The notes beneath the pieces were generated by a model. That model ran no database searches and had not been told where the DNA came from. It saw nothing but the letters and a program-made list of their open reading frames with translations. 64,000 bases of DNA from an uncultured Actinomycetota bacterium. Lineage in GTDB: Bacteria > Actinomycetota > Actinomycetes > Propionibacteriales > Propionibacteriaceae. How positions within the stretch are numbered: the stretch's first letter is position 1; each line of letters begins with the position of its first letter. The stretch covers positions 111,863-175,862 of the forward strand of contig CAVPPP010000046.1 in assembly GCA_963707005.1 (NCBI GenBank), read 5' to 3'. The position numbers and the translations under genes are program-made. This document shows, piece by piece, positions 1 through 64,000 of this stretch.

Positions 1-319
1 ATCGCGTGTGACGGCGACGAAGGCGTCCACCTCTGCTCGCTGTACTGTGGAAACCAAACATTGCATGTGGCAATGATTACATGACTTGTAGGTCTGTCGG
101 CTCGTGCTGTGCGCTGCTGTTGCGTTCGACGTCGGAGCCCCGACGTGACCTCGCCATCATGCGCAACGGCCCGTTTCGCCGGACGGCGACGAGGCCCCCG
201 AACTCGTCTGCGGCATGATCCTCGACTTCGTCGCGAGACTCCTGGCCTGTTTGGGGCTTGATGACGACGTGCAGGCCCGGCTCAACCGCAGCCCGAGCGA
301 TGCGGCGCCACCGTGGTCG

Positions 320-1372
320 TCAGAGCGCGTCTCGACCCGAGAAACGCGGCGTCACCCTCCGGCTTGCGAATGGTGTGTACCCCGTGGCCGCGTGCGGCAG
401 CTGTTGGAGACTGGACAAGAGTGACGCGGGCAGGGGTTCGGCGACGGCCCGGGCATTCGACCGGATCTGCTCCGGTGTGGTGGCGCCGACGACCACCGAC
501 ACCACGGCCGGCTGCGACGCGAGATAGGCCAAGGCGAGCTCGGCGATGGGACGGCCGAGCCGGGCGGCCACTGCGTCGATGTGGCCCAACACATCCCAGT
601 CGGCGGCGGCCAGCCGGGTGGGACTGTGTGCCAGCCGGCTCCCGACCGGGGCTGGCGAGTTCGGTCGGTAGGCACCGCTCAGTAGTCCAGCCGCGAGCGG
701 GAAGTAGGGCAGCACCCCGATCCCGTGGCGCTGGCAGGCAGGTAGCAGGTCGGCTTCAGCGCTGCGGTTGTACAGCGAGTACTCGTTCTGCACCGCGACC
801 ACCGGACTCAATCGCCAGCGGTTCCCGACCTCCACCACTGCGCCGATCTCACCGGCGGTCAAGTTGCAGACCCCTACAGCTCGCACCAGCCCTTGGCTCA
901 CGAGCTCGTCCAAGGCGCCCAAAGTCTCCTCGACCGGGGTCCGCCGATCGGGACTGTGCCACTGGTACAGATCGATGTAGTCGGTGCCCAGGCGTCGCAG
1001 ACTCGCCGTTACCGCCCGGCGGATATACGACGGGGATGACCGCGCCGACTCCTCGCCGTTGCGGCCGTTCATGGTGATGCCGAACTTGGTGGCCAGCACC
1101 ACCCGGTGTCGCCGTCGCCGCCCCACCACCCGACCCAGCATCACCTCGCTGGCCCCAAATCCGTACACGTCGGCGGTGTCGAACGACGTCACCCCCGACT
1201 CGACGGCGGCATCGACGACGGCCCGGGCCCCCCGCTCGTCAAGACGGGTGCCGAAAGCCAGTGTGCCCAGCGTCACCGGTGCGACAGCGACGTCACCGAG
1301 GAACCGCGTGTTCCTCACGACGCGCTCTGCCGGGCCATGGGCGGACCTGGCGGCAACGCCAGTGTTCTCCAC
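320..1372 (-). CDS. aldo/keto reductase family oxidoreductase
   Basis: 350-aa ORF. The N-terminal stretch VAPVTLGTLAFGTRLDERGARAVVDAAVESGVTSFDTADVYG is a typical AKR signature. The true start may be internal. Confidence 0.8.
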   Translation of the reverse strand: MENTGVAARSAHGPAERVVRNTRFLGDVAVAPVTLGTLAFGTRLDERGARAVVDAAVESGVTSFDTADVYGFGASEVMLGRVVGRRRRHRVVLATKFGITMNGRNGEESARSSPSYIRRAVTASLRRLGTDYIDLYQWHSPDRRTPVEETLGALDELVSQGLVRAVGVCNLTAGEIGAVVEVGNRWRLSPVVAVQNEYSLYNRSAEADLLPACQRHGIGVLPYFPLAAGLLSGAYRPNSPAPVGSRLAHSPTRLAAADWDVLGHIDAVAARLGRPIAELALAYLASQPAVVSVVVGATTPEQIRSNARAVAEPLPASLLSSLQQLPHAATGYTPFASRRVTPRFSGRDAL

Positions 1373-1439
1373 AGATGTGCCCCTTTCGTGTGACTGTTCG
1401 TGAGCGCCCGCTCATCGCGAGTCGGCCGCACCCAATGTC

Positions 1440-1454
1440 TATCGCACTACGATA
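1440..1454. promoter_or_regulatory. palindromic operator candidate TATCGcactaCGATA
   Basis: Perfect 5-bp inverted repeat with 5-bp spacer, 68 bp upstream of the aldo/keto reductase start. Same consensus as sites at 7667, 13346 and 19879. Confidence 0.45.
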
Positions 1455-1903
1455 TATGTCTGGCTGGGAGGTCTCAGGGACTGGAACGACGGGGAAGCCG
1501 GTTGAATCTTGGTGCCAGCCGTCGTCGGGTCTCAGGGTTGTGGGGTGGGGACCTGCCGCAGCTGTCGGGCGCCTGGACCGGCGGTCAAGACCGCGAGTTG
1601 CGCACGTCGGCCTCGATCGCGACCGCCGAATGGGCTTTGGGTGTACCCGGCCAGGAGGTTGCCGACACGACGCAGACGGCTGTTGACGTAGCCAAGCCGA
1701 TCCGGGCCTCGTTCTCTCGGCTCCGGTGCTGCCCATCCGACCGCCGTGAGCTTTTCCAGTCGTGGATCCGGCCGACTCTTTTTCACGTCCATGTCGATCA
1801 GGGATCTGGTGGTGGTGTTCGTGCGGACCGTCGGCCCATTTGAAGTCCAGAGTCATCGGCGAACGGACGAAAGCCGGAATGAGCTGGATGCAGTGGTTTG
1901 AGG

Positions 1904-2995
1904 TCAGCGGCCGAGCAGGATCACCCCGAAGTAGGCGGTGGCGGCGACGAGCAGCCAAGACAGAAGCCCGAGGAACAGGGCCCGCCCTCCGGTGCGTCGC
2001 AGAGTCTGGAGGTTGATGGTGGTTCCGAGGCCGAAGAGGGCCGCCACGAGCAGCGCCTCCTGCAGCAGCTGCGCGTGGAGCAGCACGGTGGCCGGCAGCC
2101 AGCCGGTGCTGGTGAGGGCGACGGCAATCAGGAACCCGACGACGAAGAGCGGCATGATCGGGGGGCGTCGCTGGCGGGTGTCGGTGTTGCGGTGGAGCGC
2201 GAGTCGCCGGTGCAGGCCGACGGCGGCGACCAGCGGCGCGAGCAGGATGACGCGGCTGAGCTTGACCACCACGGCGGCGTCGAGGGCACCATCGACGCGG
2301 CTTGCGGTGGCGACAGTCTGACCGACGTCGTGGACACTGGCTCCCACCCAGCTGCCGAAGCCGATGGCGTCCAGGTGGAGCGGGTCCTGGAGGAGTGGCA
2401 GCAGCACGATGGCGAGGCTGCCACAGAGGGTGACCAGGGCGATGGCGACGGCAATGTCGTCTTCGTCGGCGTCGGCGGCGTCGCTCATGGCGGCGATCGC
2501 CGACGCTCCGCAGATCGAGAACCCAGTGGCGATCAGCAGCGTCCGGGTCCGCGACAGGCGCAGCAGCCGACCGAGCAGCTGCGTGCCGACGAAGGTGACC
2601 GCCACGGTCACGACCACCACGGCCAGCCCGCCCAGACCGAGGGCCTGGAGCTGCGGCAAACCAAGCTGCAGGCCGAGGAGAACGACGGCGAGCCGCAGCA
2701 GGCGGTGTGAGGCCACGTGGGTGCCGGCCCGCAGTGCCGTTCGGTGCAGACCAAGGTTGGTGACCAGGACGCCGAGCACAACGGCGACGGTGGCCGCGTT
2801 GATCTCATGGATCATCTCGCTGAGGACGAACGATGCGGCCGCGGCGGCCGCGGTCACCAGCAGACCGGGCCAGGCCGGGCCCCTACCGTCGGTCCGCAGG
2901 AACAGGTGCCGGGGACTCAGCGGCGCCAGGTCACAGTCGGGCCGACACCGGCTCCACCGGTGCCCGCCGGGTTCGGCGGGTTGAGCAGTGCTCAT
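1904..2995 (-). CDS. YeiH/UPF0324 family putative sulfate exporter (membrane protein)
   Basis: Polytopic hydrophobic ORF with an FSICGASAIAA motif. AAGGAA RBS 7 nt before the ATG at 2995 (MSTAQP...). The longer 399-aa ORF start is probably spurious. Confidence 0.7.
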   Translation of the reverse strand: MSTAQPAEPGGHRWSRCRPDCDLAPLSPRHLFLRTDGRGPAWPGLLVTAAAAAASFVLSEMIHEINAATVAVVLGVLVTNLGLHRTALRAGTHVASHRLLRLAVVLLGLQLGLPQLQALGLGGLAVVVVTVAVTFVGTQLLGRLLRLSRTRTLLIATGFSICGASAIAAMSDAADADEDDIAVAIALVTLCGSLAIVLLPLLQDPLHLDAIGFGSWVGASVHDVGQTVATASRVDGALDAAVVVKLSRVILLAPLVAAVGLHRRLALHRNTDTRQRRPPIMPLFVVGFLIAVALTSTGWLPATVLLHAQLLQEALLVAALFGLGTTINLQTLRRTGGRALFLGLLSWLLVAATAYFGVILLGR

Positions 2996-4505
2996 CGGTT
3001 CCTTGGTCAATCGCAGGTCAAGTCGGACGTGTGCAGGGCCAGCACTGGGGCAGCCTGGCTGGACTCGATGGGGAATGACGGGCCCTTGTCGTGGTGGAGG
3101 CACTGCAGGTGCGGGTGCTGGTTACCACCCCGGGCAGGGAACCGGACTTCGATGGCTGGTGGTTTCTCAGTGGCGCTCGGACGAGGTGCGAAGGGAGAGC
3201 GAAGCGGCGGCGAGGGCGATGATGGCTGGCCCAGGGTGGCCGATCACTAGGAAGAAGACTGTGCCGACGATGCCGAGGACGACCTTGATCGTGGTATGCC
3301 GCTGGTGCATGTCGGGGCGGTGGTCGGGATGGCGGACAGGTGAGCGCTGGTGCTGGGCGTCGTGTCCGGGTTTTCGCTTGGTGAACAGTGCGGTGCTGCG
3401 GGCGGTCATCGGATTCCCTATCGTGTTGGGGGTTCGGTGGGCGGTGATGTTGGTCCTTGATCAGGCCGCATCGAGTAGCGGGGATCCTGGCCGGCATCAG
3501 ATTGATAGTCGACCAGGGTCGTGATGCGGCCGGTACCCGAAGTGCTTTATGGGTGCCGGTAGGGGGTGGGGGGCTGCCGCCCGGATGTGCGGACGGCGTG
3601 CGGTGCGGGGCATCGATGGTGTACGCAAACGCGATACGTCCTCTGGCTGGACGGCCTCCTCGGATCAGCTCCAATGATCGCCGTCAAGTTGATGTCGCAC
3701 TAGGGGCAGTGTCGGTCATAGTCGAGACGCTCACGTTGCCGAGAATCAGCAACTTGAATGAGGGAAGGGACGCAACTCGCACTGTAAAGGGGAGAGGTCG
3801 ACGGTGATGGGTGGTGGGCGGGCGGGCTGGATGTCGGTCGAGGCGGCGAGTACCTGAGGAACTTCGTTGGCCTCGGTACGGGCAGCGGCGTCGCGTCGGC
3901 TTGCCGCCGAAAAGGGAGTGAACGCTAATCGAGCAATCGATCTCCACCTGCCGGCCAGGTGACTGTAGCGGGCAATGCCGACAGACTCCGGGCCGATTCA
4001 GCGGGGTCTGCGGGAAGGCACAGACGGTGCCGCGATGGTGAACCAGACGTCGATAGTTTCTCGTGGGTGCGGCGAAGTGTTGTACCGGCGCCGTCCCGGC
4101 GCAGCCGGGGCCGGAGAGCCGGACGGCCGCCAACCGACCACGGACGGACTCGACGGATGACCAGCACAGACTCGGTCACGCCGACCAGCAATCCCAGCAG
4201 TCTCGGCAAGTCCGTGATCGTCATGATGGGCGTCGCCGGTAGCGCCGGGTAGGTCTCGGGGTGGATGACCAGGAATTCATCTCGACGGGACCAACGCTCC
4301 CGACGCGATTCCTATCCAGGCATGTGAGGGTCAATGGCATGACCCGATCGCCTTCAAGACTGGCTTGGGGCTGTCACTCTCGACCACAATCTGGGTGCCA
4401 CCTCACCGCATCAACTTGGAGCCCATCTCCATGTGCGCGACTCCGCAGTCGTCGTCAGCCGCTAAAGAGACTGTGCAGAACAGCAGAAGCGTCCGGCTTG
4501 CTAGA

Positions 4506-5225
4506 TCAGGGGTGTCTGCGCTCGTAGAGCGGGGTTGCCACTGGTCTGCGATGAGCCGTCTGGGTATCCGTCGTGGACTGGGGCTGGTCGAACATGTCGG
4601 TGGTGGCTGTTGCTCCGGTGACGTGGGCGAGTCGCGCCAGCTCGGAGCCGAAGAATGGGGGTTCGCCACGGCGGCCGACGATCACCGCTCGATGGTCGGC
4701 CATGGGTGAGACGACAGCATGGTGGGCGTCTGCCCCGGGGATCCAATCGGGTTCAAGGGCTACGCGGTGGAGCAGGTCGAAGGGACCGAATCTTCGCAGT
4801 TGGTCGGCGGCGAGGTCGGGTGCAGCCGGGGTGGCGAAGGTGACCTGCGGTGCGGCCGAGACGTCAAGCAACACACTCCACTGCGCCCGAAAGACCAAGG
4901 GAGCCGCTGACGCCAAGATCTCACCCGCTCGGGAGGGGTCGGCAGCGATGCGTCGGTGCAGCTCAATGTCGTACTCGATGCCGCCGCCACGTGGATAGTT
5001 GCGCACCCATTCCACCTGCACCGACTCCAGACGGTCGCAGGCCGCCACCAGCTCTTCCACCGTCTGGGTGGGCGGCAGATCCAAGATGAACTCCTCCACC
5101 TCGATCTCGCCGCGCTTCTCGACGATCTCTACCATGTTGATGTCGGCACCAAGCGCACCCAGTGCTGATGCCACGGCGCCCAGGGTTCCCGGCCGATTCG
5201 GCATCTGAACTCGAATAAGTAGCAC
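4506..5225 (-). CDS. ACT domain-containing protein
   Basis: The N-terminal LLIRVQMPNRPGTLGAVASALGALGADINMVEIV matches the ACT ligand-binding fold. 239 aa. Confidence 0.6.
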   Translation of the reverse strand: MLLIRVQMPNRPGTLGAVASALGALGADINMVEIVEKRGEIEVEEFILDLPPTQTVEELVAACDRLESVQVEWVRNYPRGGGIEYDIELHRRIAADPSRAGEILASAAPLVFRAQWSVLLDVSAAPQVTFATPAAPDLAADQLRRFGPFDLLHRVALEPDWIPGADAHHAVVSPMADHRAVIVGRRGEPPFFGSELARLAHVTGATATTDMFDQPQSTTDTQTAHRRPVATPLYERRHP

Positions 5226-5338
5226 TCGACAATTCTGCAGGATTTTGCATCGACGGTGGACCTTCTCCCGGCGCCGCAGATCGCAGTAAGCGAGCTGGGA
5301 CTGGCGTTAACGGCGTTTCCGGCCCAACCCGCTGACTG

Positions 5339-5600
5339 ATGGTCAGCGGGGAAGGTGCCGTGACGACGACACTGGAGATTGTGCCGAAGAAGACGAAGCC
5401 GGAGCCCTCTGCGGAGGAACTGGCGGCCAAGGAACTGGTCCGGGTAGCCCGAGAGCAGGGTCCGTCCTTGACCGGCCCGGACGGGCTGTTGAAGCAGTTC
5501 ACCAAGAGTGTGCTCGAGACAGCGTTGAACGTGGAGATGACCGAACACCTCGGCCATAAGAAACACAGGGCACCGGAGGAGCGGGACTCCACCAACGGCT
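5339..5600 (+). mobile_element. IS256-family transposase N-terminal fragment (remnant)
   Basis: LTGPDGLLKQFTKSVLETALNVEMTEHLGHKKH is the conserved N-terminal region of IS256/mutator transposases. The ORF degenerates after about 85 aa. Confidence 0.6.
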
Positions 5601-5891
5601 GTCCATCGAGAAATAGTGCGCCGATGCCGGCGATCAAGCCAGTGCCGTCGAGTGCCCGACCCCGCACAACGCAGAGAAGACAGCTGCGAAGAAGGCTCCC
5701 GCTCGGCCCGGGGGAACCGAAGGGCGGACAGACATGCGCGCCTCCCTCGAAACCAGCGGACCCTCGTGGTCACTGAAGAGCCTGTGATCATTCCGTCCCC
5801 GAGCAGGCCCGCGTGATCACGCGGTAGTCGATCCGGGTCGTCGTGGAACGCGGTGCTCTGGTGATCCCAGGCTCTGGGGCAGTCTCCGATG

Positions 5892-6614
5892 TCAGGTGAG
5901 GTTGGACAATCCCGCGGCTACGGCGAATCCGAGCACGGTCGCAAGGCCGGCGATGTTGCCGGCCTTCTCTCGGGCCTCGGGCACCATCGAGTCGACCAGC
6001 ATCACCAGTAGCGCCCCTGCGGCGAACCCGTCGATTCCGGCCTGAACATTGCCGCTGGCGAGGTCGGCGAGTGCGTAGCCACCGACCGTGGCGAGGGCGC
6101 AGACGACCGCCACACCGACCCACAGCCGGATCACTGCGGCGGGGGACTTGCCCGCTGCGCGCATGTCAGCGGCGGAGCCGACCCCTTCGGGAAGGTTGGA
6201 CACGAAGATGGCGACCAGTAACGCCACACTGACGCCTTCTCCGGTCGCCAACCCGATCCCCAGGACCGCCTGCTCGGGGATCCCGTCGAGGAGCGCGCCC
6301 AGGGCCAGGGGCAGTCCGGCCGCTCCGCCGCCGTTGCGCCCGCCCAGTCTCTCGACAGCTCGGTCGGCGACGAAGAACGTGACGGCTCCCAGGGCCAGGC
6401 CGATGGCCACGCTGGTGGGTGTGCCGATCTGCAGACCCTGCTGCGCCAGCTCGAACGCGACGCTGGAGATGAGGGCGCCGGCACCGAAGGCCAGCACGGT
6501 CCCGACGACAGCGTCCGGCCACCGACGGGCCAGCGCCAGCAGCGCACCCAGGACCAGTGAGGCGGCCGCCAGTGCACCCCATCCCAAAGCGATCAGCACA
6601 GCTCGATCTTGCAC
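5892..6614 (-). CDS. ZIP family metal (zinc) transporter
   Basis: 240-aa membrane protein with ZIP-like helices and a conserved LPEGV-type motif (FVSNLPEGVGSAADM). GTG start. Confidence 0.7.
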   Translation of the reverse strand: MQDRAVLIALGWGALAAASLVLGALLALARRWPDAVVGTVLAFGAGALISSVAFELAQQGLQIGTPTSVAIGLALGAVTFFVADRAVERLGGRNGGGAAGLPLALGALLDGIPEQAVLGIGLATGEGVSVALLVAIFVSNLPEGVGSAADMRAAGKSPAAVIRLWVGVAVVCALATVGGYALADLASGNVQAGIDGFAAGALLVMLVDSMVPEAREKAGNIAGLATVLGFAVAAGLSNLT

Positions 6615-6919
6615 CCAGGACCTGGTTGGTCACATCCGTGGCAGGGCACCGACGACTCGACGATCGGCTCGCTGTCTAGCTCGAGTGCGGCATCGACGTC
6701 TTGTTCCGGAAGAACTCGCAGATATGGGGTACTGATTGAACAGAGCCAGCCGGTGTCGTCTCGGTGACCGCCACCTCCCCGACCGGTGACGGCGGCGCAC
6801 GCGTCGCTCACTTTCGGCGGGGCAGTCGGACGCGCGAGTGGGTCTGACGCTCATGCCTTCGTCGGTCGAGCAGGAACCGCGTCTGGGGTCCGAGCTCGTA
6901 GCCGCCGATCCATCCTGCG

Positions 6920-7312
6920 TCAGGTTGGCTGGTTGGTTCGGTCGGCAACAGCGGGCCAACCTGAGGGCGTACGGATGAAGTCGGCCGGGGCGAACACTGC
7001 GAGCAGTGTCGCCGGACGGCCTGATCCATTGGCCAACCCGATCCGTTCTCCTCGCGCAACGTAGACGAGAGTGCCTGGGACCAGCGTGGCTTCCCGGCCA
7101 CCGCCGCGGATTCTCAGCTCGCCGTCGAGCATGACAAGGAGGGCGGCTGATGCTCCGTGGGTGTGCTCAGGCATGCCGCCACCGGCTGGAATAGTGAGGT
7201 GAGCAGCCGCCAGTTCGGCGCCGTCCTGGTCGTCGACCAGGATCTCGACGCTCGGGCCCAGCGGCAGCGGCGCTCGCCGCACTGCCCCGTGGCCCGGGAC
7301 TACAACGCGCAT
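6920..7312 (-). CDS. cupin domain protein
   Basis: Cupin motifs (GGGMPEHTHGASAALLVMLDGEL). Start trimmed to ATG at 7312 (MRVVVPGHG). Confidence 0.6.
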   Translation of the reverse strand: MRVVVPGHGAVRRAPLPLGPSVEILVDDQDGAELAAAHLTIPAGGGMPEHTHGASAALLVMLDGELRIRGGGREATLVPGTLVYVARGERIGLANGSGRPATLLAVFAPADFIRTPSGWPAVADRTNQPT

Positions 7313-7663
7313 GAAAGCTCCTTCTTGAGTATGAGGTGGGTGGTCACCACATGAGGTGGACGCGCCGACATGACCGACTTTGCGGCGCTCGACGGTAGAT
7401 CCGGTGCTTGATCGCCTCCACCGTCGGCACCGCTTGCCTGCCCGATCCGAGGGCTCGGCGAGGATTCCAGGTCGCGGACACGCGTCGACCGTCATGTCGC
7501 GCAGGTCATCGCTCAGCCTCTCGCTCAAGCCGGAGTTTAGCGGACCGCCGTCCTCTAATAGCGGCCGCGTCCGTTTGCAGTTGCCGGCCACCTCGCCAAT
7601 GCCCAGCACGGCGTTGTCGGCGCGCTCGCGGGGGTCGCAGAGGAGCCTCTCGACTTATATGTC

Positions 7664-7681
7664 GTAATACGATATATCTAG
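7664..7681. promoter_or_regulatory. palindromic operator candidate (a)TGTCGtaataCGATAta
   Basis: Variant of TATCG-N5-CGATA in the divergent cupin/GNAT intergenic region. Confidence 0.4.
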
Positions 7682-7858
7682 GTGAGGGCATTGGGCGTCG
7701 CGACCTGCGCACCGAACGTCTGCGAGAGGGGCGTCGGATCGCTGCCTGCTCGGCGGTCACAATCTGGGTTCTGTGGCCGTGGGGAAGGTCAGCGAGACGT
7801 CGCCTAACGACTGTCGGACCGACATGGTTTCGGGTCGTCCCACGAAGGGAGAGCTGAG

Positions 7859-8434
7859 ATGGAGAGTGTCACCGTACGAGTGCTCGGCGTGGACCAGTGG
7901 CGGGAGTATCGCGCCCTACGTTTGGCTGCGCTGAAGGATTCGCCCCATGCCTTCTCGAGCAGTCTCGACGAGGAGCTGACCCACGACGAGCAGCAGTGGC
8001 GTGCGTGCATGGTGCGTGCCCACCGGCTGCAGGCTGAGCGTGATGGTGCTCCGGTTGGGGTCGTGTCGGTCGGTCCGACGGCAGACGAGGAGGGCTCGGC
8101 CGACGTGTTCGGACTCTGGGTGGACAGTGCGGCTCGCAACACCGGGGTGGCATGGGGTCTGGTGGAGGCGGCCTGCGACCAGGCGTTGAAGAGCGGGTGG
8201 GGTCATCTGTACTACTGGGTCGGAACCCAGAACGGGCGAGCTATCGGTTTCGCCAGCAACTTCGGCTTCCGGCCCACGTCGCACCGACGGACGGCACGTA
8301 CCCCATGTGTGGACTGCGGGGAGCACCAGGAGATCGCGATGGTGCTCTCGCTGCCGAGCAATGCGGGTGTGCCGAACCCGATGGGTCCGCGGCTGATCAG
8401 CCAGCCCGGTCCGGCCGGGGGTGGTGTGTCCTGA
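7859..8434 (+). CDS. GNAT family N-acetyltransferase
   Basis: 191 aa. The acetyl-CoA binding region VGVVSVGP...GLWVDSAARNTGVAWGLVEAA is typical of GNAT. Confidence 0.7.
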   Translation: MESVTVRVLGVDQWREYRALRLAALKDSPHAFSSSLDEELTHDEQQWRACMVRAHRLQAERDGAPVGVVSVGPTADEEGSADVFGLWVDSAARNTGVAWGLVEAACDQALKSGWGHLYYWVGTQNGRAIGFASNFGFRPTSHRRTARTPCVDCGEHQEIAMVLSLPSNAGVPNPMGPRLISQPGPAGGGVS

Positions 8435-8535
8435 CCCCGCCGGCCAAAGCGGACCGCTGCTAGGCGTTGTCTTGTCCGGGTGTCGTCGCGGGTCGCTCCT
8501 GGGTTGAGGGGAAGAATATCCTCTAAACTGTTCTG

Positions 8536-9255
8536 GTGTCCGACGTGATGCCTGAGGGTCGTTACGCAGCTCTGGCGGTGCCCTCACGTCGGCGCCTGCT
8601 CGACATCCTGCGCGCGGCCGACAGTCCCATGGACGCGGCCACCCTGGCCGAGGCGGTCGGGCTTCACCTGACGACAACCCGGTTCCATCTCGATGTTCTG
8701 GAGCAGGCCCGACTCGTCCACCGGTTCGTCGACCGCGGCGGTCGACCGGGTCGACCACGGGTGCTCTACCAGGTGGTCGATGAAGCGAGCCAGGAGTCGG
8801 GCCCGGACGACAGATACCAGGAACTGGCGGCCGTGCTGGCCGAGGCGCTCAATGGAGAGCCTGACCTCACACGACAACGAGCAGAAGATGCGGGTCGACG
8901 CTGGGCAGAGACGCAGGTGCCGGTGCAGGACCTGTCGTGGGAGGACGGCACCCGGCAGGTCGGGGACGTGTTCGCCCGGCTGGGATTCGCCCCGCGCGTG
9001 GTCGACGACCATGACGGCCGACACGTGGAGCTGACCGCCTGCCCGTTCCGCGAGGTGGCGCGCGACCACCCCCAGGTCGTGTGCGCCGTCCACGCCGGTC
9101 TGCTGCAGGGCACGCTGAGTCGATTGGGTGTCCCGGAGGCCCAGCAGGCCGGTATCCGCCCGTTCGTCGCCCCCGACCTGTGCATCGTCGACCTGCCGCG
9201 CCGAGGCGGCACGGACAGCGGTTCGGTGCCGCCGGCGCGCTCACCCCGAAGTTGA
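8536..9255 (+). CDS. winged-HTH (ArsR-like) transcriptional regulator
   Basis: N-terminal wHTH ([44 protein letters not shown]). The C-terminal domain carries a CPF...C..H motif. Paralogue of 21490..22185. Confidence 0.6.
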
Positions 9256-9347
9256 CGTTCGCGACACCCCGCCGTAGTAAAAACTATTGTGATCCCTTAA
9301 ACTCGGTGATGCCGAGTGCCCTCGGTCGATGGGGGAGGGGAGTCGCT

Positions 9348-9707
9348 GTGACGTATGTGATCGCCCAGCCATGTATCGATGTGGTGGACCGGGCCTGCGT
9401 GGATGAGTGTCCGGTCGACTGCATCTACGAGGGTGCCCGAGCTCTGTACATCCACCCCGATGAATGTGTCGACTGCGGAGCCTGCGAGCCCGTCTGCCCG
9501 GTCGAGGCGATCTTCTACGAAGACGACGTCCCGGCGCCGTGGTCACCGTTCATCGCCGACAACGCGAGGTTCTTCACCGATCCGCTGCCGGGACGGTCCG
9601 CCGCGCTGGCCTCGCCCGGGGGCGCGGCCAGGCTGGGTCGGGTGGGCGCCGACACGGCCCTGGTCGCCGCGCATCCCCTCCCCGTTCCCGCCTCGGGTGA
9701 AGGATGA
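9348..9707 (+). CDS. fdxA: 7Fe ferredoxin FdxA
   Basis: [61 protein letters not shown] is a near-canonical actinobacterial FdxA. GTG start with GGGGAGGGG RBS. Confidence 0.9.
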
Positions 9708-9866
9708 CCCGCCTTCTCCGGTCCGGTACGCAACCTCGCCACCTCGACGCTGACGTCGGCTGCGCGGCGGCCACGATCACCGATGGGGGAGCACCGACCC
9801 CGATGACGACCCCGGACCGGGTCATCGGCTCCTGGGCGGCCTCCACCGGCCCTCCGATGACAGCTG

Positions 9867-10325
9867 GTGCCCTTCGTCGTCCCGGGGATGCTTGCTGTGG
9901 TGGCCGGGGGGCTGCTGGCGGCCGTCGTCGCGCCCGCCCCCACCGAGCACGCCACGTGGGCGGCCGCCTACCTGGTCCTGGTCTGGGGTGTCGCGCAGGT
10001 GGGCCTGGGACTCGGCCAGGGGCTGTGTGCGGGTCGTCTGGCGACCGCCCTGGTCGTGGCCCAGGTCATCGGCTGGAATGTCGGGTCCGCCGCGGTCGTG
10101 GTCGGCACCGTGAGCGGTGTTCCCGCCGTGGCCGATGTCGGTGCCGTCGCTGCTGGTGGTGACCTTGATCTTGTTGGCCCGTGGGGTCACCGGCGGCCCA
10201 GCCAGGCGCCGGGTCGGGGTGCCGTCCTGGGCCCGGCTGAGCTACGGGCTGCTGATCATGGTGCTTCTCGTCAGCATCCCGGTCGGGCTGATCCTGTTAC
10301 GGCTGCGGGCCTGAGCGGTGGCTGA
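9867..10325 (+). CDS. hypothetical membrane protein (possibly frameshifted)
   Basis: The hydrophobic ORF continues in a second frame (10117..10314, VPSLLVVTLILLARGV...). Coding status is uncertain. Confidence 0.25.
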   Translation: MPFVVPGMLAVVAGGLLAAVVAPAPTEHATWAAAYLVLVWGVAQVGLGLGQGLCAGRLATALVVAQVIGWNVGSAAVVVGTVSGVPAVADVGAVAAGGDLDLVGPWGHRRPSQAPGRGAVLGPAELRAADHGASRQHPGRADPVTAAGLSGG

Positions 10326-10399
10326 CCGGTGAGGGACGCCGACACGTTGCTCATCTTCTCTTGTCGTGTATGACCTGTGACGAATGGACGTGGTAGGCG

Positions 10400-12125
10400 A
10401 TGGCTGTTGTGGAACGCACCACTCAGACGGTGGCGGTCACGCCACGCCCCAGCACCCACGGCGAGGTGGTGTGGCGGTGGATGACCACCACCGATCACAA
10501 GGTGATCGGCAACCTGTACTTCGTCACGTCGATGGGTTTCTTCATGTTCGGCGGTGTGCTGGCGTTGGCGATGCGCGCCGAGCTCGCCTTCCCCGGGCTG
10601 CAGTTCCTGTCGTATGAGACCTACAACCAGTTCTTCACCATGCACGGCGCGATCATGCTGCTGCTGTTCGCGACCCCGCTGTTCGCCGGCTTCGCCAACG
10701 CGATCATGCCGCTGCAGATCGGCGCCCCGGATGTCGGCGTTCCCGCGGCTGAACATGTTCTCCTACTGGCTGTACCTGTTCGGCGGCCTGATGGCCTGTT
10801 CCGGTTTCCTGACCCCGCAGGGTGCGGCCAGCTTCGGCTGGTTCGCGTACGCGCCGCTGAGCGACGCGGTCAACTCACCCGGAGCCGGCAGTGACCTGTG
10901 GATCATGGGTCTGTACCTGGCCGGCATCGGCACCGTCCTCGGCTCGGTCAACTTCGTCACCACCATCATCTGTCTGCGGGCGCCGGGGATGACGATGTTC
11001 CGGCTGCCGATCTTCACCTGGAACATCCTGGCGACCTCGATCCTGGTGCTGATCGTCTTCCCGGTGCTGGCGGCGGCGCTGCTGGTGCTGGAGGCCGACC
11101 GGGTGCTCGGGGCGCACATCTTCGACGCGGCCACCGGCGGCGCCATGCTGTGGCAGCACCTGTTCTGGTTCTTCGGACACCCCGAGGTCTACATCATCGC
11201 GCTGCCGTTCTTCGGCATCATCACCGAAGTGCTCCCGGTCTTCAGCAAGAAGCCGGTGTTCGGCTACGTCGGCCTCGTGTCGGCGACGCTGTTGATCGCG
11301 GCCTTGTCGGTGTCGGTGTGGGCGCACCACATGTTCGCCACCGGCGCGGTGAACCTGCCGTTCTTCTCCTTCATGTCCTTCCTGATCGCGGTCCCGACCG
11401 GGGTGAAGTTCTTCAACTGGATCGGCACCATGTGGGGCGGCAACATCACCATGGCCACCCCGATGCTGTGGGCGGTCGGGTTCTTGACCACCTTCCTGTT
11501 CGGCGGCCTGACCGGCGTCATCCTGGCCAGTCCGCCGCTGGACTTCCACGTCACCGACTCCTACTTCGTGGTCGCCCACTTCCACTACGTGGTGTTCGGC
11601 ACGGTGGTGTTCGCGATGTTCTCCGGCTACTACTTCTGGTGGCCGAAGTTCACCGGGCACATGCTGGACGAGCGGATCGGCAAGATCCACTTCTGGATGC
11701 TGTTCGTCGGCTTCCACACCACGTTCCTGGTCCAGCACTGGCTCGGGGTCGAAGGGATGCCGCGGCGGTACGCGGACTACCTGCCCAGCGACGGCTTCAC
11801 CATCTTGAATCAGGTGTCCTCGGTCGGGGCGATCCTCCTCGGCGCGTCGATGCTGCCCTTCCTGTACAACGTGTGGAAGAGCCGCAACAACCCGAAGGTC
11901 ACTGTCGACGACCCGTGGGGCTGGGGTAGGTCGCTGGAGTGGGCCACCTCCTGCCCGCCGCCGCGTCACAACTTCACCTCGCTGCCCCGGATCCGGTCGG
12001 AGTCGCCGACGTTCGACCTGCACCACCCCGAGGTGGCGCTGCAGGAGTATCCGGCCAACGACGCTGATGCGGACGGTTTGGTCGATGCCGGGGACGACGA
12101 GGGCCGAGTGGAGGAGCCTCCATGA
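10400..12125 (+). pseudogene. ctaD: cytochrome c oxidase subunit I (ctaD), +1 frameshift
   Basis: Full-length CtaD with all hallmark motifs ([28 protein letters not shown]). The reading frame switches at ~10736: the sequence reads GATGTCGGCGTTCCCG, whereas the conserved DVAFPRLN would need GATGTCGCGTTCCCG, so an extra G is present. Confidence 0.85.
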
Positions 12126-12210
12126 GCGGATCGACCAGGTCAGCGATGCCCGCGATGAGCCCTAGGGCCGTGACCGCCGTTGCCGAGACACGTCAGGAGG
12201 AAGTGGGACC

Positions 12211-12651
12211 ATGCCCAGAGAGGTGACGGTACTCACCACGGAGGAGTGCCGGACGCTGCTGCGCGATCACCACTTCGGTCGGGTCGCTTTCGTCGACACG
12301 GTCGGAGTGCTGCCACTGATCATTCCCGTCAACTATGTGTGGGCGGATGACGCGGTGGTGTTTCGTAGCGATTCCGGCAGCAAGCTGCGGGCCGCTGCTC
12401 GTGGCGCGCCGGTCGCGTTCGAGATCGATGGCCTCGACCGGGAGCGCCGCATCGGCTGGAGCGTGGTGGTCCGCGGCCACGCGCTGGAGATCACCGATCC
12501 GACCAGAATCGCTGGGCTCGACGAGCTGCCGCTGGTGGCCTGGTCTCCGCGGGAACAGCCGCACTACGTGAGTGTGACCCCGAGCCACCTGATCGGCCGG
12601 CAGATCAGCGTCTTCGGTCTGCCGTCGCACTGGTGGACCGAAAACCCGTGA
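12211..12651 (+). CDS. pyridoxamine 5'-phosphate oxidase (PPOX) family protein
   Basis: MPREVTVLTTEECRTLLRDHHFGRVAFVD... is the typical PPOX/F420-dependent split-barrel N-terminus. Confidence 0.7.
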   Translation: MPREVTVLTTEECRTLLRDHHFGRVAFVDTVGVLPLIIPVNYVWADDAVVFRSDSGSKLRAAARGAPVAFEIDGLDRERRIGWSVVVRGHALEITDPTRIAGLDELPLVAWSPREQPHYVSVTPSHLIGRQISVFGLPSHWWTENP

Positions 12652-12800
12652 TCACCGCAACGCGCGCGCAGCGATACCAACAGCCCGGCATCGCTCTGCC
12701 TTGTCCCACCTTCGCGAGCATCCCCGGCGAGGCGGACCCTCGGCGTTGATGCGCCGGCTGCTGCCTGGATGTTGTCAGCGGTGAAAGGCGGCAGGACAGC

Positions 12801-13259
12801 TCAGGGGCCGACGTCGTGGTTGGAGAAGGCGAGATCTTCCCAGAAGGGCTGGGACAGTGCAGACCCGAGCCGGTGCAGCTCGTCGCGGTGCAGGGCGCCG
12901 AGCTGGCTCATCGTCTGCTCACCGTCGGTGGTCAGCGAGACCCGTACGGCGCGAGCGTCGTCGGGGTGTGGCTCGCGTTGGACCAAGCCCTGTTTCTGGG
13001 CACGGTCGATCAGCTCCACCACGCTGTGGTGACGCAGCTGGATCATGTCGGCCAGTTCCTGCACGGTCGCCCATTCCCTGCCGGGGTAGCCCATCAGGGC
13101 CAACATCAGCTGGTACTGCTGCGGGGTGACCCCGTGCGTCCGGACGATCTCCTCACTGATCCGCAGGTAGCGGCGGATGCCGAAGCGGAACCGCGCCAAC
13201 GCCTCGAAGTCGGCCTTGGACAGGGGATCGGACCCGCCTGGCTTGCGGGAGGTTGTCAT
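12801..13259 (-). CDS. MarR family transcriptional regulator
   Basis: The wHTH region VTPQQYQLMLALMGYPGREWATVQELADMIQLRHHSVVELIDRAQKQGLV is a MarR signature. Confidence 0.8.
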   Translation of the reverse strand: MTTSRKPGGSDPLSKADFEALARFRFGIRRYLRISEEIVRTHGVTPQQYQLMLALMGYPGREWATVQELADMIQLRHHSVVELIDRAQKQGLVQREPHPDDARAVRVSLTTDGEQTMSQLGALHRDELHRLGSALSQPFWEDLAFSNHDVGP

Positions 13260-13345
13260 GGTGTCGATCCCTTCATGATCACGGCTGCCTGATCCGGATT
13301 CTGCCTGGTCCGGCTTGGGGCACGGTAGCAGCGCCCAGATATTTA

Positions 13346-13360
13346 TATCGTGTTACGATA
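13346..13360. promoter_or_regulatory. palindromic operator candidate TATCGtgttaCGATA
   Basis: In the divergent MarR (12801..13259) / SPFH (13480..) promoter region. Confidence 0.45.
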
Positions 13361-13479
13361 GGTATGTCGAGAACGGATCGACGTGTTCTCGGCATCGAGG
13401 CAGCTCAGAACCCACCGGGCGGCGCTGCCACCGGCCCGGTGACATCACGGATGTCATCACATCTCGGAAGGAGACGACA

Positions 13480-14454
13480 ATGGGCGTAGAGACGGTTTTC
13501 ATCGTGCTGGCCTTGGTGATCATGGTGGGCCTGCTGGCCATGGCGATGAGTGTGCGGGTGGTCAAACAGTTCGAGCGTGGCGTGGTGTTCCGGCTGGGCA
13601 AGGTGGAGAGCCAGGCACGCCAGCCCGGTCTGACCCTGATCACCCCGTTCGTCGACCGGCTCCAGAAGGTCAACATGCAGATCATCACGATGCCGGTGCC
13701 GGCCCAAGACGGGATCACCCGCGACAACGTCACCGTCCGGGTCGATGCGGTGGTCTACTTCCGCGTCGTCGACCCACTCCGCGTCGCCGTGGACGTCCAA
13801 GATTATGACTCCGCCATCGGCCAGGTCGCGCAGACATCCCTGCGGTCCATCATCGGGAAGAGCCTGCTGGACGACCTTCTCTGCGATCGGGAACGGCTGA
13901 ACCAGGGTCTGGAGCTGATGATCGACAGTCCCGCCGCCGGCTGGGGAGTGCATATCGACCGGGTCGAGATCAAGGATGTCGCACTGCCGGAGTCGATGAA
14001 ACGGTCGATGTCGCGTCAGGCGGAAGCCGAGCGCGAACGACGGGCACGGGTGATCACCGCTGACGGTGAGCTCCAAGCGTCCGGCAAACTCGCCGAGGCC
14101 GCGACCGTGATGGCCGACACACCTGCCGCGCTCCAGCTCCGCCTGCTCCAGACCGTCGTCGAGGTGGCCGCGGAGAAGAACTCCACATTGGTCCTGCCGT
14201 TCCCCGTCGAGCTGCTCCGCTTCCTGGAGAGCGCCACGATCCCGGCTGCCGCCAGCCCGTCCACCTCCACACCGGCCACCGCCGAGCCGGCCGCCGCCGC
14301 GGAACCAGCTCCAGTCAGGCCTGCCAGTATCGCCGCACCCAGACCTGCCCTGCCGGGGGTGGTGCTCGATCACAGCCTGTCCGAGCTGGCAGGGCTGGCA
14401 CCGACGTTGGCGAGCCTCGCACCGACCGAGAAGGCCACGCCGGTGTCTGTCTGA
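13480..14454 (+). CDS. SPFH/band-7 (stomatin/HflK-like) protein
   Basis: N-terminal TM followed by RVVKQFERGVVFRLGKV...ITRDNVTVRVDAVVYFRVVDP...EAERERRARVI. GGAG RBS before the ATG at 13480. Confidence 0.85.
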   Translation: MGVETVFIVLALVIMVGLLAMAMSVRVVKQFERGVVFRLGKVESQARQPGLTLITPFVDRLQKVNMQIITMPVPAQDGITRDNVTVRVDAVVYFRVVDPLRVAVDVQDYDSAIGQVAQTSLRSIIGKSLLDDLLCDRERLNQGLELMIDSPAAGWGVHIDRVEIKDVALPESMKRSMSRQAEAERERRARVITADGELQASGKLAEAATVMADTPAALQLRLLQTVVEVAAEKNSTLVLPFPVELLRFLESATIPAAASPSTSTPATAEPAAAAEPAPVRPASIAAPRPALPGVVLDHSLSELAGLAPTLASLAPTEKATPVSV

Positions 14455-14474
14455 CTGCCGGTGTCTGTCTGACT
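14439..14474. repeat. 18-bp tandem duplication (GCCGGTGTCTGTCTGACT x2)
   Basis: Two exact adjacent copies. The first contains the SPFH stop codon. Confidence 0.8.
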
Positions 14475-14565
14475 AGGGTCGGACAACAACGTCTGCATCC
14501 AGGACCTCAGCTCAACGACACCATGCAGCACAACTACACCTACGGCTTGTTCGAAGGAGCCACCC

Positions 14566-15117
14566 ATGTTCTCGACCGCTGATCTGCAGGCGGACCGCAA
14601 TGAGGTGGTGGTGGGTCTGGACGACTCACCGGCAGGACGTGCCGCACTGTGGTGGGCGGCCCGCTATGCGCGGTTCAGCTTCACCGACCTGCGCGCCGTC
14701 CACGTGCTGCCTGCCTGGGTTGACGCGACCTGGGCCTGGACCGTTGGAACCGCTGCCCTGGCCGGTCCCACCCTGACGGAATGGATGGACGACACGATCG
14801 ACGGCACTACCCACATCTTCGAGGCGGTGGGCCCCGAGCTCGACTGGTCGCTGGAACACGTCGTGGGCAGCCCAGGACCCGTTCTGGTCGCCGCGGCTGC
14901 ACACGCGCAGTTGCTCATCGTGGGAACCCGACACCGCACCGGAGTCGCACGGCTGCTGTCAGGGTCGGTCAGTCAGTACTGCCTGCGCGGCGCCGTCTGT
15001 CCCGTCGTCGCCATCCCTGCCCTGCCGGCGTCCAGCACCACGTCGTCGAGCTCAGCTCGACGCCAGCGCACTGGTGCGAGTCCACGCTTACGGCGTCGAG
15101 TAGACAACGATCCATGA
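14566..15117 (+). CDS. universal stress protein (UspA family)
   Basis: VVVGLDDSPAGRAALWWAARYA...LLIVGTRHRTGVARLLSGSVSQYCLRGAVCPVVAIP. Confidence 0.8.
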   Translation: MFSTADLQADRNEVVVGLDDSPAGRAALWWAARYARFSFTDLRAVHVLPAWVDATWAWTVGTAALAGPTLTEWMDDTIDGTTHIFEAVGPELDWSLEHVVGSPGPVLVAAAAHAQLLIVGTRHRTGVARLLSGSVSQYCLRGAVCPVVAIPALPASSTTSSSSARRQRTGASPRLRRRVDNDP

Positions 15118-15435
15118 CCAGACGCGCGTCGACGGCCGGCTCGGACACCACATTGCCTTTGATCGGTCTCCGCGCATCCCTGTCAACCCCTGCACAAGGA
15201 TGACAGGTCTGGCGGGGCGCGACGTGATTGTCGTTCGATGATCCCCGACGGCTGAACGCAAAGGCTCGCAGTCCGGCGCCGACGACCGTGTGTGCGTGCG
15301 ACATGATCTCCGGCTCTCCGCCTGGCACGGCCTCTGGTTCCCGACCATGGTCCGCCGGGCGAGACGGGCTGATGGTCATGGTGATCAGGATGTGGGGTCG
15401 GGTGGGGGCAGCGCCCCGCCGTCATCCTTCCAGCG

Positions 15436-16101
15436 GTGCAGCTGCTTCGCCGGGACCCTGTCGTCGTCGGCGGCGCCCTCGGTCTCGTAACGGTCCCGGT
15501 GGATCATCTCCGAGGTGAGGTAGTCATACACCTCGTCGTCCACAGCGATGCCATCTCGCTGGTACTCCTGGTGAATGAGCTTTCGGTCTTGTCCTGGGTA
15601 GAGCACGCGGTCGAAACCGCCGTCGAGGCCGGCGCAACACTCATCTGGCTGCCCGAACCGATCATCGCCGCCCACCGCTGCGACCACATCAACACCGTCG
15701 ACATCACCTTGGCTGAGGGGGCACGGTTGATGGTCCGCGAAGAGCTGCTCCTGGGACGGCACCTGGAACCGTCTGGTCGCCTGCGACAACGAACTCGGGT
15801 AACCGCGGACCAGCAGCCACTGTTCCACCAGGATCTCCAGCTGGGCGACCAGAGCAGCCGCACCCCAGCCGTGGCCGCCAACTACCGAGCGGTCGGGTCG
15901 ATCCTGGTTGTCGACCCGGCCTGGACAACCGCGACCCGACCCGCGCCCCTGCGACTGACCGACTCGGCAGCCCTGATGCCGCTGGCCCGAAACGCCGTCC
16001 TCATCAGCGCGGTCGCCGCCGACAGCCATGACCTGCGGACCGTGCTCAACGTGGGCATCGCGGCGCTGGGCCCACCCTGGGACCCACGCCGCCCACGCTG
16101 A
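15436..16101 (+). CDS. UreD/UreH-like urease accessory protein fragment (orphan)
   Basis: Weak match to the UreD core (ATLIWLPEPIIAAHRCDHINTVDITLAEGARLMVREELLLGR...RQRTRVTADQQPLFHQDLQLGD). No other urease genes are present and the N-terminus appears to be missing. Confidence 0.3.
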   Translation: MQLLRRDPVVVGGALGLVTVPVDHLRGEVVIHLVVHSDAISLVLLVNELSVLSWVEHAVETAVEAGATLIWLPEPIIAAHRCDHINTVDITLAEGARLMVREELLLGRHLEPSGRLRQRTRVTADQQPLFHQDLQLGDQSSRTPAVAANYRAVGSILVVDPAWTTATRPAPLRLTDSAALMPLARNAVLISAVAADSHDLRTVLNVGIAALGPPWDPRRPR

Positions 16102-16265
16102 CACCGACGCGCCACAGCGGCCGCCCGTGGCCTCGAGCTCACCGTTCATCCCCACCGCACACACACGGAAACCCGCCACGATCGTGTAAACCGCGGCGCC
16201 GGCTCAACTGAGCAGCGAGTCATCCACCCGGTCCCCGTCAGCATCCTCTGCGCCAAGATCATGGT

Positions 16266-17479
16266 TCAGTCCGCAGACCCGGACGAGGGCCAGTCGAGGA
16301 GCCGGGCCCCGAGGACAGCGATCTGCAAGGCAAGACTGTCGGCGGGGTCGGCGGGGTTGCTGCCGGTCAGCGCCTCGACTCTGGCCAGGCGGTAGGTAAC
16401 GGTGCGCACTGACACGTGCAGACGGCGTGCGGTCTCGGTGGCCACCGCCCCCGTCGCGTAGTACGTCTCCAGGGTGTGCAGCAACGGTTCCGCTCCGCCA
16501 CGTGCGCGGGTGAGGGGAGTAAGCACTCCGTGCACCAGGTCGACCAGCGCTGCCTGGTCGCGGCCGATCACCCGGTAGAGAAGGAGGTCCGCGGCCCGGA
16601 TGGTGGCCGCGTCGAGCTCGAGCCGGCGGGCGAGCCGCAGGGCTTCCCGGGCCTGCTCGTAAGACTGGGCGATGCCGTAGGCGCCCGGGTGGGGCTGGCC
16701 GGTGGCAACCTGCCAATGACGGTCCCCGGTGTGTCGGCGGAGCTGATTGCGGAGGTACTCGACCGCCGGTGGCCGGGCCCCGCTCGCTGGGGTGCCATCG
16801 GCGGCGGATTCACCGGGCAGGATGACGACGAGAAAGGTGTCCTTGGTGGCGACCAGCACCTCACGGTCCCCGTAGCGATCGACCACGGCACGCTCGATGG
16901 GGCTGGCCGCCCGGTCCAGCTGGTGAGCAGACGAGGACCCGGGTTCGGCGAGGAGAACCTGGTGGCTCCGGCTGAGGTCGAGACCGAACGGCTGCGCGCG
17001 CTGGATCAGACGGGCGACGTCGGCGTCGCCGCGCAGAAGATCGTCGATGAACTCCCGCCGAACAGACTCCTCCTGGCGGATCATGGCGTGCCGGGCCGCT
17101 TGGTGGCCGTCGATCAACACCTCGACCGCCTCGTTCACCACCCTCAGCATCGTCTCCGCCGCCGTCTTGGTGCCACCAGCCGCGTGGCCCACGGTGGCTG
17201 GCATCGCCCGCCACAGATGCCAGGCGGCCGACAGGTACAGGTCAACGGCCTGGTCGGCGTCGATGCCGGCGGCGGCGGTCAGCTCACCCAGCTGTCGCAG
17301 GGCGGTCAGCTGGGATGGCTGGGGCCGCCGACCCTCGGTGGCGGCGTCGGACAGGATCTGGAGATACTCACCCAACAGCTGAACCGACACACCCGCCTCA
17401 GCGGCTGTGCGTGCCGCCACCTGCGACACCCAATCCGCCCTGCCTCGGTCATCGAAGTTCGAGTCTGGGTCACGAGTCA
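16266..17479 (-). CDS. PucR/CdaR family transcriptional regulator
   Basis: C-terminal PucR HTH (LHTLETYYATGAVATETARRLHVSVRTVTYRLARVEALTG). GTG start at 17479 preceded by GAGGGGGAA. Confidence 0.75.
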
Positions 17480-17867
17480 CAGCATTCCCCCTCGTCCGCC
17501 CACCATCCCACTGTAGTTGCCGACGTCCGGCAAGGACACCACGTCGATGATGACCGACACTGCCTCTATCTTGGCGAGCGCCGTTCGGGGACGATAGAGA
17601 CATCAGCGCCACCCGGCGCTCCCGACCGAGAAGGAGGCGCCCGATGCCCAGACAGCACGATCCACGAGCACGGCTGGACCTCCACAACGTCAGCATCGAC
17701 CTCGTCGCCGCCGAGGCCGGACGGTGCGGTTTCACCCACCTGGACAGCGGGCGCGTCTGCCTGCGTCCCCATCGCCACCCGGGGTCCTGCCACCCGCAGA
17801 GGACCGTCGTGACGCCTACCCCCGCGTCGTCGATGCGTCAGCAGTAGCACGACCACACCACACACTT

Positions 17868-17888
17868 CAACGCTGCGCCGCAGCGTTG
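17868..17888. promoter_or_regulatory. perfect 10-bp inverted repeat CAACGCTGCGcCGCAGCGTTG
   Basis: In the PucR/DksA divergent intergenic region, 55 bp upstream of the dksA-like start. Confidence 0.35.
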
Positions 17889-17942
17889 CCGGCCGATGCG
17901 CTGCCATCAGGCCGGTTGTCGCTGTACACAAGGAGCCGACCA

Positions 17943-18377
17943 ATGACCATGGAACTCACTGACACCACAGGCATGCCCGCACCAGCCGCCGCGCAGCTGG
18001 CAGCCGTGCGCACCGAGCTGGAGCAACAGCGCAGCTTCCGCGTGGAGCAGATCGAGGAGGTGGAGGTCGACGCCGCCGAGGCGCTGGCCGCCGGCGACGA
18101 CGCCCGCCTGCAGGTGACCCGCTCACTGTTCATGGCCGCCGAAGCAGCGCTGCAGGAGATCAACGCCGCACTGGCCCGCCTCGACCACGGAACGTACGGG
18201 ACCTGTGAGCGCTGCCACCAGCCCATCCCGATCGAACGGCTCGAGGTGTTGCCCACCAGCCGGTCCTGCACGCCGTGTCAGGCGCGAGCCGACATCGGCC
18301 GGACCCGCAGAGGTGTACACAGCCGCTGGCCTATCGCCGGCCCGGCAAGCCCGGCCGCCAGCGCGCCCTTGCAGTAG
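17943..18377 (+). CDS. DksA/TraR family C4-type zinc-finger protein
   Basis: [25 protein letters not shown] four-Cys zinc finger preceded by a coiled-coil region. AAGGAG RBS. Confidence 0.7.
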
Positions 18378-18672
18378 ACCGTCTGGTCGCCTCACCACCT
18401 GTCCGGGGTGTGCCCAACGATCCACCTGTCCCGGGCCGGTCCGCCATTCTCCTGACCCGGTTGAACACCTGACCCCCCGCCGTGGTCCGTTTCCCGCAAC
18501 ACCGTGACCGACGTCGCCGAACATCTGGCACGCGTCCACGACAGCCGCGACCGGCTCACACGCGGATCACGACATGACCTCGCCCTGTCGGGCCGCTCTA
18601 GGCAGCCGCCCGCAGCCCAACACCCGTGCGGCCGTTACCGGCCGCACCCCTCGACTGAAGGACGTAGCTCCC

Positions 18673-18927
18673 ATGACCACCGCCGACACCTCTTTGATGA
18701 GCCGTCGACCTCGCCGGCAACAGACCCGTGCTCACTCGCTGCCTCGCGGCACCGGTCTCGATGGGCCCGCGCTCGAGCGCCAGCAGCTGCTCCACTCGCT
18801 GAAGACCGTGGGGTGCGTTGCGCTCACCTTGTTCTTTCTTCGGCTCGGCATTCCCGGCGCCGCCTTCGTCTTTCTGGGTGTCGGCGTTCTCCTCCTCAGC
18901 AGGAGACCGGGAGGACCGAGGAGGTAG
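18673..18927 (+). CDS. hypothetical small membrane protein
   Basis: One hydrophobic helix (VALTLFFLRLGIPGAAFVFLGVGVLLL). Weak support. Confidence 0.25.
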   Translation: MTTADTSLMSRRPRRQQTRAHSLPRGTGLDGPALERQQLLHSLKTVGCVALTLFFLRLGIPGAAFVFLGVGVLLLSRRPGGPRR

Positions 18928-19035
18928 GAATGCCGGACGCGGAGCACGGTGCCCTGGTGATCGCGGCGAAACAGGCGCGTCACGGCGCGGTGGGATCACC
19001 CCCATCCGCGGCTTGCAGTACACACAGGTAAAAGG

Positions 19036-19299
19036 ATGACTGTCATGTTGACTCAGCGGGAAAAGCAGCTGTTCGACGACCTCGAACGGCAGTTCTACGC
19101 CACCGACCCCCACCCTGCCGGACCCGATGATGCCGGACCCGATGAGGCAGGTGGCTCGTCGAGGGCATGGGTCCTGGAGGCCGCGATGGGAGTCTGCGTG
19201 GCCATGGTCGCCATCTGCGGCCTCCTTGGCTCACCGGAGGGCGTCGTCTGCTTCACCGGCACCATGATGATCTTGGCCTTCATGCACTACCACCTCTGA
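19036..19299 (+). CDS. DUF3040 domain membrane protein
   Basis: LTQREKQLFDDLERQFYATDP plus a C-terminal double helix. Paralogue of 28039..28290 and 44216..44467. Confidence 0.65.
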   Translation: MTVMLTQREKQLFDDLERQFYATDPHPAGPDDAGPDEAGGSSRAWVLEAAMGVCVAMVAICGLLGSPEGVVCFTGTMMILAFMHYHL

Positions 19300-19529
19300 T
19301 GCCAGCAGACCGTCTCCCAAGCGGAATCCCCGCGCGCCACGCATCTTGACGGCGCCTCGAGGAGCTTGATCAAGACCAGGCAGCAGAAGCGTCGCCCCAA
19401 CCGTTGTTGATCATGGTCGTGCTTTGCGCGGCGGCGATGGTCGACTCCGCCGGCCACCGCAGATCGACGTTAGCTGGCCGGCTGTCGCGATCGGTCGCGC
19501 TCTGCTCAGGAGAGTGCGTCCGGTAGCGA

Positions 19530-19841
19530 TCACGTGGCGGAACGATCCGGTCGAGGAAGCGCGCCGACGTCACGCCTGATGACTTCGGTGAAGTCTGGGT
19601 ACGCGGCCATGATGTCTTCGAAGTCCAGTTCGCTGGGGAGGTCGAAAGCCTCCTGCCGCGCCAGCAGGTAGCGGACGGTGGCGGCGGCGACCTGGCCCTC
19701 CTGTTTCCCTTCGACGTCGAGATCACGCGCTGCACCCTCGCCGAGACGCAGCTCGATTGCGATCTCGTCGTCCACGTCGTGAACCTGGATCAGATAGACA
19801 TGCTCTCCATCCGCCTCGATGTCGAACTGCTCTCCACCCAC
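19530..19841 (-). CDS. hypothetical acidic protein
   Basis: 103-aa ORF with good codon bias. The palindromic motif lies 40 bp upstream. Confidence 0.4.
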   Translation of the reverse strand: MGGEQFDIEADGEHVYLIQVHDVDDEIAIELRLGEGAARDLDVEGKQEGQVAAATVRYLLARQEAFDLPSELDFEDIMAAYPDFTEVIRRDVGALPRPDRSAT

Positions 19842-19878
19842 GCTGTGTCCTTTCCATACTGACCGCTCCCACCACTAT

Positions 19879-19893
19879 ATCGCAATACGATAC
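19879..19893. promoter_or_regulatory. palindromic operator candidate TATCGcaataCGATA
   Basis: 40 bp upstream of hypothetical gene 19530..19841. Confidence 0.45.
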
Positions 19894-20011
19894 ATTCGTC
19901 GCCGGGCGACGATGACCAGGTCCGCCGTCTCGCCGGCGACACGCGCCGCTGTGCCGGCGAGTTTGGATGAACGTCGGAACTCGGAGGCCCGCCAGTTCCC
20001 GGGCTTGGACC

Positions 20012-20440
20012 TCAGGGCCCGCTCACACGTTCGCGCGCGGCATCGACGGTGCCAGGCGGGACACGATGAACGGGGTCGAAGCAGCACCCTGCTTCGACCC
20101 CCGCAACTGACACACCACCACCGTCTGGTGTTTGCCTTCTCCTGCCGAGTGAGGGCAACAGATGAGTGCGGATGACCTCAGCTGAGGTCGGGTCGGTCGT
20201 GGCGAGCCCAGCAGCAGTCTCGACGACACTCGCGGCAAGACGGGCGACCTTGATGTTCGTGTCCTGAGAGGTCCGACATAGAAGATCCCAGGCCTGACCA
20301 GGCGGTATCTTGTGCACCGTCAGGAGAACTCCGATCGCCTGACCGACCCGCTCATGACTGGCAACGGCACTTCTCAGATGGCCGACCAGAACTCGCAACT
20401 CCGTCAGACCCAGGTTCTCCAGGTCAGTCTCCTCGCTCAC
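20012..20440 (-). CDS. ANTAR domain protein
   Basis: LRSAVASHERVGQAIGVLLTVHKIPPGQAWDLLCRTSQDTNIKVARLAASVV matches the ANTAR RNA-binding domain. No fused sensor domain. Confidence 0.55.
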   Translation of the reverse strand: MSEETDLENLGLTELRVLVGHLRSAVASHERVGQAIGVLLTVHKIPPGQAWDLLCRTSQDTNIKVARLAASVVETAAGLATTDPTSAEVIRTHLLPSLGRRRQTPDGGGVSVAGVEAGCCFDPVHRVPPGTVDAARERVSGP

Positions 20441-20545
20441 CGACTCATCCCTTTCCGTACCTCGTGGCGGCAGTGTTGCTGACGGCCTAAAACGTTGCTG
20501 GCGGTCTAAAGTTGCTGGCGGTCGAAAGCGACTGGTCCACCCGGC

Positions 20546-21016
20546 TCAGAGCTGAAGAAGGCCTCGTTCCGCCTGTTCGTCGGCCAGGTTGACGAAGACG
20601 TCCAGTGCTTGTGAGAGCGCCGTTTGGTCGTCTGCGGACATCTGCCTCAGGATGCGGCTGAACGTCGCGCGCCGGCGCGCGGTGACCTCGGCAACCAGCC
20701 TCTGTCCCTCGCAGGTGAGGATCAGCTCGACTCGTCGGCGGTCGCTCGGGAGCGCTTGGCGGCTGAGCAGACCGGACCGCACGAGCCGGTCACAGGTTCG
20801 GCTGGCGCTCGAGAGGTGAACGTCGAGGGCCTGGGCAACGTCGGAGTTGTTCACACTCGACCGGGTGGAAGCGAGCACCAGAATGCGGAGCTGGGGCAGG
20901 GTGACGGTGTCGCCGATCTGAGCGACCGACTCGACGGTTGTGGCGGCGAAGATGCGGGCAGCGTTCATGAGCGACTCGAGCGCGATCGGTGGCACCGTGG
21001 CGGTGACCATGGTCAA
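20546..21016 (-). CDS. MarR family transcriptional regulator
   Basis: TLPQLRILVLASTRSSVNNSDVAQALDVHLSSASRTCDRLVRSGLLSR...SDRRRVELILT. Confidence 0.75.
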   Translation of the reverse strand: MTMVTATVPPIALESLMNAARIFAATTVESVAQIGDTVTLPQLRILVLASTRSSVNNSDVAQALDVHLSSASRTCDRLVRSGLLSRQALPSDRRRVELILTCEGQRLVAEVTARRRATFSRILRQMSADDQTALSQALDVFVNLADEQAERGLLQL

Positions 21017-21076
21017 GTTCTCCTTTGCGTGCGAGGGTGCAACTCGTGCGTATGCGCACCGTCTTGTGTGAGGCGC

Positions 21077-21493
21077 TCAGGCTGCGCCGAGCAGCAGGAC
21101 GCCGGTCGTCAGTAGGGCGAACACCTTCCCTACCTCGAGGGCGACATAGGCGTGATGACTGGTGGAACGGGACGCGCCCGACCCTGCGAGTATCCGGTCG
21201 GAGCGTCGGCCCAGGAGTGGGCGAATCACGCACATTTGGACGAGAAGGATGGTCGCGGCCGTCAGCGCAGCGAGCGCCGCACGGTGTGGCGCCCCGGTGA
21301 ACACGCAGACGAGGATGGTGGTGGCCAAGACCAGCTCGACGAGGTTGAGGCCGCGGAAGACCAGGCGCCCAATCGCCAGGCCGGTCGAGAGGTCGACACC
21401 GGGCGCTTTGAACCTCAGTGGTGTCTCCAGGAAGGAGATGGCCAGCACCATGCCGAGCCAGACGAAGACCGCGGCGGTCGCGGTGGCGGTCAC
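21077..21493 (-). CDS. hypothetical membrane protein
   Basis: About 130 aa with 3-4 predicted TM helices. Start is ambiguous (GTG ~21493 or ATG 21451). The longer antisense-looking 335-aa ORF is rejected. Confidence 0.4.
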   Translation of the reverse strand: MTATATAAVFVWLGMVLAISFLETPLRFKAPGVDLSTGLAIGRLVFRGLNLVELVLATTILVCVFTGAPHRAALAALTAATILLVQMCVIRPLLGRRSDRILAGSGASRSTSHHAYVALEVGKVFALLTTGVLLLGAA

Positions 21494-22185
21494 GGCGTAT
21501 CGACGGTACTGACATGGGCCAGGCACAGGCCGGGTTCGGCAAAGGGCTCGAGCCGGTCGACAACGACATCGGTGGTCAGGACGGTCATCGCGCCCTGCAT
21601 GACGCCGAGGTGCAGTGGACACAGGATCTGCGCGTGGCTGTCGACCAGTTCCAGGAAGGGGCAGTTCCGCAGTCCGATCGCAGTACCCGTCGATGATCGC
21701 TCGGGTGCGAACCCGAGCTCGGCGAGCAGCTCGAGCAGCCGGCCCATCGCCTCCTCCTCGGTCACGGTGGTGGCCGACGGTGGCCGCCCGAGCAGGAAGG
21801 CACCCCAGGCGCGTCCGGTTGCCAGCGCCTGCGTGGTCGGGTCGGGACCAGTGGCGATGGCGCCGAGGGCGATCTCGGCCAGGAGACGGTAGCTGCGCGG
21901 ACCGTCCGGATCCATTCCCTGACGGGTCTGGAACACGTGCGGTGGACGACCCCGACCGCTGGTTTCGCCCGGCACCCGCTCGACCTGGCCCCGGGCGACC
22001 AGGTCGTCGAGGTGGAAGCGGACCGTGTTCGGGTGAATGCCCAGCGCGTCGGCGATGGCGGCGACGGCGACCGGGCTGTCGCAAGCCTTGATGAAGTCGA
22101 CAATGGCTTGCCGGCGGCCAGCCGGGACGGCTGGACGGGTCACGGTGGAGGAGGACTCACCGGCTCCCCGCGGCGACGTCGTCAT
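21490..22185 (-). CDS. winged-HTH (ArsR-like) transcriptional regulator (paralogue)
   Basis: VAVAAIADALGIHPNTVRFHLDDLVARGQVER plus a C-terminal CPFLE...CPLHLG motif. Same architecture as 8536..9255. Confidence 0.6.
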   Translation of the reverse strand: MTTSPRGAGESSSTVTRPAVPAGRRQAIVDFIKACDSPVAVAAIADALGIHPNTVRFHLDDLVARGQVERVPGETSGRGRPPHVFQTRQGMDPDGPRSYRLLAEIALGAIATGPDPTTQALATGRAWGAFLLGRPPSATTVTEEEAMGRLLELLAELGFAPERSSTGTAIGLRNCPFLELVDSHAQILCPLHLGVMQGAMTVLTTDVVVDRLEPFAEPGLCLAHVSTVDTP

Positions 22186-22396
22186 GGACGAGCCTCCTCC
22201 CTACTGAATGGCCACACCGTGCCGTCGCCGGCGACCCGTCTCTTCGCAAGGCCCGAACGGACATGTTCGCAAGGCACGGGGTCCATCGTGGCCTCCTCGG
22301 TTGATCGCGGTGACGCCCCCTCGGTGCGGGTGCGCTGACAGGGAGGACCAGCGCGTACGGTAATATACACAATCTCCACTAGTAGTAATAGGAGCT

Positions 22397-23065
22397 GTGA
22401 TGTCGCAACAGCAACTGGATGTCCGAGACCTGCCCAAGTCGGCCAAGCATCCGCGCATCTTCGAGGTGTTCGACTCCCTTCCTCCCGCACAGTCCTTTGT
22501 GTTGATCAACAACCACGAGCCCCGACATCTGCGTGCCGAGTTCGACGTCGACCACCACGGCGAGTTCGGCTGGCGGTACCTGGAACAGGGCCCGGACCGG
22601 TGGCAGATCCAGATCACCAGACTCGCCGCCACCCCGACACCTCAGATCCTGTGCGACACCAGGGAAGTGGCAGCCGCCGATCAGGTCAGCGAAGCCGCCG
22701 GCGCGGTGTGGAAACTGCCGATGAGCCGACGCGACCTCGATGCCAACATCATCCATCTGCAGGCCGGCTCCAAGATCGACAGCCATGCCGGTCCCGATCT
22801 GGACGTGCTCGTCCATGTCCTGCAGGGTAACGGTGAGCTGATCACCGAGACCGAAACGCTGACACTGCAACCGGGAAGCCTGCTGTGGCTTCCCCGCCGG
22901 TCGCGACGAGAGATCGCGGCCGGTCCCCAAGGTCTGACCTACCTCACCGTCCATCCGCGTCGGCCCGGCGTGACGATCCAGGCCGCACCGCCGCCTCCAG
23001 AGAGAGCAACCCCTCGCCGACATCGAGCCGCACGGGGGGATGACCTGGCAGCAGGTCCGACGTGA
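22397..23065 (+). CDS. DUF2249 + cupin domain protein
   Basis: N-terminal DVRDLPKSAKHPRIFEVFDSLPPAQSFVLINNHEPRHL (DUF2249-like, often hemerythrin-associated). C-terminal cupin-like region. Confidence 0.5.
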   Translation: MMSQQQLDVRDLPKSAKHPRIFEVFDSLPPAQSFVLINNHEPRHLRAEFDVDHHGEFGWRYLEQGPDRWQIQITRLAATPTPQILCDTREVAAADQVSEAAGAVWKLPMSRRDLDANIIHLQAGSKIDSHAGPDLDVLVHVLQGNGELITETETLTLQPGSLLWLPRRSRREIAAGPQGLTYLTVHPRRPGVTIQAAPPPPERATPRRHRAARGDDLAAGPT

Positions 23066-23170
23066 CAGCCGCAGAGACCCTTACCGGAAAGGGTCAGCAG
23101 CACCGGCAGGGCCCTCCAGCCACGTCCGCTGCGAGTCGTCTCACGAACCCTTCTGGTCTCCTGGCCAACT

Positions 23171-23587
23171 GTGCGGTCACTGATCCGAACCATCGACAGG
23201 ATGAGACTGATGAGCAGCAGTGAGCAGGTGCGGGTGCGCCGCGTGTACGACGAGCCCGAAGCCGACGACGGCACCCGGGTCCTGGTCGACCGGATCTGGC
23301 CTCGAGGGATGACCAAGAAGAAGGCGTCTCTGCACGAGTGGTGCAAAGACGTAGCCCCGTCCACGGACCTGCGAAAGTGGTACGGGCACGACCCCACGAA
23401 GTTCGCCGAGTTCGCCGATCGCTACCGCACCGAGCTGAACCACACGGATCGACGGCACGCGCTGGAACACCTGCACGAGTTGGCTGCAGCCGGTGAGCGT
23501 CTCACCCTGCTGACCGGCACGAAGAATGCCGAGATCAGCGAGGCCGCCGTGCTCGCCACCGTCTTGACGACACCGAGGAAGACCTGA
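23171..23587 (+). CDS. DUF488 family protein
   Basis: VRRVYDEP...GTRVLVDRIWPRGMTKKKASLHEWCKDVAPSTDLRKWYGHDP is the DUF488 signature. Confidence 0.65.
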   Translation: MRSLIRTIDRMRLMSSSEQVRVRRVYDEPEADDGTRVLVDRIWPRGMTKKKASLHEWCKDVAPSTDLRKWYGHDPTKFAEFADRYRTELNHTDRRHALEHLHELAAAGERLTLLTGTKNAEISEAAVLATVLTTPRKT

Positions 23588-23660
23588 CCGGAACGCCGGC
23601 CCCGGTGCTGCCACACGTTCGACCAGGCGCGCGAGACGCGCCCGAGCTCCAGGAGGAAAA

Positions 23661-24875
23661 GTGGGACATCACCAGCGGGGTTGTGTTGTTGTCGGTGCCG
23701 GGCTAGCCGCCGCGACGACGATCCAGACCCTCCGCGAGGAAGGCTTCGACGATCCCATCACCTTGATCGGTGAAGAGGTCGACCGGCCCTACGAGAGACC
23801 CCCCTTGTCCAAGACGTATCTGCAAGGTCGAGCAGACCTCGCCGAGCTCTACGTGCACCCAAGTGGTTGGTACCACGACCATGCGGTGGACACCCGGTTC
23901 GGACAAACCGCTGTGCAGATCAACCGGAACACCAGGGAAGTGCACCTGCGGGCCGGTCAGGCCGTGGGCTACCAGCAGCTCGTGCTGGCCACCGGCGCGA
24001 GCCCTCGCACCCTCAACTTACCCGGAACCGACCTCGCCGGGATTCACACGCTCCGCACGATCGCCGACGCCAACAACCTGCGGACAGTCCTTACACCGGG
24101 CCGTCGCCTCGTGATCATCGGCGCCGGCTGGATTGGACTGGAAATCGCCGCCGCAGCTCGCATGGCCGACTGCCAGGTCACCGTGCTGGAAGCCGCCACC
24201 GTGCCGCTCCGCAACGTTCTCGGCCAGCGGCTTGGTGAGTACTTCGCCCGGATGCACCGACAACGTGGCGTCGACCTGCGCACCGCCACCCGCGTCCTCG
24301 GCATCCGCGGCCGCGGCGGGCAGGTCACCGGCGTGGACACCGAGTCTGGGCTGATTACGGCGGACGCGGTACTGGTGGCGGTCGGGGCCACCCCGAACAC
24401 CGGCCTCGCCGACGCCGCAGGCCTCCACGTCGACAACGGCGTCGTCGTCGACGACCAGCTGCGCAGCAGCGACAAGACGATCTTCGCCGCAGGCGACGTC
24501 GCCAACGCCGAGCAGCCAGCCCTGGGTAGACGACTCCGGGTCGAACACTGGGACAACGCGATCCGTCAAGGCAACCTTGTCGCCAAGACAATCCTCGGAC
24601 GCAACGACCGCTACGACTGGCAGCCCTACTTCTTCACCGACCAGTACGACCTCGGCATGGAGTACGTCGGCCGATCCGACCCCGAGGACGAGGTCGTCAT
24701 CCGCGGCGACCTGGACGATGGCATCTTCGTCACCTTCTGGACCCGGCACGACACGGTGACCGCCGCCATGAATGTCAACCTCTGGGACGTCAACGACGAC
24801 CTCCGCAGACTCATCGGTCGCCGAATACCAACAGATCGCCTACGCGACCCGACCATCGAACTAGCCGAACTGTGA
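23661..24875 (+). CDS. FAD/NAD(P)-dependent oxidoreductase, ferredoxin-reductase type
   Basis: VVVGAGLAAATT...RPYERPPLSK, a second Rossmann motif LVIIGAGWIGLEIAAAA, and a C-terminal reductase_C-like region. Confidence 0.75.
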   Translation: MGHHQRGCVVVGAGLAAATTIQTLREEGFDDPITLIGEEVDRPYERPPLSKTYLQGRADLAELYVHPSGWYHDHAVDTRFGQTAVQINRNTREVHLRAGQAVGYQQLVLATGASPRTLNLPGTDLAGIHTLRTIADANNLRTVLTPGRRLVIIGAGWIGLEIAAAARMADCQVTVLEAATVPLRNVLGQRLGEYFARMHRQRGVDLRTATRVLGIRGRGGQVTGVDTESGLITADAVLVAVGATPNTGLADAAGLHVDNGVVVDDQLRSSDKTIFAAGDVANAEQPALGRRLRVEHWDNAIRQGNLVAKTILGRNDRYDWQPYFFTDQYDLGMEYVGRSDPEDEVVIRGDLDDGIFVTFWTRHDTVTAAMNVNLWDVNDDLRRLIGRRIPTDRLRDPTIELAEL

Positions 24876-24997
24876 CACCGCCCTGGTGACTCACTCGTCG
24901 CGTTGCGGGTTGCAGTGACGCCGTGCGGTAGTCGTGCGGCGACGCACCAGGCCGACGGTTCGGGTGATCGGACCCGCCTGTCGCCGCGCCGCGTCGC

Positions 24998-25393
24998 TCA
25001 CGAACCGGTCATGGCGACAGCGGCGCCGGCGATGTAGGGGATGAGCCACAGAGCCCAGACCCCGACGCTGAAGCGGTGGAAGACGAGCTTCTCGTCGTCA
25101 CGGTTGCGGAGCAAGACCACCACTGCCCAGATCAGATGGACAGCCATCAGCAGAATCGCGATCGTGCCGCTGACCGCCATGAGGGTGCTAAGTCCTCCAG
25201 CGGTGATGCCCTCGTCTCGGCGGTTCCCGGCGATCTGTGTCATGAGGAAGGTGCCGGTGGCATCGGCGGCAAGTCCGAGCCCGAAGAAGACGACGTGCCA
25301 CCACTTGAGGATCCCTTGGATCCGTTCCCCCCAGACGCCGATGGTGTAGAGGACGAGAGCGAGGGTGATGATCACGATGGCGGGGACGAGCAT
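24998..25393 (-). CDS. TIGR03987/HsmA-like small membrane protein
   Basis: Four TM helices, 131 aa. Family assignment is from memory only. Confidence 0.4.
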   Translation of the reverse strand: MLVPAIVIITLALVLYTIGVWGERIQGILKWWHVVFFGLGLAADATGTFLMTQIAGNRRDEGITAGGLSTLMAVSGTIAILLMAVHLIWAVVVLLRNRDDEKLVFHRFSVGVWALWLIPYIAGAAVAMTGS

Positions 25394-25681
25394 GCGTTCT
25401 CCTTGGTACTGCGTGAGGTCTCAGGTGTTCGGGGTTGTTACAGAAGCTGCTGCTGGCCAATCCGGCGCTGCGCTACCTCCTGGGGTCAAGCGGCTGCCAG
25501 GCAGCGTCCAGTCCGGTCGGGTGGGGACCATCGCAGGATCACTGCTGAGCTGGCGCGGCGCATCATGCTGGCAGTCAGCCGGCGCTGCGGGCAGGCGCAC
25601 ACGTTCGCGCTCAGGCTCGACAGTCGCAGTGTTCGCCTGTCGACAACGATGGGTGTGTAGGTCGTTGTGGTCGAGGTGCGG

Positions 25682-26167
25682 CTACGCGGTCAGCATCGGC
25701 GGTGCGGTGTGGTCGGTGAGCGGATCGACGCGGGCGTCATCGCGGGTATCGCGGATCCGCCGCCCCAGCATCAAGAACAGCAGGAGGAAGCCCACCGTGA
25801 GCAGGATGTGGCCCATCCCCGACACCCCGGCCAGGGCGGGGCTCTCGGCGATCGGGGAGCCGATGACCTGCAGGGTCCCCTTGGTGGTGAGACCACCCGC
25901 GGTCAGGACGAGCCCGACGTTCCAGATCCAGATGAACCAGCTGAAGCGGCGGTCCAGGCTCAACGAGTAGAGCCGTTGCAGGGCCAGCAACCCCAGGCCG
26001 AGAAGGGTGCCGAGGACGAGGGTGTGGGTGTGCACGACGCTCAACTGGGTGAAGCCGGTGAAGTCGGCGCTGCGAGTGAGCTCTCGATAGGCGAGCCCGC
26101 TGGCCAGTCCCAGCACGGTCCACCCGGCCGTCAGCCGGAACAGCACTGACTCTGCGTTCTTCATCAC
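25682..26167 (-). CDS. hypothetical membrane protein (DUF2871-like)
   Basis: 161 aa with four hydrophobic helices. Divergent from the TetR gene. Confidence 0.45.
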   Translation of the reverse strand: MMKNAESVLFRLTAGWTVLGLASGLAYRELTRSADFTGFTQLSVVHTHTLVLGTLLGLGLLALQRLYSLSLDRRFSWFIWIWNVGLVLTAGGLTTKGTLQVIGSPIAESPALAGVSGMGHILLTVGFLLLFLMLGRRIRDTRDDARVDPLTDHTAPPMLTA

Positions 26168-26248
26168 GACGTCTCCTCCTCAGGTTTGCGACACTTCCGT
26201 CTCGATCATGGCCCAGCGTATGCTTGGCGACGGGCTGTCCGCAACTTT

Positions 26249-26264
26249 GCGACAGTGATGTCGC
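26249..26264. promoter_or_regulatory. TetR operator candidate GCGACAgtgaTGTCGC
   Basis: Perfect 6-bp arms with 4-bp spacer at the tetR 5' end / divergent promoter. A TTTGCGACA direct repeat lies nearby (~26185 and ~26244). Confidence 0.4.
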
Positions 26265-26881
26265 TAACAGAGGGGGAGCGGGTGCCGAAGATCGACGCAC
26301 CGACGGTGGCCGAGCACCGCGCAAACGTGCAGGCTCGGCTCATCGACGCCGCTGAGTCGATCCTCCGCCTGGAGCCGGCCAACCAGCTCACCGCGGGCGC
26401 CGTGACCGCGGCCGCGGGCATCGCACGGAACAGCATCTACCGCTACGTCGACTCCGTCGAGGATCTCCGCGCCATGGTCGTGGACCGCTATCTCCCCGAC
26501 TGGTTCGATACCGTCTCGGCCGCAATGACGGCCGCGGACACGCCTGAGCAGCGCGTCGTCGCCTGGGTCGAGGCGAACCTTCGCCAGGCCGCCGCGACCG
26601 GCCACGGGTGGTTGATGGAAGCGGCGCGCGCCCTGACGCCGAGCCCGACCATCGACGAGGCCGTCGCCCAGGCCCACAGGGGCATGCGCGACTCCCTCGC
26701 CGACGCCTGGCAGGAACTCTTCGGCGTCGACCAGGACAGCATCCTGATCGCGACAGCGCTGACGGTCGGGATTCTCGACGCAGGATTTCGCCAACTCGAT
26801 GCCGGACGACCAGCACAGCTCGTGCTCGATATGGCCGGCAACGCCACGCGGGCCCTGGTCGTCACTCTCCGGTCCTCCTGA
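26258..26881 (+). CDS. TetR/AcrR family transcriptional regulator
   Basis: TetR HTH (LTAGAVTAAAGIARNSIYRYV). Alternative GTG start at 26282 with AGGGGGAG RBS. The palindrome GCGACAgtgaTGTCGC overlaps the 5' end. Confidence 0.7.
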   Translation: MSLTEGERVPKIDAPTVAEHRANVQARLIDAAESILRLEPANQLTAGAVTAAAGIARNSIYRYVDSVEDLRAMVVDRYLPDWFDTVSAAMTAADTPEQRVVAWVEANLRQAAATGHGWLMEAARALTPSPTIDEAVAQAHRGMRDSLADAWQELFGVDQDSILIATALTVGILDAGFRQLDAGRPAQLVLDMAGNATRALVVTLRSS

Positions 26882-27469
26882 GACACCTCAGACCAGATGC
26901 TGCATCGGAGGCCCGGCTGCCCTCGGGTCCTGGCGCTCGGCGAACAAGGGTTCTCCGTGAATCGCCATGATCAGCCTGTATTGGCGTACGAGGTAGCCCA
27001 GTTGAATGTTAACCACTCGGCGATCGATGGTTGGCGGCAGCAGACCGGACGCAACCGAGCTGGAGACTAGGACAGGTTGCGCCAGACCTGAAGCTACCTT
27101 GCCGACTCTCGGCAGTCGACGACCGGCGAGGTTCGCCGAGCGTGGCTCTAGAAGGCGGCGGGCGGCAACGAGAGAATGGAACTCATCCCCGCAGCGGGTG
27201 GATGCGCGTTGAAGGAGGTGCCGAATGGTGGTGATCACGTCCAGCGGGTGCCCACATCCTGCCCAAGCGGGAGCACCGGCACCGCTGATGCGTTGAATCG
27301 GTCGTTGCGACGTTGTCCGCCGAACTCCTCCAGTGTTCCCGATCGGCTCGTCGCGGATGGAACGCCCGGTGAGTGGACGACCCGACAGCACCCATGCCAG
27401 CGCAACGCCACGGGGGAGGAGCACGCGTTGGGGTACCCCTAAAGACTCTATGAGGAGTGAGGATCGATC

Positions 27470-28042
27470 ATGAACTGCGTCATCGTTGGTCTAGACGATT
27501 CCGCGGCCTCTCGAGCCGCGCTGCAATGGGCCGCCGTCTACGCCGATGCCACAAGCACGGATCTGTGCGCCGTCCACATCCTTGATTGGCCCATCGGGCT
27601 CACCGAGACGGCGACGACCATGGGCACCCGACTGCACGTGCCCCAGCATGACGTGGCGGAGCCGTACTGGCGCGGCATGCACCGCGTGTTCGCCGACGTC
27701 GACTGCCCGGACGGGTCGACGCTGCAGTTCGCCCAAGGCAACGTCGGTGACGTTCTGGTACGCCTGGGTGCACAGGCCACTCTGCTGGTCGTCGGCACCC
27801 GGGAACCGTTCCGCGGACGGCCCTACCCGGCGGGCTCGATCAGCCACTACTGCATCAGCCACGCCACCTGCCCGGTCGTGACCGTCCCCGAGCAACTGCC
27901 CACCCGCCTGCCGGCGCCACGTCGCTGGAGCCAGCAAGCACTCCACCCACGCCAGTCAATCAACCGCCGGCACACCGCTTCCCAGGTCACCAGCGGGGCA
28001 CCGTCTGCCCGCCGTCATCCAGTGGGGAACACGGACCCATGA
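27470..28042 (+). CDS. universal stress protein (UspA family)
   Basis: VIVGLDDSAASRAALQWAAVYA...LLVVGTREPFRGRPYPAGSISHYCISHATCPVVTV. Confidence 0.8.
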   Translation: MNCVIVGLDDSAASRAALQWAAVYADATSTDLCAVHILDWPIGLTETATTMGTRLHVPQHDVAEPYWRGMHRVFADVDCPDGSTLQFAQGNVGDVLVRLGAQATLLVVGTREPFRGRPYPAGSISHYCISHATCPVVTVPEQLPTRLPAPRRWSQQALHPRQSINRRHTASQVTSGAPSARRHPVGNTDP

Positions 28043-28290
28043 TGAATGAGCGTGACCGTCACCTACTGCACGACCTCGAACACCAGCTCGAACGGGAAGA
28101 CCCGACCTGGGTCCGGCAGTTCACCCAGGGCGCACCGTCCCGCCAGAAACCCAACCAGCTGCTGCTGGACACGACGCTCGGACTGTCGCTCTTCATCGTC
28201 GCCCTCGGGCTGCTGCTCCGGTTGGAGGGCGCCGTGGCGATGTTCGGCTTGGCGGCGATCATCTTGGGGACGCTCCGTTTCCGACGCTAG
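28039..28290 (+). CDS. DUF3040 domain membrane protein
   Basis: MMNERDRHLLHDLEHQLEREDP plus a C-terminal TM hairpin. The ATGA overlap with the upstream usp stop suggests a two-gene operon. Confidence 0.65.
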   Translation: MMNERDRHLLHDLEHQLEREDPTWVRQFTQGAPSRQKPNQLLLDTTLGLSLFIVALGLLLRLEGAVAMFGLAAIILGTLRFRR

Positions 28291-28441
28291 CGCGCTCGCG
28301 TCGAGGACAACCAGGGGCCGGCTCCAGCGGTGACGGCGTCCCCACGCCACAACGCCCACAGGGTCAACGGATCGACCCTTAGCACCGAGATTGTGAAGCC
28401 GACGCCGCCACCGGTCGGACACCTACGAAAGAGAGATCGAC

Positions 28442-29707
28442 ATGACTACCGCCACCCACCCCGTCCCCGACCGGGTCGTCGTCATCGGCGCCGGAATGGT
28501 GGGCCTGTCCACCGCCTGGTTCCTGCAGGAGCACGGAGTCCAGGTCACAGTCCTCGACCGGACAGGGGTCGCGGCGGGCTCATCCTGGGGAAACGCGGGC
28601 TGGCTGACCCCCGGCGTCGCGACACCCCTGCCGGAGCCAGCCGTCCTCAGGTACGGGTTGCGGGCAGCCCTGTCACCCTCCTCCCCGGTCTACGTGCCGC
28701 CGAGCCTCAAGCCGGCGTTGCTCCGGTTCCTCACCGGCTTCGTCCGCCATTCGACTACGAAGGCATGGAGAACGGCGATGGGGCACCTGGTGGGGCTCAA
28801 TGACCTGTCCCTGGAGAGCTTCGACCGGCTCGAGCGGGGCGGGGTCCAAGCCGAGACACGCGCAGCCGGGTCCTTTCTCGCGGCGTACCGCACCGAGGCC
28901 GAGCGCACGACGCTGCTCGAAGAGATCCAGCACATCCACGCGGCCGGCCAGGACATCGAGTTCGAGGCGCTCACCGGCGACCAAGCCCGCACCATCGAAC
29001 CGCACCTGTCGCAAGAGATCGGTGCTGCGATCCTGCTCAGGGGTCAACGGTTCATCGACCCCGGACGCTACCTCCACGCACTCGCCGAATCGGTGAGCGA
29101 CCGTGGCGGCAAGATCATCGACAGTGCGACAGTCTCACGTCTCCAGGACATCGGCTCCGCGGTGGTCGTATCTACCGCCGAGGGTTCGGTTGAGCAGTTC
29201 GATGTAGCGGTCATCGCGACCGGCGCCTGGCTCGGCGAGCTCGCCCGCCCGTTCGGGGTGCGGAACGTCGTTCAAGCGGGCCGGGGGTACTCGTTCTCGG
29301 TCGCCATCGACCAGGTCCCGGACAGTCCGCTGTACTTCCCTGCGCAGCGGATTGCCTGCACGCCCATCGGGGACCGGCTGCGTATTGCCGGGATGATGGA
29401 GTTCCGCAAGCCGGAGGCGCCGCTGGATCGCCGCCGGGTGCAGGCGATCGCCGACGCCGCCCGTCCGCTGCTGCATGGCATCGACATTGCTGACCGGCAG
29501 GATGAATGGGTGGGCTCCCGTCCGTGCACGGTCGACGGTCTGCCACTGATCGGAGCCACCGGGAGCCCTCGGGTTTATGTCGCAGGTGGCCACGGTATGT
29601 GGGGCATCACGCACGGTCCGGTCACCGGCCGGCTCCTCGTCCAGATGATGGTGACGGGCAAGCAACCCGGACACATCAGACCCTTCGACCCTCTGCGGCG
29701 GCACTGA
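28442..29707 (+). CDS. FAD-dependent oxidoreductase, D-amino-acid dehydrogenase (DadA)-like
   Basis: VVVIGAGMVGLSTAWFLQEHGVQVTVLDR...AGSSWGNAGWLTP. C-terminal GGHGMWGITHGPVTGRLL. 421 aa. Confidence 0.8.
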   Translation: MTTATHPVPDRVVVIGAGMVGLSTAWFLQEHGVQVTVLDRTGVAAGSSWGNAGWLTPGVATPLPEPAVLRYGLRAALSPSSPVYVPPSLKPALLRFLTGFVRHSTTKAWRTAMGHLVGLNDLSLESFDRLERGGVQAETRAAGSFLAAYRTEAERTTLLEEIQHIHAAGQDIEFEALTGDQARTIEPHLSQEIGAAILLRGQRFIDPGRYLHALAESVSDRGGKIIDSATVSRLQDIGSAVVVSTAEGSVEQFDVAVIATGAWLGELARPFGVRNVVQAGRGYSFSVAIDQVPDSPLYFPAQRIACTPIGDRLRIAGMMEFRKPEAPLDRRRVQAIADAARPLLHGIDIADRQDEWVGSRPCTVDGLPLIGATGSPRVYVAGGHGMWGITHGPVTGRLLVQMMVTGKQPGHIRPFDPLRRH

Positions 29708-29875
29708 TTCACGCAATTGGTGGCGGGTCGTTGTCGGTCAATCCTGGCCGGCGAGAACCGGCCGGAGTCGGCGCAGCGGCAGGATGACGCCCCCCCGATC
29801 GACTCAAGCGCACAGCATGACCCTCAGCGTCGACAGCCGACGCCAAGTACCCCTCAACACCGACAGGAGATTCTC

Positions 29876-30247
29876 ATGGCAATTCACACCTCACCCCTGA
29901 TCCGTGTCGCCGACCCCGACATCCAGTCTCGGCGATCAGCTCCGCCCACACCGGAGGCCGGCGCAGTGTCGTCGACCCGCGGCCACGACGACCGAAGCGG
30001 CCAGCCCCGGACGGCCCCGCCCGCCTACCGGTCCCGGCGGCGACCCGCCTCCCCGCTCGGCATCGCCGCTACGATATTGGCCGTCGTCGTCGCCGCCGCG
30101 GTCACCACCCTCGTCCTCACAGTGCCGGACGGAGCATCGATCACCGCCCTCGAAGGGCCTTCCCTCGCCGCCGGACTGGTCGGGATGTCCGCCGGCGTAA
30201 TCGGCTTCCTCCTCGCCTATATCGCCGCCGTACAGTCCCAGCACTGA
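29876..30247 (+). CDS. hypothetical membrane protein
   Basis: AGGAG RBS. Pro/Arg-rich N-terminus followed by two TM helices. Confidence 0.4.
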   Translation: MAIHTSPLIRVADPDIQSRRSAPPTPEAGAVSSTRGHDDRSGQPRTAPPAYRSRRRPASPLGIAATILAVVVAAAVTTLVLTVPDGASITALEGPSLAAGLVGMSAGVIGFLLAYIAAVQSQH

Positions 30248-30729
30248 GACCGAATCGTCGTCGCGACGAAGTCGCCCTGCTGCCCTATGAATCGGACGAC
30301 GCAAAGTGCTTGCGTAGGGCGTCGCCACGCGCGCAAGCGTCGACCGACGTTGACGATGGCACCCGGCCAGCGACATCGGGACGGTCGACCCGGATCGCAA
30401 CTGGACCCGGCCCGTGATGACTGGTGGCCAACACGGTCGGGCTTTTGCGACGGCGTCAAAGATCCGGAGACCTGGCCGCTGTCGCTGCCTCCCTGGGCGC
30501 AGTCGGCCGCACCGACCGGGATCGACGACTGCGACATACCCACCTTTCGCTCGCGTAGAACGACTCCTGGCACGAAGAGCTGGTTCAGCGATGGGCCACA
30601 TCATCGGGATGGCTGGCCATCTGGAGGAGAACCTGGAGCGCATCGAGGCAATCCCCTGGAGCGTGGTACGGGCCGCCCAGCTTGCTGCATGCGGCCGTTC
30701 TCGGTGGTGGAACGCCGTCGTATCAGGCA

Positions 30730-30900
30730 CCGTCATTGCTCTGATGCCGTGAGCCATCCAGGAGCGATCCGCGCCGGCTCCAGGCTGCGCACGATCGCCT
30801 CGCGGTCGAACGGTGCGTTGTAGGCGAGAACCCACTTGTCGCGGGTGACCGCCGGTAGCCGTTGGGCAATCTGGTGGCCGACCCCAACTCGGAGCTACGG
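30730..30900 (-). pseudogene. DEDD-type 3'-5' exonuclease remnant
   Basis: The minus-strand frame reads ...KWVLAYNAPFDREAIVRSLEPARIAPGW, matching exonuclease motif II. Only a fragment remains. Confidence 0.25.
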
Positions 30901-31029
30901 TGCGAAGGGCATCTGGTGCGCCTCATCCCCACCGTAGGCGCCGTCCAGGTGCTCATCGACCACGGCCCATGAGGAACTTGTTAACACGTCTGGCGATTGG
31001 CACTCGATGGTACGAGAGTGGTGACGCGT

Positions 31030-31530
31030 TCAGGGTGCTTCGGTTTCGTACCGGGGAACCGCCACGACTGGGCAGGAGGCGTGGCTCAGGCAGTAGTGGC
31101 TTGTTGATCCGATGAGGATGCGGCCGAGGCCGACATGTTCACCTGTGCCGATGACCAACAGTTGCGCACCCCGAGACTCCTGGACGAGTATCCGGCCAAC
31201 GTGGCCGACCCTGAACTGCAAGTCCCACCCGGTCGCTGGATTGACCTGCTCAAAGATGCGTTGGGTCTTGCGCTGCAGATCTTGACTCTGTTCCTCGTTC
31301 GGAAAGAGCACCAGTCTCTCCAGAGGCAGCCCGCCGTCCGCGGCTCCTAGGCCGGTCGGCCAGTCCACGATCGATATCGCTCGCAGGGAAGTTCCCGTGA
31401 GGCGAGCGTACTTGGCCGCCCAGGTGAGGGCCCCTCGGGCAGGGTCGGACTGGTCCAAGCCGACGATGATCGTCTCCTTGGCGTCGTCTGACGGGTCGAG
31501 GTCGTTCGAGGTCGATGGGCTCTCGGTCAT
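31030..31530 (-). CDS. universal stress protein (UspA family)
   Basis: IIVGLDQSDPARGALTWAAKYA...LLVIGTGEHVGLGRILIGSTSHYCLSHASCPVVAV. Divergent from the P-type ATPase. Confidence 0.8.
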   Translation of the reverse strand: MTESPSTSNDLDPSDDAKETIIVGLDQSDPARGALTWAAKYARLTGTSLRAISIVDWPTGLGAADGGLPLERLVLFPNEEQSQDLQRKTQRIFEQVNPATGWDLQFRVGHVGRILVQESRGAQLLVIGTGEHVGLGRILIGSTSHYCLSHASCPVVAVPRYETEAP

Positions 31531-31741
31531 GGCGCCATGCTGCCAGCCAAGCGATTCGACGTGAGAATGCCTCCGGATTCGGCCACTGCCGCGACTCGTT
31601 CGCGCGTCGCCCGTATGGTCGGAGTCCGCGCCCGTAGAGAAGGTTCGCCTAGCATGTCTGTGCCCGCTGCGTCTCCGCCGCCGTCCGCTGTGACCCCGGA
31701 GGACGTTCTCGAAGCTTGCTTACACCTTCCCCGCTGCGGAC

Positions 31742-34409
31742 GTGCTGGCCGCCTGTGGGAGCAGCGAGCAGGGACTGCCCGTCGACGTCGCGTCGCGACG
31801 GCTGGTCGAGGTCGGGCCGAACGCGTTGCCGAGGGTCAAGGCGGAGTCACCTGCGCGGCGGTTCCTGCGGCAGATGGACGACGTCCTGATCTACATCCTG
31901 CTGGCCGCGGCGGCGCTCAAGGCGATCATCGGCGACTGGGTCGACTTCGGGGTGATCCTGGCGGTGGCGCTGCTCAACGGGGTGATCGGTTTCGTCCAGG
32001 AGGGCCGTGCGGAGAAGGCACTGGAGGGCATCGCCAAGATGCTGTCCAGCACTGCTGCCGTCCGCCGCGACGGGGACTGGCAGGAGGTGCCGGCCGAGGA
32101 GCTGGTGCCCGGCGACCTGATCCGGGTCCGCGCCGGTGATCGGGTCCCAGCCGATGCGAGGTTGATCGAAGCGGTCAACCTCCAGGTGGAGGAGTCGGCG
32201 CTGACCGGTGAGGCCGTCAGCTCGAGCAAGCGGGTCGATCCGGTGGCCGCCGACGCCGGGATCGGCGACCGGACCAGCATGCTCTTTTCCTCGACCATCG
32301 TTACCGCCGGTCAGGGGACGGCCGTCGTCACCGCGACCGGGTCCCAGGCCGAGATCGGTCGGATCCAGCAGCTGATGGCCGAGGTCGAGCAGTTGGACAC
32401 ACCACTCACCCGGCAGCTGGCCGTCTTCGGCAAGGTGATCGCCCTGGTCGTGCTGGTGATGGCGGTCGTGATGGTGGTCATCGGGCGGGTGCTGCACTCG
32501 TTCTCCGTGCCGGATCTGATCTCGGCGACGATCGGTTTCGCGGTGGCGGCCATTCCCGAGGGTCTGCCGGCCCTGGTCACCGTCACCCTCGCTCTCGGGG
32601 TCCAGCAGATGGCCAAGCAGCAGGCCATCGTCCGGCGGCTGCCGGTGGTCGAGGCGCTCGGCTCGGTCACCACCGTCTGCTCCGACAAGACCGGCACCCT
32701 GACGCGCAACGAGATGACCGCTCGACAGGTGGTGGTGGGCAGCGGCACGTACCAGGTGAGTGGCATCGGGTACGAGCCGGAGGGGCGGGTCGAGTGGGCC
32801 GGCAACCCGGCCGACATCCAGGCGACGCCGGATCTGGCCCTGCTGGTCACCGTGATGGCTGTGGCCAACGACGCCGACGTCGCGTACGTACCCGACGAGG
32901 ACGGCACCGGCGAGCACTGGCGGCTGCTGGGCGAGCCGACCGAGGGAGCGTTGCGCACCCTGGGGCTGAAGGCCGGCGTCGACCACCAGCGGTACGCCCG
33001 GCTGGCCGTGGTGCCGTTCGACTCCGAGTACAAGCTGATGGCCACCCTCAACGAAGGTCTGGACGGGTCCCGGATGGTGCTGGTCAAGGGTGCGCCGGAT
33101 CGGCTGCTCGACCGGTGCGCCACCCAGCTGAGCGAGGACGGCGGCTCGCGGCCGCTGGACCGGACGACCTGGGACCGTCGGATCGACGAGCTCGGTGGTC
33201 AGGGTCTCCGGGTGCTGGCCGCCGCCTGGCGACCGGCAGTCGCCGACAGCGAATCCCTCGGCCTGGCCGATCTGGATGCCGGCCTGGAGTTCGTCGGGGT
33301 GGTCGGCATCGCCGACCCGCCGCGGCCGGAGGCGATCAAGGCGATCGCGTCCTGCCACAGCGCCGGGATCCGGGTGAAGATGATCACCGGCGACCACGCC
33401 GGCACCGCGACGGCCATCGCCCGGGAGATGGGGATCATCGGTGCCGACGCGCCGCCCGCCGTCACCGGAGCCGAGCTGGAGCAGGCCACCGACGAACAGC
33501 TGAAGACGATCGTCGAGACCGCGGACGTCTTCGCTCGGACCAGTCCGGAGCACAAGCTGCGCCTGGTCCGGGCTTTGCAGCGCAACGGCGAGGTCGTCGC
33601 CATGACCGGCGACGGGGTCAACGACGCGCCCGCCCTGAAGCGGGCCGACATCGGCGTCGCCATGGGGATCAAGGGCACCGAGGCGACCAAGCAGGCGGCC
33701 GGCATGGTGCTGGCCGACGACAACTTCGCCACCATCGAGCGCGCGGTGCAGGAGGGGCGGCGGATCTACGACAACCTGCAGAAGTCGGTCGTCTTCCTGA
33801 TCCCGACCAACGGCGCCCAGTCCCTGGTCATCCTGGTCGCGGTGCTGCTCGGGTTGACGCTGCCGCTGGACCCGGTGCAGATCCTGTGGGTCAACCTGGT
33901 CACGGCGGTGACGCTGTCGCTGGCTCTCGCGTACGAGCCGGGCGAGCCGGACCTGATGGACCGACCGCCGCGGCCGGCGAAGAGCCACATCCTCGAGCCG
34001 ATGTACCTGCCGCCGATCGCCCTCGCCTCGCTGCTGATCGCGGGCGCCACGATCGGGATCTTCCTCTACGGACAGTCCCAGGGACTCGGGCTGGCGGTCA
34101 CCCAGACCATGGCCGTCAACACCCTGGTGCTGGCCCAGGTCACGTACCTGTTCAACGCCCGGCACCTGCGGGAGTCGAGCCTGAATCTGAGCTGCCCTGA
34201 CCGGCAACCCGATGGTCTGGATCGTGATCGCGGTGCTGCTCGGTCTCCAGGTCCTGTTCGTCTACCTGCCCTTCATGAACAGCTGGTTCAACTCCGCACC
34301 CGTCGGGCCCTCGGGCTGGTTGATCCCGCTGGGCTGCGCGGTGGTGGTCTTCTTGGTGCTGGAGGCCGGCAAGGCGGCCTTCCGCGCCGTCCAGCGGGCA
34401 CGCGCCTGA
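31742..34409 (+). pseudogene. cation (Ca2+-type) P-type ATPase, +1 frameshift near C-terminus
   Basis: Motifs [28 protein letters not shown], and the 10-TM layout. At ~34189 the frame breaks after LRESSLNL. The last TM (ALTGNPMVWIVIAVLLGLQVLFVYLPF...) continues in frame +1 (34191..34409), consistent with one inserted base. The only in-frame start is the GTG at 31742. Confidence 0.85.
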
Positions 34410-34592
34410 CACCATCCCCTGACTTCCGGGGGTGCTGCAGGCGCCACCGCTCGTCGTGTCGGCGCGTTGTGACAACTTCTTCGATCGGCAAAGGGTTTCC
34501 GGCACTTCGCAGTTGAGCCGATGGGTCGGTTCTGAAGAGCCGGTTTTCCGATGTTCCATGCCACGCGAATCAGTGCGCTCTATCCGGTTGCG

Positions 34593-35048
34593 TCAAGGCG
34601 AACTGACGGGCCATGCCGCCGACAGCCGGTGACGGATAGTCCACTCCATTCGCCCCTTCGCCCACTCGGAGAGGTCACTGTCAAACACCACAACATTGAC
34701 CGCAAGAACGCTCAACCCAGTGGACTGGAGTGCGTGTAGCAATTGACGCGGTTCAGTGGCAAAGGAGGCGTGGACCAGCATACGGTTCCCGCGGGGGATC
34801 CCTACGTCGAGGTAACTGTTTGTGAGACTAATGTCCCATCCAAGTAGACGCTCGGTGAAAGCCTGGCCCAGCACAGCACCCACTGCGAGCCTGGCTGCCG
34901 TCACAACCGGAGAGGTCGCCTCCGTGGCCTCGCCGAGGTCCACTCTGACCGTGGCCGCACCAAGCTCAGCATCAACCTGCAACAGCCGAACGGCCGATTT
35001 TGCACCGTAACCAGTCCCTTGCCGCCTTCGCGACATTGTCGTACTCAA
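34593..35048 (-). CDS. hypothetical protein in low-GC patch
   Basis: 151-aa ORF inside a ~55-58% GC segment (34.43-35.40 kb). No recognisable domain. Confidence 0.3.
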   Translation of the reverse strand: MSTTMSRRRQGTGYGAKSAVRLLQVDAELGAATVRVDLGEATEATSPVVTAARLAVGAVLGQAFTERLLGWDISLTNSYLDVGIPRGNRMLVHASFATEPRQLLHALQSTGLSVLAVNVVVFDSDLSEWAKGRMEWTIRHRLSAAWPVSSP

Positions 35049-35439
35049 TTCATCATCCTTCCAAGAATGTGAAGCGCTTTCCGGAGGTCCTAGGGTCGCC
35101 CTTCAAAGAGGTGACGTGACCGTTCCGGGTCAGGCCCATCCAAACGCGAGGGCCGCAATGAACTAACCGTACCCCGAGTGACGCGACCCTGACATTACTG
35201 AGGCGGGCCAACTTCAGGGCGCTCGATTGCCGGCTCCCGGCAAACAGCAAACAGGCTTGACGCACCAGGGGCGAGCCGGGGCTAGGATCCCGTCCAATTC
35301 GCGACGGCCCCAGGGCTGGTTAGTTCCAGCCGACGTCTGTTTTGGCATCATCGAAACCCCAAGACATCCACCGCGGCATCTTCTCCGTACGGGCTGACGA
35401 TCAAGTTGAGGTCCTTTACGAAGATTTGGAACCGCAGGC

Positions 35440-35560
35440 ACCGCGGCGAGATCCTCGAAACCTCCGCGGGTCAGCCCTCGGATTCCGCAACCTCACCAAC
35501 GATGTGCCGCTGTCTACTCGAGGCCGGCGGATTCAGACCCCGACTACACCCTCACCCGAA
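35440..35560 (+). mobile_element. ISL3-family IS right-end remnant
   Basis: Encodes ...GSALGFRNLTN / RCLLEAGGFRPRLHP. Near-identical at DNA level to the 3' end of the ISL3 transposase at 50226-50330. Confidence 0.6.
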
Positions 35561-36319
35561 AGTCCTTACGACCGTAGCCCGGCAAACCGCGCAGGTGTGG
35601 CTTCAGGTCGTGGTGATGAGGATCCCTTCCTTGTTGGTCGTGATCTGGCAGCCGGCGTCGCGGAGTCGTTGCAACGCGGTCTTGATCGTGGCACCCGGTC
35701 GCCTTTTGTCGTAGTAGTCGCGCACCGCGGTCGTGATAGGGCTGGCCTGTTGTCAACAGATGCCAGCACAGCTCCAAGATGGTGCGTGACAGCGCGACCA
35801 GCGCTCGACGGTGGCCACGACGAGCCCTGACCCGCCGGTAACGGGCGGAGAGGAACGACCTCTTCTGCCGAGCAGCCCCATGGCGACGATGCCCAACGTT
35901 CCCTTCAGGTAAGCGTTCCCGGGTCGGCACCGGGTGGACTTGACCTTGCCTAGCCGACTCATGGGCTCCTGGGGCCAGCCCAGCCCAGGAGGCCAGCCGA
36001 CCGGGCTGGCGAACACCGTCATGTCGGTGCCGATCTCGGCGAGGATGTGTTCAGCCCCGATCAACGAGCTCCCAGGGATCGTCACCAACAGCTCCCGCGC
36101 CCGCTGCAGGCTGGGCCCCCGCCCAGGTGCGGACCGATCCGGGCCGAAGTAGGTCTCGATCCGTGCGGCAAGATCGGCAATCCGGGCGTTATAGCTGTCG
36201 ATCAAGTCCAGATGCAACTTGGCCAGGAAGCCGTGGTGATCGTTGAACCGGCCGGTCAGCGCCTCGGCCAGCTCTGCTCGGCTGGCCTTTAACAAGCCAT
36301 GACCCAACCCGGCCAGCAC
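35544..36319 (-). mobile_element. IS110-family transposase remnant (5'-truncated, frameshifted)
   Basis: RFNDHHGFLAKLHLDLIDSYNARIADLAARIE...TIPGSSLIGAEHILAEIGTDMTVFAS and the C-terminal ...TILELCWHLLTTGQPY lie in different frames. The N-terminal catalytic part is missing at the junction with the dadA duplicate. Confidence 0.65.
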
Positions 36320-36328
36320 CTCAGGATC

Positions 36329-36913
36329 AGTGCGACGGTCTCACGGCTTCAGGACATTGGCTCCGCGGTGGTCGTATCTACCGCCGAGGGTTCGGTCGAG
36401 CAGTTCGATGCCGCGGTCATCGCGACCGGCGCCTGGCTCGGCGAGCTCGCCCGCCCGTTCGGGGTGCGGAACGTCGTTCAAGCGGGCCGGGGGTACTCGT
36501 TCTCGGTCGCCATCGACCAGGTCCCGGACAGTCCGCTGTACTTCCCTGCGCAGCGGATTGCCTGCACGCCCATCGGGGACCGGCTGCGTATCGCCGGGAT
36601 GATGGAGTTCCGCAAGCCGGAGGCGCCGCTGGATCACCGCCGGGTGCAGGCGATCGCCGACGCCGCCCGTCCGCTGCTGCATGGCATCGACATTGCTGAC
36701 CGGCAGGACGAATGGGTGGGCTCCCGTCCGTGCACGGTCGACGGTCTGCCACTGATCGGAGCCACCGGAAGCCCTCGGGTCTATGTCGCAGGTGGGCACG
36801 GTATGTGGGGCATCACCCACGGCCCGGTCACCGGCCGACTCCTCGCCGAGATGATGATGACGGGCAAGCAACCCGAACACATCAGACCCTTCGACCCTCT
36901 GCGGCGGAACTGA
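36329..36913 (+). pseudogene. 3' fragment duplicate of dadA-like oxidoreductase
   Basis: Nucleotides 36329-36952 are over 90% identical to 29122-29746 and encode the last ~195 aa of the 28442..29707 protein. Confidence 0.8.
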
Positions 36914-36952
36914 TTCACGCATTCGAGCCGCCGGGTCGTTGTCGGTCAGTCG
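36329..36952. repeat. segmental duplicate of 29122..29746
   Basis: About 625 bp and over 90% identical. Covers the dadA-like 3' end plus ~40 bp past the stop. Confidence 0.8.
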
Positions 36953-37440
36953 AACAGCTCGGGCTCGGGCTCTCAAGGCGACCCGGAGGCGTGACACCCG
37001 ACCGTCACGACCCGTCGGGGGCTGGAGTGTCGCTCGGGAATGACGGTGCTTCTGGCTTCGTCCGGCGTGAGGACGGTTGGTGTCGGTTGGGCCATTTCGC
37101 GGGCCACGACGATCTGCCATCACACCCCGATCATCGCTGCCAGGACGAGCGGGTCGACCGCCACCAAGGGCATTGACGAGTACGCGCAGCGGCTATGCGC
37201 TGAGATGTGGAGACTGTCGGTGGCAGACAGGAACTGGCGGAGCGGAGGGTCAACGCGAGGTGCGTCCCAGAGGCGGCTCGTCTAGCAGCCTGCGCTGTTG
37301 CAGATGCCGATTTTCCCTCGTACCGATGTGCTGACCGGGCGGGGATGTCGCTTCTGTTGGTCCGCTGGAAGGATGCACGGATGGACGGCCGTCATTGTCG
37401 GCTTACCCTGTCTGCAGGCTGTCGTTTCGGAAGGGGCCCG

Positions 37441-38080
37441 ATGACCAGTCCGACGCGAGGCGACCATGGGTCGCCCGACGACGGGCGTGTCACGCCTGCG
37501 GCCGTCCGCGAGTCGGCGCCCCAGGGCAGTCCTCGCCGTCGGTTGCAGTGGCGCCTGGGCGTGGTGACGGCGGTCGTCTGGGTGCTGCTGTGGGGTGATC
37601 TGTCGCTGGCTAACTTGGTGTCGGGTTTCCTGCTGGGCCTGCTCATCGCTTGGCTCTTTCCGCTGCCTCCGATCGCCTTCCACGGTCGGGTCCGTATCTG
37701 GCCGTGTGTCAAGCTGGTGGCGATTTTGCTGTTCGACCTCGTGCGGTCCAGCTTTGCGGTGGCGGCGCAGGCTTTCCACTTTGGTCACACTCTGACAGAA
37801 TGCCGTCGTCCGGGTGCAGTTGCGTACCCACTCCGACCTCTATCTCACGCTCACCTCTGAGATATGCACCCTGGCGCCAGGCAGCCTGGTGATGGAGGCT
37901 CGGCCCAAGGAGTCAGTGCTGTACCTGCACGTGATGGACGTTCGTTCCGACGCCGACATCGTGGCCGCTCGCCGCAAGGTGTTGCAGACCGAGGAGCGGG
38001 TGGTCCGCGCCATCGGGTCCGACGCCGAGGTCGCGGCACTGCTCCGGGCATCAGCGCTGGACCCCGAGGTCGGTCGATGA
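37441..38080 (+). pseudogene. mrpE: Na+/H+ antiporter subunit E (MrpE/MnhE), frameshifted
   Basis: LWGDLSLANLVSGFLLGLLIAWLFPLPP...LFDLVRSSFAVAAQAF, then a frame switch at ~37795 to ...LTLTSEICTLAPGSLVMEARPKESVLYLHVMDV (the conserved MrpE TLTPGT-like end). Confidence 0.6.
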
Positions 38081-38851
38081 CCGTCTGGCCGCCCATTGAC
38101 GATCGCCTTCATGTTCCTTTCCGCAGCCTCGGTGCTCACCGTGCCACGCAGGTGCTCGCGGATTTTCCCTGCTGGACCGCACGTTCGACACCACCGTCAC
38201 CGTGGCCGGTGGCGATGGCCACGCTAGCAACGCAAGCCACCGAGTTGCCGATGCTTCCGGTGCTGCCTCTGCTCGGCTCGTCCGGATGGCCCGGTTCCCG
38301 GCCTTTCACGCTCTCGCGGCGCACGTCGTTTCGACCCCGGATCCGTCACTTCTTCACTCAGCGGAACGTCGTCGTGAACCCTGTCCTTGACATCCTCGGG
38401 GCGCTGTTCCTGCCTGCTTGGCGCGATGTCGTGCTTCGCGGCCTCGGTGGGCTTCTGCGTTTTCCCGACGCCCCCACTCGGATGCATGCGGCCACCAAGC
38501 CGCAGACCCTGGGCCTACTCTGCGCAACCGTTGGGCCGGCACTCTCGCTGCAGAACTTCCAGGCGATCGGCCTCCTCGTGTTCGATCATTGTTCTGGAAC
38601 TGGCCACCTCGCCGGTATCGGCACACATGGTGGGCCGCACGGCCTACCGCACCGGTCAGATCCGCAGGGAGCTGTTGTACGAGGACGATTTAGCCGACGA
38701 TCTCACCGCTGCCGGATTCCGACTGAGCAGCGACGAGAACGACGACGGCTCCCTCGACGAGCCACCCGACGGCGACCGTCCATCTGCGGCGCCCGATGCC
38801 CGACCGCCGACCACCGACCCTGGTCCCGAAGCGGGAGACTCTGAGCCGTAG
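38077..38851 (+). pseudogene. mrpG: mrpF/mrpG remnant (multiple frameshifts)
   Basis: MrpG signatures GLGGLLRFPDAPTRMHAATKPQTLG and, in another frame, ELATSPVSAHMVGRTAYRTG (switch at ~38590). The 38080-38370 stretch carries MrpF-like pieces scattered over three frames. No mrpA-D upstream. Confidence 0.5.
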
Positions 38852-39127
38852 GGCAGGGGAGCCCGACGCGAGCGTCTGACATTGACGGCCGCGGCACTTG
38901 GACACTGTCGGCGCGCACTCGTGGGTCGGGCGGCGACCTCGCGTGCGGAAGCGGGCGTCTGCTGGCACCAGCAGCACGCTCAAGCTCACGAGAACCAACG
39001 TCCAGCGAACCTCAGCAAAACACACCGCTGGCAGCGAGCACGTCGAAGACGCCAAGGCCTCGCTACGCCGACCTCGTGGCTAGAGTCGGGGTCGAGTCGG
39101 CCTCCACCGGCCACGATCGGATTCGAC

Positions 39128-40268
39128 ATGACTGATCACATTCCCGATGAGGTCTCACCGGCCGGTCGGGATCTGCGTGCCTACACCGATGAGCTTCGGC
39201 CTCAGCACCCGGTGGTGCGCAACGACCGTGGGGAATGGGTTGTGCTGCGGCATGACTTGGTGCGGCGCGTGGCGCTCGATGATCTGAGCTTCTCGAACGG
39301 GGTGTCCCGGTTCCTGCAGGTGCCCAACGGGCTGGACGGGTCGATGCACACCGCGTTCCGGGAGGCGTTGGACCCGTTCCTGGCTCCGGCGGCGCTGGCG
39401 CCGCACCGAGCCGGGTTCGAACGGATCGCCGCCGGACTGGTGAGGTCCCTGCCGCGGGGCGCCTCGGTGGAGGCGGTCGGGGAGATCGGCGCCGCCTTCG
39501 CGGTCCGCGCGCAGAGTGTCTGGCTGGGTTGGCCCTCCGAGCTGGAGGGGCGGCTGCTGGCGTGGATCATGGACAACCACGCGGCCACCCGCTCCGGGGA
39601 CCGGGTGCGTACCGCCCAGGTGGCCGAAGAGTTCGACGAGATCATCCGGTCGGTGCTGGCGCAGCGGCGCGCCACCACCCTGATCGATGTCACCGGCGAG
39701 CTGCTTCGGGTCCGTGTGCACGGGCGCGAGCTCGTCGACGCCGAGATCGTGTCGGTGCTGCGGAACTGGACCGGCGGCGACCTCGGCTCCATCGCGTTGT
39801 GCGTTGGGGTGCTGGTGCATCACCTGGCCAGCCGTCCCGAGCTTCCAGTCGCGGCTGCGCGAGGGCGTCCCGGACACCGAGCTGGACCTGATCATCGACG
39901 AGGTGTTACGGATCGACGACCCGTTCGTGAGCAATCGCCGGGTGACCACCGCTGCGGTGGACCTCGGTGGGGTCCGGCTGCCGGCAGGAGCGCCGGTCAA
40001 GCTCCACTGGACCTCAGCGAACCGCGACGAATGTGTGTTCGGCGACCCCGACGCCTTCGACCCGGCCGGTCACGCGGGGGACAACCTGGTCTACGGGATC
40101 GGACGCCATGCCTGCCCCGGCCGGCTGCTCGCCACCCTGGAGCTGCGCATCGCGGTCCGGGCGCTGCTGACGGGCACGACGAGCATCACGCTCGACCCCG
40201 ACCGGCGAGCCGAGCGGGAGGTGGCCCCGGTCGGCGGCTGGGCCCGCGTGCCGGTGCTCCTGGACTGA
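39128..40268 (+). pseudogene. cytochrome P450, frameshifted
   Basis: The N-terminal P450 fold runs to VLVHHLASRPEL. A frame switch at ~39850 leads to QSRLREGVPDTELDLIIDEVLRIDDPF...FGIGRHACPGRLLATLELRIAVRALL (heme-binding loop) in the second frame. Confidence 0.75.
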
Positions 40269-40322
40269 CCCCGACCAGAGACTGGAGTCATCGTAGGAAC
40301 GGTGGACGCGTCCCGGACTCGG

Positions 40323-40655
40323 TCATGAGCTGAGGCGTACGGTCAGCAAGATCGCGGAGCGTTCCACAGCGGTCAGCGCGTGCCGAGCCGGTGGAATCGC
40401 GACCAGGTCGCCGGTAGTGCCCTCCCAGGCGTCGTCGCCGGCGGTGAGACGGACGCGGCCGGTCAGCACCTGCAACGTGGCCTCGCCCGGACTCTCGTGC
40501 TCCGCCAGCTCATGTCCCGCCGCCAAAGCGATCACCGTCTGCCGCAGCACCCGATCGTGACCGCCGTAGACGGTCTGTGCCGCACGACCGCTATGGGTGT
40601 TCTCTGCTTGGGTCAGCAGCTGTTCGGCCACCTCCGTCAGTGAGCTTGCCTTCAT
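40323..40655 (-). CDS. cupin domain protein
   Basis: RVLRQTVIALAAGHELAEHESPGEATLQVLTGRVRL is a cupin beta-barrel motif. Confidence 0.55.
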   Translation of the reverse strand: MKASSLTEVAEQLLTQAENTHSGRAAQTVYGGHDRVLRQTVIALAAGHELAEHESPGEATLQVLTGRVRLTAGDDAWEGTTGDLVAIPPARHALTAVERSAILLTVRLSS

Positions 40656-41261
40656 CACTTCTCCTTCCTGAAGTTCCAGAGGCATCCTTGGCCCACGAGC
40701 CGCACCGTCTTGCGACGGCGGTGCGCCTGCTGGCCCCTCGGCGACGACGGCAGGCGTTGGACGTCTGACGTGGCACCACTGCGACGACTGTATGGCGCTC
40801 CTGCTCTGCGCCCCCGCCCGGCACCCGTCACGTCATCGGGGCGTCCGGTGTCCAGGCGTTGAGTGGCGACACCTTGATGGTGACGCTACGGGATCGGCTT
40901 GCCCGTTGACTGTCCGATGCCTAGCCATCCTGGCCGGCTGGCCGCTGGGAAGACATCTCGGCCCGTCCTGCGACGTTTCTGACCGCTCTGCCCGGGCCGA
41001 CCAGGATCTGAGCGGCGCCCGGCCAGACGACGGTCGCGCCCACGAACTGCGGCAGCAGCGCGAGCACAACAGGACCACCTCGGGTGAGTCCACGGATGCT
41101 GAAGCCTTGACTGCCCACTGGGCCGCTGGCAAGCCCACCCCGTCGACTTCCGGTGTGACGGTTGCGTCAGCGGGATCCGCGGTCCGGTGGCGCACGTTCG
41201 AACAGGCCGCCGGCGGACGGCTCGGGTCCAGCGCTCGTTGAGAGGCATCGCACCGGCTGTG

Positions 41262-41304
41262 GGTCGACCTGCTTCGACCGCTGGTCTAGACTGATGGTCT
41301 AAAC
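41262..41304. promoter_or_regulatory. paired palindromes upstream of FAD monooxygenase (GGTCGAcctgctTCGACC; TAGACtgatgGTCTA)
   Basis: Two inverted repeats within 70 bp of the monooxygenase start. The GGTCTARAC element is also a direct repeat. Candidate operator for the downstream TetR. Confidence 0.35.
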
Positions 41305-41328
41305 AGTCGATGGGGAGGGGTGAGTGGG

Positions 41329-42507
41329 GTGAAGGTGTTGATTGTGGGCGCGGGGGTTGCTGGACCGACGCTCGCTTACTGGCTACAGCAGGCTGGACAT
41401 CAGCCCACGTTGGTGGAGCGTGCGTCGGGGTTGCGGCGCGGTGGCTATCTGGTCGACTTCTGGGGCGCGGGGTTCGACGTGGCCGAGCGGATGGGAATCG
41501 TGCCCGAGCTGCGCCGGCATGGGTATGTGATGGCTGAGGCGCGGACTGTCGGCAGTGACGGTCGGCTGATCGCAGCGTTGAAACCGTCGGCAATCATGGG
41601 CCCGACCGAGCGGTACGTCAGCATCGCCCGTGCTGATCTGGCCACAGCCATCTACGGTGCGCTGGAGGGCGGAGCCGAGTTGATCTTGGATGACACGGTG
41701 TGTGCGCTGGACGATGACGGCGATCGGGTGCGGGTCAGCTTCGCGACCGGTCAGTGTCGCGATTTCGATCTCGTGGTGGGCGCGGATGGGCTCCACTCAC
41801 AGGTCCGTCGTCTGGTGTTCGGGCCTGACCAGGAGTTCGAGCGGTACCAGAACATGGTCGTTGCCGTGTTCGACGTCACGGGATACCGCCCGCGTGAGGA
41901 GCTGGTGGCCATGATGTACGCGGAGAAGGGCTTTCAAGCGGTGCGTGTCTCGCTACGCAACGACGTGACCATGGTGATCTTCACGGTCCGACACGACGCC
42001 GCCGTTCCCCTCGACAGTGTTGGTGCCCAGCAGACGTTGCTGCGTGAGCGGCTCAGCGGCGCTGGTTGGGAGACACAGGCGCTGCTCGAGGCGATGCCAC
42101 GGGCCGAGACCTTCTACTTCGACGCGGTCAGCCAGATCCAGATGCCGGCCTGGACGCGCGGCCGGGTCGCCCTGGTCGGGGATGCGGCGGCATGTCCCTC
42201 GCTGTTGGCCGGCCAGGGGTCGGCGCTGGCGATGGTCGAGTCGTACGTGCTCGCTGCCGAGCTCGCGCAAGCCGACGGTGACCATGAGCAGGCATTCGCC
42301 CGCTACCAGGCCAGGCTGGCACCGTTCCTACACTCCAAGCAGGCCGCCGCCAGGGGGTTGGCGCTGGCGTTCGCGCCGCGCAATAGGCTCCAGCTCCTGA
42401 TGCGGAACACGGTGATGAGATTGATGGGAGTGCCAAGAATGGCTGATCTGGCGATGGGCAGGAGCTTTCACGACGCCGTCGAGCTACCGACCTTCAACCC
42501 CGCCTGA
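41329..42507 (+). CDS. FAD-dependent monooxygenase
   Basis: MKVLIVGAGVAGPTLAYWL...DLVVGADGLHSQVRR...GDAAACPSLLAGQGSALAM are the three classical flavin monooxygenase motifs. GGGGAGGGG RBS. Confidence 0.8.
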   Translation: MKVLIVGAGVAGPTLAYWLQQAGHQPTLVERASGLRRGGYLVDFWGAGFDVAERMGIVPELRRHGYVMAEARTVGSDGRLIAALKPSAIMGPTERYVSIARADLATAIYGALEGGAELILDDTVCALDDDGDRVRVSFATGQCRDFDLVVGADGLHSQVRRLVFGPDQEFERYQNMVVAVFDVTGYRPREELVAMMYAEKGFQAVRVSLRNDVTMVIFTVRHDAAVPLDSVGAQQTLLRERLSGAGWETQALLEAMPRAETFYFDAVSQIQMPAWTRGRVALVGDAAACPSLLAGQGSALAMVESYVLAAELAQADGDHEQAFARYQARLAPFLHSKQAAARGLALAFAPRNRLQLLMRNTVMRLMGVPRMADLAMGRSFHDAVELPTFNPA

Positions 42508-42522
42508 GAACGGGTCGGCTCC

Positions 42523-43143
42523 ATGGTGCGACCTCGATTCGCCAAGCTCCCCCCAACGCAGCAGCAGAGGATTCTCGCAGTCGCCTTGGAGGAGTTCGCT
42601 GCCCACGGGTTCCACGACGCCTCGCTGAACCGGGTGATCGAGTCGGCCGGGATCTCGAAAGGCTCGATGTACTACTACTTCGACGGCAAGGACGATCTGT
42701 ACGCACATGTTGTGCGCGTGCAACTCGAGGCGATGTTCGCCCGCGTGGGTCACCTTCGACCTGCCGGTCACCGACGACCCGAACGCGTTCTGGTCGGCGC
42801 TGGCCCACTACTACCTGCAGCTCATGACGGCCCTGGAAGCAGACCCCCAGCTGTCGGCGCTGCTCCGAGGGCTGGATCGCGGCGGTGACGACGCCAGCGA
42901 TGCAGCAGCTCCAGCAGGGAATGGAACAGGCGGTGTTGCCGTGGATGGACCGAGTCCTCACTGAGGGGCAGCGGATCGGCGCGGTCCGGGCCGACCTGCC
43001 CACCAGCCTGCTGCTCGCCATTGCCGCCGGAATGGGCCAGGCCATGGACACCTGGCTGCTGACCCACGCATCCGCTTCCTCTGACCTCTCTACGCTGATC
43101 AGCGCATTCGTCGGCATGATCCGCAGCGCATTGGAACCCTGAA
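42523..43143 (+). pseudogene. TetR family regulator, two frameshifts
   Basis: The TetR HTH (LNRVIESAGISKGSMYYYFDGKDDLY) is in frame 1. The ligand-domain helices continue in 42707..42964 and then 42885..43142. The whole span is TetR-sized (207 aa) but split across three frames. Confidence 0.6.
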
Positions 43144-43689
43144 CGCCGGGGATTCCCCGTCCACCGCGGCGGTTCCATCAGCCGCCGACACCGTTCCCAG
43201 GTTGTCGAAGGGCAGGCTGGACGTGATTCGCCGATCTGGTAGCAGTAGGTCCGAGCCACCACCTGGCCGGCACGAAGTCTGCCTCCAGACCCCGTGGCCC
43301 GACCGTCATGTTTCCGGTCCGGCGGACGATGCATCGCGCTAATGCAGCGTGTCCCAGGCCGGGCTCCACGACTGCAGACCTGGCGGATTCTTGCAGCCAG
43401 GTGTTGGGCATCCCGTGATCTGATCACCTTCTGTCGAACGTGACAGGCGCTGCAAGAGGCTGTCGACGAACGTCGCGATCTTGCGACGCACGTCGCGCCC
43501 ATCCTGCCTGCCTGGTTAAAAGGGCGTCGATCCGGTAAATTGGGGGTGTCGCTAGGGGAATGGACCGAAGATCCGGTTGTCGATCATCTGGTCGTGCTCG
43601 ACCAAGAGGCGAGCAGTTTGCAGGAACGAGCCACCAATGCTCGCATCTACGCCAGCGTTGACGTCGATTGATCAAGGTGAGTGCAGCGC

Positions 43690-44100
43690 GATCTGAAAGG
43701 AGACATGACGATGGAGCTTCTCGATCTGGGTGCCGGCACGCTGAGACCGGCGCCATGCCCTCGGCCCGAGCGTCGAAATTATGGTCGACGACGCCACATC
43801 CTCGACTGGCCCGTCGGTCTCGCGAGTGCATCGGTACCGCCGGCACCCGACTGCACGGGCCCCAACCCGACATGGTCGAGACCTATTGGTGCGGGATCCA
43901 TCGAGTCTTCCGTACCATCGACTGTCCGTCCGGGTTGACGCTACCGTTTGCCCAAGTGACGCGGTGATGTCTTCGGCGCCTGAATGAACTCGTCTCCCTC
44001 CTGATCGTCGGCACCCGGGAAGGCCGGCCGTACCAGGCGGGCTCGATCAGCCACTAGCCACGCCAGCTGTCCGGTCGTCACCGTCTCGAACTACCGCCTG
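43690..44100 (+). pseudogene. decayed universal stress protein paralogue
   Basis: Fragments HILDWPVGL..., ETYWCGIHRVF..DCPSG.TL.FAQ, LIVGTREGRPYQAGSISH, CPVVTV align to the usp at 27470..28042. They are interrupted by deletions, stops and frame changes. Confidence 0.7.
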
Positions 44101-44215
44101 AGCGCAATCGGCCCGGCAGGCTCGACAAAATCCGAAGCCACCCAGCTCGCGACACACACCGTCTACCCAGGTAAGCCACCGTCTGGCCCCGCCCGAGCCG
44201 AGAGAAACACGGACC

Positions 44216-44467
44216 ATGATGAAGAAGCGTCAGCGTCACCTGCTACACGATCTTGAACACGAGCTCGGGCGAGAGGACCCGACCTGGGTCCGCCAGTTCG
44301 AGAAGACCGGACCGTCCAGCACGTCATCGACCCGGCTGATACTGGATGCCAGTCTCGGATTGTCGATACTGATCATGGCCTTCGGGCTGTTGCTGGGCCT
44401 GACCGGCGTCGTGGGGCTGTTCGGCATGGCGGCCACCGCCTTGGTGGCATACAAGTTTCGACGCTAG
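44216..44467 (+). CDS. DUF3040 domain membrane protein
   Basis: MMKKRQRHLLHDLEHELGREDPTWVRQFEK... is 60-70% identical to 28039..28290. Confidence 0.65.
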   Translation: MMKKRQRHLLHDLEHELGREDPTWVRQFEKTGPSSTSSTRLILDASLGLSILIMAFGLLLGLTGVVGLFGMAATALVAYKFRR

Positions 44468-44568
44468 CGAGACGCCGAGTTCCAGGGAGAACCGAAACGA
44501 CTGCGGCGACGCCATGAGTTTCGCAACCTCAACCGTTGCTGTCGACCAGCGACTGTGGATCCACATCG

Positions 44569-45133
44569 TCACGTTCGGCCCGATCGAGCCCGCTGGGTGG
44601 TGGACTTCGAGCGTTTCTCGATGTCAGTCGTCGGCTTCGATTGCGGCGACGAGTTCAATGTCGCGGACTGGGTTTTGATCTTGGCTATGGAGCCTTCGGA
44701 GGAGGTAGCGGCGGTCGGAGACTTGCCACTCGTCGTGGAGATCGTTGAGGACGGCGCCAACCAGGCGGATGACACCGCCTCGTTGGGAATAATGCCGACG
44801 ACGCGAGCGCGGCGTTTGATCTCTCGATTGCTCCGCTCCACCGGGGTGAAGGCAGGGACCTCGGCTCTCGCAGCATCCATCGGCGGTCTGATCTTGGGGA
44901 GTGACAGCGAGCTGGGGCCCCGTGCAGACCGCTCTTGCTTCAAGGTGCGGAAGAACCCGCACCAGAACACTTCGTCTTCGGAGTTGCCGACATCGAGACC
45001 GAGGATCTCCTGCCACCGTCGGAGGTGACCGCGGTCGTGACGACGATGGCCATCGAAGTGACCTGCCCGCCCCGACCTGCCCGCCGCCGGGGCCGGTGCG
45101 GCGGGCATGGCGGTAGGTGGCAGCGAGGAACAC
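44569..45133 (-). mobile_element. IS256-family transposase C-terminal remnant (frameshifted)
   Basis: ...ERSNREIKRRARVVGIIPNEA and, in an adjacent frame, VIRLVGAVLNDLHDEWQVSDRRYL match the IS256 transposase C-terminus. Confidence 0.55.
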
Positions 45134-45701
45134 CTACGGGACGGTGTGATTCAGCGCCCGATCCCGAAACGCCGCCACCTGCTCGTCGAGCCCGGCGCAG
45201 AGTCGGCTGATCTCGGACTTCGAGATGCCCGACCCGATACCCGGCGCGGCGACCAGGTCGTCGACGGCCTGGGTCTCGTGGAGGCTCTCATCCGGGAAGG
45301 TTGAGAGTCGTGGGCGATCCGGGCGGGGCTAGACGCCCACCGGGAACCAGCGATGGCGACGAGGGGTGATCAAGCGGGTTGCTGACCGGCGGGGGATCCA
45401 TCCTGTGGCGTTGCGGACCGCGAGGTTCGGCATGTTCAGATCGACGGCGGTCTGCGGCCGGGCTCGACCTCGACGAGGCGAGCCGGGTTGTCGAGCTGGA
45501 ACGCAAAGTACGCGACGTCCGCGGGGGAACACCTGGGCATTTGTCAAGGGCCTTACGGACTGCTTGAGAGCAGCCGGTGGTCCTATTTGCCGGACGGTCC
45601 TTACTACGCTCGCAGACGCTGCGAGATCGTCATGATTTCGCGGTTGCTGTTGAGCGAGATCCCGGTATAGTCCGAACCAGACGGGTGTCGATTCGTCGGT
45701 G

Positions 45702-45720
45702 TCAAAACGAATCCGTTTGA
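45702..45720. promoter_or_regulatory. inverted repeat TCAAAACGaatcCGTTTGA upstream of small ORF/qNOR
   Basis: 7-8-bp arms with 4-bp spacer. An outer GATTCG...CGAATC pair lies around it. Located in a lower-GC leader 50 bp before 45752. Confidence 0.35.
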
Positions 45721-45751
45721 CGACCACATTCGATGAGGTGGAGGCCAGTGG

Positions 45752-46075
45752 ATGGCTGAACCAACAGGTCGAGCTGTTGATTCCGGACAGGTTTCTCCCG
45801 GTCGTCCGATGGCCCTCTCCGTGACCGCCGAGGACTCTGCGCGCCTCGAAGAACAAGGTGGTGGTCCAGCGCCCCGCGGTCTGGCCATTCTCCTCATCGG
45901 CGGGATCATTGCGCTGATTTCGCCGGTGATCGCGTTCCTGGTCGGGACCTATGCCGACACCCAGGTGGCGCTGTGGCTGCTGGTCGGGATCGGGGTGGGC
46001 GCGGTCGGCGTGGTGGTGACGATCTTGGGCGGTCTGCGCCTGCACAAAGACCTGAGCCACCGCTCCCCGGATTGA
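45752..46075 (+). CDS. hypothetical small membrane protein upstream of NO reductase
   Basis: GAGGTGGAGG RBS. Two TM helices (LAILLIGGIIALISPVIAFLVG / LWLLVGIGVGAVGVVVTILGGL). Confidence 0.4.
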   Translation: MAEPTGRAVDSGQVSPGRPMALSVTAEDSARLEEQGGGPAPRGLAILLIGGIIALISPVIAFLVGTYADTQVALWLLVGIGVGAVGVVVTILGGLRLHKDLSHRSPD

Positions 46076-46191
46076 CGAGACGGCACCGCACGACCGCGGC
46101 GTCCAGCTGGCCGCTGAAACCCCTTGTGACGCCGACATCGATCGCTGCGTGAGCAGACGTCCACCCGATTCGACCCCTGACCCGTGACCCC

Positions 46192-48542
46192 ATGGAGGCT
46201 GCGATGAGCACCGACACCGATCAGCGCCTTCCCGGGCGCGACCGTCGAGCGATGTTGATCAGCAAGGGCTGGGTCCAGGGTGTCGCCATCGTGATGATCT
46301 TCGGGTTCTTCGTGATGGGGATCCTTGCGTATCGGACCTACGCGGCGTCCATGCCGCAACCGGTAGAAGGTGGTCAGCGGCAGCGGGGAGACGGTCTTCA
46401 CCACGGCAGACATCACCGCGGGTCAGGTGCTGTTCAACCGGCGGGGCCTGATGCAGTACGGGTCCATCGTCGGACATGGTGCGTACCTCGGTCCTGACTA
46501 CACCGCCGACTACCTGCGGCGCTCAGCCGACTTCGTCGAGGAGCAGTTGCGCAGGCAGGGATCGGCTGATCCACGCGCGGATCTGGTCGAGGAGTTCCGC
46601 ACCAACCGCTACGACAAGGCCACGGGTGTCTTGACGTTCACCGACAACCAGGTGCTGGCCTTCGAGGCCCTCAAGACTCACTACGGCACGTTCTTCGGTG
46701 AGGACTCGACGAAGAATGGCCTCATTCCCCGGTTGATCACGGATCCGCAGGAGATCCACCAGCTGACGGCCTTCTTCGGCTGGACAGCGTGGGCGGCTGC
46801 GGCCGAGCGACCAGGTCATGACTACTCCTACACCAACAACTGGCCCGCCGAGCCTCGGGTCGACAACGGTCCTACCGCCGATCTGGTGATCTGGAGCGTC
46901 TTGTCGCTGGTCGTGCTCCTGGTCGGCACCGGTGGGTTGTTCGCCGTCTACGGGCGCTGGAGCCAGAGCATCGGCTGGCACAGCGCGGAAGCGCCCGTGC
47001 TGTCGTTCCGGCAGCCGGGTGAGGTGGCGCTGACCCCGTCTCAGCGCGCGACCGCATGGTTCTTCTTCGTGATCGCCGGGTTGTTCTTGGTCCAGGCGCT
47101 CCTGGGGGCGGCCGCTGAGCACTACCGAGCGGATCTGTTGAGCTTCTTCGGCGTCGATCTCGCGCGGCTCCTCCCGTTCAACCTGGCACGGACCTGGCAC
47201 GTGCAGCTGTCGCTGCTGTGGACCGCGGCCGGGTTCTTGGCGGCCGGCATCTTCTTGACCCCCTTCATCGGCGGCCGTGAGCCGAAGCGACAGTCGACCC
47301 TGGTGTACATCCTGTTCGGGGCTGTCGTGGTGGTGACGGTGGGAAGCCTGTTGAGCGAGGCGCTCTCCATCCACGGTGTCGCCTGGGCCAAGGGGCCACT
47401 TTTCGAGCAGCAGTGGGAGTACCTGGATCTGCCACGCGTCTGGCAGATACTCCTCGACGCTCGGGCTCTTCATCTGGATTGCGATCATCTACCGCGGAAT
47501 TCGGACCAGGTTGAAGTCGGAATCCCGAGGCAACATGCCGTGGCTGTTCTTCTTCTCGGGTCTGGCCATTCCGGCCTTCTATGCAGTGGGCATGTTGGCC
47601 GGGAACGAAACGCGACTCTCGGTGGCGGAGTTCTGGCGTTTCTGGGTGGTTCACCTGTGGGTGGAAGATTTCCTCGAGCTGTTCACGACGGTCATGGTGG
47701 CCTACATCTTCGTCATGCTCGGAGTGGTGCGTGAGAGGATCGCTCTCGGCATCATCTTCTTGGATGTGATCCTGTATTCCGCCGGCGGCGTCATCGGCAC
47801 CATGCATCACCTGTACTTCTCCGGGACCCCGGTGGAGCACATGGCCTTGGGGGCCTTCTTCTCCGCTGCCGAAGTGATACCGCTGACCTTCTTGACCGTG
47901 GAGGCGTGGACGTTCCTGCAGCTGGGTGCGCGGCAGGAGAAGAGGTCCAGTGCACCGTTCCCGCACCGTTGGGCGGTCATGTTCTTGGTCGCCGTGGGCT
48001 TCTGGAACTTCCTCGGCGCCGGCGTCTTCGGCTTCTTGGTGAACCTGCCCATCGTGTCCTACTACGAGATCGGCACCGCCTTGACCGCGAATCATGCTCA
48101 CGGAGCCATGATGGGCGTCTACGGCATGTTGGCGGTCGGCCTCTCCCTCTTCGCGCTGCGCTACATCATCCCGCCACAGAAGTGGCCCGAGCGCATGGCC
48201 AAGCTGTGCTTCTGGTCACTGAACATCGGATTGGCCTGGATGGTCTTCGCGACCCTGCTGCCGCTCGGTGTGCTGCAGCTGTACCACTCCGTTCGCTTCG
48301 GCTACTACGAAGCTCGTTCGCTGGGCTTCATCACCACCCCCGGCAATGCCCTGCTCGAATGGACCCGTCTGCCTGGGGATCTGCTGTTCATCATCGGTGG
48401 CTGCATCCCGTTCCTCTGGATCTGCTTCCAGGGTCTGCGGTACTTCCGCAGCGGCCCGACGACGATGGAGCTCCCCGCCGACACGCTCTACACGGAGAGC
48501 CAGCCCGTGACGGCCGCTTCGCGCAAGGAGGGCAGCAAGTGA
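46192..48542 (+). pseudogene. norZ: quinol-dependent nitric oxide reductase (qNOR/NorZ), two +1 frameshifts
   Basis: N-terminus LISKGWVQGVAIVMIFGFFVMGILAYRTY. Frame switch at ~46370 to GETVFTTADITAGQVLFNRRGLMQYGSIVGHGAYLGPDYTADYL. Second switch at ~47460 to the heme-copper core (WVVHLWVEDFLELF...HHLYF...NHAHGAMMGVYGMLA). Confidence 0.85.
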
Positions 48543-49169
48543 TGTCGATCAACGTCCTGCTCGTCTGTTGCTACACGCTCTTCCTGGTGCTGACGGCCTA
48601 CGGGTTCGACCACCTGGCCAAGCGGACCGCGGTCAGGGCGCAACGCTGGCGTACCGGGTCCTTTCGCTACCACCAGGACCACGACGCCTGGAAGTGTCCG
48701 CAGGACCAGTGGTTGTGGCCGACGTCGTTCGACCCGGAGCAGCGCGTCGTCCGCTACCGCGCCAAGCCGTCGGTCTGCAACTCCTGCCCGGTCAAGGACA
48801 CCTGCACGACATCGAGCCACGGGCGGGAGGTGAGCCGGGAGATCGACCCCTGGCCATACTCCGAAGCCGGCCGATTCCACCGCGGAATCGCGTGTGCGAT
48901 CGCCGTCCTGGCCATCGTCCTTCCGGCCGCGATGCTGCTGTCCAGGCCATCCACGGCGGACCTGCTCGCCCTGCTGGCCGCCATCGGCATCGGCATCGGC
49001 GCAGGCATTCCACTGGCTCGACACCTGTGGTCGTCACCCACGGGCTTTCCCGAGCACATACCCCAGGTCTCCGTCTACGAGGAAGCGTCGACCGATCGCT
49101 TCTCGACCACCTGGGGGTCGTTCACCCGTCGCCCGAGAAGCGTCAGCACCAGAGGAGAACGCCACGCCA
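48542..49169 (+). CDS. hypothetical Cys-motif membrane protein
   Basis: Start overlaps the qNOR stop (TGATG). Contains CPQDQW...CNSCPVKDTC and a C-terminal TM. There is no stop before the downstream SPFH start in the same frame, so this may be a fusion or a lost stop. Confidence 0.35.
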
Positions 49170-49990
49170 TGACGACGGCGATCATCGTGGGACTGACCCT
49201 GCTGGTCGTGGCGATTCTCGCCTTGGCCACATCAATGCGGGTATTGCGGGAGTACGAGCGAGGCGTCGTCTTCCGACTCGGCCGCCTACAGACCCTCTAC
49301 GATCCAGGGCTGCGAAGGGTACTTCCCGTCGTCGACCGGATGATCAAAGTCGATCTCCGGTTGGTGACGCTGACGATTCCGCCACAAGAGGTCATCACCC
49401 GCGACAACGTTCCGGCGCGCGTCAATGCTGTCGTGCTCTTCCGCGTCATCGATCCGGTCAAGTCGGTGATGGAGGTGGAGAACTTCGCCGTTGCCACCTC
49501 GCAGATCGCTCAGACCTCACTGCGGTCGTTGCTCGGCAGGGTCGATCTGGATACGTTGCTCGCCCATCGGGAGAACCTGAACGAGGACTTGGCCACGACC
49601 ATTGCGGCGCAGACCATGCCGTGGGGCGTCGAGGTCAGGGTGGTGGAGATCAAGGATGTGGAGATTCCCGAAGCGATGCAGCGGGCCATGGCCCGGGAGG
49701 CGGAGGCAGAGCGCGAACGTCGGGCGAAGATCATCAACGCCCGCGGGGAGCTCCAGGCTTCCGAGGAACTGCGCCAAGCTGCCGAGATCCTGAGCCGCAA
49801 TCCGGCTTCGCTGCAGTTGCGCTACCTGCAAACTCTGCTCGAGCTCGGCGCTGACCAGAACTCCACGGTGGTCTTTCCCCTGCCCATCGACATCGTCGGC
49901 CCGTTCCTGAACAGCATGGTCCACAACGACGTCAGCAAGACGGTGGAGAGAGCCACATCGGCGACCAACGGGACCGAGGTTCCACGGTGA
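49170..49990 (+). CDS. SPFH/band-7 (stomatin-like) protein
   Basis: RVLREYERGVVFRLGRL...ITRDNVPARVNAVVLFRVIDP...EAERERRAKII. AGAGGAGAA RBS. Paralogue of 13480..14454. Confidence 0.8.
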
Positions 49991-50205
49991 CGGTGCCGCG
50001 CGGCGGCGAGTTTACTGCGCCGCTCGGTTCGACCCACCGTCAGTCGGGTTGTTGGCGACGCCCGCGTCGATGGCGATCTTCGAAGCGGTGATCGCCACTT
50101 ACGTCGCATCGGGATTGGCACCGATGATCGGCGCCAGGATGGACAGCCAGACCTGCAGGGGTGGGCCGTCCTGGATCCGGCTGCAGCTTTTCGAACCCCG
50201 GGCTG

Positions 50206-51592
50206 GGCAGGGGTTTGGAGGCTCTTCAGAATCGAGGGTGTAGTCGGGGTCTGAATCCGCCGGCTTCGAGTAGGCATCGGGCGATGTAGTTGGTGAGGTT
50301 GCGGAAGCCGAGGGCTGAGCCGCGGAGGTGTTCGAGCCGGCCGTTGATCGCCTCGGTGGGTCCGTTGCTGGCTCCGGGCCGGTCGAAGTAGGCCAGCACG
50401 TCGACGGCCCGCTTCTTCAGCGTGCGGCCGAGGGTGATCAGCTCGGTCAGCGGCTTCGGCACCCCGTGGCTGAGCGAGTCGATCAGCTTGACCATCAGCT
50501 GGCGGCCGCGGACTCGGTCGGGTTGCCGGTAGGCGGTGATCATGCGCTGGTAGATCCCCCAGGCCGCCTCGACCTGGACATGGGCGTCGTCGGCGAACAA
50601 TGTTTCGAGCCGCTGCTGCTGTTTGTCGGTGAGCAGGTCGACGCCGGTGTGGAGGGTGCGGCGGGCTCGGTAGAGCGGATCGTTCGGCGCGGCCGCGGTG
50701 ACCGTGGATGATCTGCTGGATCCGGCGGCGACATCGGTCGAGGGCGTCGCCGGCGAGGCGGACGACATGGAACGGGTCCATCACCGCGACGGCGTCGGGC
50801 AGCTCCTCGGCGGTGGCGGTCTTGAACCCGGTGAACCCGTCCATCGCGACGACCTCGATGCGGTCACGCCACGCCGCTGGGCGTTCGGCGAGCCACTGCT
50901 TGAACGCTTGTTTGGAACGACCTTCGACCATGTCGAGCAGCCGGGCCGGGCCGGTGTGGTCGCGGACCGGGGTCAGGTCGATGATCACGGTGACGTACTT
51001 GTCGCCGCGGCGGGTGTGCCGCCAGACGTGCTCATCGACCCCGATGACGGCGACGCCGTCGAAGCGGTGCGGGTCGTCGATCAGCGCGCGTTGCCCTTCG
51101 GCGAGGACGGCGTTGTTGGCGGTGTTCCACGACACCGCGAGCCCTTCGGCGACCCGGGCCACGGTGAGGTGCTGCACCACCAGGCCCTCCAGCGCCCACC
51201 GCAGCCCGCGGCGGGACAGCTTCGCTCGCGGCTCCGCGGCCCGGCTGGTGTCTTGGCGCCACACATGCCGGCACTCGCTGCAGCGGTAGCGGCGGACCGT
51301 GACGTGCAGGCTGGTGGGTCGCCACCCGAACGGCTCGTGCGCCAGCCGGCGGATCACGGTGTCGCGCGGGACGCCTTGGCAGCCGCAGCGGTGGCACCAG
51401 TCGTCGGGGTCGACGACCCGGCACGCCAGCACGGCACGATCAGGGTCGAGGCGTTGCCCGGTCACGACGAGGCCGAGCTCGTCGAGGCGGCAGAACACGG
51501 TCAGGTCAGGGCAGCCGAAAACGGCATCAGGGGTAGCGTCAGTCACCGTCGAGGTCTTCCAGATGGGTCGAGTGTGAGAACTTCCATCTTCG
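50206..51592 (-). mobile_element. ISL3-family insertion sequence (transposase frameshifted)
   Basis: The transposase at 50226..51546 matches the ISL3 N-terminal zinc-ribbon/HTH, the DDE region and the GFRNLTNY C-terminus. The frame breaks near 50700 between ...IIHGHRGRA and PNDPLYRARR. Imperfect terminal inverted repeats: GGCTCTTCAGAATCGAGGGTG (~50206) and CACACTCGACCCATCTGGAAGACC (~51569). Confidence 0.75.
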
Positions 51593-51914
51593 GGAGACCT
51601 CGACGCCTACCCAGCCATCGACGCGCCGACCTCTACACCCTCAACTGCGAAGAGCCGTCAGTGGTGCTGTAGACAAACCGTTGTGAGGAGCACGCTGAGC
51701 GACCGGCCGCCAGGCAGTTCGTCGCACCCGGAATGTTGCACACGCGCTCTCAACTACCGCCGCGCGAGACCGCCTGCGCACTTGGCGACCCTCTCGAGTG
51801 GAGTCGTAGATCTGGCGCGGCCAATCTGGAGGCCTGGCCCATCGAGGGCGCCAGGTCCTTGCCGGAGGCAGATTCAACGGCGGCGTCCTGTACGGCGCTC
51901 CCAGTTGCTGAGTT

Positions 51915-52847
51915 TCATCTCGTAGTCCATGCAAACTTTGACCTCGTCGTAGCGGACGAAACGCTGGTGATCAGCATCTGGTCGGCCCCATCGTACTTGT
52001 CGAAGGAGTGGAAGAACGGAGGGATGGTTCCAGGAGAGACATCGCTCAATAGGTAGAACTTGCGATCAGGATCCTCCTTCGTTGGCGTCCATCTTAGATC
52101 TCCGTCGTCACCACCACGCTCAGGTGTAAATAGAAGGACTGGGTGGGTTGACTCGTTTACGCCGTCGACCAGTGTGTCCACTGAAATCACGTACCCTGGC
52201 CCCGTATAGGCGTAGGGAACTGGAAGGTACTTCCACTTGTAGTTGTCAGCACCGTCTAGCAGGATGCCCTCCGATGCATCGTCCTGGATGGCATCTGAGG
52301 GTGTCTTGCAGCCCCGCGATCCTGAAGGAAAGATTGGGATCGGTTCATCAGCGCTGCTGGTGTCCGAGCTGTCTGACGAGGAGGTGTCGCGATCTTCGGT
52401 CTGAGTCCTGGTCTGACCGGAGGTGTCGTAGGAACCAGTATCGGATACCGCGCTCTCGTTCAGCTTGTAGCCAACCCAACCGAAGAAGGCCGCTCCTGCA
52501 AGGGTCAGAGCTGTGCACACTACCCCGATACCGATTAGGGCCTTTGACCAGACTGGCAACCTCGCCGCCTTGATGGAGCTTCCCAGGGTTTGCGCAGACA
52601 TTGACGTCGTTGGCTCAACTGGCCGTTGATAGACGATCCTGGGGTTGAGGACGGTCGCATCCGGGTCGACATCCTGTGTCAGGGTCTCAGGCTCGTCCTC
52701 CTGGACCGCAGGCTTGCTCTTGGGACTCTTGTCCGGGGTGATCCACATGATCAGTCCTGCGAGCAGTCCGATAGCACAAATGACGAGGAAAACCTTGAAT
52801 GGCACGTGGATGTGGATTCGGCCAATGGTGTCGACGAGGTGGAGCAT
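51915..52847 (-). CDS. hypothetical two-TM envelope protein with Ser/Asp-rich linker
   Basis: AAGGAA RBS. Two TM helices, an acidic Ser/Thr-rich low-complexity segment and a ~150-aa C-terminal domain. Lower GC (~55%). Confidence 0.6.
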   Translation of the reverse strand: MLHLVDTIGRIHIHVPFKVFLVICAIGLLAGLIMWITPDKSPKSKPAVQEDEPETLTQDVDPDATVLNPRIVYQRPVEPTTSMSAQTLGSSIKAARLPVWSKALIGIGVVCTALTLAGAAFFGWVGYKLNESAVSDTGSYDTSGQTRTQTEDRDTSSSDSSDTSSADEPIPIFPSGSRGCKTPSDAIQDDASEGILLDGADNYKWKYLPVPYAYTGPGYVISVDTLVDGVNESTHPVLLFTPERGGDDGDLRWTPTKEDPDRKFYLLSDVSPGTIPPFFHSFDKYDGADQMLITSVSSATTRSKFAWTTR

Positions 52848-53076
52848 CCATTTCCTTCATGATCGAGGCTCAGTCATCGTCGACAGTCGGCGCTTCGTGA
52901 GTCGGGCTGTAGCGGGTTGACCTCCGGAGGGGAAGTCACAGCATCATCTCGTTTGAATGACTCTGCCGGGTGAAACTCACCATATTTGGCTGGTAGGCTG
53001 CGGGGTCTCCCATCAAGCGCGGCGTAGCGATTGGTCAATCAGGCCGAAGAGCCATCGCAATAGGGACCGTTGATCG

Positions 53077-55155
53077 TCACCCAGTCTTCCTGTACATCGG
53101 CGGTGCATCCGCGTAGACGCTGCCCTGCTGATGGTTGTAGAGAATGACGAGACGGTCTCTTTGCCTGCGGTGATCCGAGCTGTAATCAGGATCACAGGAG
53201 GCCAGGTTGAAGTCTTGGCGGGCAGCGGTCGGACAGTTCCACGTCACACCTGACGGAAAGAATGCGAGGTAGATAGACGCCGCGACCGGGCACGAGCCGT
53301 CGTCCAGGCAGATTGTGTAGGTGCGTGCACCTGACACGGGCCAATCCGCAGCGGTTTCCCCAGCGTGCGCGTCCGGCCATTTGTCAAGCACGTTGCTGAG
53401 GCTGAAGCAGTTCTTCTCGTCGACTGCCTCGTTGTCAGGTATCGGGGTTCCTTGCGTACACCACATCCCCTGCAGGTCGTCGGCGAATACACTGTCGCGC
53501 CGCATGGCTTCGCCTACGATTCGAGCGGCCTTGCTGTCTGACCAGTCCGTGATCAGGAACTCGGCCAGGCCCGCCAGATATCTCGACGAGCACGCTTGCA
53601 GTGGCTCGACAGCCTTCGCTGCTGCAGCTTTGAAGCCTGAGAGCTGCCAGAGTTCTTTGCTGGTGTCTGCGAACTCGTCCCGCAGGGCGAGGTTGCGGTA
53701 TAGCCGGTCGGAGTCAGTTGCCCGCGACCGACAGGAGGGTTGCCAGTCTCCGAGCCCTTGCGGTCGGCCACGGCCATTGATTGACCACGAGAGGGGCCCG
53801 ACAAGATTGTTTGCGAACTGGTCGGAGGCGTAGAAAGCCAATTCGCCGACCGTCAGGATTTTGAACTTTCGGGAGATTTCGCGGGTAAGCCGGTTGGCTT
53901 GGATCGCGGCTGATCGCGAAAGCCCAGACTTCGCAATCGCACGCCGCGACAGCGTTTCAAATCGAGCGCCGAACTCACTGTCAGGGCGCAGCAACTCGCC
54001 GGCGCATTCCCCAATAGAGTGCACGACCGCGGAGATGAGCTCAGAACCATCGGTGAGGTTAGAACGTTTGAGCAGCGCCTTCCCACCGCACTCGTAGAGG
54101 GCCTGCAACATTGCGTTGACGGCTGGATTCTCCTGACCACCGACGTTCGCCTGCCCGAACCCGTAAGCAACCACGTCGACAAAGAAGCTGACGCCGTCGG
54201 CCTTGGCCTCCGCGGCGATGTGGTAACTGCCAGGGTTGGCCGGCCGTGCAACCCCGACCGCCCCGGTGAACAGTGGTGGCATCAGAAAGTGTTCGTCGTC
54301 GTCGAGAACTAGTCGGGCCGTCGAGTAGACGATGGCTGGAACGTCGAAGCGGTCGTCGCCCGGCCATGTCCAAGCCCAGCTCTGATCTCCGTCGGTCATG
54401 GTGAGTCGCTGCGTGAAGGTCCGGTTGTTGGCGATTCGGACGGTCACCCGTTGGCTTTCGTCTGGCTCGAAGCAGACTCGTATAGCAGCCTCATCGAGGT
54501 CTTCGTCGGGATCGACGACGTGGTCGACCCATGCTGGTAGTGGTCGACCTGAGCAAGTGGGAGCCTTCACACGGCTGCCCACAACCTCACCAACGGTCTG
54601 ACCCAGGTTCGCCAGCCACGTCACGACCGAGAACTTCGACACCTCCGCGGTGAGCGTGGTGCCTTTCCAGTGATGATCGACGGCCTCCAGCGGCTCCCAG
54701 ACATGCTTCTTGTCGTTCCAGTGCACGAGGATCAGCGTGGCGCGCTGAAGGTCGGTGAGCTCAGGAAGCTTCCACGACAAGGAAAGCGGATGGCGTAGTG
54801 GCTGGTTGTGCTCGACGCTCACAGGACGTCCGCCGACCTCGGTGGCAAAAGGGCCGACGACAGTACCGACTGGCTTGCCAATCCTCACTTCGATGCTGGT
54901 GTCCGCCGCGACTGTCTTGCCCGGTACATCGACGGTGACACCAGATTCGACCACTGCCCCGCCAGTGTGGTCAATCCGGTGGCCCTGATCGGGCAGTACA
55001 GGCTCGGGGTCGGCACCCAGCTCGGCAGACTGCGTTGTCGCAGTGGAGGGCGGAGGAGGCACAGGGGTCGGTTGGAGCGTGCAAGCTCCCGCCAGCATCG
55101 CGAGACTGATGGTGACGAAGAGCGCTGATCGGCGGAGCATTGGGCCTCCATACAT
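53077..55155 (-). CDS. large secreted (lipo)protein, function unknown
   Basis: 692 aa. N-terminal signal peptide MLRRSALFVTISLAMLAGAC with a probable lipobox Cys. No recognisable catalytic motif. GC ~60%. Confidence 0.65.
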   Translation of the reverse strand: MYGGPMLRRSALFVTISLAMLAGACTLQPTPVPPPPSTATTQSAELGADPEPVLPDQGHRIDHTGGAVVESGVTVDVPGKTVAADTSIEVRIGKPVGTVVGPFATEVGGRPVSVEHNQPLRHPLSLSWKLPELTDLQRATLILVHWNDKKHVWEPLEAVDHHWKGTTLTAEVSKFSVVTWLANLGQTVGEVVGSRVKAPTCSGRPLPAWVDHVVDPDEDLDEAAIRVCFEPDESQRVTVRIANNRTFTQRLTMTDGDQSWAWTWPGDDRFDVPAIVYSTARLVLDDDEHFLMPPLFTGAVGVARPANPGSYHIAAEAKADGVSFFVDVVAYGFGQANVGGQENPAVNAMLQALYECGGKALLKRSNLTDGSELISAVVHSIGECAGELLRPDSEFGARFETLSRRAIAKSGLSRSAAIQANRLTREISRKFKILTVGELAFYASDQFANNLVGPLSWSINGRGRPQGLGDWQPSCRSRATDSDRLYRNLALRDEFADTSKELWQLSGFKAAAAKAVEPLQACSSRYLAGLAEFLITDWSDSKAARIVGEAMRRDSVFADDLQGMWCTQGTPIPDNEAVDEKNCFSLSNVLDKWPDAHAGETAADWPVSGARTYTICLDDGSCPVAASIYLAFFPSGVTWNCPTAARQDFNLASCDPDYSSDHRRQRDRLVILYNHQQGSVYADAPPMYRKTG

Positions 55156-55214
55156 AGCTGATCAAGATCAGTCCGGCAATTGTGTGCGGGCTGGCGGACG
55201 GTGAAGCGGCAGGC

Positions 55215-57356
55215 TCAGTGATCCATGCAGGTTCTAGCGTCGTCCATGTAGGCGCGCACGACTGGGCGATAGCGCATAAGCAGCCCGTCCTTCGGCCATG
55301 GGTTGATGTTCAGCTCTTCCGGGGAGTCAAGAGACGCCCACGTACGGTTCGACACGGCGCCGATCCCCTTCATCGAATCTCCATCAGCTGTCGCTGCGGT
55401 TCGCCAGACACCTGTGGCGTAGAGGTCTGGCTGTCCGTTGCTCGGTTCAATCTTGTAGGTGACCGCCACGATGTACTGATCGGTGTCGTACATGCCCTCG
55501 CTCGCTGGCATCGGGGCGACTCCGACGTCGACAGATGTGAAGGTTGCCTGCTCGCCGAAACGCTTGGTGTATTCGTTGACCATGTCACCGGTCCAGGACT
55601 CTGGTGCGCCGGGGCCGCTGGTCATCTGGGTGGTGACGTCTTGACCGATCACCAGGCAGCGCTGCGCCCGTTTCAGCGTGGGTGGATAGAGATCAACGTT
55701 TGTCTTGGATGGGTACTCGTACTTTTCGTTACCTGACTTCACCGTGGCATCGACCTGGTTGAAGTAGAGGCCGATTGCCAAGAGCATCGTCATCCCGATC
55801 ACGATCACACCGACGACGCCGCCGATGACGATCGCCAAGACCTTGCCAGTGCCCAGGCCCCTCCGGTCCGCAACGGTAACCGGGGGAATCTCTACGGTGT
55901 CAACAAGCGACTCCACATCGACAGAATTGGAACCGGGACCGGAACTCAGAGCAGCGCTGGAGACGTCTGCTTTGTCCGCGCTGGACTCGTCCGCGCCATC
56001 GCCCGTCGGGGAATTGTCGCCCATGCCGCCAGCGGCATCATCATTCCCGACCTTTCCAACCAGCCGCGAGACGAGGTCTTTGCCGGTCAGCTTCAACACG
56101 GTCCAGTTGATGAAGGCGAACACAAGGCCAATGAGGAACAGCACAGCGATGCCGGCGACACCTACGACGAACCTGAAGGCTCCACGAGGAAGGTTGTCCA
56201 AGAACTGCTCGGCGGCGTTCCAGGCTGTGCTGAACCAACTTGGACCCCCTCCACTGCGGTACTCCTGCTCGGCGGGGTACTGGCCTGACGGGTTCTGCGC
56301 TTCCCGAGTCCGGTCGCCGACCGTCGGTTCGCCTGACGAGTTTGGCGCTGCGCCGGCGCCAGTCTGCTCGTCTTGGTCGTCATTGTGGGAGCTGCTGCTC
56401 GCCTCATCGCTGGGCGCAGAACTCTGCTCGGACTGTGATGAATTGGATGATCCTGATGGGCCTCCTAGCTCGCGCAGAAACACTCGTAGCGTTGAAGTCT
56501 CTGTCACGTGGATAGATCGGGCATCGCTTGCCGACTCCGCCAGGATCCCGACCAATTCATCGTCGGCATTCATTACGGGTCCGCCAACTGCCGTGTGGGG
56601 GAGGGCACTGGACCCGATCATGTCAACGAGCCGCGTGCCCATCCCAACGTTCTCGCCGAGCGTGCCCGTCTTGCTCTTGCGGACTTCCTTGCCACCGCTG
56701 TACTCACCGTAGAAGTACGCCTTTACCGCGGCGCCGGTCTGAGCATCGGTATCAGAGATTGTGAGATACGGAGCCTTCACACCCTCGACGCGCAGTACGG
56801 CTATGTGACTGTCTCGCGCCTTCTCGTACGCAGACGTCAAGGCAGAACCGCGTGCAGCGAGATCTGGAGTCTCGATAGTGACCGAGCTATAGGGGATGCC
56901 CACCGGATACTGGTTGCTGCCAATCAGGACTCCCGGAGACGAGGCACCACCAGACACCGTCGCATCAGCAAGCCTGCGGTCCTGGTGAGCGAAGTCTTTG
57001 CCCACCGAGCTGTAATCCGAAATCTGATCGGCAAAGTCCTTCTCCAGCGCCTCCCTGACCAACCAGGACTTGGGGTCGAAGCAGGTAGACGAGCTCACTA
57101 TGGTCCCCGTGTCGACAAAGGTGCCCGTGCACCGCACGGTGGCGGTCAACGTCCCCTCAACGGCAGGATCGTTGCTGGCCTTCGCCGGCCAGGTCCCAGA
57201 CTGCTGCCAAGTCACCTCCACGAACGTCGTGGCCTTCTTCAAGGTCACGGCTGCCTTCGCGGACGGTGCTGCGGTGACTGCGCAGGCCGGGGCCAGCATG
57301 AGCGCGATCAAAGCAAGCAGAGCGCGCTTCATCGCCAGGGTGACGGTGGTGGGCAT
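55215..57356 (-). CDS. signal-peptide S1 (streptogrisin-like) pseudoprotease domain, two TM helices and a C-terminal extracytoplasmic domain
   Basis: Signal peptide MKRALLALIALMLAPACAVTAAPSAKA. The following domain aligns to the chymotrypsin/alpha-lytic fold (CTGTFVDTGTIVSSSTCF ... DSHIAVLRV ... ALPHTAVGGPV...LVGILAES), with the catalytic His and Ser positions substituted. A Ser-rich linker, TM1, a Gly/Asp-rich loop, TM2 and a ~190-aa C-terminal domain follow. Confidence 0.6.
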   Translation of the reverse strand: MPTTVTLAMKRALLALIALMLAPACAVTAAPSAKAAVTLKKATTFVEVTWQQSGTWPAKASNDPAVEGTLTATVRCTGTFVDTGTIVSSSTCFDPKSWLVREALEKDFADQISDYSSVGKDFAHQDRRLADATVSGGASSPGVLIGSNQYPVGIPYSSVTIETPDLAARGSALTSAYEKARDSHIAVLRVEGVKAPYLTISDTDAQTGAAVKAYFYGEYSGGKEVRKSKTGTLGENVGMGTRLVDMIGSSALPHTAVGGPVMNADDELVGILAESASDARSIHVTETSTLRVFLRELGGPSGSSNSSQSEQSSAPSDEASSSSHNDDQDEQTGAGAAPNSSGEPTVGDRTREAQNPSGQYPAEQEYRSGGGPSWFSTAWNAAEQFLDNLPRGAFRFVVGVAGIAVLFLIGLVFAFINWTVLKLTGKDLVSRLVGKVGNDDAAGGMGDNSPTGDGADESSADKADVSSAALSSGPGSNSVDVESLVDTVEIPPVTVADRRGLGTGKVLAIVIGGVVGVIVIGMTMLLAIGLYFNQVDATVKSGNEKYEYPSKTNVDLYPPTLKRAQRCLVIGQDVTTQMTSGPGAPESWTGDMVNEYTKRFGEQATFTSVDVGVAPMPASEGMYDTDQYIVAVTYKIEPSNGQPDLYATGVWRTAATADGDSMKGIGAVSNRTWASLDSPEELNINPWPKDGLLMRYRPVVRAYMDDARTCMDH

Positions 57357-58236
57357 TGCCGGAAATCCTTACGTGAAGAGACTATGGAAAGTTCGGGGGT
57401 GATGGCGGTGGTGCCAGCCATACCGGAGCCAGACGCTAGGTGTTCATCGCACGTACGGGCCCCGGTAGCTACTCCACGATGCCCAACAGCGTGCCGTGAA
57501 AATGGCGCCCTTATTACTGGCGCCAACTTGCTTGCTGGTGAGGTTGGCGTCGCTCATGCGCTGCGTTGCGTACCTGGTAGACACCTTGGTGTCCGCCTGC
57601 GCTCTATCAGCAGTCGCTGCCGCCAGGCTCCCGACCGCAAACGCCGAAGCGCCAGTCCACACAATCGCCTCGCTCGCATATGGTCCCCGAATGTCACGAC
57701 GGAGCCCCCGTTTCGCCTGATGACGTCGGAGCGTAGCGAAGATCAGCCGACGCAGTGGACACTTCACACACTTCAGTGCAGCATTCGGAATATTTCGCGC
57801 TCCTCTGCCGCGTGTCGCACAAGTCGTCCGGGTCGCGGGCCGGTCGACACACTGGTCGTGCCCAAACCGCGTGTGGTCAGGGTGGTTGCCATATGACAGT
57901 CCCGACATAATGCCCGGTGAGGGGACGTCGTGCGGAGACGTCGGCAGGGAGACGTGGCGGAAGGCGGCGCCGCACGATCGAGATGCGTCGCTGGCGAGTG
58001 CCGACGCGAGGGCGATCGTCGGGACCTGTACGACAAGTGCCTGTCATTAGGGCGGCCTATCGGACGGCGCTAGGAACTCAGCTCCTAGGGATGATGCTTT
58101 TGCCAAAAGGCGTCTATGAGGTCCGTGCCGAGCGGAGGTGAGATTTCGACAGACAATGCGCATCACCAGATTCCGAGTACGGCCCAGGCGATGAGGCTGT
58201 CGAGCCTTCGGACGTCGCGACACCATTAAGCACCGC

Positions 58237-58623
58237 TCAGCCGATGCAGTGCCCTCCGACCGGTGACCACATGACGCCGTCCGAGGTGTAGGGAGCCGGA
58301 GTGGACAGCCAGTGATCGGAGACGTACCACTGGCCGCGGGCCTCCAGCACCTTCCACCAGATGGTGTTGCCGTTCGATCCCACGCCCGGACCTCGCACCC
58401 AGCACGACACGGGCACCTCCACTCCTTCGCGGGCGCCGAAGCCGGTGACGGAGGCGCCCGGCGAGTTCCGCCAGCCGACACCCATGCCGCTGGTGCGTTC
58501 CACAGTCGGGGTGCAGTCCCAGGTCGGGCACTGCGGATCGGCGTGAGCTGCCTTGGTCGGGCCGGCGAGGACGGCGGTGACGGCCAGCGCGGACGCTGCC
58601 CACGCGATGATCTTGTTGCTCAT
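58237..58623 (-). CDS. secreted SH3b-like small protein
   Basis: AAGGAG RBS. Signal peptide MSNKIIAWAASALAVTAVLAGPTKAAHA. Mature ~100 aa with four Cys and an SH3_3-like pattern (VEVPVSCWVRGPGVGSNGNTIWWKVLEARGQWYVSDHWL). Confidence 0.55.
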   Translation of the reverse strand: MSNKIIAWAASALAVTAVLAGPTKAAHADPQCPTWDCTPTVERTSGMGVGWRNSPGASVTGFGAREGVEVPVSCWVRGPGVGSNGNTIWWKVLEARGQWYVSDHWLSTPAPYTSDGVMWSPVGGHCIG

Positions 58624-58800
58624 GGCGAACTCCTTCAGATGGTGAGCGGACAAAGACATACTGGAGAAGTCGCCGCTCCCGAGCCAAGCGTTCTTTGTCC
58701 GTCCGATGACCGGTGACGCGTCCGGTTGATCGGACGGACACCCTTGAACCCTTGAGGACTAGACGGCTCCGCTCGCCCTGCCCGACCCGCTTGCTGGCGC

Positions 58801-59589
58801 TCAGCAGCTCATCAGAGCGGTGCGCCCCGGGCCGGGCGCGTAGGCCTTCGACAGGTTCGTGTAGAGGTCCGGGACCCAGGTCCCGTCGTCGAGCCGGTTC
58901 CAGACGGGCCAAGTCAGCTGCTCACCGTCGACGACGTCGGTGAGCCGCTCGCCGGCGCCGTCCTGACAGACCACCCGAATCGTGGCTCCCTCGGACAGGG
59001 CGGCCACCTTGCCGCTCTTCCGGTTCGGTCCGGCGTAGGTGCTGACGCCCAGTCCGGCGGTGTTCGCAACGGTCGAATCCGTGGTCGACGGAAGCGTCGC
59101 CGGAGTCGCTGGGAACGCCGACCAGCGACCCACCAGGACGCCCGCAGCAAAGAGCAGGACGGCTGCGACTATCCCGACGAAGGCACGTCGCCGCCGGTGT
59201 GCGGGTCGCCGTTGCGGGGTCGGCTGCGTCAGCCCGACCGGAGTGTCGAGCTGGGGGAGCGCTTCGGCGCTCGAGCTGATGAGTGGGTCCAGCGGCTCCG
59301 CTGCAGAAGACGTCGCCGGGTTGCTCAGGCGCTCTCTGCGACGGGTCCACTCCTCGATCTCGGGCGGTTGCGCGTCGGCCACCGTCAGCAGATCCTGCAG
59401 CTGGTCGGCCGATGGCAGCCGCCTGCCGGTGGTGATGTCATGAACGGTGGTTCTGCCCCAGCCCGAGCGGCGGGCGAGCTCGCGTACCGACAGCGCCGAC
59501 AGGCGTTCCCGCAGGTCGGCTGCGAACTGCTCACTTGGCTCAGCTGGCGGCTTCTCGGCTTCCGGTTCCGGGGACGTCTCGATGGTCAC
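58801..59589 (-). CDS. membrane-tethered XRE-type HTH regulator with extracytoplasmic SH3b-like domain (RodZ-like topology)
   Basis: HTH LSVRELARRSGWGRTTVHDITTGRRLPSADQLQDLL, a single TM AFVGIVAAVLLFAAGVLVG, and a C-terminal SH3b-like region (GATIRVVCQDGAGERLTDVVDGEQLTWPVWNRLDDGTWVPDLYTN). GTG start at 59589 assumed. Confidence 0.55.
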   Translation of the reverse strand: MTIETSPEPEAEKPPAEPSEQFAADLRERLSALSVRELARRSGWGRTTVHDITTGRRLPSADQLQDLLTVADAQPPEIEEWTRRRERLSNPATSSAAEPLDPLISSSAEALPQLDTPVGLTQPTPQRRPAHRRRRAFVGIVAAVLLFAAGVLVGRWSAFPATPATLPSTTDSTVANTAGLGVSTYAGPNRKSGKVAALSEGATIRVVCQDGAGERLTDVVDGEQLTWPVWNRLDDGTWVPDLYTNLSKAYAPGPGRTALMSC

Positions 59590-60234
59590 GGGCGTGCCTT
59601 TCCGACACACTCGCCCCGACCTCCGCCTCCGCTCGGTCCGACCCGAGACAGCGGGCGCCAGATCGGTTAGGCTCGTAGAGTTCCGGCAAGAACCTCGACG
59701 ACCCCGTGCCAAGTGCCGACCTCCCGGTTAGCGCTCGCTACACGGGGTCGACGTGCGTCTGAGTCCTGATCTTAGTGCCGGGGGCGGATTCCGTATCGAC
59801 CTACAGTTGACAGGTTTCGGACATGTCCAGAACCGGACAATTCACCTCTGGAGCGATCGCGCCTGGATGGTGCGTTCGCCGCCATTCCCGATGCGCCAGT
59901 GCGCCCTAGGCGAGTCCGCGCTCGCGCTTCTCGGGGGCATAGGTCCGGACCGGCGGCCGGCAAACAGCGGCTCGCCGAGCACGCGGTACTTGAGCTCGAC
60001 GCCGCGCCAGCAGTGCGTCGACGCCGACCACTCCGTTTCCGTCAGGGCGCGCGGTCACAGATCTCCGGTCTGTCACGCGTGGACCCGGAACTTCACCGTC
60101 CGGACGCGTCCGGACGGACAGTTCCGTCAGTTCCGGACACCGCACTACCCGCTGCAGGGTGACATCACGACCTGCCGTCAGGCAGCGACCCCGAGCCAGG
60201 TTGGCTCGCGGAAGTCCATGAAAGGACGGCTCTG

Positions 60235-60795
60235 ATGCCGATCTCACCTCAGCTCTCCTCAACCGCCACACTCCAGCGCGGAGGTCTAGACGACGCCTCG
60301 CGCCCCCGTGGCCAGGCGACCCGCCTGTGGCTGGCCCGAGTGGTCGTCCTGGTCACCGCGGTCGCATTGTTCGTGTGCGTGGGCTCGATGCGGCCCACGC
60401 AGGCGGCCGCCGCCCCGGTCAAGCCGCTGACACAGGCCCAGTTGCACCAGCTGGCGGTCACCGAGTACCGGAAGCTCACCCCGACTCAGAAGCAGGCGGT
60501 GACCCAGCTCGCGCGCCGGATCGCGAACGGGAAGGTGCCGGCCAGCGTCGCGCGCACCTTCCCAGAGCACACCAGCTCCAGCAACCAGAGCTCGGTGAGC
60601 ACCATGGCCGTCCCTGCCGCCGTATGGGCGATCGCCGTCCTCATCTTGCGCTACGGGGTTCCGTGGGTGATCCGGAACGCACCTCAGCAGTTCAACAACA
60701 TGATGCGGAACTACGCCATCCGATGGGCCGTCTGCAACCTCCTTCGCTCCTGGGGGAACTCCTGGGGATGGAGCTGGGTCTGTGCCGGGACCTGA
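60235..60795 (+). CDS. hypothetical secreted/membrane Trp-rich protein
   Basis: 186 aa. Signal-anchor VVVLVTAVALFVCVGSM, a second helix, and a C-terminal WGNSWGWSWVC. Confidence 0.4.
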   Translation: MPISPQLSSTATLQRGGLDDASRPRGQATRLWLARVVVLVTAVALFVCVGSMRPTQAAAAPVKPLTQAQLHQLAVTEYRKLTPTQKQAVTQLARRIANGKVPASVARTFPEHTSSSNQSSVSTMAVPAAVWAIAVLILRYGVPWVIRNAPQQFNNMMRNYAIRWAVCNLLRSWGNSWGWSWVCAGT

Positions 60796-60927
60796 GACTG
60801 CCTTGTGAACAACCAGCAATGCGTCGACAACAGTCGGGCACCTGGCGGCAGGTTCGGATGCTCGGACATACGGCGGCTTATCGGCTTTGGAGAGAAAGGG
60901 CCCGCGGGACCATTGCTCCTGTTGTGG

Positions 60928-61584
60928 TCAAGGCTGGTTGGCGTCGTGGACCAAGATCGCGATCTGTACGCGGTTGGCGACATTGAGCTTGTTGAGCAGG
61001 CGTGACACGTGGGCTTTCACGGTTGCCTCGCTCAGGAACAGGGCGGCAGCCACTTCCGCGTTGGAGGCCCCGGACGCGACTGCGGTGGCGACCTCACGTT
61101 CGCGGTCGGTGAGGGCGGCAAGTCGGTCGGCCGCGGCCCTCTGTCGTTCTGAGGCTTCGATGTTGCCCAAGTGGGACAGCAGGGTACGGGTGACCGATGG
61201 GGAGATGATCGCGTCGCCGGTGGCGACGACACGGACCGCGTTGATGATCTCGGCGGGTGGCGTGTCCTTGACCAGGAAGCCGCTGGCACCGGCTCTCAGG
61301 GCATTCATCACCATGTCGTCGGCCTGGAAGGTCGTGAGGACGATGACGTGCGGCGGTCGGTCGAGCCGTCGCAGCGCGGCGGTGGCGGTGATGCCGTCCA
61401 TCTCGGCCATCCTGATGTCCATCAACACGACGTCGGGTCGGTGTTGGCGGACGGCCGCGACTGCGCGGGTTCCGTCGTCGGTTTCGCCCACCACGTCGAT
61501 GTCGTCGGCGGAGGACAGGATGATCCTCAGACCTGCTCGGACGAGGGCGTCGTCGTCGACCAGCAGGACTCTCACCGTCACCAT
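60928..61584 (-). CDS. NarL/LuxR-family response regulator
   Basis: Receiver (VLLVDDDALVRAGLR...DVVLMDIRMAEMDG) plus LuxR HTH (LTDREREVATAVASGASNAEVAAALFLSEATVKAHVSRLLNKL). The ATG overlaps the kinase stop. Confidence 0.85.
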   Translation of the reverse strand: MVTVRVLLVDDDALVRAGLRIILSSADDIDVVGETDDGTRAVAAVRQHRPDVVLMDIRMAEMDGITATAALRRLDRPPHVIVLTTFQADDMVMNALRAGASGFLVKDTPPAEIINAVRVVATGDAIISPSVTRTLLSHLGNIEASERQRAAADRLAALTDREREVATAVASGASNAEVAAALFLSEATVKAHVSRLLNKLNVANRVQIAILVHDANQP

Positions 61585-62772
61585 GGCAGGTCGGCCTGCA
61601 CCACGAAGTCGCCCGTCCGTCGGGACCGTGCACGAGGGTGCCGCCGGCGAGGTCGACGCGTTCTCGGAGGCCGAGCAAGCCGGCGCCGGACCCTGGCAGG
61701 GCCGGCCCGGACTGGGCGCGCGCCGGGTGTGTGTTGCGGACGTTGATGTGGAGGCCGTGGCCGGGGGCGCCGGTGAGGCCGACGTGCGCCTGCGAGCCGC
61801 TGGCGTGTTTGCCGATGTTGGTGAGAGCCTCTTGCACGATCCGGTACGTGTCGCGGGCGAGTGCGCCGGGGACGTCGTCGGCGTGGTCCACCCGCAGGTC
61901 CAGGCTGATCTGCGCACCTGCCCGGCGGGTGTCGTCCACGAGCCGGGGGATGTCTGCCAGGGTCGGCTGTGGCACTGGCGGCATCACGTCTGCCGTCACG
62001 TGCGACGCTCGCGTAGCACCCCGATCACCGTCCGCAGCTCCTCGAGGGCCTGACGTGCGGTCAGACGCATCAGTTCGGCGGTCGCTCGCACCTCCGCCGA
62101 GGGCAGGTCAGGTCGGACCTCCAAGGCTCCAGCGTGCAACGCCAGCAGCGAGATCCGGTGCCCGAGCACGTCGTGCATCTCCCGGGCGATCCGGGTTCGC
62201 TCGGCCATCCGTGCGCGGTCCTCGTGCTGGCGCTGATCGGCTTCGGCCCGTTGCGCGCGGTCGCGGAGGCTGTGCAGCAGCTGCCGGCGAGCGCGGATGA
62301 ACATCCCCCATGCGGTGACAGCGAGCACGATCGGGACGACTCGGACAAGCACGGCCAGCGGATCGGTGGTCGGGCTGTAGAGCGCGAACACCAGGACCGA
62401 CGGCACCCACAGTCCAGCGACCAGCAAGGCCCGCCGGGCCGGAGCGTGCACGGCGAGCGAGAACTGGGCGAGCAGCCCGGCAGGAGTGGCCGAAATCGAC
62501 AGGGTCCCCAGCAACAGGCAGCAGAGTGCAACGCCGACCGGCCAGCGGCGTCGCCACCACAGCGAGACAACGGCTAGCACCCCGCAGGTCACGTCGATCG
62601 CAAGCTGCGCGCTCGCCAGCCCGGCGCCGCTGCGCAACGTCGGGCTGATGAACAGGGCCCCGAGGGCGGCAGCCACGACGCATCCGGCGGCGTCGACCGC
62701 GCGGTCGCGTCGAGATGGCGCGGTCGAGCCCGTGGCGAGATCTTCCGAATCCAGGAGCGCCGCCGCCCTCAC
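61578..62772 (-). pseudogene. NarL-type (HisKA_3) membrane sensor histidine kinase, two -1 frameshifts
   Basis: Four N-terminal TM helices and an H-box MAERTRIAREMHDVLGHRISLL. Frame break at ~62000 (...VLRERRT / TADVMPPVPQPTLADIPRLV). ATPase domain DTYRIVQEALTNIGKHA...GAGLLGLRERVDLAGGTLVHGPDG. Second break ~61600 in a G-run, after which GDFVVQADLPW* is read in another frame. Confidence 0.7.
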
Positions 62773-63333
62773 GAGTTCGGCCTACAACTGGTAGGGCGGG
62801 ACATAACGTCAGCCTAGAGCGGGCGAGGACGCGGCAACACCAACGAAGGTCTAGGCACGCACCGCCGAAAGGTGGTGGATCTGCCGATGACGACCCTTCC
62901 GATGGCGCAGAACAATGGCTGCTCGGCCGAAGCGCGACATCACCCGCCGCAGCCATCGTGGAGCCATGACCACCGAGGCCGACTTCACCTTAAGCAACAG
63001 ATCAGCGGCCTCGCCAAGATCGTTGATCGACGCAGTCCCACCTGTGTCGACAGAACCACGCGTGGGCGCCGGGTCTCAGCCGTCCGCGGTGTCCTCCGCC
63101 GGGGACGTGCATCAGATCTCGATGCCGCTACAGACCGACCGCGGCTGCCGGGTGGCCGAACCCGTCTCAGAGTTTCACGCGTGGCTCACCGACATTCCCG
63201 ACCAGGCCGTCCTGCTGATCTACCGGACGCTCCTCGACTGCCTGAACCCACGTTGACCCGGTCAGCCGCCGTTCCATGGCCTCGACCGCCGGTCGACGAC
63301 ACCACACCACCCTCGAATCATCGGAGACCAACC

Positions 63334-63960
63334 ATGTCCAACCCTGTTCCAGCCACGCTCTATCGCATCGCGGCAGTCGCCGGCTGCGGAAGCGCCGCGG
63401 TCCTCCTCCTCAACGCTGCCAAGCGCGCCGAGCTCGTCCCCAGCTCGTCCTTCACCCAGCTGATCGCCCCGGTCGCTGAGATCCTCGCCCTGGCCATGGT
63501 CACGGCCCTCTACCTCGCCTTCGGTCGCCGCACCGGCACCTTCGGCCTCATCGCCTACTGCCTGAACGCGATCGCCCTCGCCTCGCTTATCGGGGTCGAG
63601 TTCGTCATCAACCTCGTCTTCAAGGCGCTGCCCGGCGCCACCGTCCAAGACCTCCGTGCCGGCCCGCTCGGTGTCGCGCTGACCGCCGCCTCGATGCTGT
63701 TCTTGATCGGCACCCTCAGCTTCGTCGCCGCCATGCTGCAAAGCCGAGAGATACCGACGATTCCGCTGGTCCTGTACGCGATCGGCGCCATCCCCGTCGC
63801 ACTGCGAGCGTTCGTCCCCGAGACCGTCCTCGATCTCGGTCTCGCCGTCCTGGCGATCGGCATCGGCTGGCTGGCCATCTGGCTGTTCACCCGGTCCCGC
63901 CACATCACGCCCTGGACCACGACCACCCCACCGCCGGTGCGCGAGCACAGCACCGTCTAG
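63334..63960 (+). CDS. hypothetical polytopic membrane protein
   Basis: GGAGACC RBS. 208 aa with 5-6 TM helices. Confidence 0.45.
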   Translation: MSNPVPATLYRIAAVAGCGSAAVLLLNAAKRAELVPSSSFTQLIAPVAEILALAMVTALYLAFGRRTGTFGLIAYCLNAIALASLIGVEFVINLVFKALPGATVQDLRAGPLGVALTAASMLFLIGTLSFVAAMLQSREIPTIPLVLYAIGAIPVALRAFVPETVLDLGLAVLAIGIGWLAIWLFTRSRHITPWTTTTPPPVREHSTV

Positions 63961-64000
63961 ATCACCCACCAGCCAAGCACCCGCCCTAGCCAACCGGGGA

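Follow-up and report, generated by a model that had tools for sequence, protein, structure and literature searches.

The 64-kb stretch of DNA analysed here (the window) contains a gene for a MarR-family regulator divergent from a gene for an SPFH/Band 7 membrane protein; a downstream universal stress protein (Usp) gene may be co-transcribed with the latter. Also present are genes for an aldo/keto reductase, a cupin, a small acidic protein and a second MarR, together with a GNAT-to-Pyridox_ox_2 cluster that we infer to form one operon. Four copies of a short palindrome lie among these genes, all of them (4/4) intergenic (Table 1). The host is a soil actinobacterium whose genome is about 66% G+C, and AT-rich words gather in its intergenic DNA.

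Table 1. Palindrome copies and neighbouring genes in the window. Bit scores are from a matrix trained on sites from other genomes.
Feature	Position	Strand	Sequence	Remarks
Site 1	1440..1454		TATCGCACTACGATA	Exact; 67 bp 5′ of aldo/keto reductase start; 25.6 bits
Site 2	7660..7674		TGTCGTAATACGATA	One mismatch; 184 bp 5′ of GNAT, 347 bp 5′ of cupin; 34.0 bits
Site 3	13346..13360		TATCGTGTTACGATA	Exact; divergent MarR/SPFH intergenic region; 86 bp to MarR, 119 bp to SPFH; 32.5 bits
Site 4	19878..19892		TATCGCAATACGATA	Exact; 36 bp 5′ of small acidic protein gene; 35.3 bits
Aldo/keto reductase	320..1372	-		Pfam Aldo_ket_red 2.8e-70; predicted target, site 1
Cupin, about 130 aa	6920..7312	-		Pfam Cupin_2; 130 aa in source gene calls; far side of site 2
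GNAT-led cluster	7859..12651	+		3′ of site 2; Pfam and source gene calls
GNAT	7859-8434	+		First gene of GNAT-led cluster
HTH_20/ArsR-like	8536-9255	+		In GNAT-led cluster
Ferredoxin, then hypothetical gene		+		In GNAT-led cluster, after HTH_20/ArsR-like
COX1-like	ends 12125	+		In GNAT-led cluster
Pyridox_ox_2	12211-12651	+		Last in GNAT-led cluster
MarR-family regulator, 152 aa	12801..13259	-		Pfam MarR_2 3.4e-15, MarR 2.1e-07; predicted binder and autoregulator
SPFH/Band 7 membrane protein	13480..14454	+		Pfam Band_7 1.3e-36; divergent predicted target, site 3
Universal stress protein (Usp)	14566..15117	+		Pfam Usp in source gene calls; 3′ of SPFH
Small acidic protein, 103 aa	19530..19841	-		No known family; predicted target, site 4
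Second MarR	20546-21016			Other regulator in window

A recurrent palindrome in the window

The original prediction that TATCG-N5-CGATA recurs in this DNA was confirmed, with three exact copies and one variant carrying a TGTCG arm. Two of the sites (1 and 3) lie precisely where they had been placed, whereas the other two required small corrections (7664-7681 became 7660-7674, and 19879-19893 became 19878-19892). Distances to gene starts, at 36-347 bp, were as described. The three exact copies compare with an expectation of 0.01, and this number was reached in 0/100 dinucleotide shuffles. Allowing one mismatch gave five matches versus 0.41 expected; the fifth match, a GC-rich sequence at 58058 (TATCGGACGGCGCTA), stayed under the reporting threshold of both matrix scans (10 bits and 8 bits). 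The core common to the sites is T[A/G]TCG-YR-N-TACGATA, a 7-1-7 palindrome longer than the one first recognized. The flanks of the four copies are unrelated to each other, indicating that the palindrome is not a repeat element, and Rfam gave no match. A (t)atgtcg-like motif, proposed as a third element following several copies, was dropped because ATGTC occurs in just 4 of 206 flanks of sites in other genomes.

Conservation and composition of the candidate regulon

Conservation was assessed in 80 actinobacterial genomes with an orthologue of the window MarR (65-86% identity), taking 10 kb on either side of each locus (1.32 Mb in total). Conservation upstream of the orthologous gene, which had been suggested as a check, was found: an exact palindrome lies 40-100 bp 5′ of the MarR orthologue in 69/80 genomes and a copy with one or two mismatches occupies the equivalent place in eight more, giving 77/80, although the genomes are phylogenetically related and independent events are fewer than these counts suggest. 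The remaining 3/80 orthologue loci had no site. Genomes with a MarR-proximal site represent at least 15 genera, with no conservation of the DNA on either side. Information content falls to about 0 beyond positions -5 to +19 (numbered from 0 at the start of the 15-bp core), and the consensus in these foreign genomes is TATCGTA-N-CACGATA with AT-rich flanks.

An independent matrix, trained only on the foreign MarR-proximal sites, recovered the four sites alone in the window (25.6-35.3 bits), the rest of the 64 kb scoring at most 8 bits and the best of 100 shuffles 16.7. Across the 1.32 Mb of foreign loci there are 105 exact palindromes versus a median of 0 over 60 permuted, composition-matched half-site palindromes, and a spacer of 5 is the only one used. 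The runner-up, TGATC-N5-GATCA (16 foreign copies), was considered as the site of a second regulator and rejected: most copies lie inside called ORFs, consistent with coding sequence, and several represent repeated conserved stretches.

The candidate regulon proposed originally is supported, with its composition revised. Apart from MarR, the genes adjoining sites in the 80 loci are by a wide margin most often SPFH and/or DUF3040, and the 34 Usp homologues often adjoin SPFH/DUF3040. Rhodococcus opacus pLPS8 carries one site 41 bp before MarR and another 57 bp before DUF3040-SPFH. Like R. opacus, Rhodococcus jostii RHA1 (pRHL1 261736-262134) is a culturable carrier, and WP_011599175.1 is a Rhodococcus version of the regulator. 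In Actinobacteria the conserved core of the predicted regulon consists of MarR itself and SPFH/DUF3040, to which the aldo/keto reductase, the GNAT cluster and the small acidic protein have been added more recently. Site 1 is kept upstream of a 92%-identical reductase in one genome (L214), where the spacer has changed and the flanks have diverged, and has no equivalent at more distant reductase homologues, the DNA compared being that of L211, L212 and L213 (59-60% identity). In L212, L213 and P0244 (a 72% homologue), the reductase gene follows another MarR, one with a palindrome of the TTGCAnCATGCAA type. Judged from these loci, the putative operator at the aldo/keto reductase is a recent, lineage-specific acquisition, and recruitment of this gene would provide a small, clean case of regulon rewiring. 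Beyond site 1, positions 1456-1900 contained no frame with a coding signature and no Rfam match.

In a relative (L011), site 2 is retained, with the GNAT cluster on one side of it and a G6PD gene on the other. The interval between the cupin gene and site 2 showed no conservation in that genome; it is the GNAT-led cluster that is conserved together with the site, and the cupin, previously named as part of the pair at this site, is a weak candidate target. The idea that the cupin-site 2 interval holds a G6PD remnant, by analogy with L011, was rejected as no tblastn or blastn similarity was detected. The small acidic protein matched no Pfam or NCBIfam entry and belongs to a small family (67 representatives), a site preceding the gene for its homologue both in L011 and in a Geodermatophilus (L065). 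Between site 3 and SPFH, a 41-codon ORF (13364-13489) was considered as a decayed DUF3040 and discarded, having no DUF3040 profile match even at E 10. Some of the presumed targets of sites 2 and 3 are 119-347 bp away, making control of those genes less certain.

In the reverse direction, a metagenome scan using the motif only found a MarR homologue adjoining 45/120 matches, many of the matches being in another phylum. On Acidobacteria-like contigs the MarR homologue beside the site is usually accompanied by a CLC chloride-channel gene, and in the loci examined MarR was the only recurrent regulator beside the site among the window-protein families screened. The metagenome homologues share the recognition helix, of the form L(R/K)HHS.VEL..R, and association of the motif is exclusive to this MarR clade. 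Betaproteobacterial MarR homologues (48-50% identity) carry other palindromes, placing them outside the same specificity group. The same operator before MarR-CLC operons suggests that the regulator-operator pair was fixed while target genes were exchanged. A bolder reading, which we consider rather improbable, is that one ancient MarR clade with the same L-R/K-H-H-S helix and operator controls SPFH/DUF3040/Usp in Actinobacteria and a CLC operon in Acidobacteria, both arrangements perhaps answering one physical signal. Candidate signals would then be acidity or an anion such as chloride, with the conserved histidines and arginines as possible sensors; this would constitute a new kind of MarR input and offer an approach to what SPFH and DUF3040 proteins do in bacteria.

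The MarR protein and its presumed mode of action

The window MarR has a MarR domain and, at 152 residues, falls within the expected size range (about 140-160 aa). An AF2 monomer model (pLDDT 84.4) shows the MarR fold, with the long terminal helices that serve dimerisation in this family, a helix-turn-helix and a beta-hairpin wing (helices 15-41, 46-56, 66-73, 77-89 and 111-135; strands 93-97 and 105-109), and all 50 listed Foldseek matches in the PDB are MarR proteins. The protein shares 64-84% identity with 20 homologues chosen across several actinobacterial orders, and the recognition helix is invariant among them. Its translated sequence contains no cysteine, arguing against thiol redox sensing of the OhrR/SydR type. 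None of the NCBIfam equivalogs HpaR, MarR, SlyA, Rv0880, OhrR and BilQ reached its cut-off (best, HpaR, 35.9 versus 121.2 bits), and neither the PDB and NCBIfam nor the literature searched yielded a characterised member of the subfamily. Literature searches did not find the exact operator strings, and those on MarR with SPFH, MarR with chloride channel, DUF3040 and MarR with genus names yielded nothing on this regulator. The regulator and its predicted operator are an uncharacterised yet widely conserved pair of an ordinary kind.

Taken together, the data make it highly probable that the MarR at 12801-13259 has the 15-bp palindrome as its operator, its likely mode of action being that of an autoregulated dimeric repressor of a small regulon. 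This protein had been singled out from the start as a candidate autoregulatory binder, and the conservation footprint, the independent matrix and the reverse search all point to it. Measured between their centres, the two arms (TATCG and CGATA) are separated by 10 bp, and a MarR dimer would insert its two recognition helices (77-89, first residues the conserved R-H-H-S) into successive major grooves. Comparative genomics places the palindrome at the MarR gene's own promoter (77/80 genomes), where, in 68 genomes, the arm on the MarR side shares bases with a conserved -10-like hexamer, TATAnT; bound protein would thus block RNA polymerase. MarR would in this way repress its own gene until a signal releases repression; the homodimers of this family are characteristically released from DNA by a ligand, a metal or oxidation. 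The divergent SPFH(-Usp) genes would be repressed by the same protein, as would three further targets within this lineage: the small acidic protein, the aldo/keto reductase and the GNAT-to-Pyridox_ox_2 cluster. At site 4 the arm nearer the gene overlaps a TATAGT hexamer. Assigned by consensus match only, the -10 fit is poor at window sites 1-3 (TAGACA, TATATC and TATAAA), and a generic promoter scan at these sites found nothing; the AT-rich flanks could reflect wing contacts instead of a -10 element.

In keeping with the concentration of AT-rich words in the intergenic DNA of such a G+C-rich genome, the copies might have arisen by chance within AT-rich promoters, or might be some repeated structural or mobile element, with no protein binding to them. 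The minute number of copies expected, the excess over composition-matched palindromes with a strictly fixed spacer, the unrelated flanks without an Rfam match and the conservation of the core across phyla reduce the probability of this reading almost to nothing. It is also very unlikely that the adjacency of MarR is incidental and that the palindrome binds another factor, whether the HTH_20 protein, the second MarR or a protein encoded elsewhere. While 42 HTH_20 homologues recur in the 80 loci and one such gene lies within the cluster 3′ of site 2, HTH_20 genes are often accompanied by a COX1-like gene close by, usually without an adjoining site, and only one HTH_20 match was found across all 120 metagenome loci. 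Second MarR homologues occur in 3 loci only, whereas the site is directly upstream of the MarR orthologue in nearly all of the 80 genomes, and on the Acidobacteria-like contigs MarR is the only regulator by the site among the window-protein families screened.

Some MarR proteins, for example those of the SlyA type, counter-silence or activate transcription. The window MarR might likewise bind as an activator or dual regulator at some promoters, such as those of SPFH, GNAT and the cupin (119-347 bp), since several sites are far upstream of start codons and overlap with a -10 is clear only at the MarR side and at site 4. However, at the MarR promoter the palindrome is placed as in a classic repressor system, and the distances could be explained by long 5′ leaders. 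We consider this alternative unlikely and infer binding by MarR with repression rather than activation. Such a regulator would supply a precise operator and a first target list for an uncharacterised MarR subfamily of several actinobacterial orders. SPFH/Band 7 and DUF3040 proteins are poorly understood in bacteria, and a dedicated regulator together with its inducing condition would offer a practical way in.

Comparison with characterised MarR systems

The E. coli MarR/marO system, the archetype of the family, likewise combines a winged-helix protein of about 150 aa with a palindromic operator at its own promoter, self-repression being presumed for the window system, and the MarR-DNA complexes 3vod and 5h3r are among the top Foldseek matches to the predicted fold. 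However, the two proteins are about 23-24% identical, the NCBIfam MarR model scores 28 bits versus a cut-off of 240, and operator sequence and target genes differ. MexR of Pseudomonas aeruginosa, which controls an efflux pump under redox control, recognizes GTTGA-N5-TCAAC; the window sites have the same 5-5-5 arrangement of inverted repeats, in which one turn of the helix separates the half-sites, while sequence, targets and redox control are unlike those considered here. The best structural matches are to MftR/PecS/HucR-type proteins (8ylg and 8yli; 8ylg_B, E 5.5e-07, TM 0.65), which have been solved with operator DNA and, like the window model, have a long first helix (15-41). Identity to these proteins is 17-25%, and the operators are unrelated; an N-terminal extension and conserved urate-binding residues define this urate-responsive (UrtR) subgroup.

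A parallel in half-site sequence is provided by SydR of Sinorhizobium meliloti, a redox-sensing MarR in a divergent gene pair (PMC11633110). No specific sequence relationship between SydR and the window MarR was found, and the latter lacks a cysteine that could serve thiol-based sensing. The inverted repeat bound by SydR in EMSA (TATCGCGATA; PMC11633110) is built from the same TATCG/CGATA half-sites as the window palindrome, with arms that abut (spacer 0) in SydR and are separated by a spacer of 5 in the window.

Palindrome copies in the window

The exact palindrome TATCG-N5-CGATA was found three times in the window (G+C ~66%), where 0.01 copies would be expected by chance, and three or more exact copies occurred in none of 100 dinucleotide-preserving shuffles. 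Allowing one mismatch added TGTCGTAATACGATA (site 2) and a GC-rich match at 58058 that scored below the reporting cut-off in each matrix scan. The four aligned copies have T[A/G]TCG-YR-N-TACGATA in common, a 7-1-7 palindrome, and the otherwise unrelated sequence around them rules out a repeated element. The recurring palindrome of the original prediction was therefore borne out; two of its coordinate pairs were correct, while the other two were 1 to 4 bases off.

Predicted operator sites and adjacent genes in the window
Feature	Position	Strand	Basis, or distance to gene starts
Site 1, exact	1440-1454		67 bp (aldo/keto reductase)
Site 2, one mismatch	7660-7674		347 bp (cupin), 184 bp (GNAT)
Site 3, exact	13346-13360		86 bp (MarR), 119 bp (SPFH)
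Site 4, exact	19878-19892		36 bp (acidic protein)
Aldo/keto reductase	320-1372	-	Pfam and source gene calls
Cupin, ~130 aa	6920-7312	-	Pfam and source gene calls
GNAT	7859-8434	+	Pfam and source gene calls
MarR	12801-13259	-	Pfam and source gene calls
SPFH/Band 7	13480-14454	+	Pfam and source gene calls
Usp	14566-15117	+	Pfam and source gene calls
Acidic protein, 103 aa, no family	19530-19841	-	Pfam and source gene calls

Downstream of the GNAT gene and in the same orientation come ArsR-like HTH_20, ferredoxin, hypothetical, COX1-like and Pyridox_ox_2 genes, ending at 12651. No Pfam or NCBIfam family was found for the acidic protein; it falls in a small group of ~90-120-aa proteins that counts 67 representatives out of 1.84 billion at E<=1e-3. 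The ~450 bp (1456-1900) separating site 1 from the Cons_hypoth698 gene carry neither a coding signature in any frame nor an Rfam match.

Association of the palindrome with MarR homologues

Across 20 homologues selected from several orders of Actinobacteria, identity to the window MarR is 64-84% and the recognition helix is essentially invariant. Its closest named relatives are Propionibacteriales, and soil-type metagenome contigs hold exact copies of the protein. Conservation of the site was assessed in 80 genome loci each encoding an orthologue (Pseudonocardia, Kribbella, Rhodococcus, Amycolatopsis, Actinophytocola, Blastococcus, Modestobacter, Geodermatophilus, Microlunatus, Jiangella, Nonomuraea, Streptosporangium and others). 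The exact palindrome lay <=200 bp upstream of the MarR start in 69 loci, and a copy with one or two mismatches (CATCG..., or TGTCG...CGACA) occupied the equivalent place in eight more; no exact or near-exact copy was found upstream of MarR in the remaining three. Alignment of 68 distinct MarR-proximal sites gave the consensus A.tTg TATCGTAaCACGATA TA.Tt. With the 15-bp core numbered from 0, information content was ~0 outside positions -5 to +19, indicating a footprint rather than inherited flanking sequence.

These loci total 1.32 Mb, in which 105 exact palindromes occurred; spacers of 0-4 and 6-11 gave 0 or 1 copies each, and 60 palindromes with permuted half-sites, TATCG-N5-CGATA included, had a median of 0. 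The runner-up, TGATC-N5-GATCA (16 copies), lay within called ORFs or at an ORF edge, several copies being repeated conserved stretches. As to whether the motif is equally common in coding DNA, the AT-type TATCG sites were intergenic across the 80 loci, real coding sequence holding only GC-rich TGTCG..CGACA look-alikes. For the four window sites, a 23-nt matrix trained on 59 MarR-proximal sites of other genomes (same-species contigs and the close relative L011 excluded) gave scores of 35.3, 34.0, 32.5 and 25.6 bits; no other position in the 64 kb scored above 8 bits, and 100 shuffles yielded 16.7 bits at most.

Metagenome contigs scanned for exact matches to TATCGTANCACGATA yielded at least 120 loci. 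Among the matches listed, 45 of 120 had a MarR homologue sharing 35-68% identity with the window protein, with the site at or just before its start in 39 and ~0.5-1.3 kb off in six; the remaining listed matches were mostly low-GC contigs, as chance would predict. Acidobacteria-like homologues with the operator upstream were 35-48% identical (e.g. L142:527-2915, L102:1457-3723 and L099:11481-13693, from the motif-only loci L091-L210), and close homologues of one are assigned to Candidatus Sulfotelmatobacter and Acidoferrum (Acidobacteriota). Both MarR clades share the recognition helix L(R/K)HHS.VEL..R. In the loci examined, MarR is thus the sole DNA-binding gene recurrent beside the site in both the actinobacterial and the Acidobacteria-like setting. 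In 41 listed loci with more distant homologues (<50% identity, contig G+C 50-73%), a CLC chloride-channel gene, with or without CBS domains, followed MarR on the same strand in 21, was divergent in four and was absent in four; 12 contigs were too short to judge, giving 25 of 29 informative loci among the matches listed. Betaproteobacterial homologues at 48-50% identity bear different upstream palindromes, TATCACGGTGTGATA and TATGTCAcaccaTGATATA (Variovorax, L216:3961-3975; Ralstonia syzygii, L217:~3960-3985), so overall identity alone does not define the specificity group. PAS and hemerythrin genes follow MarR in the Variovorax locus.

Taken together, the upstream site in 77 of 80 orthologue loci, matrix recovery of all four sites and the return to MarR from the motif alone support, at the level of sequence, the predicted MarR regulon. 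The data favour a MarR-type regulator that is autoregulated, has a predicted operator both sharply defined and deeply conserved, and governs a small membrane/stress regulon.

Regulon content and history

Recurrent neighbours of the site in the 80 loci were MarR itself and SPFH and/or DUF3040 genes, usually arranged <SPFH <DUF3040 [site] MarR>, and further DUF3040-SPFH pairs were often preceded by extra sites. The DUF3040 family comprises membrane proteins of unknown function, of which one has been tied to thermotolerance in Corynebacterium (PMC12554045). In the PGAP annotation of Rhodococcus opacus pLPS8, DUF3040-SPFH has a site 57 bp ahead of it and the MarR gene has one 41 bp ahead; within 50 kb of Rhodococcus sp. 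DK176 pDK3, these two units are again preceded by a site each, and no others occur. Occasional further targets were PDH-E1-like, aconitase, G6PD, catalase, DUF4383 and DUF6789 genes. Tandem operators ~38-63 bp apart, which may allow cooperative binding, occur in Amycolatopsis-type loci, preceding the PDH-E1-like gene in three (L033:2417-2494, L042:2459-2521, L045:2662-2724) and lying between DUF3040 and a gene labelled Usp by the screen in another (L041:8419-8471).

Usp, cardiolipin-synthase-like PLD and paired HTH_20 and COX1-like genes also recurred nearby; the last two lie close together often enough to suggest another regulator paired locally with its target. Around MarR, the gene content resembles that of a stress or dormancy island: window 1-24000 holds Usp, PLD-type cardiolipin synthase-like, ferredoxin, COX1-like and urease genes, and pDK3 (L218, 330001-380000) has truncated haemoglobin, ctaD-fdxA with an HTH gene, small alarmone synthetase, Dps, a CBS protein, aconitase and transaldolase.

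In L011, a long-read MAG locus of the nearest genome relative (MarR 86% identical, DNA 84-94%), sites 2, 3 and 4 are kept with different flanks, and a G6PD gene absent from the window lies on the far side of site 2. The GNAT, acidic protein and PLD genes there match only as two or more frames (14591-15155, 4894-5203, 7014-8482), probably through assembly frameshifts. A Geodermatophilus locus (L065) also has a site before the acidic protein gene. The reductase site is kept, with diverged flanks, beside a 92%-identical reductase (L214) and is absent upstream of 59-60%-identical homologues (L211-L213). The core regulon is therefore old and the reductase a recent recruit; the GNAT cluster is probably another. 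The reductase gene follows a different MarR in L212, L213 and the 72%-identical homologue P0244, accompanied in the DNA of L212/L213 by a TTGCAnCATGCAA-type palindrome, which suggests that the reductase switched regulators in the window's lineage. Loci of such distant orthologues, with a TTGCATCATGCAA-type palindrome upstream, are L212:9349-10957, L213:2055-3663 and L211:9800-10000.

Operator geometry and known systems

The AlphaFold2 model of the window MarR (pLDDT 84.4) has MarR topology, with the recognition helix at residues 77-89 and the wing at 93-109, and all listed Foldseek PDB matches were MarR proteins (16-26% identity). The two arms lie 10 bp apart centre to centre, a spacing that, judging from known complexes of the family, would fit a dimer touching successive major grooves. 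Towards MarR, most genomes have TATAnT at positions 13-18, with G-rich positions ~8-10 nt beyond, where a start site is expected; at site 4 the equivalent register holds TATAGT. An operator overlapping TATAnT would have the layout of a repressor occluding a -10 element. The -10 fit is poorer at sites 1-3, where a generic promoter scan found nothing, and wing contacts are another possible reason for the AT-rich flanks. For the repressor, a signal of acidity or an anion is speculation drawn solely from the CLC link and the conserved histidines.

By sequence the PDB offered no close solved structure (best E 1.3e-08), and no NCBIfam equivalog model reached its cut-off, the best scoring 35.9 bits where 121.2 are needed. 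Literature searches found the operator strings in no paper, and nothing on this regulator among reports of MarR with SPFH, chloride channel or DUF3040. The regulator is uncharacterised but belongs to a very familiar type of system, not surprising in principle and deserving of a bench test. SydR of Sinorhizobium binds TATCGCGATA, which has the same half-sites as the window palindrome but lacks its 5-bp spacer (PMC11633110). SydR senses redox state (PMC11633110), whereas the window MarR contains no cysteine, which excludes thiol-based sensing.

Follow-up and report, generated by a model that had tools for sequence, protein, structure and literature searches.

The window analyzed here, a stretch of 64,000 nucleotides, is part of a 175,862-bp NCBI/ENA contig from a MAG of a Microlunatus aurantiacus-like soil actinobacterium. 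A sequence-only reading of this DNA had listed 12 places at which conserved genes change frame, and all 12 frame breaks were found to be present in the sequence by a codon-usage HMM, Pfam profiles, and tblastn. The HMM was self-trained and calls same-strand frame jumps. It placed these at 10736, 34191, 37793, 39828, 42746, 42864, 46364, 47457, 50701, 61607, and 62006, that is, at the sites already listed, with the exception of mrpG (~38590). Five further breaks were added, in ctaD (12117), a P-type ATPase (31715), a 202-aa membrane protein (10148), a 209-aa gene (49140), and a 324-aa gene (51948), to give a total of 17 one-base indels across 13 genes, every one of them a +1 or −1 event. By tblastn, 8 of the 40 window genes with close orthologues were broken. 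The long ORFs that had been called intact were indeed so, the 692-aa ORF corresponding to a 687-aa gene after correction of its start. HMM frame changes at 9193, 21499, 28036, 46053, and 48515 were rejected as frameshifts, being ordinary gene boundaries.

The relatives used as references comprised eight contigs at 98.4 to 98.8% identity, six at 95%, one at 93%, and five at 93 to 96%, the last group including the isolate genome GCA_039536605. The ctaD gene, encoding cytochrome oxidase subunit I (10400-12166, + strand), contained extra bases at 10735 and 12117, and the Pfam COX1 profile was matched from 2 to 86 in one frame and from 74 to 436 in the next. Both insertions were private to the window when compared with seven to eight relatives, all of which had an intact 587-aa ctaD, and deletion of the two extra bases gave a product of 587 aa. 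The protein was 99.8% identical to those of the relatives over residues 113 to 572 and 97.4% identical over the first 115. The 202-aa membrane-protein gene (~9704-10314, + strand) carried an extra C at 10148 that was private against 7/7 related contigs at 98.4 to 98.8% identity, with the frame change also seen by tblastn. Over the 10.6-kb ctaD region, 77% of which is coding, three of the six private indels were inside genes, and no obvious avoidance of coding DNA by window-private indels was observed. The window-private substitutions in the same region were 18 synonymous to 6 nonsynonymous, with a ratio of 5:2 in ctaD itself.

The P-type ATPase gene (31654-34409, + strand) had an extra C at 31715 and an extra G at 34191, and Pfam Cation_ATPase_C was matched at 2 to 112 and 115 to 174 in different frames. 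Neither insertion was present in any of six JGI contigs, each of which encodes an intact 917-aa protein, the same length as the repaired window gene. For the TetR-family regulator (42523-43142, + strand), reading by tblastn ran through frames 1, 2, and 3 owing to an extra A at 42752 and an extra C at 42872. Both were absent from L096, the single useful contig from the JGI metagenome scan, in which the ORF is intact at 205 aa, and repair of the window gene likewise gave 205 aa. In the cytochrome P450 gene (39119-40265, + strand), the reading frame shifted by +1 at some point from 39835 to 39846. With the P450 of contig L083 as the tblastn query, residues 81 to 321 were matched in frame +2 and residues 325 to 463 in frame +3, and Pfam p450 matched the C-terminal part of the gene. 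The NarL-type sensor histidine kinase (61590-62772, − strand) contained two −1 breaks, at ~62005 and ~61607, with HisKA_3 and HATPase_c placed in different frames by Pfam. At ~61607, one G was absent from a GGG run, in agreement with the G-run named in the sequence-only reading, and the C terminus of the kinase (…GDFVVQADLPW, followed by the stop) was found in the third frame, directly overlapping the start of the response regulator.

Two extra bases, a T at 46364 and a C at 47455, were located in the gene for the quinol-dependent nitric oxide reductase (qNOR; 46192-48539, + strand). Pfam COX1 was matched from 2 to 124 and then from 131 to 409 in a second frame, and tblastn with close orthologues required frames 1, 2, and 3. 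The insertions were private against 5/5 loci, including that of the M. aurantiacus isolate genome, and the repaired protein was 782 aa, the same length as P0121. Window-private substitutions in qNOR were 31 synonymous to 3 nonsynonymous, and all but one lay downstream of the first break. Hence, a real qNOR frameshift, if any, would have arisen within about the final fifth of the private branch, although a very recent event is compatible with this test of selection. In the adjacent 209-aa gene (48542-49172, + strand), an extra G at 49140, near the 3′ end, put the gene in frame with the downstream Band_7 gene. This G was an insertion relative to L084 to L087, and its removal restored 209 aa, as in M. 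aurantiacus.

The closest comparison was provided by the independent Logan contig L081, which was 99.92% identical to the window over 8,515 bp, with five mismatches, three of them within the last 55 bases of L081. One base was missing from the window at 51948, which truncated the 324-aa gene of unknown function (51877-52847, − strand), and a second at 52929, in an intergenic C-run. L081 contained both bases and an intact 324-aa ORF. L081 is the sole truly same-strain comparison, covers two indels, and the block it matches may be a mobile island.

The mrpE gene (37560-38077, + strand) had a +1 break at ~37795, with the MNHE profile matched from 2 to 85 in one frame and from 77 to 144 in the next, and no mrpA-D genes were seen upstream of it. 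In mrpG (38430-38650, + strand), a break at ~38568 separated PhaG_MnhG matches at 10 to 54 and 54 to 80 in different frames, and the mrpF region just upstream appeared to be multiply shifted. Positions 38070 to 39107 were scored by the HMM as noncoding, without a stable coding frame, and the mrpG break was visible in Pfam but unflagged by the HMM. The orphan mrpEFG segment adjoins a rearrangement junction. On the − strand, an ISL3-family transposase (50229-51546) contained a +1 break at ~50700, with the DDE_Tnp_ISL3 profile matched from 1 to 107 in one frame and from 109 to 239 in another. A Usp/DUF3040 remnant at 43.4 to 44.4 kb had no intact ORF in either the window or the short-read contig L096, which differed there by 9 small indels and 20 mismatches. 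The accessory island showed real structural decay in the form of the orphan mrpEFG, a dadA fragment, and the Usp remnant. Elsewhere, a ureD stump at 15.4 to 16.1 kb was left by a 7.1-kb deletion. Indel clusters at 3047 to 3600 and 43433 to 44351 were rejected as evidence of error, as they were intergenic or fell in the remnant, in which every strain lacks an intact ORF, and they were partly common to contig L092.

The sites in the mrpEFG tail, in the ISL3 transposase, and in the Usp/DUF3040 remnant are a minority that could be real pseudogene lesions. Under such a mixed explanation, most breaks would be assembly errors, with these three segments reflecting genuine decay of DNA that was already useless. 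The absence of mrpA-D, the position at a rearrangement junction, the lack of a stable coding frame at 38.07 to 39.1 kb, and the density of small indels in the remnant speak for it, and decay of IS copies is common. However, the mrpEFG and ISL3 breaks, for which there is no close reference, were indistinguishable from the error class elsewhere, and a single repair each was sufficient to restore read-through in mrpE and in the transposase. The mixed explanation is considered possible but rather doubtful.

Comparison with the relatives was possible for 12 coding indels, whereas mrpE, mrpG, ISL3, and the first of the kinase breaks had no close reference. All 12 were unique to the window, and the ORF was intact in every relative, the isolate genome included; apart from L081, however, the references are different strains (93 to 98.8% identity), so that privacy would also be expected of real lineage-specific mutation. 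Deletion of the identified bases alone gave products of 587, 782, 917, 205, and 209 aa, equal to the lengths in the relatives and free of internal stops. The JGI short-read contigs contained each broken gene they cover in full-length form, and the five natural small indels in the JGI lineage were all intergenic or at gene ends.

The exact repaired forms of ctaD, qNOR (two start variants), TetR, the 209-aa protein, the ATPase, and a 141-aa form of the membrane protein were absent from a collection of 15 billion proteins. This absence was uninformative because intact private variants of the window (dadA and an FAD-monooxygenase) were likewise confined to the source contig. Similarly, the exact cupin, response regulator, and ferredoxin of the window had no match in an exact-protein look-up of encoding contigs, and a GTDB genome scan with the FAD-monooxygenase found no close genome, the best amino acid identity being 81%.

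Programmed recoding, in which the frame would be recovered in vivo by ribosomal frameshifting or by slippage during transcription, was also considered. Programmed frameshifting is used by some IS families and is known in IS transposases and prfB, and the window resembles these cases in having single +1 or −1 shifts in otherwise continuous coding sequences, one transposase included. Beyond the size of the shifts, nothing favored this explanation. The junctions lacked a slippery run, their contexts were unrelated and nonrepetitive, and the sites were private to one contig rather than conserved. Unrelated housekeeping genes were affected, and the orthologues of ctaD, qNOR, the ATPase, TetR, and the 209-aa protein were single frame in every relative. 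ISL3 transposases, moreover, are normally encoded by a single ORF. On this sequence evidence, programmed recoding is effectively refuted, and the likelihood assigned to it is close to nil.

The sequence-only reading had left two explanations side by side, indel errors in the assembly and a true, striking loss of genes for respiration, NO detoxification, ion pumping, and signaling. Our data support the former and not the latter. Real loss would have to be very recent pseudogenisation, with selection just lost on many genes, for example through a bottleneck or a change of niche. In its favor, the indels are part of the sequence as deposited and, like new mutations, are private to the lineage. 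The ratio of coding indels to substitutions, ~1:8 to 1:17, is near a possible neutral expectation. The events were also unevenly distributed, with coding frameshifts absent from the interval 12.2 to 31.7 kb (Poisson P ~0.005) and 12 events between 31.7 and 52 kb, in or near the accessory island in which structural decay is real, ureD representing further real decay. Against this, 49/58 pooled window-private substitutions from qNOR and the ctaD region (84%) were synonymous, far above random, with 9 nonsynonymous, and this held downstream of the breaks as well. The ratios of synonymous to nonsynonymous substitutions in the ATPase (103:42) and TetR (19:11) were similar to that of an intact neighboring gene (27:18), giving no sign of relaxed selection. 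Neither nonsense substitutions nor larger in-gene lesions were seen in the broken genes, and no lesions were shared with relatives. The core gene ctaD was struck twice, yet its protein was otherwise nearly identical to those of relatives, and the indels appeared even against the 99.9%-identical L081.

Sister assemblies provided a further argument. The ENA "contig_N" contigs L092 and L083 and the proteins P0247, P0251, and P0003 had their own private one-base indels elsewhere in the same or neighboring genes, with seven in 10.6 kb in L092 alone. Judging from contig naming and source only, these were probably assembled in the same way as the window. Since each of three to four other clade assemblies has private breaks of its own in these genes, recent pseudogenisation would require recurrent independent loss, and we regard it as very improbable. 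That a free-living soil Microlunatus lineage inactivated its aa3 oxidase subunit I, qNOR, P-type ATPase, P450, regulators, and sensor kinase by one-base indels, in a burst too recent for its substitutions to have lost the signature of purifying selection, is likewise very improbable.

The frame breaks are, with considerable confidence, attributed to consensus indel errors of metagenome assembly rather than to real gene loss. One-base insertions and deletions would have entered the consensus at scattered positions when the contig was assembled or polished. Noisy long reads of modest coverage, or reads from several strains mixed together, are their most likely source, and a gene containing such an indel would appear frameshifted. 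Because the indels would be scattered, the longer genes would be struck most, as is the case for the ATPase, qNOR, and ctaD with two breaks each. We infer that the contig is of long-read origin and that the reads would not support the indels. In the organism itself, ctaD, qNOR, the ATPase, P450, TetR, and the kinase are almost certainly intact. The natural baseline is in keeping with an excess of indels: M. aurantiacus strains at 99.5% identity differed by 74 single nucleotide polymorphisms (SNPs) and one 1-bp indel, which was intergenic, compared with 32 window-private SNPs and 6 indels (Fisher P = 0.006). Where measurable, the indel rate in the window was ~0.2 to 0.7 per kb.

Reductive genome evolution with mass pseudogenisation is exemplified by Mycobacterium leprae. 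The window is similar in that it comes from a high-GC actinobacterium and contains numerous interruptions of conserved genes, with some real remnants nearby (ureD, dadA, and mrpEFG). It differs in that its lesions are one-base indels only, with no nonsense mutations, relaxed dN/dS, or lesions common to relatives, and in that its broken genes are 95 to 99.8% protein identical to intact orthologues. The window also resembles long-read-only assemblies (Nanopore or PacBio CLR type), in which assembly-private one-base indels split conserved genes, the longer ones more often; the sister assemblies here break elsewhere, and the substitutions still look selected. It is known that gene calls become fragmented by indels in the consensus of long-read assemblies and that ~40× coverage is needed for near-finished quality (PMC9262707, PMC12007338), and a large set of Nanopore-only soil MAGs with the same contig naming as here was polished with Medaka only (PMC12313526).

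Taken at face value, the breaks would lead to annotation of a genome with no aerobic terminal oxidase, no means of NO detoxification, no ion pump, and no two-component sensor, and this might be read as genome decay. Recognition of consensus errors guards against such wrong conclusions on metabolism and against false counts of pseudogenes. The contig, and probably the whole MAG and its sister MAGs, would need polishing or frameshift-aware annotation before analysis of gene content. The breaks do not point to any new biology.

Errors concentrated in homopolymers are the textbook signature of Nanopore data and the classic one of Nanopore R9, 454, and Ion Torrent data. The possibility raised earlier that the breaks fall in homopolymers was mostly not borne out, as a base run was touched only at 61607, 52929, 43148, and 12117, ~4/22 resolved indels. 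This lack of concentration argues against that type of error but not against consensus error in general. The window also departs from the textbook pattern in that insertions dominate in genes: 14/17 coding events were extra bases, whereas 4/5 noncoding events were missing bases (Fisher P = 0.02). No convincing common motif was found at the insertion sites, except that several C insertions occurred in a T_G context.

Frames along the window were segmented with a codon-usage HMM, for which the long ORFs of the window itself served as training set. Direct same-strand frame jumps were placed at 10736, 34191, 37793, 39828, 42746, 42864, 46364, 47457, 50701, 61607, and 62006. These match the sites of the sequence-only reading, which had reported 12 single-base breaks in conserved genes, with the exception of mrpG; the HMM found no stable frame at 38070-39107, and the mrpG break rests on Pfam. 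Several further HMM frame changes were ordinary gene boundaries and were rejected as frameshifts. By Pfam, a domain carried on in another frame in ctaD and qNOR (both COX1), the ATPase (Cation_ATPase_C), mrpE (MNHE), mrpG (PhaG_MnhG), and the transposase (DDE_Tnp_ISL3), while HisKA_3 and HATPase_c of the kinase lay in differing frames. By tblastn with close orthologues, the P450 gene passed from frame +2 to +3 at 39835-39846, and TetR and qNOR each occupied three frames. The true C terminus of the kinase, 'GDFVVQADLPW*', needs an added G in a GGG run at ~61607 and overlaps the start of the response regulator. Taken together, the codon HMM, Pfam, and tblastn confirmed all 12 breaks as real features of the sequence.

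Relatives were gathered by protein searches and exact look-ups. The window has a G+C content of 66%, and the nearest proteins to its own were from Microlunatus and other Propionibacteriaceae; qNOR shared 98% protein identity with M. aurantiacus WP_344811725 and 93% DNA identity with the genome of the same isolate. Comparison was made with eight contigs at 98.4-98.8% for 2.8-16.1 kb (seven JGI metagenome contigs and the ENA contig L092), six JGI contigs at 95% identity for the ATPase surroundings, one JGI contig, L096, for the FAD-monooxygenase and TetR genes, and five loci at 93-96% for qNOR, the M. aurantiacus isolate genome among them. For 51614-60126, the Logan contig L081 (99.92% identity) was used, the sole effectively same-strain reference, which covers a low-GC, possibly mobile block. 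In exact-sequence look-ups, the window-specific variants of dadA, the FAD-monooxygenase, and a 186-aa protein were found on one single contig, deposited at NCBI and ENA; the window thus belongs to this contig, which probably derives from a metagenome-assembled genome and is absent from the GTDB species representatives.

In every case compared, the relative's ORF was intact. Relative to these sequences, the window had one extra base at 10148, 10735, 12117, 31715, 34191, 42752, 42872, 46364, 47455, and 49140 and one base missing at 51948. Five breaks were newly recognized by this comparison: second breaks in ctaD (12117) and the ATPase (31715), and breaks in a 202-aa membrane protein (10148), the 209-aa gene after qNOR (49140), and a 324-aa gene (51948). 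The sum was 17 one-base events in 13 genes, with 8 of the 40 window genes having close orthologues broken. Removal of the extra bases gave products of 587 aa (ctaD), 782 aa (qNOR), 917 aa (ATPase), 205 aa (TetR), and 209 aa (the 209-aa gene), the same lengths as in the relatives and with no internal stops. JGI short-read contigs from many samples carried the full-length form of each broken gene they covered, and programmed recoding was effectively excluded. L081 differed from the window by five mismatches, three of them within its last 55 bases, and did not share two of the window's one-base deletions, including one by which a gene is truncated. For sites beyond the cover of L081, a truly new mutation would be expected to show such privacy (presence in the window only, with absence from the compared relatives) just as well.

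In the window's lineage, private substitutions were very largely synonymous. qNOR had 31 synonymous and 3 non-synonymous changes, a set of which only one lay upstream of the first break, and the 10.6-kb ctaD region had 18 and 6, respectively; the pooled figure of 49/58 synonymous is impossible under neutrality. The broken ATPase and TetR genes showed a substitution pattern resembling that of an intact neighboring gene, and no nonsense substitutions or larger lesions were present in any gene. In the ctaD region, which is 77% coding, three of six private indels were mid-gene. Given the synonymous excess and the absence of nonsense changes and larger lesions, the substitutions had been filtered by selection and the indels had not. 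For qNOR, this test sets only one bound: a frameshift, if real, would date from about the final fifth of the private branch. As a natural baseline, M. aurantiacus strains (99.5% identity over 22 kb) differed by 74 SNPs and one 1-bp indel, in an intergenic A-run, and additionally by two repeat indels of 21 and 22 bp; the window, with 32 private SNPs and 6 private indels, departed from this ratio (p=0.006). Five natural small indels in the JGI lineage were all intergenic or at gene ends.

Sister assemblies carried private one-base indels of their own. L092 had seven across the 10.6-kb ctaD region, with an ACT-domain gene and a cupin gene split as a result, and private insertions in contig L083 fused qNOR to downstream genes, yielding the 989-aa protein P0247. 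P0251, encoded on an ENA contig of 64 kb, was a qNOR stump of 165 aa, and P0003 was a 714-aa ctaD product with its tail out of frame. All the contigs concerned were from ENA, being either named in Flye style ('contig_N') or recorded at ENA only, which points to an indel pattern that tracks assembly and not lineage. Since one ENA assembly includes both L092 and L084, a clean contig of 642 kb, the error load is suggested to vary with the depth of each population. Because other ENA/NCBI contigs of the clade carry such private indels, its protein clusters in public databases include artefactual lengths.

Given selection, the L081 differences, the assembly-linked pattern, and the much lower natural baseline, consensus indel error in the assembly was favored and very probably accounts for the frame breaks. 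Of the two explanations originally offered, assembly indels are thus the better supported, whereas recent real pseudogenisation now seems quite improbable. Consensus indels that split genes are a described artefact of long-read assemblies (PMC9262707; PMC12007338); about 40x coverage is required for near-finished quality from Nanopore-only assemblies (PMC9262707; also PMC12007338), and for one large collection of soil MAGs from Nanopore data alone, polishing consisted of a single Medaka round (PMC12313526). The breaks are of exactly the kind described in this literature (PMC9262707; PMC12007338), and a known kind of artefact, not a biological feature, is their best explanation.

A homopolymer origin, which the sequence-only reading had proposed checking, was not borne out: the indels were mostly outside homopolymers, with ~4/22 resolved events touching a base run. 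Extra bases made up 14/17 coding frameshifts; in contrast, 4/5 window-private non-coding indels were missing bases (Fisher p=0.02). Among the resolved indels, five were C insertions in a T_G context. No coding breaks were detected at 12.2-31.7 kb (~15 kb of coding DNA) and 12 were at 31.7-52 kb, a spacing less even than a Poisson model predicts (p about 0.005). An 18-bp tandem duplication at 14456-14475 (CTGTCTGAC-type repeat), just 3' of the Band_7 gene and absent from 7/7 relatives spanning the site, looks like natural repeat-unit variation.

A 15.7-kb block (29743-45472) contains the ATPase, mrpEFG, P450, cupin, FAD-monooxygenase, and TetR genes and a Usp/DUF3040 remnant. M. aurantiacus is without it, 29743 being joined straight to 45472. 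Because JGI relatives share the part with the ATPase and the DAO fragment, the block was considered a genuine island, not a product of misassembly. The 3' part of dadA forms a 97% direct repeat, with one copy (29122-29421) just outside the left edge and the other (36328-36627) within the block, where it divides the block together with the DAO fragment at 36206-36910; this duplicated fragment is real local decay. So is the orphan operon tail of mrpE, mrpF, and mrpG (37200-38850): it is not preceded by mrpA-D, antiporter domains are lacking directly downstream of the dadA fragment, and the mrpF stretch (38070-38400) shows several apparent frame changes. The mrpE, mrpG, and ISL3 transposase breaks could likewise be real local decay. 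The remnant at 43433-44351, which has its paralogues in the Usp and DUF3040 genes of 27470-28290 (73-75% DNA repeats), differed from short-read contig L096 by nine small indels and 20 mismatches, with an intact ORF in neither, and is probably a real decayed duplicate.

At 15385-16098 (junction 15619|15620), JGI relatives have a 7.1-kb insert encoding ureABC, a cobW-like gene, phospholipase D, and Ldh_2. Of ureD, the window retains just a 3' fragment (Pfam UreD profile 46-159 of 201); judged from this comparison, the deletion is real, with the urease cluster lost in the window's strain. The low-GC block (0.59-0.62) at 51614-60126 adjoins the ISL3 transposase, and its 99.92%-identical counterpart came from Logan sample ERR11554255. 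Its 713-aa protein had weak matches to a trypsin-like peptidase and, in the protease part only, to PADLOC RT-Protease_XI; also encoded are an XRE-type regulator and proteins of 687 and 324 aa that matched no Pfam family. The block is a candidate mobile or defence island. The gene beside TetR (41320-42504) was ruled out as a ferredoxin reductase; it encodes an FAD_binding_3 monooxygenase, probably of 392 aa with a GTG start at 41329. The true ferredoxin-reductase-type gene (Pyr_redox_2 and Reductase_C) lies at 23661-24872, and both genes are intact.

Follow-up and report, generated by a model that had tools for sequence, protein, structure and literature searches.

Sequence analysis of a predicted membrane-anchored S1 pseudoprotease with a second predicted extracytoplasmic domain in an actinobacterial-type chromosome

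Main findings

Analysis of a 64-kb stretch of DNA (64,000 nucleotides, hereafter the window) showed a gene for a 713-aa protein that is probably a catalytically dead representative of a small subfamily, as yet without a name, of membrane-tethered clan-PA/S1 (Trypsin_2-type) proteases of high-GC Gram-positives. Judged by its residues, the protein is a structural member of S1 and a catalytic non-member, i.e. a pseudoprotease. The dead domain is read, tentatively, as a module that would bind or scaffold envelope polypeptides without catalysis and hold a partner at the membrane surface. The protein is a rare elaboration of a known kind of dead enzyme, and its extra second transmembrane helix (TM2) and outside domain were seen nowhere else.

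Gene and protein features

The gene is an uninterrupted ATG-to-stop ORF on the minus strand with AAGGA 9 nt upstream of the ATG, and its features and those of its neighbours are shown in Table 1. The protein consists, in order, of a signal peptide, an S1-fold domain of ~260 aa, a Ser/Gly-rich linker, a first transmembrane helix (TM1), a Gly/Asp/Ser-rich loop, TM2 and a 179-aa C-terminal domain. Kyte-Doolittle hydropathy (19-aa window) gave exactly three hydrophobic segments, at aa 3-33, 389-425 and 500-535. The first of these and an AxA cleavage motif (between SAKA and AV) found at the same place in all relatives, as AHA, ARA or ASA, bear out the cleavable signal peptide of the first-pass annotation, and the other two correspond to the pair of transmembrane segments that it had placed after the ectodomain. 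The N-terminus MPTT...A(L/M)(R/K)R is common to the window protein, its closest homologue P0002 and P0006. The linker shared only 26% identity with P0002, and an equivalent PT/ST-rich stalk was present in all relatives. Assignment of the protein as a lipoprotein was rejected, since APAC makes a poor lipobox and P0002 lacks C25, so that no lipobox is conserved.

The same protein was found in ENA ERZ25039594, Logan ERR11554255, Logan ERR12040026 and an NCBI record (176-kb contig), and the gene was judged not to be an assembly artefact because it recurs in these independent public assemblies. The ENA copy differed from the window copy by 2 nt, i.e. I161V and one synonymous change.

Table 1. Positions of the gene, its predicted protein features and the neighbouring genes in the window
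Feature	Position	Strand	Evidence
Whole CDS, predicted membrane-anchored S1 pseudoprotease, 713 aa + stop	55215..57356	(-)	ORF list
Signal peptide, aa 1-35, predicted cleavage after SAKA	57252..57356	(-)	hydrophobic aa 3-33 + AxA motif
Degenerate S1 (chymotrypsin-fold) ectodomain, aa 36-297	56466..57251	(-)	hhalign, AF2 model, Foldseek
T91 codon at catalytic His57 position (SSSTC vs TAGHC)	57084..57086	(-)	27-sequence column table, hhalign, HMMER vs HtrA1/2
H184 codon at catalytic Asp102 position (SHIAVLRV vs GDHAFLKL / DIATLRI)	56805..56807	(-)	column table, hhalign, HMMER
T255-A256-V257 at Gly193-x194-Ser195 (TAVGGP vs GMSGGP)	56586..56594	(-)	column table, hhalign, HMMER
Low-complexity Ser/Gly/Pro/Gln/Glu-rich extracellular linker, aa 298-392	56181..56465	(-)	composition
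TM1, aa ~393-420 (core ~396-417), out-to-in	56097..56180	(-)	hydropathy
Predicted cytoplasmic Gly/Asp/Ser-rich loop, aa 421-505	55842..56096	(-)	alignment with P0002
TM2, aa ~506-534, in-to-out, DRRGLGTGK just before	55755..55841	(-)	hydropathy, architecture comparison
Orphan C-terminal, predicted extracytoplasmic domain, aa 535-713, two Cys (C567, C710)	55218..55754	(-)	
Orphan lipoprotein gene, 692 aa, lipobox LAGAC, 59 nt downstream, co-oriented	53077..55155	(-)	ORF
Orphan 310-aa protein, two hydrophobic segments, acidic S/D/T-rich linker, co-oriented	51915..52847	(-)	order repeated in L009
ISL3-family transposase bordering lower-GC patch	49822..51546	(-)	Pfam DDE_Tnp_ISL3 E=8e-29

Fold of the N-terminal ectodomain

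Homology to the active sister proteases was established for the N-terminal ectodomain, which adopts the S1 double-barrel fold. The sole Pfam family matched by the domain was Trypsin_2 (PF13365), with a score of 22.6 bits (E=1.9e-4) against a cut-off of 27.6 bits and a coverage of aa 139-271 only. Trypsin_2 scores of the relatives were 19.2 bits for P0002, 25.7 bits for P0005 and 64.8 bits for the active P0004, and P0003 and P0006 gave no Trypsin_2 match in Pfam. The Trypsin_2 check proposed in the first-pass annotation was below the gathering score for the window protein itself; its S1 similarity became significant once relatives were brought in. A HMMER profile search of 1.84 billion proteins tied the target profile to P0004 (E=2e-6), and hhalign of the degenerate against the active-sister alignment gave 99.5% probability (E=5e-23) over 275 columns.

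The AF2 model of the S1 domain was of moderate confidence (pLDDT 69.8, pTM 0.70) and had two disordered loops. At E<=1e-3 Foldseek matched it to 367 PDB chains, of which the best 50 were S1 proteases with a probability of 1.00, comprising HtrA (HtrA1), Deg (Deg2), DegS, DegP, MarP and an IgA1-protease trypsin-like domain. The best structural matches were 8se8, 4fln, 1ky9, 2qf3 and 3k6y, with E-values of 1e-8 to 1e-7 and a target-normalised TM of ~0.65, and this structural check agreed with the fold proposed earlier. Profile matches in the PDB (HMMER) over the S1 domain were HtrA1/2, DegQ, SplA, trypsin and MamO, all with the same residue equivalences, while ACE2 and membrane cofactor protein matched in linker/TM columns. 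Single-sequence searches of PDB and NCBIfam with the window protein produced no matches; the active sisters were nearest to MarP among the NCBIfam families.

All motifs quoted in the first-pass annotation were located, namely CTGTFVDTGTIVSSSTCF at aa 76-93, DSHIAVLRV at aa 182-190 and TAVGGPV...LVGILAES at aa 255-275. Its chymotrypsin/streptogrisin likeness held for the S1 fold and the motif order, while the streptogrisin part did not: the nearest branch is Trypsin_2/HtrA/Deg/MarP-like and not streptogrisin/alpha-lytic (S1E).

Loss of the catalytic machinery

Residue equivalences were taken from three independent alignments (MAFFT, hhalign, and HMMER against HtrA1/2), none of which gave an intact triad on realignment. 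All three placed T91 and V257 at the catalytic His and Ser, as had been suggested for these two positions. The catalytic Asp is lost as well: in the Asp region the Asp102 column holds H184, and D182 is not homologous; the same column holds Q, G, G and R in other degenerate members and is hence unconserved. The oxyanion-hole Gly193 was replaced by T255, the nucleophile Ser195 by V257 and the substrate-binding strand SWG (214-216), invariant in 17/17 active sisters, by A273-E274-S275. In the column table of 27 sequences, H/D/G/S and SWG were present in the 17 active proteins and none of these in the 10 degenerate ones. Catalytic loss is common to the window protein and its four degenerate relative clusters. 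With His57, Asp102, Gly193, Ser195 and the SWG strand all lost, the domain should therefore be unable to act as a serine protease. The structural motifs GGP and VGI were kept in the dead domain, and C76 and C92, 16 residues apart, aligned with the Cys pair (C42-C58 His-loop) of all active sisters and are predicted to form a disulfide.

It is very improbable that the protein is still a hydrolase acting through a non-canonical nucleophile and base, such as Ser88-90/Thr91 with His184 and Asp182 grouped at the former active site. The target sequence alone does have a run of Ser/Thr together with one His and one Asp at or beside the former triad positions, and MamO also has Thr at the nucleophile position, though it is inactive (PMC4794232). 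Against this, P0002 has A, N and Q where the target has D182, S183 and H184, no His is invariant across the degenerate family, and the oxyanion-hole Gly is gone.

The S1 domain shared 61% identity with that of P0002, with dN 0.29, dS 1.46 and a dN/dS of ~0.2, which is approximate as dS is near saturation. The domain has been held under purifying selection since the catalytic loss, and its best-conserved stretches (aa 85-130 and 250-291) flank the former active site. Binding by the dead domain would use this conserved surface, and candidate partners would be the probably co-transcribed lipoprotein, the protein's own C-terminal domain or an active paralogue. Binding of an extended peptide in the classical mode is unsure because the SWG 214-216 strand and the oxyanion hole are remodelled.

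Membrane topology and C-terminal domain

The signal peptide, the hydropathy profile and the positive-inside rule point to a topology with the N-terminal domain outside, the loop inside and the C-terminal domain outside. TM1 is followed by 4 K/R within 15 aa, and the equivalent TM of the relatives by RRRR/RKRK; the K/R count was 7 on the loop side against 4 outside, a modest positive-inside bias. Once the protein had been exported by Sec and its signal peptide cleaved, the dead domain would stand on a flexible Ser-rich stalk at the outer face of the cytoplasmic membrane; TM1 would lead inward to the conserved acidic loop in the cytoplasm, and TM2 would lead back out and display a lineage-specific alpha/beta domain of ~180 aa, probably closed by a C567-C710 disulfide. 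The first-pass annotation had called this topology unusual, and it is so within the family: 7/7 relatives examined had a single TM, and TM2 and the C-terminal domain occurred only in the window protein.

The 85-aa loop contained G13, D11 and S11, so that Ser is to be added to the Gly/Asp-rich composition described earlier. It was 42% identical to the P0002 tail, well above the value for the extracellular linker, and had the motifs LVGK..GNDDAA and V(D/E)(T/S)LV...P..V.D in common with it. This conservation, and regulators encoded close by on the same strand (named below), would suit a transmembrane signalling or anchoring device in which an envelope ligand is sensed by one ectodomain or by both and the acidic loop recruits a cytoplasmic partner. 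Such a device is improbable, however: Pfam and NCBIfam gave no known signalling domain in the loop, which is low-complexity and probably disordered, and family tails are tiny (2 aa in P0005, 10 aa in L007_tryp). Because other members are almost without a cytoplasmic tail, cytoplasmic signalling is not a family property.

The 179 aa after TM2 had a GC1/2/3 of.58/.47/.73 against.58/.51/.73 for the N-terminal domain, and this codon-position signature was absent from the other two frames of the region. No homologue of the C-terminal domain, including a stand-alone TM2 plus C-terminal domain, was found by HMMER in 1.84 billion proteins or in the JGI DNA scan, and no paralogue was present in the window or the fetched relative loci. 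Its weak fold matches belonged to the cystatin, latexin and NTF2-like class, from an unreliable underlying model. TM2 and the C-terminal domain would most simply have come about when an ancestral type I protein, of the kind seen in P0002, became fused by read-through to a type II signal-anchor protein encoded downstream. At the proposed junction there was no convincing relic start codon or RBS (GGAGG lay 21 nt before an in-frame TTG), and the fusion donor cannot be shown because a stand-alone homologue was not found.

A further reading, a long shot when its parts are taken jointly, adds to the active/dead pair in the core locus described below a switch between the two ectodomains, in which the C-terminal domain would dock on, or compete for, the ex-active-site surface. 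The ectodomains would be coupled through the TM hairpin and the conserved acidic cytoplasmic loop as a receptor/pseudo-substrate switch, and the fold class of the C-terminal domain's weak matches includes protease inhibitors. If true, the family as a whole would also point to an active/dead protease pair, conserved and not described before, within the gap-rpiB-rpe-tkt core locus of an Actinobacteria lineage of ~55% GC.

Relatives and their loci

An exhaustive HMMER search of 1.84 billion proteins placed the family in six cluster representatives. GTDB genome scans with the N-terminal domain and with a 3-sequence alignment gave no confirmed relatives, and JGI metagenome DNA scans with the C-terminal half and the N-terminal domain alignment gave no matches. 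Active sister genes were found in the P0004 cluster, in L001 (4938-6062) and in L007 (6718-7809), and in L001 and L007 the dead gene directly followed an active paralogue of identical architecture. In L010 an active gene was followed by an architecture-equivalent gene of 396 aa, possibly a further dead paralogue, with only 10.5 bits over the ectodomain. L005 carried the dead gene by itself between gap and rpiB, and the gap-rpiB synteny was alike in L005 and L010. The dead gene of the relatives thus lies in the gap-rpiB locus; in two loci, and perhaps in a third (L010), an active paralogue directly precedes it. The tandem pairs and the gap-rpiB synteny count for an origin of the dead gene by duplication of an active protease, and the dead state is ancient, having been kept in several lineages at a conserved core locus.

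These arrangements bear on whether the dead domain serves as cofactor or regulator to a live membrane-tethered S1 paralogue encoded elsewhere in the genome, with which it would hetero-oligomerise or to which it would present substrates. Insect serine-protease homologues, which are cofactors of clip proteases, set a precedent. The tandem neighbours in L001 and L007 and the L010 gene order favour this role, as does MamO, which activates MamE non-catalytically (PMC4794232). On the other side, tblastn found no active paralogue within the 64-kb window, the L005 gene stands alone, and the window copy is no longer in the ancestral gap-rpiB locus. The cofactor role is rated as fairly unlikely.

Genomic neighbourhood

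The setting of the gene is an ISL3-flanked patch in an actinobacterial-type chromosome. The GC content of the patch (52-58 kb) was 0.59-0.62 against ~0.67; the dead-protease gene had 0.61 and the loci of the relatives 0.545-0.62. This GC dip, the gene GC set against that of the relatives' loci and the adjoining ISL3 element support horizontal acquisition, and the three genes of the patch (dead protease, lipoprotein and 2-TM protein) look to have been acquired together beside the element. Plasmid BLAST (tblastn and blastn) matched only the IS end, annotated as ISL3-like ISPfr2 family; the patch is therefore no known plasmid segment.

The 692-aa lipoprotein gene is a probable operon partner, and the order of the dead-protease and lipoprotein genes was repeated in independent contigs. 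The lipoprotein had no match in Pfam, NCBIfam, PDB, PHROG or PADLOC, the neighbouring orphan proteins showed no mutual similarity, and PHROGs gave no match for the window protein or its orphan neighbours. There were no large repeats delimiting the patch, Rfam and tRNA scans returned nothing in the region or the window, and a promoter/terminator scan gave no more matches than in shuffles. Nearby genes on the same strand code for a membrane XRE/HTH_31 protein, a LuxR response regulator and a HisKA_3 kinase. Elsewhere in the window two COX1/NorB-like genes appear frameshifted, so that gene decay or sequence error occurs in the record.

The rarity of the family, the lower-GC patch next to ISL3, the orphan genes as both neighbours and the apparent frameshifts elsewhere would fit a functionless relic, i.e. 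an acquired, decaying gene whose long ORF survives only through recent transfer. There is little probability in this, as the ORF of 2.1 kb is unbroken, with identical or near-identical copies in four assemblies, the coding GC3 signature runs throughout, C-terminal domain included, the dN/dS of the N-terminal domain is low, and the dead state was maintained in several lineages.

Significance

Bacterial pseudoproteases are little studied, and MamO was the one well-characterised S1 example found. The present family would be a second case, in an unrelated lineage, of a membrane-tethered S1 protease that was duplicated, was stripped of all catalytic machinery and was then kept under purifying selection. 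The recurring active/dead tandem in a core-metabolism neighbourhood offers a tractable system for dead proteases of the Gram-positive envelope, and the one-off TM hairpin with its orphan ectodomain may illustrate how a type I and a type II protein fuse into a double-ectodomain protein. No long-standing question depends on the locus. Its practical value lies mainly in annotation, where "inactive S1-fold membrane protein" is to be preferred to "serine protease" or "hypothetical".

Comparison with known systems

Eukaryotic S1 pseudoproteases include haptoglobin, azurocidin/HBP, HGF and the insect clip-domain serine protease homologues. They keep the fold with a substituted triad and serve binding or cofactor roles, but come from unrelated lineages, are soluble or differently anchored and have different partners. 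The streptogrisin/alpha-lytic enzymes (S1E) resemble the window protein in their secreted actinobacterial S1 fold, His-loop disulfide and His-Asp-Ser motif order. Unlike it they are soluble and active; no S1E structure was among the best 50 of its 367 PDB fold matches, and in Pfam it had no match to the alpha-lytic pro-domain (Pro_Al_protease) or to PF00089.

HtrA/DegP/DegS/Deg2 (MEROPS S1C) and MarP of M. tuberculosis (Rv3671c) are likewise extracytoplasmic and membrane-associated, and HtrA/DegP/MarP were the best structural matches of the window protein and the best PDB and NCBIfam sequence matches of its family. However, HtrA/DegP carry PDZ domain(s), and none was found in the window protein at E<=10 (Pfam). 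MarP is anchored by four N-terminal TMs and the HtrAs by an N-terminal TM or signal peptide, whereas the anchor of the window protein is C-terminal to the domain; the enzymes are active, whereas it is without the triad. Its likeness to HtrA/DegP is confined to the fold and to weak profile matches. The MarP family NF033740 has a cut-off of 250 bits, the active sisters reached only 20-32 bits and the window protein had no match. An anti-phage defence reading (PADLOC RT-Protease_XI) was rejected: the match covered only the generic S1 C-terminal half (E=4e-5, profile 396-504 of 510), and no RT domain was present in the window protein, while that system needs a reverse transcriptase fused or adjacent.

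In MamO (and LimO) of magnetotactic bacteria a degenerate HtrA-type domain has been repurposed and is joined to a membrane domain; pseudoproteases of this sort appear following duplication (PMC4794232). Like the window protein, MamO has a bacterial S1/HtrA-type domain whose active site is degenerate, together with a fused membrane-embedded part; it was duplicated next to an active paralogue and retained for non-catalytic roles (PMC4794232), and its protease domain (5hm9/5hma) was among the weak PDB profile matches of the target family. The C-terminal part of MamO is a multi-pass TauE-like transporter, whereas the window protein has a two-TM hairpin and an ectodomain and no TauE domain in Pfam. 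MamO keeps His and Asp with a Thr nucleophile, whereas all three are replaced here; it also binds metal through a surface di-His motif and sits in the magnetosome island. Taxon and process differ, and beyond the common fold the sequences are not specifically related; the likeness is read as an analogy of principle only.

The closest systems are the active actinobacterial membrane-tethered sisters (P0004, L001 and L007), which are homologous to the window protein over ~275 columns. The sisters share with it a layout of signal peptide, N-terminal beta-hairpin, S1 domain, Pro/Ser/Thr linker and C-terminal TM. They also have in common with the window protein an S1 domain in which a long helical insertion separates the His and Asp regions, the same Cys pair and, following the His position, a 'C(V/F/L)DP' motif. 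Where the window protein has T/H/T/V and AES, the sisters retain H/D/G/S and SWG, and they end in one TM and a short tail, whereas the window protein adds TM2 and the 179-aa domain.

Features of the gene and its neighbourhood

The motifs quoted in the first-pass annotation were all located in the target ORF, with CTGTFVDTGTIVSSSTCF at aa 76-93, DSHIAVLRV at aa 182-190 and TAVGGPV...LVGILAES at aa 255-275. Identical or near-identical proteins, with neighbours likewise preserved, were found in independent public assemblies (one near-identical gene copy differed at 2 nt, which gave I161V and a synonymous change), and the last 179 aa showed the codon-position GC pattern of the N-domain (.58/.47/.73), which was missing from the alternative frames; the long fused ORF is therefore no assembly artefact. 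The only ORF called in the 880 nt upstream (57357-58236) was a weak one of 72 aa (57444-57662), and no Rfam families or sigma-70-like promoters were detected there.

Positions of the target gene and its neighbours in the window, and of the catalytic equivalents in the window protein
Feature	Position	Strand	Remarks
Target CDS	55215-57356	minus	ATG-to-stop ORF, 713 aa
ISL3-family transposase gene	49822-51546	minus	Pfam DDE match, profile positions 1-107 of 240
Orphan two-TM protein	51915-52847	minus	310 aa; two hydrophobic segments; acidic S/D/T-rich linker; after lipoprotein gene
Orphan lipoprotein	53077-55155	minus	692 aa; lipobox LAGAC; 59 nt downstream of target
Cys-rich secreted protein	58237-58659	minus	140 aa; between regulator and target, co-oriented
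Membrane-bound XRE/HTH_31 regulator	58801-59712	minus	HTH, Pro-rich linker, TM, ~100-aa ectodomain; upstream of target
His57	T91		27-sequence table
Asp102	H184		27-sequence table
Gly193	T255		27-sequence table
Ser195	V257		27-sequence table
Ser214-Trp215-Gly216	A273-E274-S275		27-sequence table

The target lay outside the gap-rpiB locus of its relatives, in a patch at 52-58 kb with a GC of 0.59-0.62 against ~0.67 overall, directly adjoined by the ISL3 transposase gene. We infer acquisition from a lower-GC actinobacterium, with which the GC of the relatives' loci (0.545-0.62) is consistent. The transposase gene may be defective, since its DDE profile was covered only in part; a pair of 41-47-nt inverted matches (94-95%) to its interior (35460-35553 versus 50234-50329) suggests a second IS fragment at ~35.5 kb. 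Contigs L004 and L009, which are independent, also carried the regulator and Cys-rich protein genes, and in the window a LuxR/HisKA_3 pair likewise lay upstream of the target. Neither the lipoprotein nor the 310-aa protein had a match in Pfam, PHROGs or PADLOC, nor did the lipoprotein in NCBIfam or PDB sequences. Interpretations as phage, defence or plasmid elements were tested and rejected.

The rest of the window, with aldo-keto reductase, P-type ATPase, COX1/NorB-like genes, SPFH proteins and a PucR regulator, looks chromosomal and actinobacterial. Both COX1/NorB-like (qNOR-type) paralogues consisted of overlapping ORFs in different frames, two at 10400-12125 (+) (COX1 profile positions 2-86 and 74-436) and two at 46370-48542 (+) (NorB cyt-c-like domain and positions 2-124, then 131-409); these apparent frameshifts may reflect pseudogenes, programmed frameshifting or errors in the sequence. 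Each gene was followed by an SPFH/Band_7 gene (13315-14454 (+) and 47906-49990 (+)), and DNA repeats of 70-73% identity (13649-14090 and 49329-49770) with an identical spacing of 35,680 nt indicate an old colinear duplication of the NorB-like and SPFH module. A 300-nt direct repeat (97% identity) was present at 29122-29421 and 36328-36627, 7.2 kb apart.

Fold of the N-terminal domain

The Pfam Trypsin_2 match was present but sub-threshold (22.6 bits, cut-off 27.6; E=1.9e-4) and covered the C-terminal barrel only, and the single sequence had no matches in NCBIfam or PDB sequences. A word-indexed search of 5.8e9 clusters returned the target itself and P0002, a degenerate relative (476 aa, 45% identity), and nothing more; given a single domain as query, this search missed the identical protein that it recovered from the whole sequence, so such negatives are untrustworthy. 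Six proteins in total were matched by a two-sequence profile (exhaustive HMMER, 1.84e9 representatives), including P0004 (Trypsin_2 64.8 bits, Trypsin 49.2 bits; motifs TAGHC, GDHAFLKL and GMSGGP), which is, judging by its sequence, a bona fide S1 protease. Alignment of five degenerate with three active sequences (P0004 and two Trypsin genes adjoining relatives) in hhalign gave 99.5% probability (E=5e-23, 275 columns). The S1-domain columns of the family profile matched HtrA1/2, DegQ, SplA, trypsin and MamO in the PDB (E 0.002-0.1), and other PDB matches, such as ACE2, were confined to linker/TM columns.

An AF2 model from the six-sequence alignment was moderate (pLDDT 69.8, pTM 0.70) and matched 367 PDB chains at E<=1e-3 in Foldseek, the best being HtrA1, Deg2/Deg9, DegP, DegS and M. 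tuberculosis Rv3671c/MarP (probability 1.00, target-normalised TM ~0.65). No S1E (streptogrisin/alpha-lytic) structures were among the best 50 of these 367 matches, and the active sisters were nearest to MarP and HtrA in NCBIfam, though far below cut-offs. The S1 fold proposed in the first-pass annotation is thus upheld by hhalign and Foldseek, but its streptogrisin reference is not: the N-domain is S1/clan PA, of an unnamed Trypsin_2-type subfamily.

Loss of the catalytic residues

The catalytic equivalences agreed in three independent alignments (MAFFT, hhalign, and HMMER versus HtrA1/2), none of which gave the window protein an intact triad. H/D/G/S and SWG were present in 17/17 active sisters and 0/10 degenerate sequences (window protein, P0002, P0003 cluster, P0005 and P0006). 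The earlier claim that His and Ser are replaced was correct, but its Asp-region residue, D182, was wrongly chosen; it misses the Asp column by two residues, and P0002 has Ala in its place; the catalytic Asp is thus lost too. No invariant His occurred anywhere in the aligned degenerate set, so that another conserved triad is excluded, and a non-canonical hydrolase is very improbable given the absence of conserved candidate residues.

The degenerate domain kept C76/C92 (Cys42-Cys58), a C(F/L/V)DP motif, GGP and VGI. Identity to P0002 was 61% in the dead domain versus 26% in the linker (dead domain dN 0.29, dS 1.46), and conservation was highest in aa 85-130 and 250-291, which flank the former active site. 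These results show an exported, membrane-tethered S1-fold domain incapable of serine-protease chemistry and under purifying selection, which belongs structurally to clan PA/S1 and falls outside it on catalytic criteria. That the gene is a decaying relic is improbable in view of the intact ORF, the coding signature and the sequence constraint.

Membrane architecture

By Kyte-Doolittle hydropathy, the protein had three hydrophobic segments and no more (aa 3-33, 389-425 and 500-535). The first ended SAKA|AV, with an AxA motif at the equivalent place in all relatives, as expected of the signal peptide annotated earlier, and the 85 aa between TM1 and TM2 were Gly/Asp-rich as described (G 13, D 11), with S 11 besides. 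Since the N-domain is exported, N-out, loop-in, C-out is predicted as the only consistent topology; K/R counts (7 on loop flanks versus 4 outside) agree modestly. One layout was common to the seven relatives inspected, whether active or dead: a signal peptide, the S1 domain, a linker rich in Pro/Ser/Thr, a single TM, a basic stop-transfer and a tail that was short or variable. The second TM and further domain occurred in the window protein only, and the topology was rightly called unusual. Signalling across the membrane through the conserved loop has little probability, other family members having almost no tail.

The C-domain had no match in 1.84e9 proteins (HMMER), Pfam, NCBIfam, PDB sequences, JGI metagenome DNA or the window's own ORFs and is a true orphan; among all that was searched, only this protein combined a two-TM hairpin with a second ectodomain, itself an orphan. 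The 71-aa acidic tail of P0002 aligned with the loop up to ~aa 497 (shared motifs LVGK..GNDDAA and V(D/E)(T/S)LV..P..V.D), beyond which followed DRRGLGTGK, TM2 and the C-domain, resembling the way in which a type II signal-anchor protein begins. From this arrangement, the window protein probably arose when a type I membrane protein became fused by read-through to one of type II. Fusion had no support from a relic start or RBS at the junction, and no stand-alone donor of TM2 and C-domain was found in the 1.84e9 representatives or JGI metagenome DNA.

Origin and proposed role

The relatives' loci, on metagenomic contigs of ~55% GC, had the order PPase, RelA/SpoT, 133-aa gene, GAPDH, [active Trypsin], dead paralogue, RpiB, Rpe and transketolase. 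The active gene was immediately upstream of the dead paralogue in L001 (4938-7689) and L007 (6718-9104), the dead gene stood alone between GAPDH and RpiB-Rpe-transketolase in L005 (1909-3171), and in L010 (8001-10613) the active gene was followed by a 396-aa gene of like architecture with a faint family signal (10.5 bits). These active/dead neighbours point to a probable tandem duplication followed by catalytic loss, as has been argued for MamO and MamE (PMC4794232). The active/dead gene pair in the relatives' gap-rpiB locus is the lead best suited to being pursued; no outstanding question turns on the target protein.

The first-pass interpretation was supported overall, save for the additional loss of Asp and the S1E affinity. 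The dead domain is tentatively, at somewhat under even chances, a non-catalytic binding or scaffolding module, whose conserved ex-active-site surface would bind a partner at the outer membrane face, the candidates being the presumed co-transcribed lipoprotein, the protein's own C-domain or an envelope polypeptide. A role as cofactor of an active paralogue encoded elsewhere in the genome, which the active/dead tandem pairs and the MamO precedent favour, is unlikely, as the 64-kb window contained no active paralogue.

Comparison with known systems

Haptoglobin, azurocidin and insect SPHs are eukaryotic S1 pseudoproteases, and by analogy with these and MamO we infer that the window protein may work in a similar way. 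The window protein is not a member of S1E, nor of HtrA, since it has no PDZ, nor of the MamO type, as it lacks a TauE domain; nor is it a MarP, from which it differs in its anchoring and in the sub-threshold family scores of its active sisters.
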